64,000 bases of DNA from Armatimonadota bacterium (GTDB taxonomy: Bacteria; Armatimonadota; Fimbriimonadia; Fimbriimonadales; Fimbriimonadaceae). Positions 1 through 64,000 of the stretch are shown piece after piece. Location: NCBI GenBank assembly GCA_031400935.1, contig JANNQV010000017.1, forward strand, positions 1 through 64,000, written 5' to 3'. The notes under the pieces are model-generated. The model was not told where the DNA came from and did not search any database. It saw only the letters and a program-made list of their open reading frames with translations. The position numbers and the translations under genes were made by a program. The number at the start of each line of letters is the position of its first letter. The first letter of the stretch is position 1.

Positions 1-87
1 TATCGGCTGAGTTGTCGCGCTGAATGCTCCCAAAATGAGCGTCGGAATTGCAAATCCTGCGGGTACGAACCATTTTCGATTTTTCAA
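1..87 (-). CDS. N-terminal part of a secreted protein (runs off the window edge)
   Basis: TTG start after GGAGG; MKNRKWFVPAGFAIPTLILGAFSATTQPI is signal-peptide-like; frame open to base 1. Confidence 0.55.
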   Translation of the reverse strand, partial: MKNRKWFVPAGFAIPTLILGAFSATTQPI

Positions 88-174
88 GTTTCAACCTCCA
101 ATCACACGCCTCGTTGGACGTGCTTGGGGCTGATTGTGCACTTTGAATCTGAGGAAATTGTGAGGAATGGGAAT

Positions 175-296
175 TTTGGATTGTGGATTGCGGATTGTGA
201 ATTGTGGATTGTGGATTGTGGATTGCGCATAACCTATAACCTATAACCAACAACCAACAACCAACAACCCACAACCAACAACCAATAACCAATAGC
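175..296. repeat. Bipartite heptamer array: (GGATTGT)n then (AACCAAC/AACCTAT)n
   Basis: Degenerate 7-nt tandem repeats read directly; G/T arm about 175-226, C/A arm about 231-296. Confidence 0.9.
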
Positions 297-309
297 AAAA
301 GAAGTACAT

Positions 310-343
310 AAAAATGCCCCAACAATTCGTTGAGGCATTTTTT
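310..343. terminator. Intrinsic terminator of the PEP-CTERM gene (possibly bidirectional)
   Basis: AAAAATGCCCCAAC-loop-GTTGAGGCATTTTT hairpin just past the stop at 362. Confidence 0.75.
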
Positions 344-361
344 GTGAGGAGAGTTTCGAGT

Positions 362-1198
362 TTACTTGCGTCGTCGTCGAATAAAGGCAACTGCGCCGAG
401 ACCGAGGGCAACCATTGTTGCTGGCTCAGGTACTGCTGTTCCCCTAACGATGAACGGAAGGTCCTGAAAAACATCAGGCTCCGTAGCTGGGTTTCCGGCG
501 TCGAAAATGGGTACCCATGTTCCATTCAACTGCAGGGCATTCGCACCAGCAGGACCGCGGGAATCTTGATGAGTGGTCGTAGGACCAAATGCTGTGCCAA
601 GATTCGTTGCCACTACTCCCCAATCAATCCAATACGTTCCAGCAACAAGTGTCTGGCTCATATTCCAAGTTATTTCGTGAACACGTCGAGTAGTGCCAGG
701 AGCCGTACCAGGAGCAGGTGAATTGGTGCAGAAAATGCGATTCACGATTCCTGAAGCACCAGATGCATCCCAAACGATAGTGCTTGATGCACCACCATAG
801 GTCGCTGTTCCGACGATACTACCAACACCAGGAGTACCGTTCCAAACGTTCATCGTACCGCCGCTAAACGGGCTCGTCAACGTTCCGGTTTGATAGGCAT
901 AGGTTCTGAATCCCGTCACGTTCCATCCAGCGCCTGTGACTGTGAAGTCGTCTGCCAGGCGAAACGCACCTGTAACCGTTGAACCAGCATTGGTGTTGGA
1001 ACCCAACTGAACGCCAGCACCATTGGCTTGGACCTCGCTCCATCGTGTTCCAGCACCTGCGGCCACACCTGAGCGAGTCGTTGTGACTGCGTTAAGTGCA
1101 GCAACGTTTACGTTGCCTGATTGATTGCTATATAAGTTCTGTGCAAATGCGCTAGCCGAAGCGACAGTCGCTAATGCAAGAATAGTTAAATTTCTCAT
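362..1198 (-). CDS. PEP-CTERM sorting domain protein
   Basis: Signal peptide MRNLTILALATVASASAFA; C-terminal VPEPATMVALGLGAVAFIRRRRK; GGAGG RBS. Confidence 0.9.
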   Translation of the reverse strand: MRNLTILALATVASASAFAQNLYSNQSGNVNVAALNAVTTTRSGVAAGAGTRWSEVQANGAGVQLGSNTNAGSTVTGAFRLADDFTVTGAGWNVTGFRTYAYQTGTLTSPFSGGTMNVWNGTPGVGSIVGTATYGGASSTIVWDASGASGIVNRIFCTNSPAPGTAPGTTRRVHEITWNMSQTLVAGTYWIDWGVVATNLGTAFGPTTTHQDSRGPAGANALQLNGTWVPIFDAGNPATEPDVFQDLPFIVRGTAVPEPATMVALGLGAVAFIRRRRK

Positions 1199-1347
1199 TT
1201 TTCCTCCCATACAAATTCCCGGAGGCCTAACAAGACCAGCCGATTCCCTATTCTATGTCATTTTTGAGCGAAAGTACGCCAGAAATCGAAAAACCTGGTA
1301 CGTTTGCTAGTTAGAAAGACCACTGGCTGGTATTTTGGTGCCTTAAG

Positions 1348-1436
1348 TTGGAAGATGGCGGTTGGCGGCTGGCAGTAAGCGGCTCTCGGAAACCCGACAA
1401 CTAACAACCAACAACCAACAACCGATAACCAACAAC
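1348..1436. repeat. Bipartite heptamer array: (TGGCGGT)-like then (AACCAAC)n
   Basis: ATGGCGGTTGGCGGCTGGCAG followed by AACCCGACAACTAACAACCAACAACCAACAACCGATAACCAAC. Confidence 0.8.
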
Positions 1437-1469
1437 AAAAAGTCCCCAGAACTTCTGAGGACTTTTTGT
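1436..1469. terminator. Intrinsic terminator downstream of tuf
   Basis: CAAAAAGTCCCCAGA-loop-TCTGAGGACTTTTT hairpin flanked by A and T runs. Confidence 0.8.
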
Positions 1470-1485
1470 CAAACTAACGTAGAAT

Positions 1486-2685
1486 CTACTCGTAGATCTT
1501 TGTAATCGTTCCAGCACCGACCGTTCGGCCGCCTTCTCGAATCGCGAACTTCGAACCGTGCTCCATCGCGATTGGGTTGATCAGTTCAACCGTCATCGTG
1601 ATGTTGTCACCAGGCATACACATTTCGACGCCAGCCGGAAGACTGAGCGTGCCGGTAACGTCCGTCGTTCTGAAGTAGAACTGAGGCCGATATCCCGTAA
1701 TGAACGGAGTATGGCGTCCGCCTTCTTCTTTCGAAAGAACGTAAACCTCGCCATCGAACTTCGTGTGCGGCTTGATGGAACCTGGCTTGCAGATAACCAT
1801 TCCACGCTCAATCGTACTTCGATCTACGCCTCTAAGAAGCAATCCAACATTGTCGCCAGCTTGGCAAGTGTCCAAAAGCTTTCGGAACATTTCAACGCCC
1901 GTACAAGTTGTCTTTTTGGTGTCATGGATGCCAACGATCTCAACTTCAGTATTGATGTTGAGCGTTCCGCGCTCGACTCGGCCGGTAGCAACCGTACCAC
2001 GACCAGTGATCGTGAAAACGTCTTCCACAGCCATAAGGAATGGTTTGTCAACGTCCCTTTCAGGAGTTGGAATGAAATTGTCAACCGCTTCCATAAGCTC
2101 GAAAATCGAGGCAAATGCTGGATCGTCTACCGATGCGCCTTTCTCAAGAGCTTCCAAAGCCTTTACAGCCGAACCTTTTACGATTGGAGCGCCCTTGAAA
2201 CCGTACTTGTCAAGCAGGTCAGTGATTTCCATCTCGACTAGCTCGATGAGTTCAGGATCGTCAACAAGGTCAACCTTGTTGATGTAAACGACGATATATG
2301 GAACGCCAACCTGACGAGCCAACAGAATGTGCTCGCGGGTTTGCGCCATTGGGCCGTCGTTTCCTGCAACAACCAGAATCGCGCCGTCCATCTGCGCCGC
2401 GCCAGTGATCATGTTTTTGATAAAGTCAGCGTGACCAGGACAGTCAACGTGGGCATAGTGCCGAGTCGCGGTCTCATATTCTTGGTGAGAAATGTTGATG
2501 GTGATACCACGCGCCTTCTCTTCAGGTGCTGAGTCAATTTCAGCATAGGAGACTTTCTTGGAAAATCCCTTGAATGCGAGTGCGCCAGTGATAGCAGCCG
2601 TCAACGATGTTTTGCCGTGATCAACGTGGCCAATAGTGCCAACGTTAACGTGCGGCTTTGTTCTTTCAAATTTTGCTCGTGCCAT
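1486..2685 (-). CDS. tuf: Elongation factor Tu
   Basis: [50 protein letters not shown]; true start at MARAK (2685). Confidence 0.99.
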
Positions 2686-2716
2686 TTTGTGTAGTGAAAC
2701 CTCTAGGTTTGGTGAA

Positions 2717-2735
2717 GGAGGGCGACCCGTCGCCC
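2717..2735 (+). repeat. REP-like palindrome in the tuf leader
   Basis: GGA-GGGCGAC-CC-GTCGCCC, resembling GTAG-foot REP hairpins. Confidence 0.45.
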
Positions 2736-2782
2736 AGATTTCGGTCGTTATCGTTCTAATCGTTGACGATTGCGACCGAAAA

Positions 2783-2811
2783 AGTATACCAGCAGTTCGG
2801 GTTGGTTGCAA
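2783..2811 (-). promoter_or_regulatory. Sigma70-type promoter of tuf
   Basis: Minus strand TTGCAA-17 nt-TATACT with an extended TG motif. Confidence 0.65.
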
Positions 2812-2812
2812 G

Positions 2813-2952
2813 GGATTTTGGGAATTGGTTATTGGTGTTATCGGTTGTCGGCTATAGGTTGTTGGTTATACAAGCGCAGACTTCATTTTTTAGAAAATCC
2901 AACAGCTTAGAGAATTTCACAAATTTCCCAATAAAGTCCATTCATTCCTTCC
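2813..2952. repeat. Heptamer array (GGTTATT/GGTTGTC) followed by a degenerate C/A-rich arm
   Basis: TTGGTTATTGGTGTTATCGGTTGTCGGCTATAGGTTGTTGGTTATA, then AAATCCAAC...AAATTTCCCAAT...CATTCCTTCCC. Confidence 0.7.
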
Positions 2953-2973
2953 CTGATAGACGTACAATGAACC

Positions 2974-3180
2974 ATGACCGATTTGATTTTTGAAGTACGC
3001 GAAGACCCAGAAGGTGGATTTACCGCTCGTGCTCTTAGTGCTTCACTATTTACAGAGGCAGAGACCTTGGAAGAACTGCGCGAAAAAGTACGCGACGCTG
3101 TTCGTTGCCATTTTGACCCAGGCACAGAGCCAAAGGTAATCAGACTGCTCATTGTCCGAGAAGAGATCATCGCCGCGTGA
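2974..3180 (+). CDS. hicB: Short HicB-like antitoxin (partial RNase H fold, no DNA-binding domain)
   Basis: IFEVREDPEGGFTARAL...FTEAETLEELREKVRDAV pattern; GTGA overlap with a HicA gene. Confidence 0.75.
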   Translation: MTDLIFEVREDPEGGFTARALSASLFTEAETLEELREKVRDAVRCHFDPGTEPKVIRLLIVREEIIAA

Positions 3181-3419
3181 AACTTCCTCGAGACGTTTCT
3201 GGAAGAGATTTGGCGAAGAAGCTGACTCGCTTGGGATATGAAGTTACGCGAGAATCCGGAAGCCACATGCGTCTCACGAGCCAACTGAATGGAGAACACC
3301 ACTTAACTGTCCCAGACCATAACCCACTGAAGGTTGGCACTCTTTCTGCGATTCTCGCTGACGTCGCCAAGCATCACAATCTAAGTCGCACAGAGATACT
3401 CTCAATGCTTTGGGGCTAG
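3177..3419 (+). CDS. hicA: HicA-family mRNA interferase toxin
   Basis: LxxLGYEVTRESGSHMRL...HLTVPDH..LKVGTLSAIL HicA signature. Confidence 0.9.
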   Translation: MKLPRDVSGRDLAKKLTRLGYEVTRESGSHMRLTSQLNGEHHLTVPDHNPLKVGTLSAILADVAKHHNLSRTEILSMLWG

Positions 3420-3499
3420 GCGCTTGACTAAACATCGAGTTCAGAATCAAATACTCTGAACACCTTTGATCATGGGAGGATCAGATTGAGCAATTCGTC

Positions 3500-4294
3500 T
3501 CACAAACCCTTTAGAATCTTCAAAATCCTCTCCCAAGCCGAGTTCCTACCCTTCACGTTTGGTTCTTGTGCATCAGGCATTTGGCCAGCTCGCATAAAAC
3601 CATGTCCAGCTCCCTCGTACAAAACTGGCTCATAAGACTTCCCCGCCGCCTTCATCGCCTTTTCGGTATCCGGAATAGTGGCGTTGATTCGCGCATCGTT
3701 GCTCCCATAGAATCCATAAACGGGCGCGGAAATCTTAGACAAAAGGCTAGCATCGGTGGGAGCAGAGCCATAAAACACAAGCGATGCCTTCAGATCATTT
3801 CGCTGTGTGGCAAACCGGAAAGTCTGCGTTCCACCCCAGCAAAATCCGCCCACAACCAGCTTGCCATTTGAAGCTGCAAGAGCCTTACCATAATCGCAGG
3901 CTGCGTTTAGGTCGCCAGATACTTGCTCGGCTGGGAGTCCGCTTATCGCTTCTCGTGCTTTGCCAACGTCAGGAAATGAGTCGGTTCTTCCTTTGCTGGG
4001 CCCCATTTCAGAAAGAAAATCTGGCGCGATGACGATAAAGCCTTCCTTTGCCAGAAGATCGGCGGTGAGCATGACCCAATCAGTCAGTCCCATGATTTCG
4101 TGGATGAGCACGACAACCGTTGCCTTTTCCTTGATTTCGGGATAAACGACGAACGCTTTTACGGTTCTTGCGCCGCTTTTTAGGTCAACCCATTCTTGAT
4201 GCCGAGGCGAACCCTCCATCAACTTCTTGGCCCAGTCTTGCGCGGGAACCAGTGAAGCTAAAGCAAAAATGGCAATAATCAGAGTGCTACGCAT
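3500..4294 (-). CDS. Secreted dienelactone hydrolase family protein
   Basis: Signal peptide; IHEIMGL, GFCWGG nucleophile elbow, GAGHGF. Confidence 0.9.
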   Translation of the reverse strand: MRSTLIIAIFALASLVPAQDWAKKLMEGSPRHQEWVDLKSGARTVKAFVVYPEIKEKATVVVLIHEIMGLTDWVMLTADLLAKEGFIVIAPDFLSEMGPSKGRTDSFPDVGKAREAISGLPAEQVSGDLNAACDYGKALAASNGKLVVGGFCWGGTQTFRFATQRNDLKASLVFYGSAPTDASLLSKISAPVYGFYGSNDARINATIPDTEKAMKAAGKSYEPVLYEGAGHGFMRAGQMPDAQEPNVKGRNSAWERILKILKGL

Positions 4295-4376
4295 GCGCGC
4301 ATTTTACACTTCAAACGGAACTTTTTCGAATGAAAGTGATTCAACCGGATTTTGAAACAGGATGAATCCTGTCCGA

Positions 4377-5798
4377 CTAAGGCACCGCAGAAAACCTCTT
4401 CCCAATTTCGTCGAGCCACTGAGTCAGCACAGATTCAGGAAACCAGTTGCCACGAACCATCACTCCTGTCCTCTTTTCAGTCGCGGAGATGTCTGCCAAA
4501 GGATTCTCGTCAAGCAATACAAGATCGGCTCGCAAGCCAGCTTTGATTGTGCCGAACTTCTTGTCAACCTTTAGGAATTCGGCAGGTACTCGGGTCGCTG
4601 CGCTAAGCACTTCGTAGTTCGTTAGTCCGGCTGCCTTTAGCGCTTTTAGCTCTCTATGAAGTGCAAAACCATACACATGGAATGCGTCGGGCGAATCTGA
4701 CCCTGCCATGATTTTTCCGCCATTTCTCAAAATCAGCACAGTGAGAGTATCTCGAATTTGCTGGTATCTTTGCCGCCGTTCGATCGAGGGTCGGATTTCA
4801 TTGATCCGCTTTAGCGCGGGAAAGAGTCTTGCAGAATTCTTTTTCGGAGTAAACAGGAAGTCCGGGCGACTCCGTATCTGCTCCTCAGTCTCTCCTTCCA
4901 CAACTACACTTTTGAAGAAGTTCAATGTCGGCGTCGTATAGGTTCCCGATTCGGCTGTTGCCTTGGCAATCGCCTTCACTTTCTCATCATCCACATAGTC
5001 TAGGCTGACCCAGTTGTCCTTCCGATACACATTCCGGTCTGAAACAGAAACCTTAATGGGAGAATCATCTTTTAGTACTGATTCCATGTACGCATCGAAG
5101 TGCTCTAAGTTCTGCTTTTGCTTCAAAGCATGAGCGACGCCCGTGCTGGGATCAACGTGCCCCACAACTCGAATGCCTTGCTCTTTGGCTGCCTTGATCG
5201 CTGCGTCGTAGTATGGCTGCACGAATCCATCAACGAATTTTATAAAGTCGTAACCAGCCCGTTTGAACTCCTCAACCGCACTTTTTGCGGCTTCTGGAGT
5301 TGTAGCGAGCCGTCCGTTCGATTCGGCACTTTGGGGCCGGCCGGTCAAACCCGGACTTGCAACAAAGAGTGTGGGGCCAATCATCTTGCCTTCTTCGACT
5401 TGACTGCGATACTTTAGATGCTCAGGCGTTCCTAACATCAATCGGATCGTGGTCACACCGTTAGCGATCATCACTTTGAGTTCGTCGCCAGCCATCTCTT
5501 TCGGAAATTCATCGTCGGAAAAGAGGTGCGTGTGCATGTCCATCAATCCGGGGATCAGGTACTTGCCACGTCCGTCAATTTCGACAGAGCCCACTGGAAT
5601 CTTGATCTTTGAAGCATCCCCAATGAATTTGATCCGGTCGCCTTCAATCAATACTGTCTGGTGTGAGAGCACGACTTCCCGGTTCATCGGCACAACATTT
5701 ACATTCAAAAAAGCGTACTTTGTTGCTTGTTGCGAAGAAACGCCATGCAATGGCAAATCTGCTAAAACAGCAATCAAAGAAAAGGTTGTCGCAATCAT
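4377..5798 (-). CDS. Amidohydrolase family protein
   Basis: LIPGLMDMHTHL (HxH), AGSDSP, G..ADLVLLD.NPL.DI. Confidence 0.9.
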   Translation of the reverse strand: MIATTFSLIAVLADLPLHGVSSQQATKYAFLNVNVVPMNREVVLSHQTVLIEGDRIKFIGDASKIKIPVGSVEIDGRGKYLIPGLMDMHTHLFSDDEFPKEMAGDELKVMIANGVTTIRLMLGTPEHLKYRSQVEEGKMIGPTLFVASPGLTGRPQSAESNGRLATTPEAAKSAVEEFKRAGYDFIKFVDGFVQPYYDAAIKAAKEQGIRVVGHVDPSTGVAHALKQKQNLEHFDAYMESVLKDDSPIKVSVSDRNVYRKDNWVSLDYVDDEKVKAIAKATAESGTYTTPTLNFFKSVVVEGETEEQIRSRPDFLFTPKKNSARLFPALKRINEIRPSIERRQRYQQIRDTLTVLILRNGGKIMAGSDSPDAFHVYGFALHRELKALKAAGLTNYEVLSAATRVPAEFLKVDKKFGTIKAGLRADLVLLDENPLADISATEKRTGVMVRGNWFPESVLTQWLDEIGKRFSAVP

Positions 5799-5959
5799 AT
5801 TTCTCTCATCAGTCCGTAAGCGAATCTGACTCGCCCTTGGAGAGAATACGCCAGACGTATGTCAAAACGCAAAAAAGCCGCTTCAATTGACTAGTTTAGA
5901 GAAGAAATGGTCAATTTGAGGCCACATTCGATAGCTTCATACGCCCACCCAAACTAAAA

Positions 5960-5985
5960 CAAGCCGGAAGCGAACTTCCGGCTTG
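5960..5985 (-). terminator. Intrinsic terminator of the CHRD/PEP-CTERM gene
   Basis: Perfect 11-bp stem CAAGCCGGAAG-CGAA-CTTCCGGCTTG followed by a T-rich tail on the minus strand. Confidence 0.8.
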
Positions 5986-6008
5986 AAAGGTTGAGGAGAG
6001 TTTGAGAA

Positions 6009-6554
6009 TTACTTGTGTCGTCGGCGAAGGAATGGAATTACGCCTAGACCCAGAACAGCCATAGTAGCGGGTTCAGGCACGACGCCATTGCACTCGATCT
6101 GACCACGAATATGACCGCCTGGATTTGCTGCCGTGTGCGCATTGATGTACGAATCACCGTTGATCATTCGGGTGAGAAACGCCTGGTTCAGGGCATTTGA
6201 ACCAAGATTCATTGTTCCGTTAAAAACTACTACCCAAAATGCTCCAGCATTGAAAGGAGAACCCGCAACCTGGTTTGTCAGAATGTTGAATCGAACTGGG
6301 CCATTTACACCAACTGCTGCATCGTGAATGTGCATTCCCGTTAGGGCCGTCGGGGCGAGATTCCAAAGATTCACTGAACCACCTGTTGCCCAGGTTTGAT
6401 CATTGATCGTAAACGAGGCAGTTCCATAAGCAGTTGTTGAAACTGGTGGAACTTCTTGATTTCCTGAAATTATCGGTGCTGAAAATCCCCAAATAAGTGC
6501 TTGACTCTGCGCAACGATTGCCATCGCCGCTATTGAAACTAGAACTTTTTTCAT
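6009..6554 (-). CDS. CHRD domain PEP-CTERM protein
   Basis: SGNQEVPP, GMHIH, YINAHTAANPGGHIRGQI (CHRD); VPEPATMAVLGLG...RRRHK. Confidence 0.9.
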   Translation of the reverse strand: MKKVLVSIAAMAIVAQSQALIWGFSAPIISGNQEVPPVSTTAYGTASFTINDQTWATGGSVNLWNLAPTALTGMHIHDAAVGVNGPVRFNILTNQVAGSPFNAGAFWVVVFNGTMNLGSNALNQAFLTRMINGDSYINAHTAANPGGHIRGQIECNGVVPEPATMAVLGLGVIPFLRRRHK

Positions 6555-6697
6555 CTTTTTTCCTCAAAACCCCAAAGTGCGAGCGAGCTGCTCGACAAAA
6601 ATACTCACAGTGCCTTGTCGTTAGATTGTAGCTTCAAAGTTGGAGAGTTACTCTAAATCCTGTAATTTAAGTGCCAAAACAGGTATTTTTGCGCGGT

Positions 6698-6931
6698 TCA
6701 AACCTGAGATTTAAAGCAAGCCACTTCTAACAACGCGAATTCGTTTTGAGCCTTTGCGAACATTGCCGGAAGGAGTTTCCATATTTCCTCGTCCTTCCAT
6801 AACCGGACGTAGACGTCCGGGGACCAAAATGCGGAGCCGTATGTGGTGATCCTGTGAGTGATGCGAAAAAAATGCTCCGCGCTCCTGAAGCACTGCCAAA
6901 CTAAGCATCTGAAGCGCAAGCTCCGGATCAT
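6698..6931 (-). pseudogene. Possible truncated REP-associated tyrosine transposase (RAYT) N-terminus
   Basis: HFFRITHRITTYG...LWKDEEIWKLLPAMFAKAQNEFALLEVACF resembles RAYT N-termini up to, but not including, the HUH motif; lies directly after two REP-like hairpins. Confidence 0.3.
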
Positions 6932-6947
6932 GTTTGTTTTTTCCGGA

Positions 6948-7010
6948 GACAGGATAAATCCTGTCCTACCATTTCGTTTGTGATTGATAACAGGTTAAAT
7001 CCTGTTCAAC
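6948..7010 (-). repeat. Two REP-like palindromes directly after the fusA stop
   Basis: Minus strand GTTG-AACAGG-ATTTAA-CCTGTT (6989-7010) and GTAG-GACAGGAT-TT-ATCCTGTC (6948-6969). Confidence 0.7.
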
Positions 7011-7013
7011 GCC

Positions 7014-9149
7014 CTATCTTCCGCCTTGAGCCTTGGCAATGATTTCCGTCGCAATGTTTCCAGGAACCACTTCGTAGTGCGAAGGCGTCACGTTCGGCGT
7101 GGCACGGCCTTGAGTCAAAGATCGCAATGTCGTAACGTAGCCAAACATTTCGGAAAGGGGCACTACGGAATTGATCACAGTAGTGTTACCCATCGCAGAT
7201 TCTTGCCCCTCGATGCGCCCTCTACGCTTGTTGAGATCGCCGATCACATCACCCACGCTTGCTTCAGGTGTGGTGACTTCAACGTGCATGATTGGTTCCT
7301 TGATGACTGGCTTCGCAGCCTTCATCGCTGCCTTAAAGCCGAGAATCGCAGCCTGCTTAAATGCATTCTCGTTCGAGTCAACATCATGGTAGCTGCCCTC
7401 TAAGACAGCGACTTTTATGTCCACAACAGGATATCCAGCAATCGTGCCATTTCGAATCGCATCTCGAACGCCCTTCTCAATCGCCGGAATGTATTCCTTT
7501 GGAATAGATCCGCCAACAACTCGATTTTCGAATGAAAAACCTGCGCCTGCTTCTTGAGGTTCGATTTGAAGCCAGCAATCGCCATATTGACCGGAACCGC
7601 CAGTCTGGCGGACAAATTTGCCTTGAGCCTTAGAAATGACCGTCGCAGTTTCGCGATACGCAACTTGCGGCTTGCCTTGGTTTGCTTGAACTCCGAATTC
7701 TCGATTCAGGCGATCTACGATGATTTCAAGGTGTAGTTCGCCCATTCCAGAAATAATCGTTTGCCCCGATTCTTGATCGGTAAATACTCGGAAAGTGGGG
7801 TCTTCTTGCGCCAATCGGTGCAATGAGGAACCCAATTTCTCTTGGTCAGCCTTCGATTTTGGCTCGATTGCAATTTGAATAACCGGTTCCGGAAACTTGA
7901 TGGATTCAAGTGCAATCAGGTGATCTGGATCGCAAATCGTGTGCCCAGTGTTCACATCGCCTAGGCCAATCACGCCAACGATGTCGCCCGCATTTACTTC
8001 GTCAATATCGCTTCTAGAGTTGGCATGCATTTCCAAAATTCTGCCGACTCGCTCGGTTCGAGTTCGAAAATCGTTTGTCGAAGGTTCTCGGTAGGTAACT
8101 TCAATCTGCGAGCCCTTTTTGAGTGTTCCGGAATAGACTCGAATGAAGGTCAAACGGCCGACATATTTGTCGGACATGATTTTGAACGCCAAGGCCGAAA
8201 ACGGCTGCTTGTCGTCTGGGTTTCTTTCAATCTTCTCTTCCGTATCAGGGTCAACGCCAGCAATCGCACCCACATCAAGTGGCGAAGGAAGGTAATCAAC
8301 TACGCAGTCAATCATGGCCTGTACGCCCTTGTTTTTGAAAGACGAACCCGAAATCATAGGAACGATTTTGTTTGCCAAGGTTCCAATTCTAAGGGCGCTT
8401 CGAAGTTCGGCTTCGCCGATCTCTTTGCCATCTAAGAATCGCTCCATGATCGAGTCATCGCAATCCGCGATGGCTTCAATCATCTTTTCACGATATTCGG
8501 CGGCAATTGCACGCAAATTCTCAGGAATCTCTGTTTCGCGGAAAGTCTTACCCTTGTCGTCATCAGTATCGTAGACCGATGCCTTCATCGTGATCAGATC
8601 AACATAGCCAAGGTAGCCGCTTTCGGCACCAATTGGAATCTGAATCGGGGCGGCGTTAGCTCCCAATCGGTCCTTTGCGCGAGCCAAAACCGAGAAGAAA
8701 TCTGCGCCTAACCGGTCCATCTTGTTCACATAGATGATGCGTGGGACTTTGTATTTGTTCATTTGGCGCCAAACCGTTTCGGTCTGAGGCTGAACTCCGC
8801 CTACTGCGCAAAGCACGCAAACCGCGCCATCGAGAACGCGAAGCGAGCGTTCGACTTCAACTGTAAAGTCAACGTGGCCGGGAGTATCAATAATGTTGAT
8901 TTTGTGCTCGGGCTTGTCGCCTTGCGAACCACTCCAGAAGCATGAAGTTGCGGCGGAGGTAATCGTAATTCCCCGCTCTTGCTCTTGCTCCATCCAGTCC
9001 ATAGTTGCGGCGCCTTCATGCACTTCACCCATCTTGTGCGACTTACCGGTATAGAACAGAATTCGTTCTGTTGTTGTTGTTTTGCCAGCATCAATGTGCG
9101 CGGCGATTCCGATGTTTCGAACTACGTTTAGAGGATGTGTACGAGGCAT
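7014..9149 (-). CDS. fusA: Elongation factor G
   Basis: [47 protein letters not shown]. Confidence 0.99.
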
Positions 9150-9189
9150 AGTGTTTCCTTTCTCCTAAGAGATTAGAGTGATTGGCGAA

Positions 9190-9660
9190 TTAGAATCTGT
9201 AATGAGCGAACGCCTTGTTGGCTTCTGCCATTCGGTGCGTATCTTCGCGCTTTTTGATAGCAGCGCCTGTTCCGCTGAAGGCGTCGAACAATTCGCCTGC
9301 AAGCCTATCGGTCATGGTTTTGCCCGAACGCTTCCGAGCAGCCTCAACTAACCATCTTAAAGCCAAAGTCCTTCTTCGGTCTGGGCGAACTTCCATAGGA
9401 ACTTGGTAAGTCTGTCCGCCAACTCGGCGAGGTCGAACTTCTACGTTTGGCATCGCGTTTTGGATTGCCTTGTCAAAAACTGTTGTGGCTTCTTCGCCCG
9501 CTTTTTCAGCGGCGGTTGCAATTGCACCGTAAAAAATTCGTTCGGCAACTGTCTTTTTGCCTCGCATCATCATTCGGTTGATGAATCTCTGCATCATTTC
9601 TGAACCATACACTGGGTCAGGCTTGATTTCTCTTTTGATTGGTGGTCCTTTTCTTGGCAT
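9190..9660 (-). CDS. rpsG: 30S ribosomal protein S7
   Basis: [26 protein letters not shown]. Confidence 0.99.
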
Positions 9661-9669
9661 ATCTTTCTT

Positions 9670-9692
9670 GTGGCTTGGGCGTCCCGCCCAAG
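9670..9692 (+). repeat. REP-like palindrome upstream of rpsG
   Basis: GTGG-CTTGGGCG-TCC-CGCCCAAG, a perfect 8-bp stem. Confidence 0.65.
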
Positions 9693-9698
9693 TCTCTC

Positions 9699-9807
9699 GT
9701 TATTGGTTGTTAGTTGTCGGTTATTAGTTGTCGGTTGTCAGTTTTTGGTTGTTAGTTGTCGGTTGCAGTTATTCAAATCCAAAATCCACAATCTAAAATC
9801 CAAAATG
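9699..9807. repeat. Bipartite heptamer array between rpsL and rpsG: (GGTTGTC/AGTTGTC)n then (AATCCAA)n
   Basis: Tandem 7-mers read directly. Confidence 0.9.
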
Positions 9808-9809
9808 GT

Positions 9810-10190
9810 TTACTTTGGCGCCTTCGGCCTCTTCGTGCCGTATTTGCTTCGGCCCTGCATTCGGTTGTTGGTTCCTGCAGTCTGCTGAGTTCCTCGAACG
9901 ATGTGATATCGAACGCCGGGAAGGTCTTTCACACGTCCGCCTCTTACGAGGACGACGCTGTGCTCTTGCAAGTTGTGGCCGACGCCAGGGATATAGGCTG
10001 TAACTTCAATTCCATTGGTCAATCGAACTCGGGCAACTTTTCGAAGTGCTGAGTTCGGTTTCTTAGGCGTTTGAGTTCGCACGATAGTGCAAACACCCCT
10101 TCGAAACGGGTTCCCCTTGAGTGCAGGCGATTTCGATTTGAACTTCGGCTGCGTTCTTCCTTTGCGTACCAATTGGTTGACTGTCGGCAT
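9810..10190 (-). CDS. rpsL: 30S ribosomal protein S12
   Basis: [38 protein letters not shown]. Confidence 0.99.
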
Positions 10191-10203
10191 CAATTCTTCT
10201 CTT

Positions 10204-10389
10204 TTGTTCTTGGTTGTCGGTTTTCGGTTGTTGGTTATTGGTTGTTGGTTATTGGTTGTTGGTTATTATTGTAAGTTATCAGTTGTAAGTTATCGGTTGT
10301 CGGTTGTCAGTTATTAGTTCTGTGTTGTCGGTTGTCCGCTCTCCGCACTCCGCTCTACTCCGATTCCTCCATACCATCCATACAATTCA
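10204..10389. repeat. Bipartite heptamer array upstream of rpsL: (GGTTGTT/GGTTATT)n then (CTCCGCA/CTCCGCT)n
   Basis: Long 7-mer array at about 10208-10335, then CCGCTCTCCGCACTCCGCTCTACTCCG. Confidence 0.9.
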
Positions 10390-10404
10390 TTCTAGGAGGT
10401 TTTC

Positions 10405-10436
10405 AACAAAAAACCCCTTCGATCTCTCGACAGGGG
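10405..10436 (-). terminator. Terminator-like hairpin upstream of rpsL
   Basis: Minus strand CCCCTGTCGA-GAGA-TCGAAGGGG-TTTTTTGTT. Confidence 0.7.
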
Positions 10437-10552
10437 CGCGGCTTTTTTGAATCTAGCTATGGTTCATTTCTTTGATTCCTGAAAACCTGCCTTTCAGCTG
10501 CCTCCCTCGACGTGACTTGCCCTTCCCTCTCCAAGAGTTCTGAGCAATTCAA

Positions 10553-10582
10553 ATTATGGCGAAGTTGTTGGGAGGTTGTCAA
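10553..10582 (-). promoter_or_regulatory. Sigma70-type promoter pointing into the rpsL leader
   Basis: Minus strand TTGACA-18 nt-CATAAT. Confidence 0.65.
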
Positions 10583-10666
10583 GGGACAGTCCACAGTAGT
10601 CAGCACGATTTGCATTTCTGTGCGCTTCACGTTCTTCACTTAATTTATTCGTCAATTCAAAAATCG

Positions 10667-11416
10667 CTACAACCGATTGATAATTTGCAGTGGAATCATT
10701 GGGCGATCTCCATCTGAAATCACGACGTCTTCAATATCAATCCATTGGTTCCCAACCTTCACCTTTGGGGAACCAAGAGGCATGATAATTGCACCTTGTG
10801 GCCGATTGATCATCGTGCAGGCTGATTGCCTATTGACGTTGATCGAATATCCGCAAATCTCTGACCACCGTTGTGCATCAAGGTGGATTCGAACATTACT
10901 TGCCCTCCGGCTGTTGACACTTTGATTGCCGACAGCGTGCGTTGATGGCGAATATGCTTCTGCCGTTTTTGTTGCCAACATCCAGCGAGCTACTGCTTCG
11001 ACCATTGCGTAATCGCTTTGGTCCACTGGAGACGCTGGTTGAGCGACTCCGTTTACACGCTGATACGAAGTAATAAGGCTAACTAGGACTCGAACCTTGG
11101 AACTTACACATTGGATATCAACGGTGCCAATTCCGGGACTATATCTAATATCTCTGCCGAGCAAAAAGTTTGTGGGCAAGGGGATACCAGGATTATGGGG
11201 TCCGAACGCGCGTGCTGAGCCTCTGTCAACAGTCGATTTCAGAATTCGAGACAATTGATCATCTGGTGTTCGAACTTGATACACACCATTGAAAAGCGTA
11301 TGGTGTCTTTGACGGTTTCGCCAATCGCCATCTTGGTCTCTTGAGAATCCATGGGCGATAATCAGTTGATCATATGGGCTTGTCGTTTGTAGCAAAAGTA
11401 GCACAGAAATGAACAT
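10667..11416 (-). CDS. Hypothetical exported protein with a C-terminal stalk (copper amine oxidase N-terminal-like) domain
   Basis: AAGGAG RBS; short hydrophobic N-terminus; C-terminal IIMPLGSPKVKVGNQWIDIEDVVISDGDRPMIPL pattern. Confidence 0.65.
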   Translation of the reverse strand: MFISVLLLLQTTSPYDQLIIAHGFSRDQDGDWRNRQRHHTLFNGVYQVRTPDDQLSRILKSTVDRGSARAFGPHNPGIPLPTNFLLGRDIRYSPGIGTVDIQCVSSKVRVLVSLITSYQRVNGVAQPASPVDQSDYAMVEAVARWMLATKTAEAYSPSTHAVGNQSVNSRRASNVRIHLDAQRWSEICGYSINVNRQSACTMINRPQGAIIMPLGSPKVKVGNQWIDIEDVVISDGDRPMIPLQIINRL

Positions 11417-11443
11417 TGGGTTACTCCTTTGAATCTTTTATCA

Positions 11444-12859
11444 TTAGCCTGGCGGGAAATAATAGTCGTACCCGTCAATATCAAAAACGACTGGACCTGC
11501 CATGGCAGTTGGTCTCGCTGGGACAGTTGGGTCTGGCAACGCTACGAGAAAGGGATATGGAGGATGGGACTGTTCCGTATCGCCACTGACCACATCGCGA
11601 TACACAAGTCCGTAACTCAAGTTTCCGATCATAGTCTGCCAATAACCAGGCATAGCCCAATTTGCTGCCGGGTTCATATATGTTTGTCCGCCTAGATCCC
11701 ATCGATAAGCCAGAGCGGCATCATGTACAAGACTGCTCGATCTAATAAATTGCTGATGCATAGTGAAGAAAATATGAACGTACAGCCCAGTATCGGCTCC
11801 ATTCGAACCAATAGGAACAACTTTGTTCGTAATGAAAGGTGCTGGTGGATCGCTACCTGACCTGAATAGCTGCTGCAAATCTCCACTAATTCCCAGTGAG
11901 CTTTGTAGAGTAAGTAAGAACGTAGAAACATCAGAACAGTTTCCAGGCTGAATTCCCTCGTCGTACATATGGTTTAGCAACTTGCGCAAGCCGAAAGTTA
12001 CCCCTAAGTCGCTACTGTCTGGGTCGGGCCAATTTACCCAGACGGCACTTACGTCAGGATCACCAAGATTGTAAGCAAAATCGTACGCCCAATAGAGCCC
12101 AAATGTAACGTCGTGAGAAACATCAGTAGGCCCAGCTTTTCCATAGCCGTAATTGCAGGACTTCTCTAACACATCCGTCCATGGAACCGTTTGATGTTCA
12201 ACTGGTGCTTCGTCGGTCAAGTAAAGGCGATAAGTTTCTGTTCCAGTGGAACCAATCGGATCTTGAATAAGGTCAAGTCCTGCGGGAGCCCCGCTAATCG
12301 CAAATAAATGAGAGCCATAGTTCAGCCAACCGAGTGCCACATAATTGGGAACTCCCGTGATTGTAACCGTCACATCGACAGTTCCTCCACTTCCAGGTAT
12401 GGAAACGAAAGTTGGAGCAGCGTTGGTTAAATAGATAGTTTGCGCAGGACGGTCAAAATAGGCAGGCACTTCAAGGCGTGCATTTTCCATCGTTAACGTT
12501 CCAGTAATGGAGCTTGGGTTCTTGTTCGTGAACCTTCGCCTTAAAGTTACTGTTGACCCTCGGCGATAGACAATTCTATCGGTCATTACGGCACCTGGCA
12601 CATAGTTTTGCTCTAAACTAGGATACTGTCCACCACCAACTGGAGGAGATTGTGGCGATCCATCGGGGTTCGAGTAATACCAATACCGGTTTGTAGCTGG
12701 AAAATTACCTGTAAAGTCAACCTGCGTAACGAATACCCACAAATTTGCAGGTGCTAGTGCGACGCACAAAAAGAGAAGAACGAGAACGCTACAGAGCTTG
12801 CCTTGCCTTGCCTTGCCTTGCCTTGCCTTGCCTTGCCTTGCCTTGCCTTGCCTTGCCAT
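11444..12859 (-). CDS. Secreted hypothetical protein with a transglutaminase/papain-like Cys-His-Asp pattern and an SSR in its signal peptide
   Basis: M(ARQGK)4 + LCSVLVLLFLCVALAPA; GNCSDVSTFL...LG, FTMHQQF, VHDAAL. Confidence 0.75.
   Translation of the reverse strand: MARQGKARQGKARQGKARQGKLCSVLVLLFLCVALAPANLWVFVTQVDFTGNFPATNRYWYYSNPDGSPQSPPVGGGQYPSLEQNYVPGAVMTDRIVYRRGSTVTLRRRFTNKNPSSITGTLTMENARLEVPAYFDRPAQTIYLTNAAPTFVSIPGSGGTVDVTVTITGVPNYVALGWLNYGSHLFAISGAPAGLDLIQDPIGSTGTETYRLYLTDEAPVEHQTVPWTDVLEKSCNYGYGKAGPTDVSHDVTFGLYWAYDFAYNLGDPDVSAVWVNWPDPDSSDLGVTFGLRKLLNHMYDEGIQPGNCSDVSTFLLTLQSSLGISGDLQQLFRSGSDPPAPFITNKVVPIGSNGADTGLYVHIFFTMHQQFIRSSSLVHDAALAYRWDLGGQTYMNPAANWAMPGYWQTMIGNLSYGLVYRDVVSGDTEQSHPPYPFLVALPDPTVPARPTAMAGPVVFDIDGYDYYFPPG
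12798..12857 (-). repeat. Perfect pentanucleotide SSR (GGCAA)12
   Basis: 12 exact TTGCC units on the plus strand; starts at the G of the ATG at 12859. Confidence 0.98.
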
Positions 12860-12957
12860 AGCAATATTGTACAGCAATTTTCAGTGGATGTTACACATTT
12901 CTCAAAAAACTTTCAAAATGGACTCTTTTTCCAAGTTTCCTAAGTTGCATCGAAACT

Positions 12958-12966
12958 TGGTACAAT
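12958..12966 (+). promoter_or_regulatory. Extended -10 promoter of rpsB-tsf
   Basis: TG-G-TACAAT immediately before the leader RNA. Confidence 0.6.
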
Positions 12967-12975
12967 GCATCCATC

Positions 12976-13135
12976 TCACACAAGCGTGGAGCGCGATCAG
13001 GTGCCGGGGAGACTCGGAAAGAGAGCGAGCTGCAAAGAGCGGACGGCGGAGAGTGGAGAGCGGAGTCTTTTACCGTTCAATTCCAGACGAAACCGAACCA
13101 ATCCGAACAAAACCCCTACGCTTGAAGGAATAACC
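12976..13135 (+). ncRNA. rpsB 5' leader (t44 / S2 autoregulatory RNA)
   Basis: CACA-CAAGCGTGG pairs with CTACGCTTG (13116-13124); conserved GGTGCC and GGAATAACC elements; lies upstream of rpsB. Confidence 0.7.
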
Positions 13136-13145
13136 TGGAGCATAT

Positions 13146-13964
13146 ATGGCAGAACTCAGCATGAAAGACTTGCTGGAGTCAGGCGTTCATTTTGGACACC
13201 AGACCCGGCGATGGAACCCGAAAATGAAGCGCTACATCTACGGAGCGCGAAACGGGATCTATATTCTCGACCTACACCAAACGATGAAGCTTTTCGAGGA
13301 AGCCCTCGAATTCGTCAAAGGCATCGCCGAAAACGGCGGCAACGTCCTCTTCGTTGGAACTAAAAAGCAAGCCCAAGCCGCAGTTAAAGAAGCTGCTCAG
13401 AAATCTGGAATGTTCTGGGTCAGCGAGCGTTGGCTTGGCGGAACCCTTACCAACTGGAAAACGATTCAGCTTCGAGTGCAAAGACTTAAAGAGCTTGACC
13501 GAATGGAAGCCGAAGGCTATCTTGCGCGACTTCCTAAAAAGGAAATGCTCAAGAGGCTCGAAGAGCGAGCAGAGCTCAACCGATTCCTCGAAGGCATTCG
13601 AAACATGGTTACGATTCCGGAATGCATGGTTGTGATTGACGTAAACAAAGAAGACATTGCGATCAAAGAAGCACGAAAGCTGGGAATTCCTATCGTTGCA
13701 GTAGTGGATACGAACTGCGACCCAGACGTTGTGGACTACGTGATCCCTGGAAACGACGACGCGATTCGAGCCGTAAAACTCGTGACAAGCAAGATCGCAG
13801 AAGTGATTTTGGAAGCTAGGCCGCTAGACGAAGCACTTACAGAAGGCACATTGACCGAAGATGGCGAGATCGCTGAAGACGAAGACAAACCAGTTGAGTT
13901 TGGAGCGGTCGAGCAGGAGTTGCTGCGAGCGTTCGGCGCGGACGAAGTGTTAGAAGGGGTTTAG
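13146..13964 (+). CDS. rpsB: 30S ribosomal protein S2
   Basis: [37 protein letters not shown]. Confidence 0.99.
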
Positions 13965-14068
13965 GGTGTAGGGGTTTAGGGTTTGGGGTCGAGGGTTTAT
14001 AGGTTTTAAGGTTTTAAGGTCTTACAAGTCCAACAAGTCCGACCAAACCACCCCAAAAACCCAACACA
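13957..14068. repeat. Bipartite array between rpsB and tsf: (GGGTTTA)-type G arm then C/A arm
   Basis: GGGGTTTAGGGTGTAGGGGTTTAGGGTTTGGGGTCGAGGG ... ACAAGTCCAACAAGTCCGACCAAACCACCCCAAAAACCC. Confidence 0.85.
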
Positions 14069-14082
14069 AGGAGAATGAAATT

Positions 14083-14901
14083 ATGGAAATTACAGCAGCA
14101 ATGGTAAAGCAACTGCGCGACGAAACCGACGCGCCAATGATGGAATGCAAAGCCGCCCTAACTGAAGCAGGCGGCGACATGGATAGGGCAAAAGCACTTC
14201 TGCGAGAAAAGGGCAAAGCAGCAGCAGCAAAGAGGGCTGATCGAACGACTGCCGCCGGGGTAGTCGCCATGTCAACAAGCGCCGATGGTAAAACCGTCGG
14301 TGCAGTTGTTTTGGAATCGGAAACTGATTTTGTATCCAAAAATCCTGAGTTTGTGGCAATCGCTCAAAAGATTGCCGACATTTTTCTTTCAAACGATCCT
14401 GGTTCCGACCCTACATCCGTAGCTGGCGTAAAGGATTTGGCAGAAAGCGGCGTTGCCCTTTTTAGAGAGAATGTCAAAGTTGCAAAAGCAGTCAGAATTA
14501 CCTCCACAAACTCGATAGCAACATACGTTCACCACGACAACACAAAGGGATCAATCATCACCTTTGCTAGTGGCGATGGTGCAAATGAAGCGGTCAGAAA
14601 AGTAGCTGTTCATGCAACTGCCTTTCCACCGGAAGTCATCCGTAAGGATCAGTTAAGCCAAGATCGCTTGCAAGCAGAACTAGCCATTGAAAAGCAGCGC
14701 GCAATGAACGAAGGCAAGCCTGAACAAATGGCTGAGAATATCGCTCAAGGCAGAGTGAATAAGGAATTTGTTAAGAGCGCAGTTCTTCTCGAACAGCCTT
14801 TCTATATGGATACCGCCCGTTCAGTAAGCCAGTATTTGGAGCAAGAAGGCAAAGGCGCAACGATTGACGGGTTCGTATATTTGGCTGTTGGGCAGAACTA
14901 G
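14083..14901 (+). CDS. tsf: Elongation factor Ts
   Basis: ITAAMVKQLRDET..MMECKAAL, ETDFV, GKPEQMAENI. Confidence 0.97.
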   Translation: MEITAAMVKQLRDETDAPMMECKAALTEAGGDMDRAKALLREKGKAAAAKRADRTTAAGVVAMSTSADGKTVGAVVLESETDFVSKNPEFVAIAQKIADIFLSNDPGSDPTSVAGVKDLAESGVALFRENVKVAKAVRITSTNSIATYVHHDNTKGSIITFASGDGANEAVRKVAVHATAFPPEVIRKDQLSQDRLQAELAIEKQRAMNEGKPEQMAENIAQGRVNKEFVKSAVLLEQPFYMDTARSVSQYLEQEGKGATIDGFVYLAVGQN

Positions 14902-14904
14902 GAA

Positions 14905-14973
14905 GATGGTATAGGGTGCAGGGTATTGGGTATAGGGTAAAGAACAAACTTCCATGCCCCATACCCCATTCCC
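14905..14973. repeat. Bipartite heptamer array: (GGGTATA)n then (CCCCATA)n
   Basis: GGTATAGGGTGCAGGGTATTGGGTATAGGGT ... CCATGCCCCATACCCCATTCCC. Confidence 0.8.
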
Positions 14974-14983
14974 GTAGCGATCC

Positions 14984-15892
14984 ATGAAAATCGTCGCAAT
15001 TGTCAATCCCAGAAGCGGCCGGGGAGCCGGAAAGCGACTCGCATCATCGGTTCAGGCATACGCAGGAGAACTCGGACTTGACTTTCAATTGCAGTTCACG
15101 GACGGCGCAGGACATGCGACAGAACTTGCTACGATTGCGGCCTCAAAGGGAATCGAATTCGTTGCAGCTTGCGGCGGAGATGGAACGATCCACGAAGTTC
15201 TCAATGGCTTGATGGGAACTAGTTCTATCCTTGCCGCCATTCCTCTCGGAACCGGAAACGATCTTTGCCGCACCCTAGGTTTCGGTACAGATTGGAAATC
15301 CGCTTTAGATGCTATTGCTAATGGTCGAACGATCCTAATGGATATTGGTGAGATCGAAACTAACGATGGATCGCGCTATTTCCACAACATCGCAGGATGC
15401 GGGTTCGATGTTGCGGTCGCCGAAAAAATCAATTCTGGATTCAAAAAACTAAGAGGAACGACCGCTTACATCGCAGGCGTTTTCAGCACGTTCTTCTCCT
15501 ATCGAGCCATTCAAATGAAAATTGAAATTGATGGCGAAACGATAGAGTCTAAAGTTATGCTTTGCGCAGTTGCAAATGCGATCAGCTATGGAGGAGCGAT
15601 GAAGATTGCCCCGATGGCAAGAATTGACGATGGACTTTTGGACATTGTCATTGTCGAAGAAACCTCCCTTTTAGAATTTTTGATGACTTTCCCAAAGGTG
15701 TTCAAAGGCACTCATTTGTCGCATCCTAAAGTCAAACACTTTACGGCTAAGAGCGTTAGAATTGAAGCAAGTACAAAAAGTTCTCTCCTTGCCGATGGAG
15801 AACTTTATTCAGTTACTCCGGCTACCTTTACGATTTTGAGTGGCGCAATTTCGATTATCGTCCCGGCTAGTTTTGAGGCGACATGCGGCTAG
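14984..15892 (+). CDS. Diacylglycerol/lipid kinase family protein (YegS/DAGK)
   Basis: NPRSG, GGDGTIHEV, PLGTGNDL, DDGLLD, ADGE. Confidence 0.92.
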   Translation: MKIVAIVNPRSGRGAGKRLASSVQAYAGELGLDFQLQFTDGAGHATELATIAASKGIEFVAACGGDGTIHEVLNGLMGTSSILAAIPLGTGNDLCRTLGFGTDWKSALDAIANGRTILMDIGEIETNDGSRYFHNIAGCGFDVAVAEKINSGFKKLRGTTAYIAGVFSTFFSYRAIQMKIEIDGETIESKVMLCAVANAISYGGAMKIAPMARIDDGLLDIVIVEETSLLEFLMTFPKVFKGTHLSHPKVKHFTAKSVRIEASTKSSLLADGELYSVTPATFTILSGAISIIVPASFEATCG

Positions 15893-16641
15893 AGAATTAC
15901 TCCTGAGTCCGCCGGAAATATGAGCCAAGGCGACTCAATCTTCTCATCGCATACCAAATCACCGGGTGCAAATGGACTGCCATTTGCATAGCGAATATCG
16001 GCACTCAGTTCGCTACAAATTAACATCGCAGCAGCGCAATCATAGAGCTTTTCGTTTTTGCCGATCAAACCTCTCAACCGTTGAGTTGCCACAAACGCGC
16101 CCGAAACGACAAATGAGCCAAAGTCCCTTCTTTTCCAAGGCATCGGCACCGAAATTGCAGCAGCGGCAGATTCGTTAAAGCATACAAGTTCGTGTTCCTC
16201 AATTTTGCCCGAGGGAATTGGGATCATCGGCTCTCCATTCAAAAACGAGCCTAACCCAAATCCAGAAATGTAAAGCTCATTCAAGTCGGGAAGGGCAATG
16301 CATCCAAGCTGAATCTGCCCTTGCACAATGAGCGCAATGCTAACTCCCCATAGCGGCGAGCCAAATGCGTAATTCGAAGTCCCGTCAATTGGATCAACCA
16401 GCCAAAGTCCTTCTTCGCCTTCAGGCTCAAATCCAAATTCTTCACCCCAAACATTGGTGCATCGAACTAGATTTGGGAGTTCCTCGCGAAGATACTTCTC
16501 GACTTTTCGGTCAGCTGAAGTAACGATGGAGCCATCTGGCTTCAGTTCAGTGACTAAGTTCGCTCGCTCAACGCGTGCCATCTCACCGCATTCATGCCCG
16601 AGACAAATCAGCGGTTCAAGCAGTATTGAGTAGGGGGACAC
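15889..16641 (-). CDS. Inositol monophosphatase family protein
   Basis: VTSAD, GEE, WLVDPIDGTSNY, LYDCAA. Confidence 0.9.
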   Translation of the reverse strand: MSPYSILLEPLICLGHECGEMARVERANLVTELKPDGSIVTSADRKVEKYLREELPNLVRCTNVWGEEFGFEPEGEEGLWLVDPIDGTSNYAFGSPLWGVSIALIVQGQIQLGCIALPDLNELYISGFGLGSFLNGEPMIPIPSGKIEEHELVCFNESAAAAISVPMPWKRRDFGSFVVSGAFVATQRLRGLIGKNEKLYDCAAAMLICSELSADIRYANGSPFAPGDLVCDEKIESPWLIFPADSGVIL

Positions 16642-16700
16642 GAATCAATTATGCCATCCAAGCACGGAAACTTGAAAACTCTCCAAACACCCATTTCCCC

Positions 16701-16742
16701 GATGACCCAATGACCCAATGACCTAATAACTCAACGACCCCC
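16701..16742. repeat. Octamer array (ATGACCCA)n after ftsA
   Basis: GATGACCCAATGACCCAATGACCTAATAACTCAACGACCC; the same unit recurs at about 44476 and 46272-46415. Confidence 0.8.
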
Positions 16743-16744
16743 GA

Positions 16745-17959
16745 TCACATCTCTTTGCCGCTGAGCATAGACCAAATCGTTTTCACCTTCCCGGCAAGAC
16801 CTAATTCCAATTCAGTAGGGGCCAATTCTTCCCGATTGTCGGCCAAAAATTTTGCGGCACCATAGCATGAAGCGTACTTAGCTGATGAAATCCTCGTCTT
16901 TCCTCGCATCTTGCCAATTGAAACGTTGTGCCCTGCCAAGACATCGGTAAACAATTCTTGAATCCCCTCCATTTCAGCGCCGCCGCCCGTTATAACGACT
17001 CCGCCTGGAAGCATCCCTATGTGTCCCGTCCGTTCTAGCTGTTGATAAACGAACTGAGCGATTTCACGCAATCTGCTTTCAATAATTTCGCACAACACCC
17101 TTCGTTGCATCGGGCGGCCATGAATCTGTCCCAATTGCATAACATTGATAGAATCATCTGGCGGAACGAGCGCTGCGACCGCGCATCCGAATTCCAGTTT
17201 CAGCTTTTCGGCTTCCTCCGGTGAAGTCTTTAGCAGCTTCATCAAGTCTGAAGAAACGTGCGACATACCTAGCGGAACCGACGAAGAGGAAACGACGCCC
17301 CCATTGCTGAAGACGGCCAATTCGGTCGAAGTTGCTCCGAGATCAACGACAAGCGAACCGACTTTTCTTTGATCCTCGCTCAATACGGCAAGCCCTGCAG
17401 CAAGCGATCGCAAAACGTACCCGTTGACTTTAATTCCCGAATTGTCGAACGCACGTTCAAGATTTTGAAGTGCAGATCGCTGAGCGGTAACCAAAAGAGT
17501 AGAAACTTCGAGTCGGCTCCCATTTAGCCCAATCGGGCGATTGATCCCGTTTTGTCCGTCAATGGTAAAAGACTGAGGAATCGCTTGAATCTCCTCTCTG
17601 TCAGGAGGCAAAACTTGTCGGCGGCTATGATTGACCACCTGCATTACATCGTCCCTTGAAATTGGCCGAGTATTCGGAACAATAGGCTGCATTCCACGAA
17701 CCATTCGCGAATCAACATTTGATCCACCAATCGTGATCCAAACTGAAGTTGGGCTTTCGCCCAAATCGTCATTCAGCCCTCGAAGGCAATCAGAAATAGC
17801 CCGCTGGGTTTCCTCAAGATCAACAATTGCGCCCTTCTTAACACCCTTGTTTGGCGTCTCAAATGTGGCGAGAATCTTCATTTCACCGCTGTCGTCAAAA
17901 GCTGCTGCCATAGCGGCAACTTTTGAGCTTCCTAAGTCGAAAACTGCAATTTGATCCAT
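16745..17959 (-). CDS. ftsA: Cell division protein FtsA
   Basis: DLGSSKV, GVKKGAIVDLE, VDLGATST, GVVITGGG; last gene of the dcw cluster. Confidence 0.95.
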   Translation of the reverse strand: MDQIAVFDLGSSKVAAMAAAFDDSGEMKILATFETPNKGVKKGAIVDLEETQRAISDCLRGLNDDLGESPTSVWITIGGSNVDSRMVRGMQPIVPNTRPISRDDVMQVVNHSRRQVLPPDREEIQAIPQSFTIDGQNGINRPIGLNGSRLEVSTLLVTAQRSALQNLERAFDNSGIKVNGYVLRSLAAGLAVLSEDQRKVGSLVVDLGATSTELAVFSNGGVVSSSSVPLGMSHVSSDLMKLLKTSPEEAEKLKLEFGCAVAALVPPDDSINVMQLGQIHGRPMQRRVLCEIIESRLREIAQFVYQQLERTGHIGMLPGGVVITGGGAEMEGIQELFTDVLAGHNVSIGKMRGKTRISSAKYASCYGAAKFLADNREELAPTELELGLAGKVKTIWSMLSGKEM

Positions 17960-18361
17960 TTATGAGTTACTCTGCGCTTGTTGTGCCTGCTGTTCTTTGA
18001 GGCGTATCCTATCTTGCGTATCTTTCCATTTCGTCAAAACAAACCGCCGGATCAAGCTCAGGTTCGTGTAAATCCTGCCACCCATCACCAAAACAGCCAC
18101 CAAAAATAAGTCCAAACCGATTTGATCGCCAAGCCACGCCAAGAACAGGGCAATAATCACATTTGCGATGAAACCAGTTACGAACACATCATTATGAAAC
18201 TTTCCTTCCAAACCCGACCGAATTCCTCCTAGAACCGAATCAAGCCCTGCCAAACACGCTACCCCAATATACAGGCCATAGAAATTCGTGATTGGCCCTG
18301 TTTTGAAGAGGAACGGAATCATGAATCCAATTACCAGTGCAAGAACAGGCAATAGTATCAT
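17960..18361 (-). CDS. sbp: Small basic protein (DUF1290/Sbp family)
   Basis: Y...ACLAGLDSVLGGIRS..EGKF...VFVTGF..N, RIYTNLSLIRR. Confidence 0.85.
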   Translation of the reverse strand: MILLPVLALVIGFMIPFLFKTGPITNFYGLYIGVACLAGLDSVLGGIRSGLEGKFHNDVFVTGFIANVIIALFLAWLGDQIGLDLFLVAVLVMGGRIYTNLSLIRRFVLTKWKDTQDRIRLKEQQAQQAQSNS

Positions 18362-19137
18362 TCGCCTTTGTCCCTTGTCTTTCCTTCCGTACTTTTGGCA
18401 GTAACTGGAATCGCGAATTCTGCCTTAGTCGGCCCGCCATAAGCTTCAATGTGTACCGATTTTAGTTTTTCAATTGAAACCATGTCGGGAGACGTTTGAC
18501 GAATCTCATCCAAAACTCCTCCGGGCAGATTAAGACCGCCAAACAATGCTTCCATGTTCCCTATTGCGATGATGGTGATGGGAGACGCAATGGGAATGTT
18601 GTCCACATGAATGACTGGGCCCACACATCGGAACGAGGATCGAGAAATTACACGGTGCCCATTTACAGAAATCGCCTCCGCGTGGGCGGCGTGCAACTCG
18701 TTGACAACTCTCATAACATCTTGGTCGTGAATGATCACATCTTGTGCGGTCATGTCTCCGGATTTGGCGTCGGAAAGCACAATCTTTACTCCCTGCCCTT
18801 GAACCGGAACGAGGCCAGCAAAAAGCTTCGCCTCCTGCAAGTTCTCATTTAGCATCTTGCTTTCTTGATCGCTGCTTCCCATCGAATTTTCGAGTTGCGT
18901 AACCTTCTTTTGAAGGGTTGACATCGCTTCTTGCATTTTCGAATATTCGCCGATCATATCTATTGCGCCAGTGCGCAAGCGATCACCCTGGAGCCGCCCT
19001 ACTCGTTGCAAAACTGCACTTCGATTGGTCGAGGTGATCCACGCAAAATTGAGCATAACGCCAAGAATCAGTGCCATAATCGAAACTGGAACAACCCAAC
19101 TATTTTGTCCTGAAAGCCGAGAGAGAAAGGGGTTCAT
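18358..19137 (-). CDS. DUF881 family protein (YlxW/YlxX-like)
   Basis: TM + coiled coil; AGLVPVQGQGVKIVLSD, IHDQDV..VVNEL..A.AEAISVNG.R, PITIIAIG. Confidence 0.9.
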   Translation of the reverse strand: MNPFLSRLSGQNSWVVPVSIMALILGVMLNFAWITSTNRSAVLQRVGRLQGDRLRTGAIDMIGEYSKMQEAMSTLQKKVTQLENSMGSSDQESKMLNENLQEAKLFAGLVPVQGQGVKIVLSDAKSGDMTAQDVIIHDQDVMRVVNELHAAHAEAISVNGHRVISRSSFRCVGPVIHVDNIPIASPITIIAIGNMEALFGGLNLPGGVLDEIRQTSPDMVSIEKLKSVHIEAYGGPTKAEFAIPVTAKSTEGKTRDKGE

Positions 19138-19144
19138 ATTTTTG

Positions 19145-19855
19145 TTATCGAGGCGTCCATAGCGGCCGTTCCGGCACTACGAGATTGATGGCCTTCACAC
19201 GTTTCCAAATGTCTGGCGATTCTCCGATCAGCCGATCTAAGGTCTCTAGCTTGCTCTCAAAATCGTAAGAAGAGCCCAGCCGAATGGTTACGCGCGAATT
19301 CGTTATTAAGGATACAGCACCGCTGGCCTGAACTTCTATCACGGAACGCATTCCGAAGTCATATTTTTTACTTTCTTTTGCCAGCCAAGCGATCCTGCGA
19401 CTCGGCCAAAGACCGGTTTGAGTTAGCGTTGAACGTAAACCGCCTTCGTAAAGGTCAATTTGAGGCAGATTCGATACAGGAGAAAGAGATCGAAAAACTG
19501 TTCCAGATTTGTCTAAAAAAAGTTCTTTGTTCGATTCAAATTGTGCCACTGGCGTACGATAGGAAATGAGTAGCTTGGCCCGGCCAAAAACATTTCTGCT
19601 AAATTTTGCGGATTCGACGGCTGAAGTCGCAAGAATTTTCCCCTCCATAGCGATAGAAGAAATTTGCAACGCAGGAACTCCGGCTACCTTTTTGATTGAA
19701 GTGCGAATATAAGGGTGATATGGCACTTGAGCGCCGACTATGGTCACTTTGCGTAACGCGGTTGAAGGTGAGTAGTAGAGGCTCACACCTACAAGCCCAG
19801 CGAACGATGCCCATAACAGGCTTACAATTGGAAATCGTTTACGCCTTTTTGGCAT
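19145..19855 (-). CDS. ftsQ: Cell division protein FtsQ/DivIB
   Basis: Basic N-terminus, one TM helix, POTRA-like region, R.PVA...LD..G; dcw position. Confidence 0.75.
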   Translation of the reverse strand: MPKRRKRFPIVSLLWASFAGLVGVSLYYSPSTALRKVTIVGAQVPYHPYIRTSIKKVAGVPALQISSIAMEGKILATSAVESAKFSRNVFGRAKLLISYRTPVAQFESNKELFLDKSGTVFRSLSPVSNLPQIDLYEGGLRSTLTQTGLWPSRRIAWLAKESKKYDFGMRSVIEVQASGAVSLITNSRVTIRLGSSYDFESKLETLDRLIGESPDIWKRVKAINLVVPERPLWTPR

Positions 19856-22148
19856 GGCACCTCATTGCGTCTACAACCATCCATTGGCAAAGTTCGGGCA
19901 TCGAGATACCCATTGCATTGGCAGAATTTGGCAACAGCGATGTTTCCGTTAATCCGGGAAGTGTATTGACTTCTAGCACTACAATTTCGCCTTTGCAATC
20001 TTCACGAACCATCATGTCGGTTCGAGTCGCTCCACGACAACCAAGAGCCTTGTGGCACTTGAGGGCGATTGCTTGAGCTTCTTTCAGTTTTTCTTCCGTC
20101 ATCCTTGCGGGAATAATCTCCTTGGTGGCGCCAGGTAAATATTTGTTAGCGAAATCGTATTGCCCTTGAACAGGTTCAATTTCGACGGGAAGAAGTGCCC
20201 TTTCACCAAGAACAGGCACTGAAATCTCCATTCCTCGCACCCACTCTTCAATCAAAGTGTCGCCGTAGGCGAGCGATCTCTCCAATGCCTTTGGCAGATC
20301 GTCACTGATTTCCACAAATGAAAGTCCGACAGTGGACCCTTGTGCATTTGGCTTTACTATCAAAGGAGTTTCGATAGAAATTTCTTCAATTTTGGATCGA
20401 ATCATCTGACCTTTTGGAACTCGAATTCTATTGCGTTCCAAAATTGCCTTCGTTAAAGACTTATCCATCGCAATTGCGCTTGCCTGAACTCCGGAACCCG
20501 TATACGGCAGGTGCAGCAGCTCCAGCAATCCCTGAATTGCCCCATCTTCTGCGTTCGTTCCATGTACTGCCAAGAAAACTAGGTCAACACGATCCTGGCC
20601 AAACAGCCTCGAAAAACCGCCTTTGAATCGAAAAGCTGAACTCTGAGCCTTTCCGCAAAGCAGATCCGTGAAGTCAATTAACTTGACAACGTGCCCTTTC
20701 GATTCTAATGCCTTCTGAACTGCCAATCCCGAACAAAGCGAGACTTCCCTTTCCGCACTGTCGCCACCGTACGCGACCACAATGTTAAGCGATGCACCGC
20801 TTTCGATTTCGAGAATGGTTGGCTGATTCAAAGCGTTCGCTAACTGAGGCGCAAATTCAGATATGTTCCCCGCACCCATGCCGACGATCACGTCGTTGCT
20901 TTCAATAGCCCGCAGCGCTTCTTCAACTAAGAAGTGCCGCGAAGGCACATAGTGGCACGGTTCGGATAGTAGTTCTGCGATTCGGTACGAGCTGATTCCT
21001 GGCATCGGAGCTTCACGTGCCGGATAAATGTCAGTTAGCAATACAACATCTGCCAGATCAAGGGCAGAAGCAAATTCTGGAATCAAACCCGCCGTTCGGC
21101 TGTAGAGATGCGGTTGAAATGCGACCACCAATCTGCGGTCTGGATACCTTTCTCGAAGTGCGGAAATGGAAGCGCGGATTTCAGTCGGATGATGGGCGTA
21201 GTCGTCAATAATTGTGACTTCGCCATCGTGGATGACTTGGAGTCTACGTTCGGCACCTTGAAAGGCTTCAATTCCAGGCAACGCATCATCTATTCGATAG
21301 CCTGCAAGTTCAATTGCAGCCAATGCACCCACAGCATTGAGCCGATTGTGATCGCCCGGCGTTGACAATTCCAAGTCCTCTCCGTGCGAAAGCGAATAGC
21401 CGATCTTCTTTCCTTCAAATTCGCGTGCGATCTCCGATGCACCCTTGTCGTCGGAACAATAAACGAGTGCGCCGACCGCTGGAATCGTCGCGACAAAGCG
21501 CGATACGCTCGCTTTCAAGTTTTCCCAGTTCTTGTGAAAATCAACGTGGTCAAGCTCTAGATTTGTCAGGACAACGATATTTGGAGCTAAATCATGGAAG
21601 CTGTCGTATGCTTCGCAAGCCTCTACAACAGCCCACTCCGAATCGCCTTCGACAACAGGACCGCCGAATTCTGGAACTGAAGCACCAACAACAATTGTAG
21701 GATTGGCGCCTGCGGATCGCAAGCCCGCTCCAATCATTGAAGTCGTTGTCGTCTTTCCATGCGTACCTGTCACGCAAATCACTTTTCGATCCTTAAGCAA
21801 CCAGCCGAGAAGCTGTGACCTACGGAAAATTTGGCAACTCAATCTTCTAGCATCAGAAACTTCAGGGCTGTCTTCCAAGACGATCGCATCGCTCAAAATC
21901 ACTTGATCGCCAGATTCAATCCGTGACGATTTGTGTCCGATTTCAACAGGGATTCCAGCCCTTTCCAAGGAATCGGTCGTGTCCGATGCCGTCGAATCTG
22001 ACCCTCGTACTGAGATTCCTCGCCGTTTGAGCATTAGGGCAATTGCGCTCATGCCAGCTCCACCAATACCGACCAAAAAGAATGGTTTTGAATCCGAAAT
22101 CAAATCGGTTTCGTTGAATTCTGTTTCTATCTCTAAGGGAGTTCTCAT
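19839..22148 (-). CDS. murC-ddl: Bifunctional UDP-MurNAc-L-Ala ligase / D-Ala-D-Ala ligase fusion
   Basis: N-part GIGGAGMSAIA, GTHGKTTT, DDYAHHPTEI, FQPHLYSRT; C-part GGDSAEREVSL, HGTNAEDG, MDK, QGSTVG, LEVNTLPGLT, all in one frame. Confidence 0.95.
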   Translation of the reverse strand: MRTPLEIETEFNETDLISDSKPFFLVGIGGAGMSAIALMLKRRGISVRGSDSTASDTTDSLERAGIPVEIGHKSSRIESGDQVILSDAIVLEDSPEVSDARRLSCQIFRRSQLLGWLLKDRKVICVTGTHGKTTTTSMIGAGLRSAGANPTIVVGASVPEFGGPVVEGDSEWAVVEACEAYDSFHDLAPNIVVLTNLELDHVDFHKNWENLKASVSRFVATIPAVGALVYCSDDKGASEIAREFEGKKIGYSLSHGEDLELSTPGDHNRLNAVGALAAIELAGYRIDDALPGIEAFQGAERRLQVIHDGEVTIIDDYAHHPTEIRASISALRERYPDRRLVVAFQPHLYSRTAGLIPEFASALDLADVVLLTDIYPAREAPMPGISSYRIAELLSEPCHYVPSRHFLVEEALRAIESNDVIVGMGAGNISEFAPQLANALNQPTILEIESGASLNIVVAYGGDSAEREVSLCSGLAVQKALESKGHVVKLIDFTDLLCGKAQSSAFRFKGGFSRLFGQDRVDLVFLAVHGTNAEDGAIQGLLELLHLPYTGSGVQASAIAMDKSLTKAILERNRIRVPKGQMIRSKIEEISIETPLIVKPNAQGSTVGLSFVEISDDLPKALERSLAYGDTLIEEWVRGMEISVPVLGERALLPVEIEPVQGQYDFANKYLPGATKEIIPARMTEEKLKEAQAIALKCHKALGCRGATRTDMMVREDCKGEIVVLEVNTLPGLTETSLLPNSANAMGISMPELCQWMVVDAMRCHAKKA

Positions 22149-23227
22149 TTCTTCGAATCAAAAGCAAATTGTATCAGTTCAAAAATCCTTTTGGAGGCGT
22201 CGGGCATATCCCAATCGGCTAATCCGGCGACCGCAGTCTCGATTCGCTTGGGATCGTCCAGCCATTCGCAAAGTCGTTTTTCCAACTCTGAAGGATGAAT
22301 TTCGTTTTGCTCGATCAGCTCTGTCGCGCCAAAATTTTCAAACTCCCTAGCATTATGGTACTGATGGTTCGCGTAAGCATGTGGGTACGGACAAACAACG
22401 CTTGGCAATCGAAATGCCGCCAGCTCGCTGAGTGTCGCCGCTCCTGCTCTTGCTACGACGAGTTGCGCATTCTTGTAGCCTTCTGCCATTTGTGCGCCAT
22501 CTAAAAATGCGAATACTTGGTAGTTGTCTTTCAGTCCCAACTTGTCATAGGAAGCATAAACGTCTTCGAAGTGCTTCGTTCCCGTCGCATGAATCCAGTT
22601 CAAAGTTCGGTCCACCATTCGCTTTGCTGCGCCTAGGGCAGCTTCATTGAGCGATTGAGCACCTTGTGAACCTCCAACGACTAGAATGAGCGGAATCAGT
22701 TCCGGTTTGCGAACCGCAGCGGCGTCTCGTAGCTCCTTCCGAACTGGCAACCCTGTTCGAACGACATTCGAGCCAGAAAATTGCTTTTGAGCGGCATGGA
22801 ATGTTGTTGCAACTGCAAACGCTTTTGGCGCAAGCATCTGAATCGTTCGGCCCGCGACTGCGTTTTGTTCGTGAAGAACGTATGGAATTTTGAGTGCCTT
22901 AGCGGCACTTATTACGGGCGCAGCCGAATAGCCACCTGTTGCAAAGACAACGTCAGCTTTAGCATCCTTCAACGCTCGAATCGCCATCGAGCGAGCTTTT
23001 CCCATTTTCAGAAGCGCAATCATGCCCTTTACAGATCGAACCTTGTAAATGGGTTCGCTTGGGAATCCGGCAAACGGAATTTGTGCTGGCTTGCAAAGCT
23101 GGCCTTCTAGCCCTCTGTTTGAACCAAAATAAGCTACTTCTGTACCGCAATCCTTAGCAAATCGAGCGACTTCAAGCGCTGGAAATACGTGTCCGCCCGT
23201 GCCCCCACCCGTCACGATGAGCCTCAT
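22145..23227 (-). CDS. murG: MurG glycosyltransferase
   Basis: GGGTGGHVFP, HEQN, GGSQGA, RAGA, HQYHNA. Confidence 0.97.
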   Translation of the reverse strand: MRLIVTGGGTGGHVFPALEVARFAKDCGTEVAYFGSNRGLEGQLCKPAQIPFAGFPSEPIYKVRSVKGMIALLKMGKARSMAIRALKDAKADVVFATGGYSAAPVISAAKALKIPYVLHEQNAVAGRTIQMLAPKAFAVATTFHAAQKQFSGSNVVRTGLPVRKELRDAAAVRKPELIPLILVVGGSQGAQSLNEAALGAAKRMVDRTLNWIHATGTKHFEDVYASYDKLGLKDNYQVFAFLDGAQMAEGYKNAQLVVARAGAATLSELAAFRLPSVVCPYPHAYANHQYHNAREFENFGATELIEQNEIHPSELEKRLCEWLDDPKRIETAVAGLADWDMPDASKRIFELIQFAFDSKK

Positions 23228-24389
23228 TGGTTGCCTCCGTTTTCACTAGAATTGGCTGCATTGCAGCTTGCGACACTCCTAAAGCAATCCAAAGCGCAAT
23301 TAGGCTCGACCCACCCGAACTGTAAAATGGCAAAGGAATTCCGATAGCTGGCAAAGTTCCATTTGCCATCAGGATATTGGTCATGCTTTGAACGGCAAGC
23401 CACGAGCCTGTTCCCACCAACACCATCGAACCGAATTTTGTCGGTGCTTGTTTCGAAAGTTGTAAAAGCCGAACGCATAATGCTCCAAGGGGCAACATAA
23501 GAATGCTCCAGCCCAAAAATCCAAATTCTTCGGCTACGGTTGAAGTCACAAAATCGGTCGTCGCCGCTGGCATGATGTGTTTTGCCCGTCCTGCGCCAAC
23601 GCCAACGCCGGTCAAACCGCCTGAACTCATTGCGAGTTCTGATTGGACAGTTTGAAACCCTGTGTCGTCCACATGTTCCGAATCCCACCGATTCAAATGA
23701 TTTGTGATGCGATCAACCCGATAAGGTTCCATTTTGATGGCAATTCCACAAAGCAGAACACAGACAAGAGTTCCCAAAACTAGGGACTTGCGAGTCACTC
23801 CGCCGACGGCAAACATGAGCCACGCAACTGCCGCCAAGATGGCCCCAGTGCCTAAATCGGGCTCGATTACAATCAATCCAATCCCAAAGAACGCAAGAAT
23901 TCCCGGCCAAAGTCGCACGATTTTATGAGAGTAAATGTTCTCAAACCGCTGAGCAAAAGATTGGTAGTTCGGAATCTTCTTCGGCCAAGCCTTCCAATGA
24001 TGCAGAACAGCAGCAAGATACAAAATCACTGTCACTTTTGCGAATTCAGCAGGCTGAATCAAGATCGGACCTATCTTAAACCAACGTTGTGCGCCATTCA
24101 AAGTTGTGCCAAACAACATCACTAGTACAAGGGTTACGAGCGTGGCGAGCCAAAGCGTTTTACTCCAAGAAAACACCAACTTGACTGGTTTTGAAGCGAG
24201 CCAAAGCCCGATTGCTACCGAACCTATCAACGTTATTCCTTGAATCCAAAATTCTCGAGGAATCGCACCTTTTCCGGCGGCCATGCTTCGCGCGTAGCCC
24301 GCATCGAATATAACTAGCAAACCAATTATGCTGCACGTAACTGCCATCCACAGCACCATTGGATCAAATCGTTTCAGTCCGTTTTGCAT
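23172..24389 (-). CDS. ftsW: Peptidoglycan polymerase FtsW (SEDS)
   Basis: NGAQRW, QPAEFAK, EPDLGT, TDFV, GIPLPFYSSGGSSL. Confidence 0.93.
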   Translation of the reverse strand: MQNGLKRFDPMVLWMAVTCSIIGLLVIFDAGYARSMAAGKGAIPREFWIQGITLIGSVAIGLWLASKPVKLVFSWSKTLWLATLVTLVLVMLFGTTLNGAQRWFKIGPILIQPAEFAKVTVILYLAAVLHHWKAWPKKIPNYQSFAQRFENIYSHKIVRLWPGILAFFGIGLIVIEPDLGTGAILAAVAWLMFAVGGVTRKSLVLGTLVCVLLCGIAIKMEPYRVDRITNHLNRWDSEHVDDTGFQTVQSELAMSSGGLTGVGVGAGRAKHIMPAATTDFVTSTVAEEFGFLGWSILMLPLGALCVRLLQLSKQAPTKFGSMVLVGTGSWLAVQSMTNILMANGTLPAIGIPLPFYSSGGSSLIALWIALGVSQAAMQPILVKTEATNEAHRDGWGHGRTRISSA

Positions 24390-25777
24390 TCTTCTAACCA
24401 CTCCTTGGCCATTTTTGTAAATTGCTCTCCACGGTCTCGAAAATCTTTGAACTGATCCAAGCTAGCTGCGCCCGGAGCCAGCATCACAACTTCTCCGCCT
24501 TTCGCCCTCTTTATGGCAAATTCGAATGCCTCTGCCATCGTGAGAAAGACGGGCAAATCGTCGCCAAGTTGTCGGCGGATGGTCATTGCATCTGAACCAA
24601 AGAGATACACATCATGGTTGGATGCCTTTAAGTACTCGCGAAGGATGGCAAAGTCCATACCCTTGTCCACTCCTCCGACGAGCAGATGTTGTTTTTGAGA
24701 AAGGCTTTGGCTCGAACCGGTAAGGCTTTGGCTGGATGCCACGACAGCCGCAGGATTCGTGCACATGGAGTTGTTAATGATAAGAACCCCGTTTCTACTT
24801 CGACCAATGTGCTCCATGCGATGAGACAGGCCCTTGAAAGCCTTGAGTCCAGGAAACAATTTTGCGACATCGAACTCATATTCAATATCAGACTCATTGT
24901 TGAAGCAACTTGCAGCGAGGAGCGTTGCCGCCATCGCATTTTCGTAATTGTGACTGCCGCCAAATGGTAGTTTAGAAAGTTCAATTGAGTACCCACGAAC
25001 GTACATTCGGTCGTCAATCAACCAGGCTTCACCCGACTCAATTCCAAAATCAAATGTGCCAATCCCCTTGTATTGTGGAGGCTCACAGTTTGGAAATGCG
25101 TTATTCCAAACTGCGGAATCGCCTTCACCCATATTCTCAAAAATGCGGTGCTTTGTCGCCGCATAGTCTTCAAAATCTTCATACCGATTCAAATGATCGT
25201 CTGAAAGATTCGTTATGATCGCCGTTTTCGGGCGAAACTGGTCAATCCACTCCAATTGAAAACTGCTGACTTCAGCGACGAGAACTTGATCGGGCGTTGA
25301 CTCCATTGCGGCTTCCGTCAATGCAATTTCGGGATAACCAGAGCCAAATATGTTTCCGCAAAGAACAGCATCAACCCCCGCAGCTTTGAGGCATAGGTAG
25401 GTCATTACTGTGGTCGTGCTCTTGCCGTTGGTGCCGGTGATGGCAATGATGGGCGCTTTGCTGGCTCTGTAAGCGAGTTCGATTTCGGAAATGACTTGGA
25501 TTCCATTTCGAACTGCTGCCAGCAATTTCGGGTGGACTTTCGCGACCCCTGGCGAAGTGACGACAAGATCGGTTTCTTGCGAATTCCATTCGTCGTCGAA
25601 ACCGAGTTTAATCTGAACTCCAAGTCCTTTGACATCTTCAAGTAGTGGAGTTAACTCAAATTGCTCTAGCGGCTTTTCGTCATAAATGGTCGGAATCGCA
25701 CCCATTTTCAAAGCCAATTTCGCCGCTGAAACGCCGGAACGTCCTAGACCGAAAATTGCAATTCGAGTTCCTTTCAT
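24374..25777 (-). CDS. murD: UDP-MurNAc-L-Ala-D-Glu ligase
   Basis: GLGRSG, SPG, ITGTNGKSTTT, EVSSFQLE, DHLNRY, ASLDQFKDFRDRG. Confidence 0.96.
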   Translation of the reverse strand: MKGTRIAIFGLGRSGVSAAKLALKMGAIPTIYDEKPLEQFELTPLLEDVKGLGVQIKLGFDDEWNSQETDLVVTSPGVAKVHPKLLAAVRNGIQVISEIELAYRASKAPIIAITGTNGKSTTTVMTYLCLKAAGVDAVLCGNIFGSGYPEIALTEAAMESTPDQVLVAEVSSFQLEWIDQFRPKTAIITNLSDDHLNRYEDFEDYAATKHRIFENMGEGDSAVWNNAFPNCEPPQYKGIGTFDFGIESGEAWLIDDRMYVRGYSIELSKLPFGGSHNYENAMAATLLAASCFNNESDIEYEFDVAKLFPGLKAFKGLSHRMEHIGRSRNGVLIINNSMCTNPAAVVASSQSLTGSSQSLSQKQHLLVGGVDKGMDFAILREYLKASNHDVYLFGSDAMTIRRQLGDDLPVFLTMAEAFEFAIKRAKGGEVVMLAPGAASLDQFKDFRDRGEQFTKMAKEWLEECKTD

Positions 25778-26751
25778 TTGCCAACTTCCAACGTTTGGGA
25801 AATTCGAGCCTCTCGAGCTACAGCCTCTCCTTGCATAGCAATCGTCCAGCCCAAAGCAACACAAACGACCTGAGTCAAAACAAATGTCCAAACGATTCTT
25901 GATTCCGGCCAGCCTTTGACTTCAAAAGCATGGTGAATTGGAGTAGCCGGGAAAATTCGTTTCTTGGTTCGCTTGTAATATCCGACCTGAATCGGGACCA
26001 AAACGAGTTCCAAAATCAGCACAACATTCATTACGATAACAGCGGCGACAACCCACCAATTGGCTTGGCCGGGATCAAACGCAGCCCGAATCCCTTGCGC
26101 AAATCCAAGTCCCAAAAACGCCCCAATTGGCAGTGAACCGACATCTCCCATGAATATTTTTGCAGGGGGAGCATTCAGATATAAAAATGGAATCGTCGAG
26201 GCAATAAGAGCCAATGAAACAAGCGCTGAACTTTGACTTACTGCGACCATACCAAGACAAAGAACGACAATTATTCCGCCGGCTAATCCATCTAGGCCAT
26301 CTGCGAAATTGAACGCATTCGAGAAAAACAGAATCAAAAATGCGCCAATTCCAATCCACAACCAGCTGGGATTCAAGTCTGTTGAAAGATTAGCTGCTCC
26401 GACTGCAACTAAAAGCTGCATCAAAATCTTTTGCTTCCAGCCCAGCCCTCGTTTGCCTTTGACTAATCTTGGAACGACAAAATCATCAATGAAGCCTATG
26501 AGCATGAATCCTACGACAGCGATAATCATTCCGTAATCGTGCTGGGTGATGAAGAGCGCAGGCAGCCAGCCGATCAAGATAACGAGCCCGCCCATTGTGG
26601 GAGTTCCCTGTTTCTTTTGATGGCCTTCGGGGGCAAAGCTGTCAATGGTCTGGCGCGATTTGACGGCAATCAAGGCTTTGTAAATCGGGAAAGCAAAAAT
26701 GGCACTAATTCCGAAAGCGAGCCAAAAAACGAGTATTGGATTTGTGGTCAT
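25774..26751 (-). CDS. mraY: Phospho-MurNAc-pentapeptide transferase
   Basis: KQGTPTMGG, NAFNFADGLDGL, FMGDVGS, PIHHAFE. Confidence 0.97.
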   Translation of the reverse strand: MTTNPILVFWLAFGISAIFAFPIYKALIAVKSRQTIDSFAPEGHQKKQGTPTMGGLVILIGWLPALFITQHDYGMIIAVVGFMLIGFIDDFVVPRLVKGKRGLGWKQKILMQLLVAVGAANLSTDLNPSWLWIGIGAFLILFFSNAFNFADGLDGLAGGIIVVLCLGMVAVSQSSALVSLALIASTIPFLYLNAPPAKIFMGDVGSLPIGAFLGLGFAQGIRAAFDPGQANWWVVAAVIVMNVVLILELVLVPIQVGYYKRTKKRIFPATPIHHAFEVKGWPESRIVWTFVLTQVVCVALGWTIAMQGEAVAREARISQTLEVGK

Positions 26752-28127
26752 GCCTGTTTCGCCTCTTGAACTTTTAGAAGAAAGTCAAATGCCTTTTCAA
26801 GTTCGAGCGCACGACTACCCTTTACCAAAACCGTGTCCCCAGGTTGCAAATCTAGCATTTCTTTCGAAATATCGTCGAGAGACTTCGCAAAGCTAATGTT
26901 TGCGGAACGCATACCCGAACCTTTCGCTGCATCCATAGCGAAATACATTTCATCGCCATAGAAAATGACTTTGTCAACTTCAGCCTTCGCTAATGCAAAA
27001 CCAACTTCATCATGTCCAGCCTCACTCGCATCTCCAAGCTCTTTCATCTCGCCTGCGACAACGATGCGCCTTCCGGAGCAAGGCAATGACGCCAGGGTTT
27101 CTATCGCGGCAACAAAGCTCTTGGGAGCCGCATTGTAGTTGTCCAGCACAATAGTTGCGCCGTTGACGGAAATCGGCTGCATCCGCATTTCGGGGAGTTC
27201 AGTTTGCGCTAGAGCTTCGCAGGCATCTTGAATTGAAACGCCGAGCCGCACAGCGCATAGAATGGCGGCCGCTGCGTTTTGAGCCATGTGCTTTCCAACG
27301 GTTGGAATTGTTGCGTGCGCTACTTTGTCGTCCATTTGAATTGAAAACTTTGACTCTTGCCAAGATATTGGCTCATACGAATTCAATTGAGCATCCGATT
27401 CCCCGCTCCAACCAAAGGTCGCTAGTTCACAATTTGCCGCTTGTCGGAGGGATTCTGCGAATTCGCCATCATGCTCATATATTGCTAAACCCTCTAATGG
27501 CAATGCCTCAAAAAGTTCTGACTTAGCCTTTACCACTCCGAAAATTGAGCCCACTTTTTCAGCGTGATTCGAACCGATATTTGTGATGACTCCGACGCTT
27601 GGCTTAGAAAAGGCTGCCAAATGCGCGATCTGGCCTAACCCTCGCATGGACATTTCAACAATCATGATTGCTTCGTCGCCTTTCAGCTCAGCCCAAGCGA
27701 GAGGCACGGTAAATTCGGTGTTTCTGTTCCCTGATGTCTTTCCTATTTTTCCAAGAGGCGAAAGTGCCGCCGCAAGAAATTCCTTAGTTGAAGTCTTCCC
27801 GGCGCTTCCTGTGATTCCAATTACAGTTCCGTCGAACTCATCTCGAAATGTACGAGCCATTCTTGCTAAGGCAGCCACTAAATTCTCGACCAGGATGTGC
27901 GGCCCTTCGACTTCGTGTTCGACAACTACTGTGACCGCTCCATTTACAACAGCCAATTCGACAAAATTATGCCCATCAACTCGCGCACCTTCTATTGCTA
28001 AAAACAGGGAGCCTGGACCCGCGTCTCTACTGTCGAGGGCAAATCGGTAAAACGTCGTTTCTGGCTCGATCCCAAATAGAGTCGCTCCTGCCCGACGAGC
28101 AAATTCACCGACAGTCATTGGCATCAT
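26748..28127 (-). CDS. murF: UDP-MurNAc-tripeptide-D-Ala-D-Ala ligase
   Basis: DSR, GITGSAGKTSTKE, DNYNA, GEMKELG, VKGSR. Confidence 0.96.
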   Translation of the reverse strand: MMPMTVGEFARRAGATLFGIEPETTFYRFALDSRDAGPGSLFLAIEGARVDGHNFVELAVVNGAVTVVVEHEVEGPHILVENLVAALARMARTFRDEFDGTVIGITGSAGKTSTKEFLAAALSPLGKIGKTSGNRNTEFTVPLAWAELKGDEAIMIVEMSMRGLGQIAHLAAFSKPSVGVITNIGSNHAEKVGSIFGVVKAKSELFEALPLEGLAIYEHDGEFAESLRQAANCELATFGWSGESDAQLNSYEPISWQESKFSIQMDDKVAHATIPTVGKHMAQNAAAAILCAVRLGVSIQDACEALAQTELPEMRMQPISVNGATIVLDNYNAAPKSFVAAIETLASLPCSGRRIVVAGEMKELGDASEAGHDEVGFALAKAEVDKVIFYGDEMYFAMDAAKGSGMRSANISFAKSLDDISKEMLDLQPGDTVLVKGSRALELEKAFDFLLKVQEAKQA

Positions 28128-28142
28128 GATATGGCCACCATG

Positions 28143-28239
28143 AATGTGTCTCGTCCGTCCCGGACGAGTTCCAAGTCGTAACCACGCCCACTAGGCTGGA
28201 GATACGCAACGCTCACGACCGGGACGGGCAAGACACATT
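28143..28239. repeat. Inverted REP doublet (REPIN/MITE-like) between murE and murF
   Basis: AATGTGT-CTCGTCCG-TCC-CGGACGAG on plus and AATGTGT-CTTGCCCG-TCC-CGGTCGTG on minus, facing each other. Confidence 0.7.
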
Positions 28240-28263
28240 TGCCCCGCAAGATTGCCCATCTGA

Positions 28264-29796
28264 TCATGCCAGCGCCTCCACGGCATCTCGTACCAATTCT
28301 CTTTCATCCATTGTAAACTTCGTGTGTCCCACAATATGAAAATTCTGATGGCCTTTGCCTGCAAGAATCACCACATCGCCTGGCTCTGCCTCTGCAATTG
28401 CATACTTGACTGCCGCAGGGCGGTCAACTATCGAGACAAACGCTTTTCCAGGCACTATTCCCTTTTCTACGTCTCGTAGAATGGATTCGGGATCTTCGGT
28501 TCTTGGATTGTCGCTCGTGATCACCGTAAGATCGGATTCTGAACTGACTGCCGCCGCCATGATCGGGCGCTTGGTCCGATCTCTATCGCCTCCGCATCCG
28601 AAGACTGTAATAATGCGATTTGGTTTAAGCAATTTGACGCTTTGAAGCAGTTTTTGAAGAGCGTCGGGAGTGTGGGCGAAATCGAGAATTACGCTTACTC
28701 CGGGGATGCTGGGGAGAACTTCGAATCTTCCTGGAACAGGGCGGAGTTTTGGGAATGTAGCTGCAATCTGTTTGAAGTCCGTTCGCCAATCTCCAAAAGT
28801 TTGGATGGATTCGGATAACGCATAGACTCCAGCAGAAGCTGCCAAAAGATTTGTGACATTGAAATGACCACCAATCGGCGCAAATCCAGCGCCATCAACA
28901 TTAAACATCTTTCCAATTGAAAGCCGAATCCTATTGAGGCCAACTTCTTGACAAACGCCATAGATTGTGGCTCCGACCATCTCTGGGTCAAACGCGGTTG
29001 AGTTGTGCCCAAAAGTATCCATATTGAGTTCCTTTGCCCATGCAACACCTATTGGGTCATCAAAACTCATCATTCCAACAAACTTCTTCCTTGAAGCCTT
29101 TGGAAAGTCCGTAAACAGCCGCTTTTTCACAGCCGCATAGTCTTCCATCGTGCCGTGAAAATCCAAGTGGTCTTGCGTCAGATTCGTAAACACCGCCGCA
29201 TCGAATTCGACTCCGTCCACCCGTTTTTGGGCCAAGGCATGAGATGAAACTTCCATTGAGACGACTTGAATTCCCCGATCTCGGCATTCCGCCAACATTC
29301 GGTTAATGTCAATTGAAAACGGAGTCGTATTCAGCGCCTCGTGTTCTTCGCCCAACAAATGAAATCCTAGCGTCCCGATGTAAGCAGTTGAAATGCCAAG
29401 TGCTTCCAGCATATCTCGCATGAGCCAGGCAACCGTCGTCTTTCCATTCGTGCCCGTTACGCCAATGATCTTCAAATCCTTGCTAGGATCGCCAAAAGCT
29501 ACTTTGGCCAGGCGCCAAATCGAATCTTCGAATTCAGATTCTCCAATAAAGGCAGTTGGCACCTTTCCCTTCCAGATTTCGAAAGCTTCCAAAGAATGAA
29601 CGATTACAGCCGACCCGCCTTTATTGACCGCATCGCCAATGAAAGAATGGGAATCGGAGTTTTGCGAAGGCATGCAGACAAAAACTTCGCCCGGCTTTAT
29701 CGCCCTCGAATCAGCGCAAAGCATCCCGATTTCAGCGTTTCCGATGATTTTGTCTGGGGTTACGTTAGCTTCGAGAAACAACTCCGATAACAGCAC
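28264..29796 (-). CDS. murE: UDP-MurNAc-dipeptide-diaminopimelate ligase
   Basis: GVTGTNGKTT, MEVSSHAL, NLTQDHLDFH, DNPRTED (DAP-type motif). Confidence 0.97.
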   Translation of the reverse strand: MLLSELFLEANVTPDKIIGNAEIGMLCADSRAIKPGEVFVCMPSQNSDSHSFIGDAVNKGGSAVIVHSLEAFEIWKGKVPTAFIGESEFEDSIWRLAKVAFGDPSKDLKIIGVTGTNGKTTVAWLMRDMLEALGISTAYIGTLGFHLLGEEHEALNTTPFSIDINRMLAECRDRGIQVVSMEVSSHALAQKRVDGVEFDAAVFTNLTQDHLDFHGTMEDYAAVKKRLFTDFPKASRKKFVGMMSFDDPIGVAWAKELNMDTFGHNSTAFDPEMVGATIYGVCQEVGLNRIRLSIGKMFNVDGAGFAPIGGHFNVTNLLAASAGVYALSESIQTFGDWRTDFKQIAATFPKLRPVPGRFEVLPSIPGVSVILDFAHTPDALQKLLQSVKLLKPNRIITVFGCGGDRDRTKRPIMAAAVSSESDLTVITSDNPRTEDPESILRDVEKGIVPGKAFVSIVDRPAAVKYAIAEAEPGDVVILAGKGHQNFHIVGHTKFTMDERELVRDAVEALA

Positions 29797-31742
29797 TACT
29801 GCCCGCCTGCCTTCTCCAGTTTGGGTTCAGAAGTCGCTCGTTTTCGGTCATTGGAAGTTGAACTTATATCTTTTGAGCCAATGCGTTTCGCTGACACGTT
29901 TACGACTGGCTTCGGGCGCTTCGAAGGCACTTGAATGGATTCAGTTTCGGGCGAAATCAATCTTTGAACCGGGACGCTAACTTCTTGCAGAGCCGTCCTA
30001 GGAATGTGCAAGCGTTCAATCGTCTTTTTAGCAAGCTCAACAAAAACCGGCCCAGCGACCTCGGCACCATAGTACTGCACTTTTGGATCATCCACCATCA
30101 CCAAAATTACAGCTCTTGGATTCTTTGCCGGCACAAATCCAACAAAGCTTGAAACGTACCCGCCGCCTTCAACCGTTTTTGTTTTCGTATTGATTTTTTG
30201 TGCGGTGCCCGTCTTGCCGCCAAGCTCGTACCCTGGAATTCTTAGCGATTTTCCGGTTCCATGGTCGGATTCAAAAACCTGCGTCATGCACTCTAGCAGT
30301 GCCTGGCAAGTTTCCCTTTTTAGAATTGGTTGAGATCCGCGGATTGGATACTGAGTTTCAGAAACAGATTTGACTATCCTGGGCTCCATCCGAACGCCGC
30401 CGTTTGCAAGCGTCCCAAAAGCCGCAACGAGTCCTACCGGCGTAACATTCAGTGACTGGCCAAATCCAAACAAAGCCAACTGCAATCCCTTTGCATACTC
30501 TTTTCTATCGTATGTTCCGGATCGCTCTCCTGGAAGTCCGAGCTTAGTCTTGGAAACAAGCCCTAAATCTTCCAAATATTGAGTCATTGCCGGATGACCG
30601 ATTTTCTTTGCCCAAATGGATGCGGTTACGTTACAGCTTCGAGCGATTGCTGCGGTTGAATCAAGAGTGCCATGCGCCCTCATTCCTTTGTGCATCGCGC
30701 AATTGATTTTCTTGCCTGTCCAAACCTGAATTGAACCAGTGCATGAAACTGTATCATCCATGTTCACAACGCCCATATCAAGCCCTTTTGCGAGCGTCAT
30801 GATCTTGAATGTCGAACCCGGTTCCCAAGCCGACATATAGTTCGGGTTCATGCCAGCGGCGACCCCTGAATCGCCTGCTTCATTGAGCGGCTCATCAGGA
30901 TCAAAACTTGGCCAATTGGCCATAGCAAGCAAGTCCCCGTTCCCAGGATCGAATACGATTGCGGTTCCCGATGTCGCCTTATTGGCTTCAACTGCTTTTC
31001 TGATAGCCTGACTGGCGCAAATTTGGAGCTCGCTATCAATGGTCAAAGTGACTGGTTGGCCGTCAACTCGCTTGACTGATGAGCGATCTAACCGCATTGG
31101 CAAAAATGAGCCATCCCGGTCTACCATTCCGATCGTTTTTCCAGGCGTTCCAGCCAAAGCAGAATTGAAAGAACTTTCAAGGCCAAATGTAGTCCCGCTC
31201 TCGGAAATTCCACCCAAAATGCTCGATGCTGCCGCGCCTAATGGATACTCTCGCACTCCTCCACGATGGATTGAAAGTCCGTCGGCTCTCCAGTCCGAGC
31301 GTACTTTTTCAAGACTTCGAACTTGTTCGGGGCTCAATCTTGGTCGCCATACTCGGCTGCGAATTTTTTCGTCCGCAGCCAAACATTCCAGCTCGGTTGC
31401 GGAAATACCAGTCGCTTCGCTTACTGCCATGAAGAAGCCAACGCTGTTCGGTACACGGTCGAACCGAATCCCTACCGTTGCTGAATTCTCGTTTTGAGCC
31501 GCGATTTCACCATCGGAAGTATAGACTGTGCCTCTCTTGGGTTCGTCAAAAGCTGTGAAAATGTATCTTCCGCTCTTTTCTCCCCTCTCAAGGATTTCTG
31601 CACTTGCAAAAATTTGCTTATGACCTTGCGTTGCCGCGACTGCCACGAAAGCAAGTACAGCTATGCCAGGCAAAAATTTGAGAGTCTTTGACTTATCTGT
31701 TGAACGCGACACGACTATTCCTTGATGACGTTTGGACGCCAT
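29796..31742 (-). CDS. ftsI: Class B penicillin-binding protein FtsI
   Basis: EPGSTFK (SxxK), SCN (SxN), KTGTAQ. Confidence 0.92.
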   Translation of the reverse strand: MASKRHQGIVVSRSTDKSKTLKFLPGIAVLAFVAVAATQGHKQIFASAEILERGEKSGRYIFTAFDEPKRGTVYTSDGEIAAQNENSATVGIRFDRVPNSVGFFMAVSEATGISATELECLAADEKIRSRVWRPRLSPEQVRSLEKVRSDWRADGLSIHRGGVREYPLGAAASSILGGISESGTTFGLESSFNSALAGTPGKTIGMVDRDGSFLPMRLDRSSVKRVDGQPVTLTIDSELQICASQAIRKAVEANKATSGTAIVFDPGNGDLLAMANWPSFDPDEPLNEAGDSGVAAGMNPNYMSAWEPGSTFKIMTLAKGLDMGVVNMDDTVSCTGSIQVWTGKKINCAMHKGMRAHGTLDSTAAIARSCNVTASIWAKKIGHPAMTQYLEDLGLVSKTKLGLPGERSGTYDRKEYAKGLQLALFGFGQSLNVTPVGLVAAFGTLANGGVRMEPRIVKSVSETQYPIRGSQPILKRETCQALLECMTQVFESDHGTGKSLRIPGYELGGKTGTAQKINTKTKTVEGGGYVSSFVGFVPAKNPRAVILVMVDDPKVQYYGAEVAGPVFVELAKKTIERLHIPRTALQEVSVPVQRLISPETESIQVPSKRPKPVVNVSAKRIGSKDISSTSNDRKRATSEPKLEKAGGQ

Positions 31743-32064
31743 ACTCTGTCGCTACATAGCCGTGGATTCTTGCCCAATTCGCAATCTTTCGGCCTGAGGT
31801 CATTGCGATCACTTGTCTTTGAAGCGTTGCCTGCTGCTCTTGAGCGGCCAAAGTCGTTCGAAGTGCCTTCTTTCCATCTGAACGCGCTTGTTCCAACATC
31901 ACGTTTCCGACAAGGCTTGAAGCCAAAAATGTTGCACCAGAAATGGAGACGAAAACAAATAATCGAGTCAAAATTCGTTCGCGGGTTTTCACTTGCTCCA
32001 ATTTCGTGGCACGCGGATTTCGCGCGTTGGTTCTTGGTGACAGAGGGATAGGTATTGCACTCAT
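31693..32064 (-). CDS. ftsL: FtsL-like protein
   Basis: Basic N-terminus, single TM, coiled coil; located between rsmH and ftsI. Confidence 0.6.
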   Translation of the reverse strand: MSAIPIPLSPRTNARNPRATKLEQVKTRERILTRLFVFVSISGATFLASSLVGNVMLEQARSDGKKALRTTLAAQEQQATLQRQVIAMTSGRKIANWARIHGYVATEYGVQTSSRNSRVAFNR

Positions 32065-32080
32065 GATTAACTCCAAGCAA

Positions 32081-33106
32081 CTATCGAGAACCCAACGGCT
32101 CACGACGAAGCGAGCGAAGCTTTGCGCTTCTGCTCCTTGGGTTCATAGCCACCTCACTAGGACCAGCCATAACCGGCTTTTTGTGAAGGTCCTTGAACCC
32201 ATCGCGACCTAAGTCGCGGAAAACGTTTTTGACGATTCGATCCTCGCCAGAATGGTAGCTCAGCACCGAAAGCACTCCATTTTCGGAAAGGCATCTGGCT
32301 GCATCTATCAAGGCTTGGTCAAGCGCCTCTAACTCGCGATTCACTGCAATCCGAAGCGCCTGGAAAACTCGAGTCGCCGGGTGGATTCGCAAGTCACGAA
32401 ACTTTGGAGGCACCGCTTCAAATACACAATCCAAGATGTCGTTTGTTGTTCGAATCGGGAGTTTCTTTCGCCTCTCAATTATCACCATTGCGATTTTTCG
32501 TGACCACTTTTCTTCGCCATATTCAGTAAAAATTCGATCCAATTGAGCGGCGGTCATTCGGTTCAAAAGTGCAGATGCAGGCTCTCCGCGAGTTCGGTCC
32601 ATTCTCATATCTGCTGGCGAATCAAATCGAAAGCTAAAACCTCTGGCTGGGTCGTCCACTTGCCCGCTATTCAATCCCAAATCGAGCAAGATTCCATCCG
32701 CCCGCATTCCCATTCGGTCCAAAACTTTGCTGATCTCGCGAAAATCGTCATGAACTAACACGACGTGAACATTTGTTGGATTGCCGATTCGTTGCCTTGC
32801 AACAGCGAGCATTGCTTCGTCCCAATCAAATCCGATGAGAGTCCCGCCAGGTTTTATGACTTCAACAAACTTTTGGGAATGTCCGCCGAGGCCCAAAGTG
32901 CCATCAACAACTGTGGAACCTGGATGCAAATTCAGGTCAGACAAAATTTCGCTGACCATCACGGGATCGTGATTTGGCTCGATGACTGAAAAAAAACCGC
33001 CCGAGTCAGCTTGGGAGGAGGAATCGCTGTCCGGGCGGTCGCTCATCATTTGAGCAGTTGCTTCTTGTGGTTTTCCAGATGCAAATTGTAAGAGTGCAGA
33101 GGTCAT
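32081..33106 (-). CDS. rsmH: 16S rRNA C1402 N4-methyltransferase
   Basis: HDPVM, DGTLGLGGHS, RGFSF, DMRMD, NPRSRSAKLR. Confidence 0.97.
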   Translation of the reverse strand: MTSALLQFASGKPQEATAQMMSDRPDSDSSSQADSGGFFSVIEPNHDPVMVSEILSDLNLHPGSTVVDGTLGLGGHSQKFVEVIKPGGTLIGFDWDEAMLAVARQRIGNPTNVHVVLVHDDFREISKVLDRMGMRADGILLDLGLNSGQVDDPARGFSFRFDSPADMRMDRTRGEPASALLNRMTAAQLDRIFTEYGEEKWSRKIAMVIIERRKKLPIRTTNDILDCVFEAVPPKFRDLRIHPATRVFQALRIAVNRELEALDQALIDAARCLSENGVLSVLSYHSGEDRIVKNVFRDLGRDGFKDLHKKPVMAGPSEVAMNPRSRSAKLRSLRREPLGSR

Positions 33107-33609
33107 GCGGAAACCTCTAGCCTTGTCGCCTGACGGCTAAACAACATTTGACTGTATGAGTTTTCAATGGCCTCTCGACGTTCGGCATTGTATTTTTCAG
33201 GTGCAAAATTGAACTTCACCCATTCGTCGCGATCCCAAATTTCAACTCGATCTCCGCAGCCGATTGCATAGAGCTCGCCTGTAAGTCGGGCTTCTTCCCG
33301 GATGCGTTTTGGCACAACCATCCTGCCTTGTGCGTCAAAAGTGATTTCATCAAATGCGTTGCCAAGAACGAGTCGCGTGTACTCTTCTCTTGCAGGGTTC
33401 ATCGTGTCCACGCTGAAAACCTCCTGAAGAAGTTGATCAACGATGTTGGAAGGGTAGCAGCTGATGCCGCCGGATTTGCCGAGCATCACGACAAAATTTT
33501 CGCCAAGCCGATCTCGCTTAGCTTTAGTAATGAGGACGCGGCCTTTGTCGTCAATGCTGGTTTCATCGGTGCCGATGAGCGGTTGGAATCCTTCTGGTAA
33601 GTGAGGCAT
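33103..33609 (-). CDS. mraZ: Transcriptional regulator MraZ
   Basis: Two DxxGR repeats (IDDKGRV, FDAQGRM), G.GDRVEIW. Confidence 0.93.
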   Translation of the reverse strand: MPHLPEGFQPLIGTDETSIDDKGRVLITKAKRDRLGENFVVMLGKSGGISCYPSNIVDQLLQEVFSVDTMNPAREEYTRLVLGNAFDEITFDAQGRMVVPKRIREEARLTGELYAIGCGDRVEIWDRDEWVKFNFAPEKYNAERREAIENSYSQMLFSRQATRLEVSA

Positions 33610-33822
33610 TTTTGTTTCGGAACAGGCCAATTACGGTATTACTATTAGAATTGAAATCACTAACCCTTTCCAACTACCCCCTTATTTTCTTTTTTAGATG
33701 TACTCCTGATTTTTTGAGCGAGCGACATCGCTTCCTTGCTCCGTCGCCCGCCCCAATCTTTGTAAGGCGCCCGCCCTACCCCTTTGTCTTGCCAATCCCT
33801 AGCGCAGACTCAAGTGACAGGT

Positions 33823-33850
33823 ATCTTACTATGAAAATTGGCAAAGTCAA
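33823..33850 (-). promoter_or_regulatory. Candidate dcw cluster promoter
   Basis: Minus strand TTGACT-16 nt-TAAGAT with an AT-rich upstream region. Confidence 0.45.
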
Positions 33851-34069
33851 GCCTTTTTTGGAAAAAAAAATGGACTTTTTTAGGGATTTAGAATTTTCTT
33901 TCCACTATAAGTAGACGTAAGTCTATTATAAAAATTAGAAAAACGTAGTGTTCATGTTACATAGAACAAAAAGTCGGAAAAATGGCGCTAATAAGTCGCC
34001 ACTCCAACACTCTATACAGTAACCAATCAATTGATCCAACAATACAGATTATAGAAACGAGGTTGCGCG

Positions 34070-34981
34070 ATGCGAAAGGCTTTCACCCTAATTGAGCTAT
34101 TAGTTGTCATTTCAATCATTTCCATCTTGCTGGCCATCCTTTCGCCAGTCATTGTTGGCGCTCGACAGGTTTTCCAAAGGTATGTCGGCTCGAACGGTAT
34201 GCGCCAGGTTGCCATGATGACCACCATCTATGCCAGCGATTACGATGAAACTTTGCCGCCATTTCGGATTTTAGGTAGTACCGGCGGCATGTGCGATCCA
34301 GAAACGCAATGCATAAATCCCGATTACCAAAAGGCTGTCAAGTCGTACGGACTTACAGTTGCCCAGGAATATGTGGGAGAGCGTGTGCGCGACGCTTCTT
34401 ACTTCTATCATCAGATTTGGCTGTATGGTGCCACGCAGCGGCTGCTTAGCTGTCAGGGAAATCCAAAAAGCTGGGTGGGACTTGACAAGCACGGAGTATC
34501 AACGGATGTTCCGGAATACCAAAGCCATGGCGGGCAAAATAACTATGGAGTGAATTGGTATCTGTTCTCAAACCCAACTTGGTACACGCCAACGGGCGGC
34601 GGCCTATCCATGAGCCAGATTGACGCCCAAGCTTCAACCGCGCTGTTGTTCGATGCTTCGTACTATGTAGTCTTGCCGCGAAAGCCTCAACCTTTAGTTG
34701 GATCGGGCTATCAGACGTTGTGGGTTTGCTACGGAGACTACGCCGAGTATTGGAAAAATTTGGGGAATTCGGTTCTTTTCTCTCCACAAGGCCGACCGAC
34801 CGATGAACAAGCCGAAATGTATGGGGCGCAACGTTGGGGCGGGATGATCAATGTTGTCAACTTGGATCAAAGTTCGCATCCACGAAGGTATCTCGATGTT
34901 TTGAACAATTTAGAAGTCAAAGGTCCCGACAGCTATTGGGATCCTTTCAAGCAAGGCACGGCTCCTTGTCCGGCGAATTGA
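34070..34981 (+). CDS. Prepilin-type N-terminal cleavage/methylation domain protein (DUF1559/H-X9-DG class)
   Basis: MRKAFTLIELLVVISIISILLAILSPV, SN.MRQ...IY..DYDE.LP; degenerate C-terminal RWGGMINVVNLDQS. Confidence 0.88.
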   Translation: MRKAFTLIELLVVISIISILLAILSPVIVGARQVFQRYVGSNGMRQVAMMTTIYASDYDETLPPFRILGSTGGMCDPETQCINPDYQKAVKSYGLTVAQEYVGERVRDASYFYHQIWLYGATQRLLSCQGNPKSWVGLDKHGVSTDVPEYQSHGGQNNYGVNWYLFSNPTWYTPTGGGLSMSQIDAQASTALLFDASYYVVLPRKPQPLVGSGYQTLWVCYGDYAEYWKNLGNSVLFSPQGRPTDEQAEMYGAQRWGGMINVVNLDQSSHPRRYLDVLNNLEVKGPDSYWDPFKQGTAPCPAN

Positions 34982-35062
34982 GTTTGGGGATGTGGGGGAT
35001 GCGGGGGATGCCGTAAGTTTCCGCTCGTCCCTGCATTCCAGCATCCAAGCATCCACAATCAC
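34982..35062. repeat. Bipartite array: 9-mer (GGGGATGYG)n then (GCATCCAA)-type arm
   Basis: GGGGATGTGGGGGATGCGGGGGATGCC ... GCATTCCAGCATCCAAGCATCCACAATC. Confidence 0.8.
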
Positions 35063-35094
35063 AAAGTGTCTAAGGGCAGCACTTTCAAATTGGT

Positions 35095-35652
35095 TCACAA
35101 CCTATTTAGGAATTCTTCTTGCCCAATTTCAAATGCGCCCAAACTCGCCAGATGCGGATTCATGATCTGCGCATCGAACATAGAATATCCGCACTCCCGA
35201 CACCGGTTCACCATCGCCCATAGTGCAATTTTGGAAGCATTAGTTTCGCGGTAAAACATGGATTCTGCGGAAAAGCACGTGCCGATTTGAAGGCCATAAA
35301 TTCCACCCACTAGTTTTCCATCGAGCCAAACTTCACAGCTATGCGCCCAACCTTCGTGATGAATGAGCGTGTAAACCCGAATCATCTCTTCTGATATCCA
35401 GTTTCCATCTGGACGCAAACAGCAACGCATTACTTCTTCAAATTCTTGATTGAAAGTAACCGAGAACTTATCGCTCTTTATCACTTTGGATAGCGACTTA
35501 GACACGCGAATGCCCTCAATAGGAAACAGTGCCCGTTTATTGGGAACGTACCAACGAATCTCGCCGCTTGGCTCTGCCATAGGGAATGCTCCTTGGCAGT
35601 AGGCTTCGTGGATCACATACCGTGTGAAATCGGGATTCAGGCTTTCGTCCAT
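35095..35652 (-). CDS. aat: Leucyl/phenylalanyl-tRNA-protein transferase
   Basis: AY..G.FPM, GNWIS, AHSCEVW, LVGGIYG, ESMF...NASK, DAQ...HLASLGA. Confidence 0.93.
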   Translation of the reverse strand: MDESLNPDFTRYVIHEAYCQGAFPMAEPSGEIRWYVPNKRALFPIEGIRVSKSLSKVIKSDKFSVTFNQEFEEVMRCCLRPDGNWISEEMIRVYTLIHHEGWAHSCEVWLDGKLVGGIYGLQIGTCFSAESMFYRETNASKIALWAMVNRCRECGYSMFDAQIMNPHLASLGAFEIGQEEFLNRL

Positions 35653-36362
35653 TCGTACACGATGAAGTTCGGAACTCGCAAATTGTCGGCAATGGCTGGG
35701 CGAGCTTTTGCTTGCTCTTCCGTCGGTTTTGGTTCAATCAGCTTGGTGAGCGAAAATCCTGAATCCAGGAACGCTCGAAAATAGGCTTCTTGCGGACGAT
35801 GCCAATTGAACACTCGAATCCCGCTCCATTCGGCAACTTCCCCTCTTTCCTCAAAATAGCGGTCAACCCTCCAATGCAGTTTTTGGCCTGCCTCATCTTT
35901 GACCCAACCTGGAATCGAAGAAACCATCGGATGTACGTTTGCGACGATGCATCTTCCTTCTGGTCGAAGAACTCTTGACATTTCAGCAATCGCTCCACGA
36001 AAATCCTCGATGTCTAAAATCGAAAGGTAGCTGATCACCAAATCGAAGGAATTTGTAAGATACGGCAAATGCGCTCCATCGCCCAATGCAAAACTCCCAA
36101 TTTTCAACTTTGTAGCCGCTTGGACAAAGCTTGGAACCACGTCTATGCCAAAGCAATCAGCACCGCGATCTGCCAATAATTGGCAAAACCTTCCGTTTCC
36201 GCATCCAATGTCCAATACCTCTTGACCAGAGACGTCATTGCACAGGTTTAAAAGAATGGGATCAAGCAAATGTGTTCGGTTCGGATCGGCTTCCACAGTT
36301 TCAAGCCAAGCTTGCGCCGAAGACTGCCAGCCAAAGTGATTTGAAGCATCGAATTTGGCCAT
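35637..36362 (-). CDS. Class I SAM-dependent methyltransferase
   Basis: VLDIGCGNG, FDLVIS, RVLRPEG. Confidence 0.9.
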   Translation of the reverse strand: MAKFDASNHFGWQSSAQAWLETVEADPNRTHLLDPILLNLCNDVSGQEVLDIGCGNGRFCQLLADRGADCFGIDVVPSFVQAATKLKIGSFALGDGAHLPYLTNSFDLVISYLSILDIEDFRGAIAEMSRVLRPEGRCIVANVHPMVSSIPGWVKDEAGQKLHWRVDRYFEERGEVAEWSGIRVFNWHRPQEAYFRAFLDSGFSLTKLIEPKPTEEQAKARPAIADNLRVPNFIVYEWTKA

Positions 36363-36442
36363 GGCAAATGATCGTACCTAATGGAACTTGACTCTATCGC
36401 CAAAATGTTGCATAATAGTTCTTCCTTGCAGGAGTACAACCT

Positions 36443-36613
36443 TTGATTCATGTTTCCATTCAGCAAAACGAATCTATAGATTCCGCCCTTAAGCGCTTCA
36501 ATTTGAAGTTGCAGCAAAGCGGTTTGCTACGAGAATTGAAGGAACATTCTCATTTCGAGAAGCCTAGCGAGAAGCGGCGACGAGCAAAGCGACGCCGTGT
36601 CAGCAGAATGTAG
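36443..36613 (+). CDS. rpsU: 30S ribosomal protein S21 (absent from the ORF track)
   Basis: Own translation from TTG after AGGAG: MIHVSIQQNESIDSALKRFNLKLQQSGLLRELKEHSHFEKPSEKRRRAKRRRVSRM. Confidence 0.95.
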   Translation: MIHVSIQQNESIDSALKRFNLKLQQSGLLRELKEHSHFEKPSEKRRRAKRRRVSRM

Positions 36614-36772
36614 GCTCCTTACCCTTCAATGCTACATCAAACTGCCGATACTAATACCGTGAATAACGACTCAACCGAGTCTCGGACATTTTGCCATGCG
36701 GCGACAACCCAATTTGGAACGGGTTTTGTCTTGTTTTTTCCCATGCGCAACATCTAATTCCTAGAGCCGGGT

Positions 36773-37297
36773 ATGGCTCATCCTATGGAACCTCCTAGTC
36801 CTTATTTTCTTTCAATCCGCAATGAAACCGGCATTCGCGTTCCGGCCACTTTGCTAAGGCAAGCTGCTATTGCAACGGCAAGTCGCCACGGACTGCCGCC
36901 AGGTGAAATCGCCTTAGTACTTTGCAGCAACGATGAAATCCGTACGTTAAATCGAAAGTTTCGAGAAATTGACGAGCCAACGGATGTGCTGACTTTTCCT
37001 GCGCGCAATCTGCCAAAAACGCCTCGCCAAGGCAGATATCAATTGGGTGATTTAGCGATTTCGGCGGAATATGCCCAAGTGCAGGCCAACCTTCGAGGCG
37101 CTTCCCTTAAAGATGAGCTTGCTTATCTTGTGATCCACGGCGTGTTGCATCTTTGCGGATTCGATGATGAAAACGAAGCTGACCGACGAAAAATGCAAAT
37201 CGCAATGGCAGAAATGGGCGATTTTTTGGGGTTAAAGCATGACCCAACTTGGACAAGCGCGCTACATGCCTTGGTAACCAGCGAGGATCCAAGATGA
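36773..37297 (+). CDS. ybeY: rRNA maturation RNase YbeY
   Basis: LNRKFR..DEPTDVLTF, LGDLAIS, HGVLHLCGFD. Confidence 0.93.
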   Translation: MAHPMEPPSPYFLSIRNETGIRVPATLLRQAAIATASRHGLPPGEIALVLCSNDEIRTLNRKFREIDEPTDVLTFPARNLPKTPRQGRYQLGDLAISAEYAQVQANLRGASLKDELAYLVIHGVLHLCGFDDENEADRRKMQIAMAEMGDFLGLKHDPTWTSALHALVTSEDPR

Positions 37298-38010
37298 GCC
37301 GAAGCACTAAGGATGCGTTAGGGCCATTTAAGGTAGCTCTGAACGGGCTGGTTTTCACCTTTAGAACGCAAAAGCACATGCGAATTCACCTTTATGTGGT
37401 GTTTATCGTAGTGCTCGCCGGAATCTTTTTCGGTCTTCGATTGAGAGAGCTACTTGTACTTATCTTTACGATTTCACTAGTTTTGGTTGCTGAAATGTTT
37501 AACAGCGCAATCGAAGCCACGGTGGACCTTGTGCAGCCCAACTATCACCCCTTGGCTAGATTTGCCAAGGACATTGCTGCCGGCGCGGTAATGATTACGA
37601 CGATTGTCGCTCTGGTCGTTGGAGCGTTAATGCTTCTTGGCGACAATCGCTGGGAAGAAATTAAGCTCAATTTCGCGGCGCCTAGCATTGGAATTCCGTT
37701 CGCTGCCCGATTGATTGCCGGAACCGTACTTCTATTTGTCATTGTAGTAATCGGCAAGGGACTTGGGAAGCGAGGCTCCGTTTTGCAAGGCGGACTTGTT
37801 TCCGGCCATGCGGCTTTTGGGTTCTTCTTTGCCACAGCAATAATGTTTTTAAGCGATAATTTTCTTGTTTCAGGAATTGCTGTTTTGCTGGCTGGAATCA
37901 TAGCTCAAAGCCGATTTGAGGCAAAGTTCCACTCAATTTTTGAACTAACTCTTGGAGCCACCGTTGGAGTCATGACTGGGCTGATTTTATTTGGGATAGC
38001 ACCAAAATGA
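37294..38010 (+). CDS. dgkA: Diacylglycerol/undecaprenol kinase fused to a PAP2-like domain
   Basis: AEMFNSAIEATVD, AKDIAAGAV; C-part SGHAA and SRFEAKFHS. Confidence 0.85.
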   Translation: MSRSTKDALGPFKVALNGLVFTFRTQKHMRIHLYVVFIVVLAGIFFGLRLRELLVLIFTISLVLVAEMFNSAIEATVDLVQPNYHPLARFAKDIAAGAVMITTIVALVVGALMLLGDNRWEEIKLNFAAPSIGIPFAARLIAGTVLLFVIVVIGKGLGKRGSVLQGGLVSGHAAFGFFFATAIMFLSDNFLVSGIAVLLAGIIAQSRFEAKFHSIFELTLGATVGVMTGLILFGIAPK

Positions 38011-39497
38011 AACGACTACCATCTAAACTTCAACAGGCAGAGGTTCGGTCATCCGATACGATCCGAAAGTGGCAAGACCGCTTCGCGGCTGTACTCGTAC
38101 TAGCTTTTTTGACCGTGCTTGCAGCCCTTGGGCCCATGGGGACAAGGCAGGAGCTTTCACAGATTACGCTAAGTGGCGTGGACGATTCGCCAAAATGGAT
38201 CACCCTTGCAGGGATTTTGGGGCTCATCATCCTGAACGGAATCTTCGTCGCTGCTGAAACCGCAGTCGAACACCTGAGAGCCGTCCATCTGAAATTCTTG
38301 AAGGAGCAAAACGAACGCCAAGCCAAACGAGTTCAAGAAATGCTCGAAAACCAAGTTCGATACGCTTCAGCCTGTTCGCTAGGCTCGCAAACTGTCCGCC
38401 TGCTCATGGTGCTTGCTTGCTTCCTCTTGGCTCCAACAGCGACGAGATTGATGAATTGGGAGTTAACGTATTGGAACATCACGTTGGCGACGCTAATCAT
38501 CGCTTTGCCGATCGGGGTAATTAATCTCGTTTTTGGAGAGCTGATCCCTAAGAGTTTCGCTTCGTTGCACCCCCCACGAATCTCAGTTGTGCTAAGCAGA
38601 TTCATCCAGGCAGCTTCCTTTATCTTTGCCGCACCGCTTTGGCTGATTACCGTAGTAGCCAACTCGTTTACTTCGCGTTTTGGCGGAAGGGCAACGCTGA
38701 CCATGCTCAACGCCGCGGAAGAAGAAATCAAGACCATCGTTGATACTGCCGAGGTCGCTGGCGAGTTCGAAGTTGAGGAAAAAGAACTGCTGCATTCGGT
38801 ATTTGAGTTTGGCGACACGATTGCACGAGAAATAATGACGCCGCGAGTTGATCTGGATGCAATGTCCGTCCGGAGCGATCCAACAGAAGTCATGAAGCTT
38901 ATTCAAGAAACCGGCCATTCCCGAATTCCGCTTTTTGAAGACACCGACGACCAGATCGTCGGCATCATTCACGCCAAGGACATGCTTACCGCAATCGTAA
39001 ACAACAAAGCTCCGAATTTGCGAACGCTGATGCGCCCTGTGCTATTTGTGCCGGAAAGCAAAAACCTGCATGAGTTGCTAAAGGAATTGCGACATCACCG
39101 AACTCAGATGGCGATTGTTCAAGACGAGTTTGGCGGCACCGCGGGTATTGTCACGATCGAAGACATCGTTGAAGAATTGGTCGGCGACATCATTGACGAA
39201 TACGATGTTGAAGAGCCCGAAGTGCAAGAGATTCCAGGCGGATGGTTGGTGGACGGCCGGGCGCATGTGGACGACGTGAATTCAGAAATAGGCTCCGATT
39301 TCGAGAGCGAAGACTACGACACTATTGGTGGGTTGGTTTTTGGAGCTTTTGGCAGGCAAGCGAAACTGGAAGACTCAATTGATGTTGAAGGGTTCCGTTT
39401 CACCGTTGTTGAGACAGATGGGCGAAGACTTTCTAGGTTGAAGGTCGTAGTTGCAACTGAGCAATCTAAGGCTGAGGGGCTTGTTTCGAGGGAGTAG
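38007..39497 (+). CDS. Hemolysin/HlyC-CorC family transporter (CNNM + CBS + CorC domains)
   Basis: FVAAETA, GELIPKS, MTPR, HSRIP, DEFGGTAGIVTIEDIVEELVGDI.DEYD. Confidence 0.93.
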   Translation: MKRLPSKLQQAEVRSSDTIRKWQDRFAAVLVLAFLTVLAALGPMGTRQELSQITLSGVDDSPKWITLAGILGLIILNGIFVAAETAVEHLRAVHLKFLKEQNERQAKRVQEMLENQVRYASACSLGSQTVRLLMVLACFLLAPTATRLMNWELTYWNITLATLIIALPIGVINLVFGELIPKSFASLHPPRISVVLSRFIQAASFIFAAPLWLITVVANSFTSRFGGRATLTMLNAAEEEIKTIVDTAEVAGEFEVEEKELLHSVFEFGDTIAREIMTPRVDLDAMSVRSDPTEVMKLIQETGHSRIPLFEDTDDQIVGIIHAKDMLTAIVNNKAPNLRTLMRPVLFVPESKNLHELLKELRHHRTQMAIVQDEFGGTAGIVTIEDIVEELVGDIIDEYDVEEPEVQEIPGGWLVDGRAHVDDVNSEIGSDFESEDYDTIGGLVFGAFGRQAKLEDSIDVEGFRFTVVETDGRRLSRLKVVVATEQSKAEGLVSRE

Positions 39498-39643
39498 GGA
39501 GTGGCACTCCGGCGAGGCATAGAGCTCGTCCAATTGCTTCTCGTACGAGGTTGCTACAGCGACGAATACGATCCTATGATGAACGTGTCACACAAATAGA
39601 TCTCAATCCAACTTGTTCTGTGCCTTGGCAGAAAATCTGTACT

Positions 39644-39967
39644 CTATCCGCCAAACGAGCCAAGGCTTGGGGGAGCAGGAACACCGGAAGGGGTCTCGAC
39701 CTCGGGTTCGTCGCCTTCGTCTCCCCCGCTCTCCGTTTCGCCTTCTGCCTGTGCGAAACCTGGCATCCTAATCGTCGGCTTGGCCAGGGCCGTCGGGCTA
39801 GCACCGGATTTCGCCTCCTTGATTTCCTGGCGCGCTTCCTTCAGATCATCCTTCAACTTTGCGATCTCATCGGTAAGGGCGACGATTGCTTTTCCAAAAG
39901 TCTTGTATTCGGCAGAAATGCCGTCTTTGGCGAGGTGTCGCACTCTGTCCATCAGTTCGTTGTCCAT
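39644..39967 (-). CDS. Hypothetical protein (coiled coil with an acidic, Pro-rich tail)
   Basis: 107-aa ORF of protein-like composition in an otherwise empty gap. Confidence 0.6.
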   Translation of the reverse strand: MDNELMDRVRHLAKDGISAEYKTFGKAIVALTDEIAKLKDDLKEARQEIKEAKSGASPTALAKPTIRMPGFAQAEGETESGGDEGDEPEVETPSGVPAPPSLGSFGG

Positions 39968-40219
39968 CAGTTTAATAGTTCGACACTTTCCATTAGTTTC
40001 CCTTCAAGGAATGTCGTAAATGTCCTGGATAAGTTCCGGTCGCACCAAAAGAGCGGTTGCACGAACAAGAAGAGCCTTCATTCGAACTAACTCCCAAACT
40101 CGGGACGTTTGCCCGTGCTAACTTCCCAATATTACTTCAATCACTCTCAAAGCTCTCCAAATTCCTCATTTTCGCCCGACTCCTTTCAAATTGCCGCCCG
40201 CTTCAGTTAAACTGAAACC

Positions 40220-41635
40220 ATGGCCATGAAGTATTGGATTTCTCTTCTCGCTCTTGCGACTGCATCGAGCACATTTGCCCAAGGCAACCCCGACATTTTG
40301 AAAGCGATTATCGAAACCGGAAAATCGCAAAACCAGACCCGAATTCACCTTGAAACGATCACCGAGCAAATCGGAGCACGGCTCACAAGTTCCCTTGCCC
40401 TTGAGCAAGGCTCGATCTGGGCGATGGAACAGTTCACCAAATTCGGCTGCACGAACGTTCACCTGGAAAATTGGGGCGAGTGGCCGGTTGGCTTTGACCG
40501 CGCCAAGACCGGACATGTGGGAAGAATGACTTCGCCATCAGTTCGAGATTTTCAGTTCACTACGGCAAGCTGGATGCCAGGAACCAAAGGGCTTCAGAAA
40601 GGACGAGCAGTTATGGAGCCGTTGACAATGGACGAATTTGTTAAAAATCGAAGCTCTTTTCGAGGCGCATGGATGCTCATGTATCCTGCCGGAACAGCAA
40701 ATTTGCAAACCAAAGAAATCCGCGACGCGATTTTAGCCGAAGCGATCAAAGCTGGCATCAAAGGGCAAATTTCCGGTTCCAGGAATGAGCTAGTTCTTAC
40801 TGGCGGAAGATACAGCATCAAATGGGAAGAATTGCCCAAGGACGTAAAAATCACGATCCGCAAGAGCGATTTCGAGGCAGTTACGACTGCAATCAATACT
40901 GGCAAGAAAGTTGAACTCGAATTCGACTTGAAACAGAGTTTCCGAAAGGGACCGATTGTTCATTCAAATGTGGTTGCCGAAATTAGGGGTTCTGAAAAGC
41001 CCGACGAAATCGTCATCGTCAGCGGACACTTTGATAGTTGGGATGGCCCAGGTTCACAAGGTTCGCTGGACAATGGAACTGGAAGTAGCGTTGCTTTAGA
41101 GTGCGCTCGCATTTTGAATCTAGTGGGCGCTAAGCCAAAACGAACCATAAGATTTATTCTCTGGACAGGCGAAGAGCAGGGGCTGTTTGGTTCCAGAGCA
41201 TACGTAGAGGCTCACAAAGCCGAAATGCCTAAGATCAGCGCATGCTTAGTTGATGATGGCGGGACGAACTATTGGGGCGGATTTGTTGGACTTGAAACTC
41301 AGCGATCCTACTTCCAACCTTCCATTGACCTTTTGGTAGCTGCATTCCCAGAACTGCCGATGAGATTTAACGCCACTGCGCGAATGCCTCGCGGCGGCGG
41401 CAGCGATCATGCGAGCTTCAATGCAGTGGGTGTTCCTGGATTCTTCACGATGGAAACGGGCGTGAGCGACTACAACTATGTTCACCATACTCAGCATGAC
41501 AAATTGGCTGCGGCGATCAATGCGTATTTGATTCAATCAAGTACTGCGGCGGCGGTAACTTCGTACAATTTGGCATGTGCAGATTCGATGTTGCCGAGAG
41601 ATGTTGTTCCGACAACACCGCCTCCTGGGAATTAG
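40220..41635 (+). CDS. Secreted M28 family metallopeptidase
   Basis: Signal peptide; GHFDSWD, DNGTG, GEEQGL.GS, SDH..F, HHTQHD. Confidence 0.92.
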   Translation: MAMKYWISLLALATASSTFAQGNPDILKAIIETGKSQNQTRIHLETITEQIGARLTSSLALEQGSIWAMEQFTKFGCTNVHLENWGEWPVGFDRAKTGHVGRMTSPSVRDFQFTTASWMPGTKGLQKGRAVMEPLTMDEFVKNRSSFRGAWMLMYPAGTANLQTKEIRDAILAEAIKAGIKGQISGSRNELVLTGGRYSIKWEELPKDVKITIRKSDFEAVTTAINTGKKVELEFDLKQSFRKGPIVHSNVVAEIRGSEKPDEIVIVSGHFDSWDGPGSQGSLDNGTGSSVALECARILNLVGAKPKRTIRFILWTGEEQGLFGSRAYVEAHKAEMPKISACLVDDGGTNYWGGFVGLETQRSYFQPSIDLLVAAFPELPMRFNATARMPRGGGSDHASFNAVGVPGFFTMETGVSDYNYVHHTQHDKLAAAINAYLIQSSTAAAVTSYNLACADSMLPRDVVPTTPPPGN

Positions 41636-41668
41636 AACCGGACTCCACCCCCAACCCCCTCCTCATCT

Positions 41669-42526
41669 TCATTCTTCGGATAAGTAGGGGGCTAGCGACT
41701 TCACAATTCTCTCAAATTCATCATTCTCATACCTGTCGAGATCAACCAAGGATTGACTACCATTAACCCCACCGGCCTGAAACCACGCCTCAAGCGCCAA
41801 ATACAGTTTCCGGTCTGGGTCCAATTCGCTTGCCAATCGAATCGCTTTTAGAGCCTTCGGCTTCTGTTCTGCGCCCCAAAAAGCGACGGCGGATTTCATG
41901 AGAATGTAGTCGTCCCCAGGCGACAAATCGTGCGCCGCTTTTAGAGGCTCCAAGGCTTCTGAAAATTTTCGCATTTCCATTAGCAAATCGGCGAGCCAGT
42001 AGTGATAAAAGGAATTCGTAGGATCAACAATGGCGGCCCTTTCAGCGGCACGAATTGCGCCGGAAAGCATCTTTGCGTCTCTGCAAACTTCAGCTAGCTT
42101 GAAATGGTAGTTCGAATTGCTCGGCTCCGTTGCGATTGCACGTTCTAGTTGGTCTATAGCTAACTGAAACTGCGAATTCCGGCGATGAATTTCTGCTAAA
42201 ACAACTCTCGCCTCTGCACAATCGCCATCAGATTCGATTACTCCATTCAATATTGCCAGAGATTCCTCTTCTCTGTCCGACATTTCAAGCGCTATCGCCA
42301 AATCTACACGAGCCGATGAACTTCCCTTGGATTGTTCAACTGCTCGCCCAAAGTGCTCTAAGGCTAGCTTCGTGTTCCCTGCTTCCAAGGCCGCATTTCC
42401 GAGTTTCTTAGAATCCTCGGGTGTTTTCCCCTTTTTTGAAAGCCATGAAGGAGCTGGTCCGGCGTTTTTCGGGTCAAATTGCACAACACCGAACAAGTCG
42501 CTCAGATGCTTGCGTTCGTCGCTCAT
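41669..42526 (-). CDS. Tetratricopeptide repeat protein
   Basis: Several TPR-like units (LG..A...G....A...F..A; A...DP). Confidence 0.85.
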   Translation of the reverse strand: MSDERKHLSDLFGVVQFDPKNAGPAPSWLSKKGKTPEDSKKLGNAALEAGNTKLALEHFGRAVEQSKGSSSARVDLAIALEMSDREEESLAILNGVIESDGDCAEARVVLAEIHRRNSQFQLAIDQLERAIATEPSNSNYHFKLAEVCRDAKMLSGAIRAAERAAIVDPTNSFYHYWLADLLMEMRKFSEALEPLKAAHDLSPGDDYILMKSAVAFWGAEQKPKALKAIRLASELDPDRKLYLALEAWFQAGGVNGSQSLVDLDRYENDEFERIVKSLAPYLSEE

Positions 42527-44364
42527 AACTTAAGCTTACGCGAACTCGAAATATCCCTGCTTGAAGTTTCCAAAGGTCGAAATGCGAGCGTTATCGGGTA
42601 GCTGCTTCCAGAAAGCGGAATAGTCTGCAAAGTAAAGAGTCTTGAAGCTCCAGGCTCTAATCGAAGCCTCAGGATCCTGCGCTCGTCTTTGGGTTGAAGA
42701 AGCGGGGTACGAAGAATTTGCCCATTTACTGCAAACAGTGCCCCTGAATACCCTGCACTAGCTTCAAATACAACTTCCACATCTGCGGCAACTGATGTTG
42801 GATTTTCAACTCGTGCTCGAATCGTGTAGATCACGCCAAAATTGCCATCGAGGTACATTTCACCGCTTGAATTGGCGATTGGTTGCTGTCCAATTCTTAC
42901 AAAACTGTGCCGCCCGCCGACCAAATAATTGACATCTAGTTCCTTAAATGGCACAGGGTAAATGTGAGGTGATATCAGCGTACTTTCGCCATCATCCCCC
43001 CGAATCGGCATCGCACCTAGAACACGCCAAGGGGTATTCGATGCCAATGTTTGCGACCACCGGTAATCGGGTTGAAAAGGCAGTTTCGCATCTGCTCGAA
43101 CCATCACAGAATTTGGCCCGCCTTCCAATAGCGCGAGGTAAATCAGTCCGCTAACCGTTTCGTGCGGAGCCAATCGCTTAAGCGAAATCGGCAACGAGCA
43201 ATGAGGAGGAATCGTAAGAATCTCTCCCGAACTGCACATCCAATTTCGTAAAAACGAACCGCCAGCTTCAATGCCAGCAAATACAGGATTCTTGTCAACT
43301 TGCGAATCGCCAGGAATCAACAAGACCGTTGCGGGCCTATCAGATTTGTTTATAACTTGTGCGTGAAACAGAAGTCCCTTTCTAGCTTCATTCACATGGT
43401 GAAATAGCATCCGAACGGGCTTGCCGGATTGAATTCGCCCGCCAAAAACTTGACCGATATTCTCTAGCGTTTCTGGAAAATTGCAGTACCAAAGTTCAGT
43501 TTCACTCTGCACAACTTTTGGCGCATTTCGGATCACTACGTAAACGATGCCTTCACTTGTTTGAGATTCGGGTGCGGAAACATTGACCCGAACCGGAATC
43601 GTCTTTGCTTCTCCAGGAGCCAAAGAACCAATTTCAGGAACGTCAAAGCGAATTTCTGAACTAGGCGTTGTTTTCAATTGATTCCAAATTGCAGATTCAA
43701 CCGCCCCTTTGCAAATGGAACCGATCGCAGGAACCCCAGTTACAGTTACCGCGGCATTTTGGGGAAACATTGCCGCAAACGGCATCACTCGCACTGAAAT
43801 CGTTGACATTTGCGAACCTGAAGTCACGACTATCTTCGCTGAACCCGCCATGCCGCCTGTCAAAACTATATTGCCTGGCACTCTTCTAGCACTTACAATT
43901 GTTTCATCAGAAGAGGTTACTGATGCTTTCAATGCTAATCTTCCCGTCAACGGGATTCGAACATCCTTTCCATTCCCTATAGAAACAGATTTCGAGCCAA
44001 CGGAAAGCGGCGGAAGCGAAAGCGCCTTGTTCAGGTTCGCCGCCCATGATTTCGCAAGGTCAAGCGGACTTGTGTTTGCCGCTTCGGAATCTTCGGTCTC
44101 AACCCGAAAAACGCTTCGGTCATTCAAAAAGATTTGTGCTTCTGAACCTTTAGATTCGGCGCGGGCTTTCGCGCCGCCGGAATAACGATTGAGCGAAGAA
44201 ATGAAGGATCGGGTGCGGCTTGTGGGGTTTCCAGATCGAATCACCAATACCGGAGATTCATTCACATAAACAATGTTTCCAAAAAGCCGAGCCGGTGCGG
44301 CAAAAGCATTGCCACACATAAGCCCCAAAATAGGCCCAACCAGCCAAAGTCCCCGTTTCCCCAT
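42523..44364 (-). CDS. Secreted hypothetical protein with Ig-like / pilus-formation N-terminal-like segment
   Basis: Signal peptide from MGKRGLWLVG...AFA; SSDETIVSAR...IVLTG..AGSAKIVVT; coupled to the TPR gene by an ATGA overlap. Confidence 0.75.
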   Translation of the reverse strand: MGKRGLWLVGPILGLMCGNAFAAPARLFGNIVYVNESPVLVIRSGNPTSRTRSFISSLNRYSGGAKARAESKGSEAQIFLNDRSVFRVETEDSEAANTSPLDLAKSWAANLNKALSLPPLSVGSKSVSIGNGKDVRIPLTGRLALKASVTSSDETIVSARRVPGNIVLTGGMAGSAKIVVTSGSQMSTISVRVMPFAAMFPQNAAVTVTGVPAIGSICKGAVESAIWNQLKTTPSSEIRFDVPEIGSLAPGEAKTIPVRVNVSAPESQTSEGIVYVVIRNAPKVVQSETELWYCNFPETLENIGQVFGGRIQSGKPVRMLFHHVNEARKGLLFHAQVINKSDRPATVLLIPGDSQVDKNPVFAGIEAGGSFLRNWMCSSGEILTIPPHCSLPISLKRLAPHETVSGLIYLALLEGGPNSVMVRADAKLPFQPDYRWSQTLASNTPWRVLGAMPIRGDDGESTLISPHIYPVPFKELDVNYLVGGRHSFVRIGQQPIANSSGEMYLDGNFGVIYTIRARVENPTSVAADVEVVFEASAGYSGALFAVNGQILRTPLLQPKDERRILRLRLEPGASRLFTLQTIPLSGSSYPITLAFRPLETSSRDISSSRKLKL

Positions 44365-44420
44365 AAGTAAGCACCTAGAGTACCTTTCCCAGTACTTATT
44401 CCATGTATTGTCTGGAAAGT

Positions 44421-44555
44421 TAGATGGATTGGATGGGTCGTAGGGTTTGGGGTTTGGGGTTTGGGGTGCAGCCCAATGACCCGACACCCTACCCTATACC
44501 CTGATCCCTAAACCCCAAACCCTACGACCCAATTACCCTATGACCCTTTGAACCC
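44421..44555. repeat. Bipartite array with a perfect 21-bp inverted repeat
   Basis: GGGTCGTAGGGTTTGGGGTTT (44435-44455) and AAACCCCAAACCCTACGACCC (44510-44530). Confidence 0.92.
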
Positions 44556-44897
44556 GAATTCAATCAATCTCCAACGACCGAAACCTCTTCTCCGTACCGT
44601 CTAGATTCTCTGTTAAAACTTGATGAGCCGTGGCAACGCGAAGCTGAATCAAGGTCGCTTACTCTCTTTCCATAGCATCAACTGGAAACCGTTTTGTGTC
44701 TGCGCAGCCGTTCATCTCAATTTGTTCTGTGGCTGCCGCAACCCAATTCCGTAGCAGCAAGGGTTAAGTTTAAGAGATTGAACGCCGGTTCAGAAATCAA
44801 GGATTCATTGAGTTCAAAAACCTGGTATTTCAAATATCAACCTATCCCTTATACTGATACTACGTGCCTATTTCTGAGGGCGCGGAAGGAGCTCGAA

Positions 44898-46145
44898 ATG
44901 ATAAGAGTAGAAACTAATTTATTGACGTGTGTTTCCGTTGTTTTGGCGGTGCTGGCAGCACCATTTGCAAGGGCGACGATTATTGTGCCGACTAATCAAC
45001 CCACAATTCAAGCCGCAATCAATGCCGCGCTGCCAGGTGAAGACATCTTCGTCCTGGCTGGAACCTATCCCGAAGGAACGATCAACGTGACGCTTCCTGT
45101 GCAGATCTATGGACCAAATGTCGGCGTGACTCCGACACAGGCTCGGGCAACGGAAGCGCGGATCTTGGGGGGATTCGTGCTGACGTCTGACAACGTAACC
45201 ATTCAAGGTCTCGAAATTATGGAGTGGGCCGCAGATCCCTTTTCGTTTAGACGTGCAGTTTCGGGGCCGCAGGCGCTTAATGGGATCGACATTTCCTACA
45301 ACTGGATGCACCAGCCCATCGCCGCCGGTATAACCGTAGCAGTGGAAATGGGCGATTATAATCTCGGTGTCCGATCCAGCAACCTTGCGATCCGATCTAA
45401 TCTTATCAACGACCAAGTGCCTGGAGTAGGCACAGGAATATTTTTGTATGCATCAGACGGCGCTGAGGTCGTTGGCAACATGATCGTCATGGCAACGGTA
45501 ACGACAGCAAATGGAGACTATGGTTTTCCTGGAATTGTCCTCGATGGAGTCCATAGCGCAATAGTGGCGAAGAACGACATTGACGTTGGCCAATCAAATC
45601 CAAATAACAGCAGTGCCGCATATGGAATCGGAGTTCAAGCTGGCTTAGACGATATCCACGATGTGCGCATCGCGAACAATCGGATCAGGAACTGTGTTTC
45701 GGGAGTGCTATCGAGCAGCCTAGGATTTGCCGTACGTAATCTTTCGATCTCAAAGAACGAAATCGTCGCCAGGATGTTCGGAGTTCAATTTCAAGCAATA
45801 AACGTTGGGACAAATGCGGTATCTCACGATGTCGTGTCAATCAACAACAATCACTTTACGGCCGGCAACTATTGTGTCGGCATTTTAGGAGGATCAGCGC
45901 CAAGTCGAACAATGTCGGATTTCGTGATTCGACGCAATTGCTTCGCCGCCACAACAGGTTCGACCGGAGTGTTCGGCGTTGTCCTTTCCTCGAACGCGAC
46001 CATTCCGACGAATGGAGGCGTCGTGGATGCGAGGTTCAACTACTGGGACGCCGCGAACGGACCCTCTACGGTTGGCACCGGCTCAGGTTTAAGAGTAGGT
46101 ACGCGAGTGGATTTCAGGCGTTGGCTCGAAACCTGTCCGCATTAA
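44898..46145 (+). CDS. Secreted right-handed parallel beta-helix protein
   Basis: AAGGAG RBS, signal peptide, VP...PTIQAAINAA.PG..I.V.AGTY.E, repeated I..N.I, DARFNYW....GP. Confidence 0.88.
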   Translation: MIRVETNLLTCVSVVLAVLAAPFARATIIVPTNQPTIQAAINAALPGEDIFVLAGTYPEGTINVTLPVQIYGPNVGVTPTQARATEARILGGFVLTSDNVTIQGLEIMEWAADPFSFRRAVSGPQALNGIDISYNWMHQPIAAGITVAVEMGDYNLGVRSSNLAIRSNLINDQVPGVGTGIFLYASDGAEVVGNMIVMATVTTANGDYGFPGIVLDGVHSAIVAKNDIDVGQSNPNNSSAAYGIGVQAGLDDIHDVRIANNRIRNCVSGVLSSSLGFAVRNLSISKNEIVARMFGVQFQAINVGTNAVSHDVVSINNNHFTAGNYCVGILGGSAPSRTMSDFVIRRNCFAATTGSTGVFGVVLSSNATIPTNGGVVDARFNYWDAANGPSTVGTGSGLRVGTRVDFRRWLETCPH

Positions 46146-46162
46146 AAGGACTTGAAGGCAAG

Positions 46163-46417
46163 TGGGACATAGGGGACGTGGCAGGCGCCGAAGCCGTTCG
46201 TCCCTTTTAGATTCCTTAGGGAAGCAAGATGCGCAGATGGATTGGATGGTTCGTAGGGTTTAGGGTATGGGGTGCAGCCCAATGACCCAATGTCCCGACA
46301 CCCTACCCTATACCCCGAACCCATTCACTGCAGTGACTCATTTACCCAATGACCCGACACCCTATACCCTGAACCCTAAACCCATTTGCCTAACTGACCC
46401 AGTGACCCAATCACCCC
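46163..46417. repeat. Bipartite array; direct-repeat copy of the 44421 element
   Basis: AGATGGATTGGATGGTTCGTAGGGTTTAGGG...GGGGTGCAGCCCAATGACCC...CCCGACACCCTACCCTATACCC shared with 44422-44501. Confidence 0.9.
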
Positions 46418-46418
46418 G

Positions 46419-46844
46419 TCAGTCAATCTCCAGCGTCCGAAACCTCTTTTCAGTCCCGTCCAGATTTTCCGTAAGAACATGATACGCCCATGCCACGCGC
46501 CGCTGAATGAGCGCTGCCTGCTCGCGTTCCTTCGAGTCCACTGGGAAGCGCTTTGGATCTGCACGGTCGCTGAGTTCGATGTACTTTTTTCGGATTTCGA
46601 CGAACTTCGCTTTCTCCGGCACTCCCAGTAGCTTTCGTGCATAAGCGGGCCTTTCAGCATCGGTCAATTCGCGAGTTGTGACGATGTATTCCTCTACCTC
46701 TTCAGATGGACGATGTGATCTAGGAGACTTTAGTGCCTCTTCAAGCTCCTTTTCCGCCGATTCGTAGTCAACTCCAGATATGCGGTCCCATTCGCGGCCA
46801 ACATAGCCGCGCAAGATGTCGTACGCTCGCTTCCCTTCGCTCAT
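46419..46844 (-). CDS. J-domain-like protein lacking the HPD motif
   Basis: ARKLLGV...A.FVEIRKKYIEL...ADPKRF...VAWAYHVL. Confidence 0.7.
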   Translation of the reverse strand: MSEGKRAYDILRGYVGREWDRISGVDYESAEKELEEALKSPRSHRPSEEVEEYIVTTRELTDAERPAYARKLLGVPEKAKFVEIRKKYIELSDRADPKRFPVDSKEREQAALIQRRVAWAYHVLTENLDGTEKRFRTLEID

Positions 46845-47542
46845 GATTTGACTCCGAAGACCTGTTCGGCTTCGTCAAATGAGTTCGTAAGTGCATGAAG
46901 TTGAGATAATGTTTCTCGCATAGTTTCCTGTTCGCCTTCGCTTCCTGAAGTCGCTGCCAAAGCAAGCCTTGTTCTCAATTCTGACAAAAGTGCGACGGCT
47001 TGTGAAAGGTTAGCATCAATCCCTTGAATTGCCACTCTAGCCCTCTGCACTTGTTCAAGTTGAGATTCGTGAGCTTGAATTCCTGATTCTAACATTTCGC
47101 GCTCTGGTTGGGTTGTTGCCAACTCTACATTTGCCCGGAGCCGAGTGATCGTTGCCTCAAGATTTGAGGAGCTATTCAATGCGCTGTTCAATTGGTCACG
47201 AGTGTTCAACAGCTTAATTGACTGCTCCATTAGATTATCGCACTCTTCCTGAGCTTCCTTTCCCATGACTCTGACGAGTCCATTATCCTTATTGATTTCA
47301 ATAATCTCGTTGATCTCTCGGCCTAGCTTGACAAGTGGCATCAGCCGAGATCGGTTTTCATTCTTGACTTGATCTAGCGGATGTGAGTTGCGAGATTGAG
47401 ACGACAATTTAAAACTGCCTGCAAGTATCATAACGACGAATCCGCCAAAACCGAGCACCATCATCTCAGGGCGTTGAAGGATCAGACCCATAAATCCGAG
47501 GCCAACAAACATCCAGCCTACAGGATGAATCTTGAATTTCAA
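46841..47542 (-). CDS. Hypothetical membrane-anchored helical protein
   Basis: Two N-terminal TM helices, then a long coiled-coil region; ATGA overlaps on both sides. Confidence 0.75.
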   Translation of the reverse strand: MKFKIHPVGWMFVGLGFMGLILQRPEMMVLGFGGFVVMILAGSFKLSSQSRNSHPLDQVKNENRSRLMPLVKLGREINEIIEINKDNGLVRVMGKEAQEECDNLMEQSIKLLNTRDQLNSALNSSSNLEATITRLRANVELATTQPEREMLESGIQAHESQLEQVQRARVAIQGIDANLSQAVALLSELRTRLALAATSGSEGEQETMRETLSQLHALTNSFDEAEQVFGVKS

Positions 47543-48420
47543 GGTTTGATCCTCAATGATAGAGCAGCATCAAAAACTCTGCCTTCTTTGAAGCGTATGA
47601 ACGGTTCTAAATATAGGCCGTCCTTAACTGCGAATTGTCCTTTCAAGCGAAGGAGTGTCGAAACTGATTTCCACTCATGCGTGAGAGCGATCGTTGCAAA
47701 TTGGTCGGGTTTTGGCATCCAAGTAAGCGAAACATCTGTGACATCGAGCAGCTCGTCTTGAGATGTCTCACCTCTTCGAAATGAAACATGATCAAGGGAA
47801 ACGCTAACGTTCGGTGCAATTGCAATTCGTCCGTCAATTCCAAAAGTGCGCTCATATCCGCGGCCCCTTCCGGGCGAATCCTCTGGCCGCCGAATAACAG
47901 TAAGGGCAGTCGCGTTTATTGCCAAATTGTGCCCTTCCATTATGGTGAAACCAACTTTGTCTCCGATTCTCGCCATGAAGCCTCGTTGACGTCCTTCTCC
48001 AGCATCCGCATACGCGAGAACAAACGGATAGGCTCGGTCGCCGACTGTCAGTCGAATCGTTCCGGCGTAAACAGATTCCCTCAAAACAATGGACCGGCCA
48101 AACTGCAAATACTGCTTCCCTACTTTCCAATAGCCTTTATCCTCAATGTAGTATTCGTCAAATGAATCAGGGTCAGCATCGTTCGGAATGCGTTGAAATT
48201 TCTGCGAAACAACGACGTTGAAGCCCGGTTCAAGCGTGAAATCAAGTGCAACAGTCGAGTAGCGGCCCATCGGGTCGTATCCCTTCATGCCGCTGTCTGA
48301 AGAAGGCTGAAACCGATATTGAAGAGTAGCATCTAGCCGGATCAACACGTCGGGGCTTTGAGCAAAAGACCGTGATCCGAGTATTACAAGTCCGAAAGCA
48401 GCTAGTCCGCAGTTGCGCAT
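47539..48420 (-). CDS. Hypothetical exported beta-strand-rich protein (possible outer-membrane barrel)
   Basis: Signal peptide; alternating amphipathic strands; overlaps the 3' end of hisS. Confidence 0.7.
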   Translation of the reverse strand: MRNCGLAAFGLVILGSRSFAQSPDVLIRLDATLQYRFQPSSDSGMKGYDPMGRYSTVALDFTLEPGFNVVVSQKFQRIPNDADPDSFDEYYIEDKGYWKVGKQYLQFGRSIVLRESVYAGTIRLTVGDRAYPFVLAYADAGEGRQRGFMARIGDKVGFTIMEGHNLAINATALTVIRRPEDSPGRGRGYERTFGIDGRIAIAPNVSVSLDHVSFRRGETSQDELLDVTDVSLTWMPKPDQFATIALTHEWKSVSTLLRLKGQFAVKDGLYLEPFIRFKEGRVFDAALSLRIKP

Positions 48421-49658
48421 AGAAACTCAATTGCCTCCTGTGTTGGAAGCGTTTGTTGGGAAGAAGTCCTGAGGTCTCGAATCGTTAGCGAATCTGAATT
48501 CACTTCGTCTTCGCCGATTATACAAGCGAATCGAGAATTGTGACGATCTGCTTGCTTCAGCTGGCTCTTCATGCTCCTGCCATCGTAATCCATTACAACC
48601 GAAATTTCTCTGCTTCGAAGCTGATCCGATACGTTTCTACCCAAATCTAGCAATCCGGGTTCAGCGATAACAATGTAAACATCTAACCCGCTGCGTTGCC
48701 AAGAAATCCCAGCCGCTTCTAGCGTCAGCAAGGCTCGTTCGATGCCGATTCCGAAGCCAACGCTTGGTAAATTGGGGCCGCCAAGTTCCTTGATTAGATT
48801 GTCGTACCTCCCGCCTCCGCCGATAGCACTCTGGGCACCAATCGTGTCCACTTGCAGTTCAAAAACGGTTTCCGTATAGTAATCAAGACCCCGAACTATT
48901 TGCGGAGCCACTTCGTATTGAATACGCGATTGATCAAGAATCCGCTGCAATTCCTCAAAATTTGTCTTGGACTCTGGCTCCAGAAAATCCAGAATGCTCG
49001 GTGCGCTTTTCATAAGTTCAACTGCTTCCGAATCTTTGGAATCAAGGAGCCGAAGCGGATTCTTGCGAATTCTGTCCTGAGACTCTTCGGCCTGTCCGTC
49101 AACATACGACTTTGCATAAGCAAGCAATGCCGCCTGATACAATTCACGGCATTGTGTGCGGCCGATCGAGTTGATGAGCACCGAAAACTCAGTTAGCCCC
49201 AATGTTTCATAGAATCGAACAGCAATTTCAATCACTTCGGCATCGGCTGCAGGCGACGAACTGCCAATCAGTTCAATCCCAACTTGGTGGTGCTCGCGCA
49301 GTCGCCCCTTTTGGGGCCGTTCATACCGAAAAACTGGCGTAATGTAAGAGATTCTTTGCGGAATCTGCTGAAGCAGATTGTGCTCGATCATCGCGCGCAT
49401 GGCTGGCGCGGTGCCTTCTGCTTTTAGCGTGTTGCTTCGCCCTCCTTTATCGAGAAAATCGTACATTTGCTTTGTGACGATGTCGCTGGTTTCTCCTGCG
49501 CTCCGGAGAAACAGCTCTGTTTCCTCAAAGGTCGGTGTTCGAATTTCTTCGTAGCCGTATTTGGCGACATGGCTCCGAAATGTGGATTCAAGTCGTTGCC
49601 AAGCATGGGACGCTTCTGGCAAAACATCTTCGGTGCCTCTGGGTGCTTGAAATCGCAT
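48402..49658 (-). CDS. hisS: Histidine-tRNA ligase
   Basis: PRGTED, FRYERPQKGR.REHHQ, RGLDYYT, GGGRYD. Confidence 0.98.
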   Translation of the reverse strand: MRFQAPRGTEDVLPEASHAWQRLESTFRSHVAKYGYEEIRTPTFEETELFLRSAGETSDIVTKQMYDFLDKGGRSNTLKAEGTAPAMRAMIEHNLLQQIPQRISYITPVFRYERPQKGRLREHHQVGIELIGSSSPAADAEVIEIAVRFYETLGLTEFSVLINSIGRTQCRELYQAALLAYAKSYVDGQAEESQDRIRKNPLRLLDSKDSEAVELMKSAPSILDFLEPESKTNFEELQRILDQSRIQYEVAPQIVRGLDYYTETVFELQVDTIGAQSAIGGGGRYDNLIKELGGPNLPSVGFGIGIERALLTLEAAGISWQRSGLDVYIVIAEPGLLDLGRNVSDQLRSREISVVMDYDGRSMKSQLKQADRHNSRFACIIGEDEVNSDSLTIRDLRTSSQQTLPTQEAIEFLCATAD

Positions 49659-49682
49659 AGGGATTATTGTGACTCAAAGCAG

Positions 49683-49712
49683 GATAGCCCCGAAGTATCC
49701 TTCGGGGCTATC
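49683..49712. terminator. Hairpin downstream of the beta-propeller gene
   Basis: GATAGCCCCGAAG-TATC-CTTCGGGGCTATC, a 13-bp stem. Confidence 0.7.
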
Positions 49713-49735
49713 ACGGTGCTTCAGTTTGCCTTAAT

Positions 49736-51565
49736 CTACTGGATTTCCCAAACCCAGCGATCAATCGCGACCGTCCATCCATCTATGTCAGAAACGTCCT
49801 GGTTCGTCACAGTGAAGTGACGTGTTCGAATCGCACTTGCAGGGCCGACAAAGTTGGCCAGAGTGCCAGTTATGTTGCCAATGAAGGCTACATCTGCGAT
49901 TGTCGAAACGCGTACGTCAAATGACACATACGTATTCGTGGTGTAGTTCCAAGCTTGACTAAAACAAGTAAGGTCGTTTCTCGAGCTTTTGAACTCGCAA
50001 TGCACCTTGATTGAAGTCGGAGCCGCTATTGGCGATGTTGAGTCGAACTGAACACGCGAAGTCGCATCGAATTCATCGAGTAGAACGAAAATTGGGTCAT
50101 TGTCGCTATTGAACAAACTTGCCAAACTGCCACCAAAATCCAGTCCTGAGACAATTGTGTAGGAAGCAGGATTAATGATTGCCGCGTAGTTATAGCGATT
50201 AACTAATCCGTTCTGATCTGTAAAATTCGCATAAGTTCCACCTGTGAGGTAAACGCTTGAGCCGTCAACCGTCATGTCAAGCCATTGATCCCAGTCATTG
50301 CCTAAGCCGTTATAGGTAACTACGGAATCTTGAGCCAAAGTTGCTGAAGCATATTCGGTCAATACGCCGTCGCAATTTGCTGGTACAGGTGAACCGTCCA
50401 AGAAAGAATATCCTGCACAAACAATTCTGCCGCTTGCGAGTATTCCGACTGAAGAATAGAAATCGCCAAATCCGCCGTCACGAGTGTTGCTTACTAAGAG
50501 AGTTCCAGTTGGGCCAAGTTTCCGAACGTACTGGTTAGCATTAGCATCTAATGTACCGCCAACTGTGGTTTCACCTACAAAGATCGCATTGCTGGTTCCA
50601 TCTACTACGATGTCTCGTGCTGTCGTGATTCCGGTGGCATTGCCATCGTAAATTGTGGTGTATGCAACAGTTCCTGTCGTTCCATATCTTCGAACCCAAG
50701 CCTCTTGCCGAAAACCGGGCGTGTCTTCCTTAAATGTGATACCAGTTACGAAAGCGTCTCCTGTCGAATTGAGCGAGAGAGCGACCGCCTCAGTATCGTT
50801 AAATGTAGAACCTGTAGGAGCGTACGTGTCATTGAACACGATGACATTGGCGGGTGTAACTCGGCAGACAATCGCGTCTGCATTTGTGTTGGAAATCAGC
50901 CCACAAGCTACAGCGTCACCGTTTGAAGCAACGGCAATGTCTCCTAGTGCATCATATTCCAAACCTGAGCCAGCGAAAACACGCTGCCACACAAAAGCTC
51001 CCGCGGCGCTAACTTTGTATATGGCCGCATCGTATGGCACAGCACCCGTAGCACCGGCTTCGCCAGCAATGTAGCACTCGCTTAGAGCGTTGACAGCGAT
51101 CTTGTAAGAATACTCATCTACATTGTTCGCGCCTGGCACATAAGTAGTAGCAAACGCAACTACGTTCGCGGTTGTGACTTTCAATACGAGAACGTCTGTG
51201 TTTGTGCTCGTATTGTCAAGGGATGAATATCCGCAGACATACACGTTGCCAGCAGAATCAACTTTTGCATCGAATGCCACATCGTCGAAACCGTTGCGAT
51301 CGTACATTCTGGTCCACTGAACTACGCCAGCGCTGTTGTACTTTACAATCGCAATGTCTGCAAAGTCGTTGGGCGAGGCACCGTTTAGAACTGTGCCGAC
51401 AGCATACGCATTGCCTGCAGCATCCGTTCCAGCAGAGGTGAAAAAGTCACCACCGTCAGCCGTTGAACCTGCTTGCGTGTTTGTCCACACTAAAGTCGGT
51501 GCTGCAACTGCTATATTGCAAGCCAAAACCGCACCTATTGCCAAAATCGAAAAACCCTTACTCAT
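49736..51565 (-). CDS. Secreted beta-propeller (SBBP-like repeat) protein with a C-terminal beta-rich domain
   Basis: Signal peptide from MSKGFSIL; repeats D..GN.YV.G...D..IVKY...G...W. Confidence 0.85.
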   Translation of the reverse strand: MSKGFSILAIGAVLACNIAVAAPTLVWTNTQAGSTADGGDFFTSAGTDAAGNAYAVGTVLNGASPNDFADIAIVKYNSAGVVQWTRMYDRNGFDDVAFDAKVDSAGNVYVCGYSSLDNTSTNTDVLVLKVTTANVVAFATTYVPGANNVDEYSYKIAVNALSECYIAGEAGATGAVPYDAAIYKVSAAGAFVWQRVFAGSGLEYDALGDIAVASNGDAVACGLISNTNADAIVCRVTPANVIVFNDTYAPTGSTFNDTEAVALSLNSTGDAFVTGITFKEDTPGFRQEAWVRRYGTTGTVAYTTIYDGNATGITTARDIVVDGTSNAIFVGETTVGGTLDANANQYVRKLGPTGTLLVSNTRDGGFGDFYSSVGILASGRIVCAGYSFLDGSPVPANCDGVLTEYASATLAQDSVVTYNGLGNDWDQWLDMTVDGSSVYLTGGTYANFTDQNGLVNRYNYAAIINPASYTIVSGLDFGGSLASLFNSDNDPIFVLLDEFDATSRVQFDSTSPIAAPTSIKVHCEFKSSRNDLTCFSQAWNYTTNTYVSFDVRVSTIADVAFIGNITGTLANFVGPASAIRTRHFTVTNQDVSDIDGWTVAIDRWVWEIQ

Positions 51566-51730
51566 TCTTTTGCTGCTCCTTGATCCCGTTCGACCCATAA
51601 AACGGGAAAGATTAGATATTATTGTAGCAGTCCAAACCAAAATTGCAATGCAATAAATTACCAGGATTGCTTTTTTTTAAAGAGAGTGCAGATTCGAGAG
51701 ATGATACAAGAATTTGCGATCAAAGGCGTC

Positions 51731-52372
51731 TTAGTCCAAGTTTCCGTTTAGAGAAGATGCCAAAAGGCGATCAAAGGCGGAATCTGGCATAGGTCGCACC
51801 GTATTCAGAGTCTTGGCAACCATCAAAATTTGAGCCACTCGTTCTAATGTTTCCATCCTATGGTATGCGTCGAACAAGTTCTTCCCAATCGTTGCAGCCC
51901 CATGGTGGGACAACAAAAACACCTTGTGGTCTTCTAAAAACGGTTCTAGAGCAGTTGGAACTTCATGGGTACCTGGGAATGCAAAAGGAACCGTGGCAAC
52001 ACTCCCCAACACAATTGCCGCCTCCGGAAGTACGTTGTCCGGTATGTCTTCCCCAGCTACTGTAAATCCGGTTGCAATCGGAGGATGGGCATGGATAACG
52101 GCTTTACAGTCTTTTCGTGCTCGGTACATTGCCATGTGCAGCTTGATTTCAGAACTTGGCTTTCCAGAATTTCCAACTGGAGCGCCGTTTGAATCTACAA
52201 TAACTATGTCATCCGGCTTGAGATGCCCTTTGCTCATCCCAGAGGGAGTGCAAAGAAACTGACGGGGACTAAGCCTGCACGAAATGTTGCCTTCGGTCGC
52301 ACCAATCAGGCCCCGTTGCCACAATCGCCTGCCTACTTCACAAATCGTAGCTCTTAACTGTAGTTCAGTCAT
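51731..52372 (-). CDS. Class II aldolase/adducin family protein
   Basis: EGNIS.R, TPSG, PSSE..LH...Y, VIHAHP, LL.HHG. Confidence 0.92.
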   Translation of the reverse strand: MTELQLRATICEVGRRLWQRGLIGATEGNISCRLSPRQFLCTPSGMSKGHLKPDDIVIVDSNGAPVGNSGKPSSEIKLHMAMYRARKDCKAVIHAHPPIATGFTVAGEDIPDNVLPEAAIVLGSVATVPFAFPGTHEVPTALEPFLEDHKVFLLSHHGAATIGKNLFDAYHRMETLERVAQILMVAKTLNTVRPMPDSAFDRLLASSLNGNLD

Positions 52373-52413
52373 CGCGACCGATTATGCCATTAAATCAGAG
52401 CAAAATTTGGGAA

Positions 52414-54867
52414 TTACAGTTTTGCTTTTGGAGCGAGTTCGAGCGCAAATCGCAAAACATCGCTTGCATTCTTCAGGAATTGAGCTTTTAATTGGCTACG
52501 AATCTCCTCAGGCACATCTTCCAAATAATCCTTGCGATTTTCTTCTGGAAGCAAAACTGTCGTCACTCCCGCGCGAACGGCAGCCAGGACTTTTTCCTTC
52601 ACTCCGCCAATCGGCAAGACTTGGCCGGTGAGTGTCAATTCTCCCGTCATTGCAAGTCTAGAAATTACCTTGCGCCCCGTAAGCAGGGAAGTTAATGCCG
52701 CAAGCATCGTTACGCCCGCGCTGGGACCATCTTTTGGAACCGCTCCAGCTGGCACATGGATATGAAATTCATTCTTTTCAAATACTTCAGATGCAATTTT
52801 AAGTTCCATTGCATGACTTCGTACGTAACTCATTGCCGCTGTCACCGACTCCTTCATCACGTCGCCAAGCTGACCCGTGACGATGAGTCCCTTTGTGCCT
52901 GGCATCATGGTTGATTCGATGAATAATATATCTCCGCCAACCGGAGTCCAAGCAAGCCCTACGGCAACACCGGGCACTAATTCCCTTTCCAAAACTTCTT
53001 CAAATTGGAATCTTGGAACGCCAAGCCCCTTTTCAACAAATTTCTTGGTTACTTCAACCTTGGCTTTGCGGCCTTCGGCAAACAATCGAGTGGCTTTCCT
53101 TGTAACAGAAGCTATTTCCCTTTCCAAATTTCGGACTCCAGCTTCGCGGGTGTAATTTGAAATCAGATATTGCAGGGAATCGTCTCGAAATTCGATCTGG
53201 CTTGTCCTAAGTCCATGCTCCTCGATTTGCTTGGGAAGCAAATGCCGCTTGGCAATCTCAAGTTTTTCATGTTCGGTATAGCCACCAAGCTCAATAATTT
53301 CCATTCGATCTCTTAACGGTGCCGGAATTGTGTCGAGCCGATTTGCAGTTGTGATGAAGAAAACATTGCTCAAATCGAATGGCGAATCAATGTAATGGTC
53401 TCGAAACGTGCTGTTTTGCTCAGGATCGAGCACTTCAAGCAGCGCTGAGCTTGGATCACCCCTGAAGTCGCTTCCCAGCTTGTCAATTTCGTCGAGAACG
53501 AATACTGGGTTGCTCGTCTCAGCCCGCCGAAGCCCTTGTATGATTTGGCCGGGCAAAGCGCCAATGTAAGTTCTTCTATGGCCGCGAATTTCTGCTTCGT
53601 CACGCATTCCTCCAAGAGAAATTCTCACAAATTTCCTACCCATTGCGTGCGCGATTGACCTGCCTAGCGAAGTTTTTCCAACTCCCGGGGGCCCAGTAAA
53701 GCACAAGATCGGCTGGCGAATCTTCCCATCCTTCTTTACCTTTCGTACGGCGAGAAACTCCAGGATTCTCTCCTTCACCTTGTCTAGGCCGTAATGATCC
53801 GCATCCAATGTTTCTTTTACAGTTGGCAAATCCAAAATATCTTCCGTTGAATTTTGCCACGGCAAGATAACCATCCAATCAATGTAGGTTCTAGCTACGG
53901 TATATTCCGGTGCTCCGGGCGACATTCTTCTGAGCCGGTCAAACTCCCGATTGACTTCCTTTAAGGCTTCAGCAGACATGTTTGCCTTGTCAATTCGCTC
54001 CCTCAGCTCGTCTAGCTCTTCCCCTCTTTCATCGGTCTCGCCAAGTTCACGTTGGATCGCCTTCAATTGTTCGCGAAGATAGTAATCTCGCTGCGACTTG
54101 CTGAGTTCTGAATTGACTTCGCTTTGAACTTTTGAAGTGAGCTCGAGCACTCGCACTTCCTTGCTCAGCATTTCCAAGAGAAGTTTCAAGCGTTCATGCA
54201 CATTGAGTGTTGTCAGAATTTGCTGCTTGTCTTCTACGCTAAGAGTCATGTGGGCGGCAACTAGATCAGCCATGACATTTGCTTCTTGGACAGCCTGCGT
54301 AAGCGTACGAAGCTCATCGGGAAGTTGGGGAGAAAGCCGGACAGCTTGTTCAAAGAGTGCTGCAATTGACCTTCTGAGCGCTTCGACTTCTTCGCTTTGC
54401 TCTGGAGTTGGCATTTCGTCTTCAAGCAACTCGATTTTCGCCCGTAAATACGGCTGTTCTTGAAGTCTTTCGACAATTCGAAACCGGTGAACACCTTGTA
54501 CGATCAACCTCACGGCATCCGGCATCTTTACTAAAGTTCGAATGATCACCGCGCAACCGACATCAAATACATCGTCAAACGTTGGAGCGTCGGTTTGGGG
54601 TTTTCGCTGAGTGATCGCTCCGATGATTCGATTGTTGCCCACGATGGATTCGTCAATAAGCTGGACGCTGTTTTCCCTTGCCACGGAAAGTGGGGCGATC
54701 AGCATCGGGTAAATGATCGAATCTCGAAGCGGCAAAATGTTTAGCTCAGATGGAATTTCCGGCTTTTCGTCGTCAAGCAGCACCCCGTCCCCGGTCGGCC
54801 CCAACAATTCAGCCGCAAGAAGTTCGGGAATTACGCTTTCATCAAAATCTGGATCAAATTCGGTCAT
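52414..54867 (-). CDS. lon: ATP-dependent protease La
   Basis: LON N-domain, GPPGVGKTS, LDEIDK, GLAWT, PKDGPSAG. Confidence 0.98.
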   Translation of the reverse strand: MTEFDPDFDESVIPELLAAELLGPTGDGVLLDDEKPEIPSELNILPLRDSIIYPMLIAPLSVARENSVQLIDESIVGNNRIIGAITQRKPQTDAPTFDDVFDVGCAVIIRTLVKMPDAVRLIVQGVHRFRIVERLQEQPYLRAKIELLEDEMPTPEQSEEVEALRRSIAALFEQAVRLSPQLPDELRTLTQAVQEANVMADLVAAHMTLSVEDKQQILTTLNVHERLKLLLEMLSKEVRVLELTSKVQSEVNSELSKSQRDYYLREQLKAIQRELGETDERGEELDELRERIDKANMSAEALKEVNREFDRLRRMSPGAPEYTVARTYIDWMVILPWQNSTEDILDLPTVKETLDADHYGLDKVKERILEFLAVRKVKKDGKIRQPILCFTGPPGVGKTSLGRSIAHAMGRKFVRISLGGMRDEAEIRGHRRTYIGALPGQIIQGLRRAETSNPVFVLDEIDKLGSDFRGDPSSALLEVLDPEQNSTFRDHYIDSPFDLSNVFFITTANRLDTIPAPLRDRMEIIELGGYTEHEKLEIAKRHLLPKQIEEHGLRTSQIEFRDDSLQYLISNYTREAGVRNLEREIASVTRKATRLFAEGRKAKVEVTKKFVEKGLGVPRFQFEEVLERELVPGVAVGLAWTPVGGDILFIESTMMPGTKGLIVTGQLGDVMKESVTAAMSYVRSHAMELKIASEVFEKNEFHIHVPAGAVPKDGPSAGVTMLAALTSLLTGRKVISRLAMTGELTLTGQVLPIGGVKEKVLAAVRAGVTTVLLPEENRKDYLEDVPEEIRSQLKAQFLKNASDVLRFALELAPKAKL

Positions 54868-54870
54868 TCA

Positions 54871-55317
54871 TTAAGCCTTTGTAACTGTAGTACGTATATG
54901 TTGGACTCGGTGTGCAGATTTTGGAACTAAAACGTACAAAAAACCAGATCGGTACGTTGCTCGGATGCTCCGTGGCTCGACTGGAATGTTCGGAAGCGAA
55001 ATCTCTCTCAAAAACTCTCCAAAATAAATTTCTAACTGATGGCAGCCTTTCTTTTCAGCGCCCGGAAGTTCATCCTCATGCCGAATTCCGCGAATGATCA
55101 AACTATGCTTGTCCGGCACGTAAATAATCTGGATATCTTCTGCCCGAACACCCGCCAATTCAACTCTCATGATGAAATGGTGATCGTCTTCAAAAAGGTC
55201 GGCTTTTGGCTCCCAAAACTGCCTTCTTAAGCGAAAATTCAGATCAACAGTCTGGGTGATGATCAACTCATCCCCAGAAACCTGCCAAAACCAATCCTCA
55301 AGGCTTCGGCGTGACAT
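54871..55317 (-). CDS. Hsp20/alpha-crystallin family protein
   Basis: WEPKADLFE, VELAGV, L.IRG.R, GEF.REI.LP, A.Y..G.L.V.VPK. Confidence 0.9.
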   Translation of the reverse strand: MSRRSLEDWFWQVSGDELIITQTVDLNFRLRRQFWEPKADLFEDDHHFIMRVELAGVRAEDIQIIYVPDKHSLIIRGIRHEDELPGAEKKGCHQLEIYFGEFLREISLPNIPVEPRSIRATYRSGFLYVLVPKSAHRVQHIRTTVTKA

Positions 55318-55452
55318 GGAATACATTCTACACGCTTCTGCCTATCTTTTTTGAAAAAATTTCACCGATAAATTACGTATCAATGAGATACGATCACGTC
55401 TCTAATATAGTGAAGCTGCATGGCGGCGATGCTGTGCTTCAAAGGAGAAACT

Positions 55453-57144
55453 ATGAAAAACTTGCTACTAATGCTCTTAGCTGTTGCGGCCCTTGCGTTG
55501 GCCGGATGTGGTGGAGGCAGCGGAGGTTCCGCATCAAACGCTGATGCTGGATTCTTCGCAACCGACAACCTTTCTGACAATTACGATGGCGTTTGGGTAA
55601 CGATCCGAAAGGTCCAACTTCGCAAAGCTGATGACTCCTTCATCACAATTTTTGACGACGCAATCGGCAAAATTGTCAATTTGCGCTCCCTCAACGATGG
55701 TGCTGAACGATACGCGTTCTTCGGCGAAGACAGCGTTCCACAGGGAACTTATACGGGTCTTCGAGTCGAACTTGATCGCGATGTCGTTTTATTTCCAACA
55801 GGTTCTTCCACTGGTCAAAACCGAGTTTTTGATGATGCATATGGCAACGATAGAGCGCGCCTTGACCTAATTTTTGGCTCAGCAAAAACCGTGGGTCCAA
55901 GTGGCTTGAACTTTGTTTGCGACTTCGACCTTTCCGCTTGGGAAGATGTTGGTGGAGAAATTCGCAACGCAATCATTGATGATTCGCCAGGCAATGGGAT
56001 GAATGATCCTGATCGCCACGAAAATGAAGATTACGACGGCAGAATCAACGAATTAGCTGGAACAGCTCCAAACTTCACATTTGTACTTACAAGCGAATCC
56101 AACAATAAGCTTGAGGTGGAAGCAAACTCGGACACAGTTGTTTTCAACAACAATGGACAACCGAACCCAACCTTAACTAACGGGGCAAGAATTGAAGTAC
56201 GAGGAAAGTTCAACCCTGCTACAGGAAAACTTCTCGCAACTTCCATCAAAATCAAGGGCTCCGGCGACGACGATGAATTCGAAGTCAAAGGGGTTCCCAG
56301 TTTGGCAAACGCCGCGGGCCGAACATTTAAGGTAACGACTAGAGAATGCGAAGGTTTTATCCCTGGCGGAACACTTGTGAACATCGTAGTTACCGATGCA
56401 ACAAGGTTCTTTACTGACAATGGATTGGTTCTAACGGAAGCTCAGTTCTTTGAATTGTTGCCGATTGACAGTGGTGGTTTAGAAGTAGAGGTCGAAGGCG
56501 CAGTCTACAACTTTGAAACAAATACATTGACAGCCAAAAAGTGCAAGATCGAACACGAAGGCGAAAATCAAGAGCATGAAGCCGAAGCACGAGGCGTGCC
56601 AAGCAACTTGCTTCCTGAGCCTGGAACATTTGACATCGCCCTCACAAGCTGGGAAGGCTTCAGTGCAACAGCCGCCCAGATCATTCACATCACGACAAAC
56701 GGTGAGACCGAGTACAAAGATGGCAACAACGAAAAAATCTCCAAAGGAGCATTCTTTGAGTTACTTGCCATTGCTACGACGGTGAAAGTAGAAGGAAGGT
56801 ACGAAAACGGAACCATTGCTGCACATGAACTCACTTTGCGAGTCAATAGTGGCGGTGGAGGCGGCGAAGATCCTCACGAAATCAAAGGCTCGCCTTCCGA
56901 AATTGATCTAGAAACACGTTCTTTCTCAGTTTCTCTCGTAGAGTGGTTTGGGTTCAATGGCCAGACAGGCCAGCAGATCAACGTCGTGATGAACTCCAAT
57001 GCAAACTATAGGGACAACAACGGCGAGACGATGACGAAAGAGCAGTTCTTTGGCAAGCTGAGCGAAGGCTGGCTAGCCGAAGTGGAAGGAGTCGTTTCGG
57101 GCTCGAATATGGCTGGCGTCAAAGCTAAGCTAGACGACCACTAG
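55453..57144 (+). CDS. Lipoprotein with DUF4382-like N-domain and repeated DUF5666-like OB domains
   Basis: Lipobox LAGC + GGGSGG; TD...Y..V.VTI..V, P.GTY...RV, DFDL; repeated VEVEG/EVRG units. Confidence 0.8.
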   Translation: MKNLLLMLLAVAALALAGCGGGSGGSASNADAGFFATDNLSDNYDGVWVTIRKVQLRKADDSFITIFDDAIGKIVNLRSLNDGAERYAFFGEDSVPQGTYTGLRVELDRDVVLFPTGSSTGQNRVFDDAYGNDRARLDLIFGSAKTVGPSGLNFVCDFDLSAWEDVGGEIRNAIIDDSPGNGMNDPDRHENEDYDGRINELAGTAPNFTFVLTSESNNKLEVEANSDTVVFNNNGQPNPTLTNGARIEVRGKFNPATGKLLATSIKIKGSGDDDEFEVKGVPSLANAAGRTFKVTTRECEGFIPGGTLVNIVVTDATRFFTDNGLVLTEAQFFELLPIDSGGLEVEVEGAVYNFETNTLTAKKCKIEHEGENQEHEAEARGVPSNLLPEPGTFDIALTSWEGFSATAAQIIHITTNGETEYKDGNNEKISKGAFFELLAIATTVKVEGRYENGTIAAHELTLRVNSGGGGGEDPHEIKGSPSEIDLETRSFSVSLVEWFGFNGQTGQQINVVMNSNANYRDNNGETMTKEQFFGKLSEGWLAEVEGVVSGSNMAGVKAKLDDH

Positions 57145-57162
57145 GTTCACATTCCTAATCCA

Positions 57163-57192
57163 TTGCGTCAATCCCTATTGGGATTGACGCAA
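57163..57192. terminator. Perfect hairpin after the lipoprotein gene
   Basis: TTGCGTCAATCCC-TATT-GGGATTGACGCAA, followed shortly by TTTTT. Confidence 0.65.
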
Positions 57193-57537
57193 TCCATTTT
57201 TGGTTGACATAGAATAGATAAATGAAATTCCAAGTGATTTTTTCGTACGAGGATGAATACGCTGGCTATGTAGCTGAAGTGGAGCGCGGAGCCACAAATG
57301 AGCAACACTTCCAGTTACATGGGAATTAGCTCCGCATTCAGGTCCGCGGAGCCACAATTAAGTTAGATTGCTAACCACACTAACGTAAGCTCCGCGATTG
57401 AAACGCGAGCATCCGATTAGTTGGGAGAGTAATAGCAGCTTTCTGAATTTTGATCATTGGTCGTTTGTTGACCCAATACCTAGCCTGTTTCGATATGCAG
57501 AAATTTAGGTTCAAATGGTATAGTTCAGAGCTAAGTT

Positions 57538-57613
57538 GGCGCCGTGCCCAAGTGGTTAAGGGAAGGGTCTGCAAAACCCTCATTCAGCAGTTCGAATCTG
57601 CTCGGCGCCTCCA
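57538..57613 (+). tRNA. tRNA-Cys (GCA)
   Basis: GGCGCCG/CGGCGCC acceptor stem, AGGGT-CTGCAAA-ACCCT anticodon arm, TTCGAAT T-loop, U73 discriminator, encoded CCA. Confidence 0.97.
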
Positions 57614-57620
57614 GATTTTT

Positions 57621-57729
57621 TAGGGTTTAGGATTGTGGATTGTGGATGATAGCGGAGTGCGGAGTGCGGAGAGCGAACTACCGATAACCAACAACTAATA
57701 ACTAGTAACCAAAAACCAACAACCGAACC
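57621..57729. repeat. Composite array: GGGTTTA / (GGATTGT)n / (GCGGAGT)n then (AACCAAC)n
   Basis: Three G-rich heptamer families in series, followed by the C/A arm. Confidence 0.9.
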
Positions 57730-57732
57730 GTT

Positions 57733-58446
57733 CTAGCCGCCCTCTTTGATTCCCTCAGGCTTTTGTCCGAGCCAACGCACTTTCCCAGACTCGATATTGT
57801 AAACACCGCCAAAAATGGCAAGGTGCCCCTCTGCGACTTTCTCCCGGACTTCCTTTGACCTTTGCAAAATGTCTTGGATGGCTTGAGCGACGTTTTCTTC
57901 AACAGCGGCTTCAACCAGTTCGGCCTCTGTTCCGCTCCCATGATGGGTTTTCGCTCTTTGAACTGCTGGAATGATGTTGTCAACCAGCCACCGAATATTT
58001 TGAGAAACTTGTGCGTTTTGCACCACAGCCTTGACTGCTCCGCATTGAGAATGGCCAAGAACGATGAGCAATGGAGTTTTTAGATGTCCAACCCCATACT
58101 CGATAGTGCCGATTTCGTCGGTGTCAGCAACGTTTCCAGCTACTCGAATCGTAAACAGATCACCAAGTCCTTGGTCAAAAATGAATTCAGGAGCCACTCG
58201 CGAGTCTGCACATGCCAAGACGGTCGCAAATGGAGTTTGTCCCTTTGCTGTTTGCGATCTTCGAGTTGGTCCGACTCTTGGGAATGAGTTCTTGCCTTCG
58301 ATAAAGCGACTGTTCCCCTTTTGCAGGTCTGCCATCAATCCGCTTGAATTGATCGCGAAATAATCGCCCGACTTGGCGACTGCAAAGCCTGCAATGAGCG
58401 CTAAGGCTGGAATCGTGAGCTTGGTTTGAAGTGCTGAAAATCTCAT
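57733..58446 (-). CDS. Beta-class carbonic anhydrase with a signal peptide
   Basis: CADSR, RVAGN, GHSQCGAV; hydrophobic N-terminus. Confidence 0.93.
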   Translation of the reverse strand: MRFSALQTKLTIPALALIAGFAVAKSGDYFAINSSGLMADLQKGNSRFIEGKNSFPRVGPTRRSQTAKGQTPFATVLACADSRVAPEFIFDQGLGDLFTIRVAGNVADTDEIGTIEYGVGHLKTPLLIVLGHSQCGAVKAVVQNAQVSQNIRWLVDNIIPAVQRAKTHHGSGTEAELVEAAVEENVAQAIQDILQRSKEVREKVAEGHLAIFGGVYNIESGKVRWLGQKPEGIKEGG

Positions 58447-58578
58447 GAGTTGTTTCTCCTTTCGAAACAGGTAAAAACGTGCTACTTAAATAATTGGCAG
58501 TTCCTAGCAAGATTTGCAGGGTTGGTGTGGATAACTTTGGGGCGCACATCAGGTTCCAAAATCGTCTTTATTCGAGCG

Positions 58579-59334
58579 ATGGCAGCCCGTTCGCGACAAA
58601 AAGACTCAGATATTTCAGTCGTGTCGGCGACTGGGGTAATTGTTGCTACGCCAATTCACATCGAACTTCCACAGTTTTCTGGTTCGCTTTCGATGCTGTT
58701 CGGGTGCGTTCGGGATCGCAAGGTTGACCTTTCGACGGTTCCATTGCAACCTATTTGCGAAGCGTATTTGCTCTATCTCATCGAAAATGCCGCTGTCCAC
58801 CTCGATGAATCTGCCGCCGCGCTGTCCGCGTTGACTTGGCTTCTCGAACGAAAGGCATGGCTCCTTTTGCCGGTTGATGAAGAACCTGAAGAAATGGAAT
58901 CGCCGCTTGCATTGCCTGAGGCGATGGATTACGATTTTTGGCCGGCAATCGAGGCGCTTCGGCACTGGGAAGAAGAGCGGTCGCACCTCTTTTTTCGACC
59001 GCTTGATGCTGGCCCAGAGCCTTATGAACTTCCGTTCAATCTGGAATCTGTTTCTCTGGATGACCTTGCACGCGCACTCGAAAGAGTCATCCTTCGTGCA
59101 AAGCCCGAACCCATTGAGGTCATGGGCGCACCTCGCCGATCTATTTCCGAGCAAATGCACATTGCGCTCGTCACTTTGACGCCGAAATGGACAAGCTTGG
59201 ACGTTCTACTCGGCGAGGAATTTACAAAAACAGACGCGGTTTATTGGTTCTTGGCTCTATTGGAACTCATCCGGATCGGGCAAGCCACCGTTCGAGTTTA
59301 TGAGGGAGATGTGCAGTTCGCACGCCCTAAATGA
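58579..59334 (+). CDS. scpA: Segregation and condensation protein A
   Basis: F.G.L..L....R...D, L...KA..LLP, FLALLEL; precedes scpB. Confidence 0.85.
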   Translation: MAARSRQKDSDISVVSATGVIVATPIHIELPQFSGSLSMLFGCVRDRKVDLSTVPLQPICEAYLLYLIENAAVHLDESAAALSALTWLLERKAWLLLPVDEEPEEMESPLALPEAMDYDFWPAIEALRHWEEERSHLFFRPLDAGPEPYELPFNLESVSLDDLARALERVILRAKPEPIEVMGAPRRSISEQMHIALVTLTPKWTSLDVLLGEEFTKTDAVYWFLALLELIRIGQATVRVYEGDVQFARPK

Positions 59335-59894
59335 AGATTGTCGAACAACTAGAAGCTTTGCTATTTGTAGCTGATTCGCCTGTCAGCCTTCAGCAATTGG
59401 CTCGATCGCTAGATGTTACAGAAGGGCAAACCGAGCAAGCCTTAGAAGTCCTTCAGCAGCGATTGGCGGAGCGCGGAGCATTGCAAATCGTTCGTTTAGC
59501 GGGAGGTTATCAGCTCAGCACAAAACCTGAGTTTTCAGTGCTCGTTGGCAATTTTTTGAAACCCCAACGAGGCCGCTTAAGTCGAGCCTTGCTTGAGGTA
59601 TTGGCGATTGTCGCCTACCGGCAACCGATCACTATGGCGGGGCTTGACGAGATTCGAGGTGTCCAATGCGATTATTCCATTCGTGGACTTTTGGATCGGG
59701 GGTTGATTCATGAAATGGGAAGAGTCCATGCGCCTGGCAGGCCGATTTTGTACGGCACGACGAAGCAGTTTTTGCATCAATTCCACCTGAACGACCTGGA
59801 AGACCTTCCCGAAGTGACGGGCCTCGATTCAATTCAAGTGATCTCGACCGGAGAGCCTCAGCTTTTCGATCCGGTGTCGCATGAAGTACACTAG
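59331..59894 (+). CDS. scpB: Segregation and condensation protein B
   Basis: LEALLF, GGYQL.T, LSRALLEVLAIVAYRQP, GRPILYGTT..FL..F.L. Confidence 0.95.
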   Translation: MKIVEQLEALLFVADSPVSLQQLARSLDVTEGQTEQALEVLQQRLAERGALQIVRLAGGYQLSTKPEFSVLVGNFLKPQRGRLSRALLEVLAIVAYRQPITMAGLDEIRGVQCDYSIRGLLDRGLIHEMGRVHAPGRPILYGTTKQFLHQFHLNDLEDLPEVTGLDSIQVISTGEPQLFDPVSHEVH

Positions 59895-59903
59895 AGGCAT
59901 CCC

Positions 59904-61079
59904 ATGCGCTTGCTTTTGCCGCTTTTTGCCATCTTCTTGACCAGCCTTGCAATCGCGCAAGAGCCGGTCCTTGATGCTAAAAGTGCAATTCTGATTGATG
60001 CAAAGTCTGGTGTAGTCCTTTGGCAAAAAGATGCTCATGCCATTCGATATCCTGCCAGCACAACCAAAATTCTAACGGCAATATTGCTACTGGAGCACAC
60101 TGAGCCGGACGACATCATTACCGCGCCGCTAGATACGGAGAAAGTGGAAGGCGCGAGCCTTCACCTCAGGCCCGGCGAGACATTTTCTGCTTCAGACCTT
60201 CTCAAATCCATGCTTTTGAGAAGCGCAAACGATGCTTGCCATGCTTTGGCTGTTCATATCTCTGGTTCCGATCTTGAGTTCGGGAAGCTGATGACTAAGA
60301 AGGCCAAAGAATTAGGGTGCCTTCATAGCCACTTCATGGCTCCGCACGGACTCCATAACGACAAGCACTACACTACAGCTTACGATTTGGCATTGATAGC
60401 TCGGGAGGCGATGAACTACCCTGAAATTCGGGACATCGTAGGAATCCGAAAAGCCACCATATCGCGAAGCATTAACACGCAAGACACTTTGCTCATTAGT
60501 AAGAACAAATGGCTGGAGCATGATACATCAGCGACAGGAATCAAGACCGGGTACACGAAAGTTGCGCGTGCAACGTTTGTCGGAAGCGCTGCACGAAATG
60601 GTGTAGAACTGATTACAGTCGTGTTGAAGTCTGAGAAGTGGGAAGACGATCAGAAGGCATTGATCAACTTTGGATTTGTGAATTACAGTCGAACAATTGT
60701 CTATGCAAACGGTGCATCTCTTGGCGTCGTTCCAATTGTAAACGGGGATCGCAAAGAAGTGGCCGCCGTAATTGGAACCGGTGTCGAATACGCGCACTTG
60801 AAAAACAGTTCGCCAACAATCAATTTAGAATTGAGGCCAGTCTTGAATCTCACTGCACCGATTGAAAAGGGAGCCGAAATCGGTTCTGCGATCATTAAGG
60901 ATCAGAACGGATGGACTTCTGAACTCAAAATCTATGCGGGGGAATCGGTGAAAATTGCTCCTTCTTCAATGGCGCTCCGCTACCTATTCGGAATCGGCGC
61001 TCTTGCCCTCGGGGGCGCATCCATCGCCATGCGGCGCAAATCTCGCAAATGGGCTACAAGTTTCGCAGGAAAATCATGA
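59904..61079 (+). CDS. D-Ala-D-Ala carboxypeptidase (peptidase S11)
   Basis: PASTTK, SAND, PHGL, KTGY; PBP5-C domain and C-terminal TM. Confidence 0.93.
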   Translation: MRLLLPLFAIFLTSLAIAQEPVLDAKSAILIDAKSGVVLWQKDAHAIRYPASTTKILTAILLLEHTEPDDIITAPLDTEKVEGASLHLRPGETFSASDLLKSMLLRSANDACHALAVHISGSDLEFGKLMTKKAKELGCLHSHFMAPHGLHNDKHYTTAYDLALIAREAMNYPEIRDIVGIRKATISRSINTQDTLLISKNKWLEHDTSATGIKTGYTKVARATFVGSAARNGVELITVVLKSEKWEDDQKALINFGFVNYSRTIVYANGASLGVVPIVNGDRKEVAAVIGTGVEYAHLKNSSPTINLELRPVLNLTAPIEKGAEIGSAIIKDQNGWTSELKIYAGESVKIAPSSMALRYLFGIGALALGGASIAMRRKSRKWATSFAGKS

Positions 61080-61855
61080 CATTAGAAAGACTTCATAAAC
61101 GAATTGCCTCAGCCGGAGTTTGCAGCCGAAGGGCCGCCGAAACCATGATCGAAGACGGTCGCGTAAGCGTCAACGGGGTTGCTGTGTCTGAAATGGGCGT
61201 CAAAGTTGGCCCTGATGATCGGGTGACGGTAGACGGCGTTGTCCTGGAATATGCCCAAAAATTCTATCTCGTGATGAACAAGCCAAAAGGCGTATTGACG
61301 ACGATGTCCGACCCTCAGCATCGAAAGACCGTTGTGCAACTATTGCCTAGGCTAAAATCGGTTGTAAAACCTGTTGGCAGGCTCGACAAGGAAACGGAAG
61401 GGCTTCTTATGTTCACCAACGACGGCGAACTAGCTCAACGAATGATGCATCCGAAATATGCGCTTGACAAAGAATATGTGGTTTGCGTTAGAGGCATTCC
61501 CGACATCAAGCTCTTCGACAAACTGTCAAAGGGAGTCTGGATTCCTGAAGGCGGCAAAACACGTCCAGCAGCGATCACGGGAATTCGGCCAGACCCTGAA
61601 CACGACCGATGCAATTTTCACATCACGCTTCATGAAGGCCGAAAGAGACAAATTCGCCAAATGTGCGTCGCCATTGGGCATCCGGTTAAGGACTTAAAGA
61701 GAGTTCGAATCGGACCAATCGAACTCAAATCACTGGGTCGTGGAGTGTGCCGAATGCTGACCGATCCAGAACTTGATTCCATACTTCAAGCCGTGGGAAT
61801 GCAACAAGCGGAAAGCAGGCCGAAGCTTCAAAACAAAAGGCGTCAGACCGCTTGA
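61076..61855 (+). CDS. rluB: 23S rRNA pseudouridine synthase (RluB/RsuA family)
   Basis: S4 domain RL.K.IA..G..SRR.AE, GRLDKETEGL, EGRKRQIR. Confidence 0.9.
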   Translation: MTLERLHKRIASAGVCSRRAAETMIEDGRVSVNGVAVSEMGVKVGPDDRVTVDGVVLEYAQKFYLVMNKPKGVLTTMSDPQHRKTVVQLLPRLKSVVKPVGRLDKETEGLLMFTNDGELAQRMMHPKYALDKEYVVCVRGIPDIKLFDKLSKGVWIPEGGKTRPAAITGIRPDPEHDRCNFHITLHEGRKRQIRQMCVAIGHPVKDLKRVRIGPIELKSLGRGVCRMLTDPELDSILQAVGMQQAESRPKLQNKRRQTA

Positions 61856-63060
61856 AGAAGGGCGAATTCGCTGTCCTCTTCGCTGTGTTTCTCGACATGG
61901 TAGGATTCGGAATGGCGATTCCAGACGTTCAGCTTAGAGCGCAAGAGTACATTCGTGCCAATCCCGCAATTCAAGCATTTCCCTACAAGGTTGAAGGCAT
62001 CATTATTGGGCTCCTTCTCACAAGTTATTTTATGATCCAACTCATAGCGTCTCCAAGATGGGGCAAACTGAGCGACCGCATCGGGCGCAAGCCCGTTTTT
62101 CTTGTCTGCACCGCTCTTTCTTCCCTCTCAATGGTGATTTATGCTTTTGTCCCAAGCCTGATTGGAATTCTGATTGCACGAATTCTGGGCGGATTGGCGG
62201 CTGCCAATGTAGTTGTCGGACAGGCGTACCTAGCGGACCTAACGGATGAAAGAGAACGTGGGGCAGCAATGGGGAGATCAAGTAGCGCACTTTTGCTCGG
62301 ATTGGTCGCGGGTCCTGCGATCGGCGGACATCTCGCGGCGACGGGCGGTTCGTATCTTCTCGGAACAGTTGCAGCGACAATGTCTGCACTTGCATGTGTT
62401 GCTATCTTGATTTGGATTCCTTGGCAAAAGCCAACGGAAGAAAGAGCGCCGGGAGTTAAGAACTTTGGCTTCGATTTGAGCCTATTGCGAGATATTCCAG
62501 CCTTGCGAAGAATATTGGTGATTGCGGTTTCCGGCTGGTTTGTACTAGCATGTTTGGAAGGCACATTTGGTCGCCTAATTCAGCACACGCTTGGATATGG
62601 CCAACGGGAATTCGGATGGCTTTTCAGCTATGAATCGTTGTTCGCCGCTGGGATCGGCCTCATTTATGGTTTCCTTTCAAACCGGATTTCCGTAGGCTGG
62701 ATGCTACGAATCGGGTTCATTTCTGTTGCCGTTGGAGTGGCCCTAACTCCGGTTGCCCCAAACCTTTTGGGATTGGCGTTGGCAAGCTCATTTTGGGCTT
62801 TTGGACTTGGTTTGGCTAATCCAACGATCAACACATATTGCAGCGCCATTACGCCCGAGGATCGGCAAGGAGAGGTTTTCGGGCTGATTCAGTCATCGCG
62901 AAGCATTGGGTTCATTGTTGGCCCCATCCTTGGCGGTGTGCTTTTCGATTTGTTGCCCGCACTTCCCTACTACTTTGCTGCGGCCGTCGCATTTGTAGCG
63001 GCGCTCTTTGTGGGGAGTCCAAAAATTGCAAAAAAAGCGGCGATCCAAGAAACAATTTGA
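61852..63060 (+). CDS. MFS transporter (TetA/DHA1-like)
   Basis: D..GFGM.IP, GKLSDRIGRKP motif A, GPAIGG; many TM helices. Confidence 0.92.
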   Translation: MKKGEFAVLFAVFLDMVGFGMAIPDVQLRAQEYIRANPAIQAFPYKVEGIIIGLLLTSYFMIQLIASPRWGKLSDRIGRKPVFLVCTALSSLSMVIYAFVPSLIGILIARILGGLAAANVVVGQAYLADLTDERERGAAMGRSSSALLLGLVAGPAIGGHLAATGGSYLLGTVAATMSALACVAILIWIPWQKPTEERAPGVKNFGFDLSLLRDIPALRRILVIAVSGWFVLACLEGTFGRLIQHTLGYGQREFGWLFSYESLFAAGIGLIYGFLSNRISVGWMLRIGFISVAVGVALTPVAPNLLGLALASSFWAFGLGLANPTINTYCSAITPEDRQGEVFGLIQSSRSIGFIVGPILGGVLFDLLPALPYYFAAAVAFVAALFVGSPKIAKKAAIQETI

Positions 63061-63112
63061 AGCTAGTCTGTCATTAAGCTAAGTTCAGTCATTGGTGTCG
63101 AAGCTCACCACC

Positions 63113-64000
63113 CTACACTTTCCGATTCTTTCGGTTCGCCCACCAAAGGACTCCAACGACTGGGAGCCAGAATGGCGAGTAGACAAAGATGAAGATTACG
63201 ACGCTGCCGAGAAATTGGAGGCCCGCTTGCAAGCCATTGACGGCAGTGTTCCACGTCTCTTCGAATGCGCCTTTCGGTTCTTCGACGGCTTCCCGTTTCT
63301 TAGTCTTTTCTTCAAAAGTCGCAGTAATTGTCGAGAGTGAGGCAAGGTCCTTTAGCGAAAGAACTTGAGCGGTCAGGCTTTCGATCTCTTGTCGAACACC
63401 TGACAGCCGCTCCTTGATTTCGAGCATCTCGCCGACTCTTCGAGCCGCGCGAAGCATTGTGATGTAACTTTCTTCTTCGGCTTTGAGAACCTTGATTCTG
63501 GCGCCGGTGTCGGCGACTTGAGCAGTTACATCTTGCCCGCTGGAACTTTCGTTGATCACATCTCCAAGCGCCCGAATCTGTTTCATCGCAGAATCAAATC
63601 GAACGGCAGGAACTCGCATCACAACCATTCCTGTTGGGTTTTCGCCCTTCAGATCTGAAGAATTGCTGTTGATAACGAAACCACCCAGGCCTTCGGCAAT
63701 CGAACCTGATTTTGCCATAGCATCGGCGACGCTTGGGACTCGGCAGTTTACATCTGCATTCTTGACGACAAGTCGGTTGGAGCCTTTCATCGGAACTGTT
63801 GTTCCGGGTTGTGTTTCCCCTTCCTTGTGCCACTGATTAGTTGCTCCGGTCTTGTCACTTGTTTCGGTGCGAACTCGAGATTTCGCATCTAGCTCAGCAT
63901 TTTGCTGGAATCCAAGTCCACCAGGTATTCGCCCATTATCACTTGGACCACCACCGGCATCGCGACCATTCGCAAAGGCGTATGGAGCTTCCTCAGCGGG
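63113..64000 (-). CDS. DUF4349 domain protein (5' end beyond the window)
   Basis: RVPA..F......I..LG, DVT..V.D..AR, LEI..RL..VR.EIE, C-terminal TM; frame open to base 64000. Confidence 0.85.
   Translation of the reverse strand, partial: PAEEAPYAFANGRDAGGGPSDNGRIPGGLGFQQNAELDAKSRVRTETSDKTGATNQWHKEGETQPGTTVPMKGSNRLVVKNADVNCRVPSVADAMAKSGSIAEGLGGFVINSNSSDLKGENPTGMVVMRVPAVRFDSAMKQIRALGDVINESSSGQDVTAQVADTGARIKVLKAEEESYITMLRAARRVGEMLEIKERLSGVRQEIESLTAQVLSLKDLASLSTITATFEEKTKKREAVEEPKGAFEETWNTAVNGLQAGLQFLGSVVIFIFVYSPFWLPVVGVLWWANRKNRKV

Follow-up and report, generated by a model that had tools for sequence, protein, structure and literature searches.

End-to-end fusion of telomeres gives head-to-head tandem arrays that read G-rich and then C-rich. 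REP, BIME and REPIN elements with RAYT transposases number in the hundreds as extragenic hairpins close to stop codons, occur as mosaics of several families and hold the cognate gene inside, and cyanobacterial STRRs are degenerate heptamer arrays. For the four-helix-bundle protein of intervening sequences (IVS) there is, to our knowledge, no known function.

ORF-bearing IVS of 23S rRNA, which encode S23p (PF05635), have been described from Coxiella and Leptospira, where they are sporadically present and their ORF has been suggested to act in mobility (PMC4990558). The DGR accessory protein Avd has a fold homologous to this four-helix bundle (PMC10053308). The heptamers GGGAATC of Xanthomonas and GGGGA(C/T)T of Nostoc form intergenic, convergent inverted pairs in which the G-rich arm lies close to the left gene regardless of gene direction, and the polarity reported below was in part published there for these two genera (Rehm 2015, PMC4692102). 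The same paper, which treats one word family, locates a pair of arms in groES-groEL and one arm at the XCC0516 start, reads the heptamers as G-quadruplexes and names polymerase slippage as the prevailing guess for the heptamer excess. TAACTGA direct repeats, also degenerate heptamer arrays, were read as regulatory sites (MacGregor 2015, PMC4679880), and the heptanucleotide hairpins of trnL intron P6b comprise two word classes at one site (PMC3488679). Many bacteria have a so far unexplained excess of intergenic 7-base repeats, which the reading proposed below would tie to one gene family.

Arm order in the intergenic arrays

The window analyzed here comprises positions 1 to 64,000 of contig JANNQV010000017.1 (assembly GCA_031400935.1) from a Fimbriimonadaceae genome. 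Its arrays are intergenic tandem words of 7-9 nt with a G/T-rich arm first and a C/A-rich arm second; they occupy spacers between protein genes or follow tRNA-Cys, and no rRNA was found in the window. As dispersed intergenic heptamers of variable copy number they can be described as STRRs or heptamer simple-sequence repeats. The array at 173..292 (all arrays are given unstranded) joins GGATTGT words (173-225) to mismatched AACCAAC words (229-292), and the one at 1357..1439 joins a GGCGGTT/GGCAGT-type G arm to an AACCAAC C arm. Upstream of tuf (2813..2935), GGTTRTY words face a weak C side with two copies of a 9-mer. The rpsG/rpsL array (9699..9806) pairs GGTTRTY with AAATCCA, and the array upstream of rpsL (10206..10370) a long GGTTRTY arm with a CTCCGC-type arm, both mismatched. 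Upstream of rpsB (13020..13112) an AGAGCGG arm is followed by a degenerate C arm, and between rpsB and tsf (13957..14068) GGGTTTA and GGTTTTA arms start from the rpsB stop codon and face a mixed C side. A matched GGGTATA-type array follows tsf (14908..14973). At 34982..35060 a 9-mer G arm and an 8-mer C arm are partly complementary. The matched multi-family array at 44421..44551 forms a strong hairpin (z -8.2 and -5.5) and is a near-copy of the array from 46240; the multi-family array at 46163..46416, its near-duplicate, contains a 61-bp internal duplication. Directly after tRNA-Cys (57538-57613), three successive G-word families precede an AACCAAC C arm (57612..57729). A (CTTGC)12 run (12797-12857) is a separate phenomenon.

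The earlier note had described these arrays as reading G/T-rich and then C/A-rich whatever the direction of the flanking genes. All arrays that it named were present in this order; at 2813 and 13020 the C side is weak and degenerate, respectively, and the clear G arm of the 46163 array starts only at ~46240. Its single exception, an array at 16701 with a C arm alone, was confirmed: after ftsA, 16698..16740 consists of the 8-mer CCCAATGA as a C arm without a partner.

Arms were detected at periods 7, 8 and 9. Four contigs contained 99 arms with a score of at least 12 and an equal-length 4th-order Markov simulation 0, which rejects a chance origin. The genome holds 427 arms, and about 14 word families occur in it. 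Based on word-family patterns, all 95 gaps with both arms in the whole genome were G-then-C, as were 45 of 45 in a congener. With independent gene calls, and after exclusion of 77 arms that fell within called genes and 9 that lay at contig edges, the count was 81 of 81 (24 and 19 co-directional, 22 convergent and 16 divergent gaps), and gene orientation was thereby rejected as the cause. Among 395 arm clusters 62 were G-then-C and none C-then-G, and consecutive arms at most 150 bp apart gave 84 against 0; a further 40 arms, dropped from these counts for their neutral G/C skew, included no C-then-G heptamer array. Replication strand was rejected for paired arrays by a 25:26 split under local GC3 skew, a proxy and not a replichore map. 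The proposed genome-wide search thus bore out an order that is independent of gene orientation.

The polarity rule spans phyla. For one word family, GTDB contained an estimated ~2,000 G-first and 8 C-first stretches, and four of the latter are junctions between tandem units; identical arm words were found in distant phyla. The rho gene is present in this genome together with the arrays. Cyanobacteria account for many of 124 G-first GTDB loci and are not known to have Rho, and Rho avoidance was therefore rejected as a general cause of the order. Nor is G-first a general hairpin rule, since some other hairpin families of the genome, the DUF559 flanks, are C-first.

PF05635 genes and turnover at fixed sites

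The same arms, as matched pairs, enclose genes for four-helix-bundle proteins (PF05635/TIGR02436, 23S-rRNA intervening-sequence protein) at 43 of 78 loci. In total 92 gene loci were examined, part of them from 10 genomes chosen for carrying arrays, and 78 were scored with a purpose-built profile. Two arms were present at 54 of the scored loci (43 matched), in G-first order at 40, C-first at 1 and neutral at 13. The control, matched arms on both sides of host genes, gave 1 in 2,645. Against its 427 arms, the genome has one PF05635 gene, located outside the window within GGGTAT-type arms of the family that also forms the array after tsf; GxxExxY (PF13366) had no match in this genome, which is 95.6% complete. 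Of 41 relatives, 17 carry a PF05635 gene and 9 a triple GGYNGTT array, all 9 together with the gene (p=7e-5, kin not being independent). In contrast, reverse transcriptases (RTs) do not track the arrays (3 of 9 array-bearing relatives and 7 of 32 others, p=0.66, PF00078 search only); the search for co-occurring RTs and gene families that the earlier note had proposed thus yielded PF05635 and no RT. In Xanthomonas, the start of XCC0516, a solved member of the four-helix-bundle family, is overlapped by a GGGAATC arm (Rehm 2015 supplement).

The groES-groEL junction is filled with the gene at 10 loci of relatives, and the G arm begins at or beside the groES stop codon. Related genes at this junction sit in about eight different arm words, and passive inheritance is therefore no explanation. 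Nine of the 10 genes fall into one weakly supported tree group of 12; a single origin was rejected as strict monophyly (p-AU 0.00016). Repeat period clustered weakly on the protein tree (8-mers with 6 changes vs 8.7 when shuffled), with an unsettled bootstrap.

Filled, gene-less and pristine versions of one site were observed among relatives. The groES-groEL junction, gene-filled in the congener, holds arms without a gene in this genome. Among other cassette sites of the congener, one is pristine here and without arms, one is armless and one holds a REP-flanked Y1-transposase-like gene; whole cassettes are cleanly present or absent between congeners. On unselected contigs, 14 array sites were found in both congeners, 13 in one only and 125 in neither. 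Arm words were replaced at orthologous sites in 17 of 65 arms, and five cases were one-arm swaps at fixed sites. Aligned orthologous spacers thus contained both the empty sites and the arm replacement that the earlier note had looked to them for. The congener has the same families in the rpsG/rpsL array, a matched pair of a different family upstream of rpsB, entirely different words after tRNA-Cys, and different words with a different gene beyond at the counterpart of 44421..44551. Apparent joints between arrays are best taken as cross-matches of repeats and were set aside.

Two alleles of the 173..292 array occur in the source population, the second with a GGCAGTT-type G arm. The array belongs to a variable block (~167-1238), for which the contig depth was about 3.5-4 as opposed to 21-35. 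The PEP-CTERM protein gene of this block (362..1210, minus strand, PF07589) is the minority allele; the other allele has an alternative gene in its place (G000 C45), and the congener a third, different one. Population variation at 33000-47500 was limited to one letter. Array enrichment next to PEP-CTERM genes was not significant (6/17 vs 223/1,255, p=0.10), and the codon-adaptation difference was small. Remixing of arms at fixed sites, within the genus and within one population, makes this genus unusual and separates whole-cassette insertion from arm-by-arm writing.

The arrays are probably gene-less, repeatedly nested and recombined descendants of a PF05635/TIGR02436 cassette that would insert after stop codons and whose protein is predicted to be an arm-binding helper of a host enzyme. 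This descent is preferred to fused telomeres because the same paired arms bracket the four-helix-bundle gene. The polarity may come from the cassette itself: an inverted repeat whose first arm is G/T-rich reads G-first on either strand and in both orientations. New copies would land within existing hairpins, so that C-then-G would never form. Gene loss, with or without one inner arm, and crossover between alleles could produce mismatched and concatenated arms. An Avd-like pentamer is predicted to bind the tandem words and to aid in copying or inserting the unit, also in trans; the likely insertion point is just after the stop codon. The cassette reading gives no account of why the first word is G/T-rich, and the single gene against 427 arms, the eight or so arm words around related groES-groEL genes, the lack of gene remnants and of common loop sequence, and the failure to find a mobilizing enzyme speak against it. 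The alternative in the earlier note, that the arms are ends of exchangeable cassettes, survives in modified form: the arms enclose the four-helix-bundle gene and are replaced at orthologous sites, but they do not stand around host genes (1/2,645). Both the heptamer excess and the function of the four-helix-bundle IVS protein become testable with one small gene, defined arms and a defined target (after the stop codon, often groES-groEL).

Arm pairing, candidate enzymes and rival origins

Among the gene-less arrays of the genome, 51 of 99 arm pairs were matched and 48 mismatched. Matched pairs were 2.5 times enriched (38/75, with 14.9 expected and a maximum of 27 in 10,000 permutations). Pairing between mismatched arms did not exceed that of randomly drawn mismatched pairs (p=0.69), and partial pairing was rejected as an account of them. 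Word families were concatenated in 33 of 251 gaps; at 57621 three G-word families stand in a row. Of 14 multi-family arrays, 11 had the matched family on the outside (p=0.03). The arms from different families, the concatenation at 57621 and the insufficiency of hairpin selection as a sole cause, all put forward in the earlier note, were thus upheld, the arms not always being complementary. No purity gradient along the arms (p=0.33) and no inner-to-outer age gradient was found. Elsewhere in GTDB mismatched stretches are rare, with 6 for one pair of words.

It is doubtful that the four-helix-bundle protein, as an Avd-like pentamer with a host polymerase, forms a widespread repeat-writing system. 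Such a system would, like telomerase but from many short templates, add G/T-rich words of 7-9 bases to 3' ends just after stop codons, bracket its own gene, seed hundreds of gene-less arrays in trans, rewrite arms in place and be the source of the bacterial heptamer excess.

We consider templated end-addition unlikely, in which an enzyme, perhaps a host polymerase, reiterates a short template to write G/T-rich words onto both 3' ends at a break or nick, the ends are joined, and the four-helix-bundle gene is the writer's cofactor, trapped between the arms. It predicts the strict polarity (95/95; ~2,000 vs 8), mismatched pairs lacking a pairing advantage, unique loops lacking gene remnants, the five one-arm swaps, and the re-wording of both arms around related groES-groEL genes, and the bundle shares its fold with the RT accessory Avd (PMC10053308). 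The enrichment of matched pairs, the rarity of mismatched ones elsewhere, the outermost position of the matched family and the lack of an inner-to-outer gradient speak against it. The telomerase-like RT of the earlier note was not borne out: the genome yielded a single RT, which is retron-like and lies 10 kb outside the window, no arm was detected near it (66.2 to 82.5 kb of the contig), and RTs and arrays do not co-occur in the 41 relatives. A closed relative genome, 97% complete, carries arrays and the PF05635 gene with no PF00078 match, no RT was found beside the armed PF05635 genes examined, and an Rfam search of the window returned only a tRNA and no template RNA. The telomere-fusion geometry holds as far as the G-then-C order, but it is shared, on both strands, by every inverted repeat whose first arm is G-rich.

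Equally improbable is that the arrays are host-selected hairpins or spacers at gene ends, acting on mRNA stability or translation, grown by slippage and spread by gene conversion, with the gene family merely favoring such spacers. Array sites do persist between congeners (14 in both), arms lie a median of 13 nt from stop codons and 55 nt from starts, and several window arrays fold better than shuffles. However, of the 12 two-armed window arrays that were tested, 5 fold no better than shuffles, and half of all pairs are mismatched and pair at no more than a random level. The sense strand paired no better than the antisense strand (14 vs 28 loci, p=0.07; in this genome 13 vs 25, p=0.03 in the opposite direction), which gives no support for selection on an mRNA stem, and no wobble bias toward the transcribed strand was found. 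The clean presence or absence of whole cassettes, identical words in distant phyla and the C-first DUF559 flanks also disfavor host selection. The arrays are not intrinsic terminators, as terminator-like hairpins are separate (e.g., 1433-1471, beside the 1357..1439 array) and half of the arrays are mismatched.

No coding remnant of a PF05635 gene was found in 231 array gaps (best 4.0 bits, compared with 11.2 in 1,043 control gaps), and the loops are not common copies, with one pair among 79 that is a local duplication. The arrays are therefore neither decaying pseudogenes nor MITE-like copies. Loops matched elsewhere in 17 of 61 cases (0 of 61 when shuffled), and captured host coding DNA was rejected, the matches shown being mostly other intergenic repeats. 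No mobilizing enzyme for the arrays was found. That they are non-autonomous elements moved, like REPINs, by some other enzyme, for example a Y1 transposase of the RAYT type or a DUF559 nuclease, is very unlikely: REP-like doublets, in which word arms nest, and Y1-like and DUF559 genes are present in the genome, but each of these genes has flanking inverted repeats of its own, which are not heptamers, instead of the arrays' words, and loops are unshared between loci.

Comparison with known systems

Outside subscription papers and bioRxiv supplements, no literature linking heptamer arms to the four-helix-bundle gene family was found. The heptamers of Rehm 2015, in the sections covered, come with no gene-family link and no mismatched or nested arms; both are present here. 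TAACTGA repeats, STRRs and P6b hairpins share with the arrays degenerate heptamers, a C/A-rich form upstream of starts and copy-number change, and in the sources at hand they are read as regulatory sites or markers, with no cassette or gene link. Like REP/BIME/REPIN elements, the arrays are extragenic hairpins near stop codons and family mosaics, with one cognate gene inside the repeats; unlike REPINs, they have arms built of tandem words and no common internal sequence, and no catalytic site is known for the enclosed gene. As in telomere fusion, the G-rich strand runs toward each 3' end, but about 14 word families, unique loops, a gene within matched arms and the lack of a co-occurring RT set the arrays apart. 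In contrast to Avd, the armed genes examined have no RT beside them, and RTs do not track the arrays in the 41 relatives.

The likeness to rRNA IVS, as far as these are described in the source cited, is a four-helix-bundle ORF between complementary terminal arms with sporadic presence. The S23p/PF05635 ORF is present in the filled forms outside the window and absent from the window arrays and the 231 gaps. Complementary arms are found at 43 of 54 two-armed gene loci and in only 51 of 99 gene-less arrays. Unlike rRNA IVS, the arrays and cassettes lie at mRNA gene junctions and after tRNAs, with no rRNA helix, their arms are tandem 7-9-mers, and gene-less forms far outnumber the gene.

Polarity of the arrays

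The genome under study (G000) comprised 2.97 Mb in 67 contigs and was 95.6% complete, and seven was its commonest repeat period (425 of 1,614 TRF rows). Its PEP-CTERM genes are in keeping with Armatimonadota. In the window, which makes up the first 64 kb of contig C17 and whose arrays neighbor tuf, rpsG/rpsL, rpsB, tsf, ftsA and tRNA-Cys, every array named in an earlier note was found with the G/T-rich arm before the C/A-rich arm as claimed, and the site said to have a C arm alone indeed had one (16698-16740); the C side was weak in the arrays at 2813 and 13020. Our own detector returned 99 arms scoring at least 12 on four contigs, against none in a matched Markov simulation. Genome-wide, neighboring arms read G-then-C in 62 clusters and C-then-G in none, and arm pairs at most 150 bp apart gave 84 to 0. 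With our own gene calls (2,765 genes; 86 arms inside called genes or at contig edges excluded), all 81 gaps with both arms were G-then-C, be the flanking genes co-directional (43), convergent (22) or divergent (16), as the earlier note had held for any gene direction. Word-family patterns gave this order in 95 of 95 two-armed arrays, and no reversed heptamer array occurred among 40 skew-neutral arms. Local GC3 skew had no bearing on paired arrays (25:26), while lone arms tracked it (53:25 for G arms against 34:44 for C arms; p = 0.004, genome-wide with in-gene arms counted too). Hairpins flanking DUF559 in this genome were C-first. The original observation was confirmed, and its interpretation, telomerase-like addition of words or exchangeable cassette ends, is partly supported.

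In the congener (G001), two-armed order was 45 to 0 for G-then-C in 854 kb (143 stretches of 560 contigs, 43 of them picked through earlier hits). Across GTDB, one word family was G-first at 124 loci in 4 of 64 scan parts (estimated by the tool at about 2,000 stretches in all), in cyanobacteria, Chloroflexota, Acidobacteriota, Planctomycetota, Bacteroidota and others, and C-first at 8, including 4 junctions of tandem G-then-C units. One mismatched word pair was G-first only 6 times and reversed twice, both at junctions, and the frequent mismatching of arms is therefore peculiar to this lineage. Rho avoidance as the source of the G/T-rich first word fails in cyanobacteria, which are among the G-first hosts and are not known to have Rho.

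Word families and arm turnover

The words were sorted by eye into 14 families. The two arms had a family in common in 51 of 95 arrays, against 24.4 expected, and in the others they belonged to different families, as the earlier note had often seen; single-family pairs matched in 38 of 75 (14.9 expected). Where arrays held several families, the shared one lay on the outside in 11 and on the inside in 3. Mismatched arms had no pairing advantage over mismatched pairs drawn at random (p = 0.69), and 5 of 12 two-armed window arrays tested did not fold better than shuffles; that the arrays are hairpins selected by their hosts appears improbable. The median distance from arm to gene boundary was 13 nt on the stop-codon side and 55 nt on the start-codon side. 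Loops were unique, with a median of 38 nt, the one shared pair among 79 being a local duplication (44470/46276), and 17 of 61 longer loops had matches at other places in the genome, for the most part further intergenic repeats. Near-duplicate arrays (44421-46416) flank a 483-aa gene (44694-46145) without Pfam hit or paralogue; at this place in the congener, arrays of other words surround a gene of ∼2 kb that is not related to it. A perfect (CTTGC)12 pentamer run (12797-12857) at the start of gene 11444-12877 is a candidate phase-variation tract and bears no relation to the polarised arrays.

When orthologous gaps of at least 80 bp were compared between the two genomes (n = 266), arrays were present in both in 46, in one in 27 and in neither in 193 (14, 13 and 125 on unselected contigs alone). 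The family had changed in 17 of 65 comparable arms, which may be high as the patterns can miss a shared family, and 5 were one-arm-only changes. Nine of 13 window sites aligned across; the words were wholly different at 13020, 44421 and 57612, and G001 had no clear array at the 13957 site. Empty sites and arm changes, which the earlier note named as things to seek, were both seen in orthologous spacers, with one-arm swaps in those 5 cases. Where G000 has a 60-bp spacer between rpsG and fusA (window 9139-9190), an additional gene of ∼224 aa is present in the congener.

Sequencing runs X1 and X2 came from one study and are possibly the source of the window DNA. Their majority contig (depth 21-27) linked tuf with the window start by way of a different PEP-CTERM gene and a different array, the PEP-CTERM gene of the window itself (362-1210) lay on contigs of depth ∼3.5-4, and the differences of the majority allele matched G000 contig C45. 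From the two contig versions and the agreement with C45 it follows that block 167-1238 exists as two alleles that differ in G-arm family and lie between nearly identical flanks. One block edge coincides with the G arm's outer boundary and the other lies in the promoter region, away from any array. The PEP-CTERM genes at 362-1210 and C45:187-985 are alternative alleles of one post-tuf site in a single population, for which the congener has a third; the window's contig (C17) and C45 begin in the two alleles.

Four-helix-bundle genes and their sites

PF05635 (TIGR02436), the four-helix-bundle protein of 23S rRNA intervening sequences (IVS), was above cut-off in 17 of 41 relatives, and arms were found to enclose its genes. 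The locus set (92) was drawn from relatives and 10 genomes of other groups chosen for having arrays; 78 gave a score with our own profile, which matched PDB 2GSC (XCC0516, five chains). Both arms were present at 54 of the 78 and matched at 43, and the order at the 54 was G-first in 40, C-first in 1 and neutral in 13. As a control, matched arms stood on both sides of 1 in 2,645 host genes of G000, that one with C before and G after. The proposal that arms are cassette ends is therefore supported for the four-helix-bundle gene and not for host genes. All relatives with a triple GGYNGTT array (9/9, p = 7e-5, kin not being independent) or the GGATTKT pattern (4/4) carry a PF05635 gene. The only such gene in G000 (C25:66288-67406), a 372-aa ORF, runs from a G arm of GGGTAT type to the matching C arm. 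Its unnamed N-terminal domain of ∼240 aa falls in Atlas hypothetical-protein clusters (score 0.96) and has no Pfam match; the whole fusion lies inside the arms, and from this position the domain is putative cargo captured in the cassette. The Rehm supplement (PMC4692102) has a GGGAATC arm overlapping the XCC0516 start and an inverted arm pair between groES and groEL. Longer four-helix-bundle genes (L048-L052) have 9-mer words, some in frame within the coding sequence, and L052, when scanned, was of the TIGR04258 suffix type.

Four G001 cassette sites were comparable in G000. One was pristine, an armless 48-bp spacer, a second was armless, a third held a REP-flanked Y1-transposase-like gene (our own sequence reading), and the fourth, groES-groEL, had arms of another family with an apparent older C-arm remnant inside. 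At C15:229.2-229.9 kb, where the congener carries a cassette, G000 has a Y1-transposase-like gene together with a family of REP-like doublets, and heptamer arms were nested in REP-like doublets elsewhere (C27:58547; C23:49408). Among relatives, 10 loci had a filled groES-groEL site; about eight different words occurred in their arms, and the G arm opened at the groES stop or right beside it. Nine of the 10 proteins belonged to a group of 12 whose support was weak, and strict monophyly was rejected, so that re-invasion and in-place re-wording are both possible.

Origin of the arrays and known systems

Polarity, a gene within matched arms, site states and arm turnover were observed, and on balance the arrays probably descend from an inverted-repeat gene cassette. 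A unit consisting of a gene between a leading G/T arm and a trailing C/A arm would insert directly past a stop codon and, being an inverted repeat, would read G-first on either strand, giving the look of a telomere fusion without end-healing. Newer copies would enter existing hairpins, and deletions and allelic crossovers may account for arms that have no gene, are nested or do not match. The protein, which PMC10053308 describes as homologous to Avd, would bind the arm words and assist a host enzyme. A simple version of this cassette is opposed by the 427 arms for one gene in G000, and by the lack of any gene remnant in 231 array gaps, of a sense-strand pairing advantage and of an age gradient along arms.

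The missing remnants, the arm excess and the absence of strand advantage and gradient are well accounted for by end-addition of words, as the earlier note had it. This origin is nevertheless unlikely, as matched pairs were enriched and Rfam models run on the window showed a tRNA and no template RNA. A telomerase-like reverse transcriptase (RT) as writer is not supported: the only RT found is retron-like and unlinked (C17:73765-75276), and RTs, searched by PF00078, did not track arrays across relatives. The retron-like RT scored below the NF042941 and NF038237 cut-offs, has an extra C-terminal part and is probably a defence gene. In the L057 locus (contig C358 of genome G020), an RT adjoins a four-helix-bundle gene that is broken, an arrangement like that of a diversity-generating retroelement. 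No mobilising enzyme was found, which also counts against the simple cassette, and movement by another transposase is very improbable.

Polarity was known for one word family as positional bias in Xanthomonas and Nostoc (PMC4692102), MacGregor (PMC4679880) reported the C/A form ahead of start codons, and the trnL intron has heptamer hairpins with two word classes (PMC3488679). No published link of heptamer arms to the four-helix-bundle gene was found in the literature covered, subscription journals and bioRxiv supplements lying outside it. The locus contributes a pan-phylum polarity count, mismatched and nested arms, arm turnover in genus and population, and a negative RT test. By analogy, the array and cassette system may work like an ORF-bearing IVS (PMC4990558), although its location sets it apart from that class.

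Follow-up and report, generated by a model that had tools for sequence, protein, structure and literature searches.

A pentanucleotide array begins within the start codon of a gene for a putatively secreted protein

A perfect tract of twelve GGCAA units at the 5' end of a gene for a putatively secreted, transglutaminase-like protein in a Fimbriimonadaceae (Armatimonadota) assembly is probably a slipped-strand contingency switch of the Neisseria opa type, presently in its ON state. This judgement is based on the sequence of the locus and on comparison with its relatives, namely on the repeats in homologous genes, on the N-termini of one homologous protein cluster (P0139) and on the other outlier repeats of the genome. 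The locus lies in a stretch of 64,000 nucleotides (the window) and has the following core features:

12857..12859, minus strand: ATG start codon of the 471-aa ORF (sequence and translation)
12798..12857, minus strand: (GGCAA)12 pentanucleotide array, 100% perfect, encoding (ARQGK)4
12746..12859, minus strand: signal-peptide coding region, residues 1-38 (translation and structure model)
11444..12859, minus strand: gene of the putatively secreted 471-aa protein with a predicted transglutaminase-like fold (translation, conservation and structure model)

The first G of the array is the G of the ATG at 12859: the minus strand reads ...ctgTACAATattgctATGGCAAGGCAA..., with 12 perfect GGCAA units occupying 12857 to 12798 and then GCTCTGTAGC.... 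Tandem Repeats Finder reports the same array (12797-12857, period 5, 12.2 copies, 100% matches, score 122), in agreement with the initial annotation, which had counted 12 perfect units from the G of the ATG and had read the 60 nt as an in-frame stretch encoding (ARQGK)4, the basic n-region of a signal peptide; the translation agrees with this second point too. With up to two mismatches allowed, (GGCAA)4 has nine overlapping matches in the window, all of them within the array, and none in 100 dinucleotide-preserving shuffles of the window; no second array of (GGCAA)4 or longer was found anywhere in the 2,965,276-base assembly. Selection on ARQGK as a protein repeat was considered and rejected: the 5-nt period is perfect and there are no synonymous differences over 60 nt, and the repeat is therefore one at the DNA level.

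The gene is present in one assembly only (a search of 5.8 billion protein clusters returned nothing more than 56% identical), and the count of 12 units is based on this single assembly. That the array, or its unit count, is an artefact of assembly is nevertheless scarcely credible. A 60-nt perfect repeat is hard for k-mer assemblers, and the contigs of the two of seven sequencing runs that contain the stretch (X1 and X2, 0.99 of words; X3 and X4 have short conserved pieces only) do break there: when these Logan k-mer contigs, from one study that is possibly the source of the assembly, are aligned to 12400-13300 with 12790-12866 masked, they end at 12789 and 12867, i.e. at both edges of the array. 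However, both flanks are found at a depth of 22-34 in X1 and X2, the records reach 37-39 letters past the aligned flanks into the masked stretch and the same assembly also spans perfect arrays of 70 nt and 91 nt. Moreover, 12 is a unit number that keeps the 471-aa frame open, and a homologue on an unrelated contig (L080, see below) has the same design.

The number of units sets the reading frame

From the ATG at 12859 the frame is open for 471 aa and reads MARQGKARQGKARQGKARQGK LCSVLVLLFLCVALAPA NLWVF.... The array, which starts at base 3 of the ORF, is part of the 5' coding region; its unit length is not divisible by 3, and the ATG stays in frame only if the number of units is. When unit numbers were varied in a simulation, the full-length protein (461-481 aa) was obtained from ATG 12859 only at 6, 9, 12, 15 and 18 units, while the remaining numbers yielded peptides of 11-46 aa. 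A unit change thus frameshifts the whole protein, as initially proposed, and no downstream start codon rescues it: no ATG, GTG or TTG was found between the array and the hydrophobic core of the signal peptide, and the first possible start codon 3' of the array is a TTG at codon 31, within that core. The initial statements on the sequence thus all hold, including the one that there is no alternative start before the hydrophobic region, with the qualification that a start codon in a second frame is found upstream of the array:

12862..12864, minus strand: TTG 5 nt before the ATG but in a second frame, where it may act as a weak start codon

In the simulation, this TTG (12864-12862) gives the full-length protein when the unit number mod 3 is 2. 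It can do so only if the transcript begins upstream of it, and it could blur a strict ON/OFF switch.

The messenger is probably leaderless

Upstream of the start codon, two promoter-like elements were found:

12866..12871, minus strand: TACAAT, -10-like hexamer 6 nt before the ATG (sequence and promoter scan)
12889..12894, minus strand: GTAACA, -35-like hexamer with a 17-nt spacer (promoter scan)

The promoter GTAACA-17-TACAAT has 9 of 12 matches, which is weak on its own because 8 promoter-like sites were counted in the region, where shuffles give 3.2 +/- 1.9; two further weak promoter-like sites lie 10-30 nt upstream of it. The hexamer TACAAT is indeed 6 nt from the ATG, as first described, and the 6 nt (ATTGCT) contain no purine-rich stretch, i.e. 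no Shine-Dalgarno sequence. Among the first ATGs of all ORFs of at least 100 aa in the genome, TANAAT ends 5, 6, 7, 8 and 9 nt upstream in 18, 38, 19, 17 and 22 cases, respectively, with a background of about 4 per distance elsewhere; the peak of 38 is at the very spacing found at ATG 12859. This peak supports the earlier suggestion of a leaderless mRNA, and the mRNA from ATG 12859 is probably of this type.

All outlier repeats of the genome are at gene 5' ends

The genome has only four arrays of period 2, 4 or 5 with more than five copies, (GGCAA)12, (TC)15, (TC)9 and (GAGCA)14, and all four are at the 5' ends of genes. All four are non-triplet repeats and one of the other three is also found within a signal peptide; several loci of this genome thus appear to be of the contingency type. 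(TC)15, at L082 539-568, is the one within another signal peptide, and the only start codons there are not in frame with it. (TC)9, at L083 497-514, occupies codons 5-10 of an ORF whose ATG is 7 nt after TATACT. (GAGCA)14, at L081 525-594, has a layout much like that of the GGCAA locus: it starts at the G of a GTG codon, and a perfect TTGACA-17-TACAAT ends 7 nt before that codon. Between the (GAGCA)14 array (at C15) and the next long ORF each of the three frames contains stop codons, and the array therefore does not gate this ORF directly. Pfam searches returned nothing for the product of the (TC)15 gene or for the 153-aa ORF at C15.

The (GAGCA)14 locus, together with the weak alternative promoters upstream of GTAACA-17-TACAAT, gives some weight to a different view of (GGCAA)12, namely that it belongs to a 5' untranslated or regulatory region, that translation begins elsewhere and that the unit number affects at most transcription or mRNA stability. 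We consider this very unlikely: the stretch from the array to the hydrophobic core offers no start codon, initiation at codon 31 (TTG) would shorten the core too much for export, the aligned homologues with complete N-termini start upstream of a hydrophobic N-terminal stretch and a search of 10300-13300 against Rfam returned nothing at E up to 1.

The gene product is predicted to be secreted and to have a transglutaminase-like fold

The signal peptide consists of the basic n-region M(ARQGK)4 and an h-region from L22 to A36, and we infer cleavage between APA and NLW; a homologue (P0002) reads ...TICQA before NLWVF at the same boundary. The structure model has a helix at residues 17-34 and is of low confidence at the N-terminus (residues 1-14). 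A lipoprotein signal was also considered, but was dropped because LFLC, read by eye, does not match a lipobox.

The 471-aa protein (P0001), a member of an unnamed family, has no match to Pfam or NCBIfam, including the transglutaminase-core models, and PDB sequence searches returned nothing relevant; across the family, the transglutaminase-core Pfam model matches 0 of 61 members and the sole Pfam match is one weak He_PIG. Its structure model is confident (pLDDT 90.2) and was matched by Foldseek to transglutaminases 2 and 3 and to factor XIIIa (E 1.8e-8). Structural alignment gave a Z of 12.1 and an rmsd of 5.4 with 279 residues aligned (model residues 40-463); the best 13 structural matches are TGM2, TGM3 and factor XIIIa (Z 10.3-12.1), and both the core and the N-terminal beta-sandwich are matched. 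Across 61 aligned family members H368 and D380 do not vary, and C308 is among the columns that are at least 90% conserved. The predicted structure resembles a transglutaminase, with an N-terminal beta-sandwich and a putative Cys-His-Asp core (C308, H368, D380). The likeness to animal-type transglutaminases (TGM2, TGM3, factor XIIIa) lies in the modelled order of beta-sandwich and core domain; a Cys, a His and an Asp, candidate counterparts of the catalytic triad, are conserved in the family. In contrast, sequence identity is just 11-14%, the two C-terminal barrels are missing and the overall TM-score is only 0.29. With an intact ORF, conserved C308, H368 and D380 and a confident model, the gene looks functional.

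Frame-setting repeats recur in homologous genes

The search of 5.8 billion clusters returned four proteins, the closest one being the protein with 56% identity. A metagenome contig (L080) encodes a further homologue, P0096, that is 31% identical over 269 residues, and its gene has a (GCGGT)9 array that is 100% perfect, in frame and, like (GGCAA)12, begins at the G of the ATG. Five homologous genes from three other genera have C9-C10 or G10 tracts in the signal-peptide region, all of them out of frame with the upstream start as assembled. Three of these are paralogues in G004, with C9, C10 and C10 after a conserved GAGGAG-TTG start; a functional signal peptide could also be initiated from an ATG 3' of the tract, and the OFF state of these paralogues is for this reason not certain. 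The other two have the tract between signal peptide and mature domain (C10 in G052 and G10 in G012, a one-contig genome of a kind in which homopolymer lengths may be sequencing errors). The comparison with homologous loci in relatives, which the initial annotation had called for, therefore returned both a second start-codon array and C/G tracts in three genera.

Members of the P0139 cluster (90% identity) begin in three ways: with MLISPPPRLTHK, with MNKKLNVNLPPPRLTHK or at an internal valine. As AAT GTT AAT CTC C becomes ATG TTA ATC TCC when shifted by one base, MLISPPPRLTHK and MNKKLNVNLPPPRLTHK fit a frameshift at the PPP tract. Searches for the DNA of this cluster in 175 family genomes (E <= 1e-60) and in 401 genomes taken from across the phylum (E <= 1e-80) returned nothing, and the frameshift reading is therefore based on protein sequences. 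PPP and GGGG at the N-termini of other family members are likewise hints at the protein level; for P0096, the array was checked in the DNA.

These homologues bear on the possibility that the array is a recent and selectively neutral microsatellite expansion in a tolerant n-region, which may slip and switch the gene without any benefit, with the gene at risk of inactivation. Signal-peptide n-regions do tolerate changes in length and sequence, several homologues in relatives contain stop codons (G020, G052, G036 and G035) and may be decaying, and G001, a genome of the same genus, has a degenerate array at the locus orthologous to (GAGCA)14, meaning that such arrays can decay. However, a neutral process would scatter repeats with no preference for one protein family, whereas here independent repeats of different sequence are at the same place in homologues ((GCGGT)9 in L080, C/G tracts in three genera) and all four outlier repeats of the genome are at gene 5' ends. 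We therefore regard neutral expansion as unlikely, even with the further point in its favour that the gene lies in an accessory cassette:

10667..11416, minus strand: downstream 249-aa ORF, separated by 27 nt from the stop codon of the 471-aa gene, with AAGGAG before it
10586..12957, no strand assigned: two-gene cassette with promoter, between rpsL and rpsB (alignment to G001)

Positions 10279-10585 and 12958-13965 of the window align to positions 1501-1791 and 1823-2844 of G001, two pieces that are 31 nt apart there; the cassette is absent from this syntenic place and is thus accessory. For the same reason, an attempt to find the GGCAA repeat in this sister species was unsuccessful: the whole cassette is lacking at the site. 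The 249-aa ORF is probably co-transcribed with the 471-aa gene. A weak likeness of its C-terminus to the N-terminal domain of copper amine oxidase does not reach the Pfam cut-off (E 2.2e-4), and weak relatives are found directly downstream of the homologous gene at 13 of 29 loci searched, in 11 distinct places.

A model for switching at the start codon

In the contingency switch that we favour, transcription would be driven by GTAACA-17-TACAAT and would start probably at or next to the A of ATG 12859, yielding a leaderless mRNA. Translation of the array would give M(ARQGK)4 as the positively charged n-region of a Sec signal peptide; the hydrophobic core (L22-A36) and the likely cleavage site between APA and N come next. 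Replication slippage in the 60-bp perfect array would add or remove 5-bp units: with 9, 12 or 15 units the transglutaminase-like enzyme would be made and secreted (ON, the assembled state), and at other numbers the reading frame of the ATG would close after 11-46 codons, with no product for export (OFF). Should the transcript include TTG 12864, unit numbers with mod 3 = 2 could give a weak second ON state. The downstream 249-aa partner may be affected via polarity. The benefit would be bet-hedging on a secreted or surface product.

Comparison with known phase-variable systems

The repeats of Neisseria opa genes encode the hydrophobic core of the leader peptide, whereas the GGCAA array encodes the basic n-region and starts in the start codon itself, on a probably leaderless mRNA. 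Furthermore, the opa product is an outer-membrane adhesin of a host-restricted pathogen and not a predicted transglutaminase-like enzyme of an environmental Armatimonadota, and switching at the GGCAA locus is a prediction. What the two have in common is a pentanucleotide repeat in the signal-peptide coding sequence of a (here putatively) exported product: in opa, units of the CTCTT repeat, which lies in the stretch coding for the leader peptide, are gained or lost by slippage, and this shifts a constitutively transcribed gene into or out of frame (PMC6803597).

The tetranucleotide loci of Haemophilus influenzae also have non-triplet repeats at gene 5' ends, but differ from the GGCAA locus in unit length, organism and gene products. 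H. influenzae lic1 has ATGs in more than one frame, and start codons in different frames may give graded states; comparable pairs are ATG 12859 and TTG 12864 (the use of the TTG being hypothetical) and MLIS and MNKKLNVNL in the P0139 cluster. Tetranucleotide repeats are named as the main agents of phase variation in H. influenzae (PMC2651432). Systems with homopolymeric tracts resemble the frame-setting C9-C10 and G10 tracts in the 5' coding regions of the G004, G052 and G012 homologues, but not the GGCAA tract, which is a pentanucleotide repeat. Poly-G/C tracts mediate phase variation in Campylobacter and Helicobacter. For Mycobacterium tuberculosis, phase variation at homopolymeric tracts is described as well (PMC11898584).

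The mechanism is thus already known; the phylum, the protein family and the placement at the start codon are new. We have met no earlier description of the layout -10 box, 6-7 nt, start codon and array, and a full-text literature search found no paper that connects Armatimonadetes or Armatimonadota with phase variation.

Implications for Armatimonadota

Nearly all that is known of repeat-driven phase variation comes from host-associated bacteria, in which it is interpreted as a response to immune pressure. Sequencing runs that contain the DNA of this locus are labelled freshwater sediment and the genomes with homologues are titled Fimbriimonadaceae or Armatimonadetes, which supports the environmental lineage presumed at the outset. 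More tentatively, the free-living Fimbriimonadaceae of sediment and water, members of a little-studied phylum, may run a contingency-gene system with the secreted transglutaminase-like family as main target, in which hypermutable tracts ((GGCAA)n, (GCGGT)n, poly-C and poly-G) were gained repeatedly and independently at the translation start and in which, in this genus, pentanucleotide arrays begin in the start codon of leaderless mRNAs.

If true, the start-codon layout would cut the OFF product down to a short peptide, and the array would at the same time serve as the basic n-region. Several switches of this kind in an uncultured member of the Armatimonadota from freshwater sediment would point to comparably fluctuating selection in the environment, due for example to phages, to grazers or to the cost of producing a secreted public good, and their concentration on one secreted enzyme family, with several origins and different repeats, names a concrete family to test. 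For annotation, frameshifted or N-terminally truncated genes of this family in these genomes may be OFF-phase alleles rather than pseudogenes.

Anatomy of the repeat tract and its effect on the reading frame

At the gene start, the minus strand of the window reads ctgTACAATattgctATG and then GCAAGGCAA. ORF 11444..12859(-) encodes a product of 471 aa (P0001) with the N-terminus MARQGKARQGKARQGKARQGK-LCSVLVLLFLCVALAPA-NLWVF. The features at the 5' end are:

12859-12857, minus strand: ATG start codon (sequence reading)
12857 to 12798, minus strand: twelve perfect GGCAA units, the first base being the G of the ATG
12864-12862, minus strand: TTG in a second frame, which would give the full-length product if the unit number leaves a remainder of 2 on division by 3

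Tandem Repeats Finder reports the array at 12797-12857 (period 5, 12.2 copies, 100% matches). When (GGCAA)4 was searched with up to two mismatches, all nine overlapping matches in the window lay within the tract and 100 shuffles of the window gave none; the rest of the 2.97-Mb assembly has no (GGCAA)4. The tract is thus a real, non-random feature, and sequence reading and repeat finder agree with the initial annotation in placing twelve perfect units from the G of ATG 12859, a unit count taken from this one assembly. The Logan contigs of two sequencing runs that contain window DNA (X1 and X2) end at the tract edges, 12789 and 12867, and the alignment masks 12790-12866; a protein-cluster search found no second assembly of the gene. 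Both runs are labelled freshwater sediment metagenome and may be the source of the window DNA.

In a simulation of 4 to 20 units, ATG 12859 gives the full-length product only if the unit number is divisible by three; all other unit numbers leave 11-46 codons from this ATG. The expectation that a change of one or two units frameshifts the secreted protein is therefore confirmed. With a remainder of 1 there is no working start codon. Downstream of the tract, the first ATG, GTG or TTG is a TTG at codon 31, already inside the hydrophobic core, so that ribosomes can make an exportable product only by reading through the tract. The earlier claim that no alternative start precedes the h-region holds for the stretch from tract to core, and upstream it holds unless the transcript begins before the second-frame TTG. 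As a pentanucleotide repeat encodes the same cyclic pentapeptide in all three frames, the n-region is basic whichever start codon serves.

A probably leaderless transcript

TACAAT does end 6 nt before ATG 12859, as had been noted from the sequence, and there is no Shine-Dalgarno sequence. In a promoter scan, GTAACA-17-TACAAT is one of eight sites, compared to 3.2 +/- 1.9 in shuffles, which is weak alone. We counted distances from the end of TANAAT to the first ATG of ORFs of at least 100 aa across the whole genome: 5, 6, 7, 8 and 9 nt occur in 18, 38, 19, 17 and 22 cases (114 ORFs, peak at 6 nt), with a background of about 4 at other distances. The motif TAANAT, meant as control, has its maximum at 6 nt as well (19 cases), but since it overlaps TANAAT it is no independent control. 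Judging by the TANAAT spacing peak, leaderless genes seem common in this genome, and leaderless mRNAs may be frequent across the lineage. The P0001 gene has the modal spacing of 6 nt between -10 element and ATG, and its mRNA is probably leaderless.

The product is predicted to resemble transglutaminases

P0001 has no match in Pfam or NCBIfam, a PDB sequence search gave no match, and among 61 family members the only Pfam match is one weak He_PIG. A profile search retrieved 1131 cluster representatives (E <= 0.001), indicating a sizeable unnamed family. In the confident AlphaFold model of P0001 (mean pLDDT 90.2, pTM 0.88), residues 1-14 are disordered and helix 17-34 corresponds to the signal peptide's hydrophobic core. 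Foldseek matches the model to animal transglutaminases 2, 3 and factor XIIIa (E 1.8e-8), and a second structural alignment gave Z 12.1 and rmsd 5.4, with 279 residues aligned across model residues 40-463. H368 and D380 are invariant among the 61 members and C308 falls in columns with at least 90% conservation; these residues fit a predicted Cys-His-Asp core. Aligned homologues with complete N-termini have a hydrophobic, signal-peptide-like start. Cleavage of P0001 would be expected between APA and NLW, which is supported by the closest homologue, P0002 (56% identical), with TICQA directly before NLWVF.

An accessory two-gene cassette

The genome (67 contigs, 48.7% G+C, scored 95.6% complete; the window is contig 17) carries the P0001 gene and a downstream 249-aa ORF between fusA-rpsG-rpsL and rpsB-tsf:

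about 10586-12957 of the window: two-gene cassette of 2.4 kb, absent from the same site in the same-genus genome G001
10667-11416, minus strand: 249-aa partner ORF; C-terminus weakly similar to copper amine oxidase N-terminal domains (E 2.2e-4, below the cut-off)

In G001 the flanks of the cassette are joined, just 31 nt apart, hence the cassette is accessory. At 13 of 29 loci searched (11 distinct places, as two were counted twice), the homologous gene is directly followed by a weak relative of the 249-aa ORF, and with this recurrence the pair looks like a conserved module of a transglutaminase-like gene and its partner.

Heptanucleotide tandem repeats (GGTTGTC, ACAACCA, GGGTTTA and similar) occupy the stretches between genes, also those next to rpsL and rpsB:

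9699-9806, 10206-10356, 13957-14024, 44443-44551 of the window and many more: heptanucleotide repeats (Tandem Repeats Finder)

Genome-wide, 425 of 1503 Tandem Repeats Finder rows have period 7. These heptamers recall the intergenic ones reported in Beggiatoaceae (PMC4679880).

Repeats at the 5' ends of homologous genes

The distant homologue P0096 (31% identical to P0001 across 269 residues), encoded on metagenome contig L080, has an in-frame, 100% perfect (GCGGT)9 array starting at the G of its ATG, with TACAAG 5 nt upstream: this is the same design with another repeat unit. We examined 25 homologue loci from related genomes for 5' tracts: in five of them the 5' coding region contains a homopolymer tract, and the remaining 20 have none at the thresholds used. 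Three of the five are paralogues in G004 with a conserved GAGGAG-TTG start, five codons and then C9, C10 and C10; the others have C10 (G052) or G10 (G012, with TATACT, 6 nt and ATG upstream) between signal peptide and mature domain. As assembled, none of the five is in frame with its upstream start; homopolymer lengths may be wrong in G012, whose assembly is a single contig, and in the G004 paralogues a downstream ATG might rescue expression.

One cluster at 90% identity contains three N-termini, MLISPPPRLTHK, MNKKLNVNLPPPRLTHK and a start at an internal valine, and is identical further on. AAT GTT AAT CTC C reads ATG TTA ATC TCC when shifted by one base, and from this we infer that a frameshift in the PPP (poly-C) tract separates the first two forms, which use ATGs in two frames. 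The DNA encoding this cluster was not found in the family and phylum genomes searched, and the frameshift is read from the proteins. In a scan for N-terminal patterns within the first 45 residues, 16 of 152 proteins were flagged, including P0001 and P0096; three have PPP in the first eight residues and several have PPP or GGGG near the signal-peptide end. Patterns other than that of P0096 are hints only.

The homologue in G021 has (AGT)6 (L018 1355-1372) inside an inverted repeat, GTGAC...GTCAC, directly upstream of its GTG start; being a triplet it shifts no frame, and it might change promoter spacing.

Other short repeats in the genome

Only four arrays of period 2, 4 or 5 exceed five copies in this genome, the GGCAA tract and:

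contig 62, 30038-30067 (L082 539-568): (TC)15 within a 379-codon frame, in the part that encodes the signal peptide
contig 34, 55796-55813 (L083 497-514), reverse strand: (TC)9 at codons 5-10, in frame
contig 15, 186024-186093 (L081 525-594): perfect (GAGCA)14, whose first base is the last base of a GTG

All four are promoter-proximal, at or before ORF starts. The 379-codon frame has no Pfam match and no in-frame start upstream; since the only start codons, ATG 29997 and GTG 30006, lie in a different frame from (TC)15, the gene looks like an OFF-phase allele. The homologous G001 contig begins about 150 nt downstream of the position of this tract. The (TC)9 ORF (roughly 125 aa, cysteine- and glycine-rich) is preceded by TTGACA, a 16-nt spacer, TATACT and 7 nt before its ATG. 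At (GAGCA)14, the GTG lies 7 nt after a perfect consensus TTGACA-17-TACAAT and opens a 50-aa ORF, the TGA of which overlaps the GTG that begins a 153-aa membrane or secreted ORF; this array gates no long ORF, as all three frames close before the 153-aa ORF. The orthologous array in G001 is degenerate and, as a basic n-region, is joined in frame to a hydrophobic segment.

In G004, a C9 run directly follows a TTG start (contig 42, 49367-49375; L072 1001-1009, reverse), behind TTGACA-17-TATAGT and a GGGAGA ribosome-binding site, and it keeps the frame of a membrane-protein-like ORF. G004 has about 18 runs of nine or more C or G (up to 28 long), the genome of the window one.

Relation to known phase-variable systems

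Among known systems, Neisseria opa comes closest: CTCTT units within the leader-peptide coding sequence switch the gene, which is transcribed constitutively, between in-frame and out-of-frame states (PMC6803597). The GGCAA locus differs from it in n-region placement, start-codon overlap, the probably leaderless mRNA, product and phylum. Host-associated species are the subject of a 2025 review of phase variation in the part available (PMC11868660), and a literature search returned no paper linking phase variation to Armatimonadota (Armatimonadetes). We consider it likely that slipped-strand changes in the GGCAA tract switch a secreted transglutaminase-like enzyme ON and OFF. The wider interest would lie in the convergent gain of repeats at gene 5' ends across this family, within an environmental phylum, and also in the array's architecture, which combines the start codon with a probably leaderless transcript.
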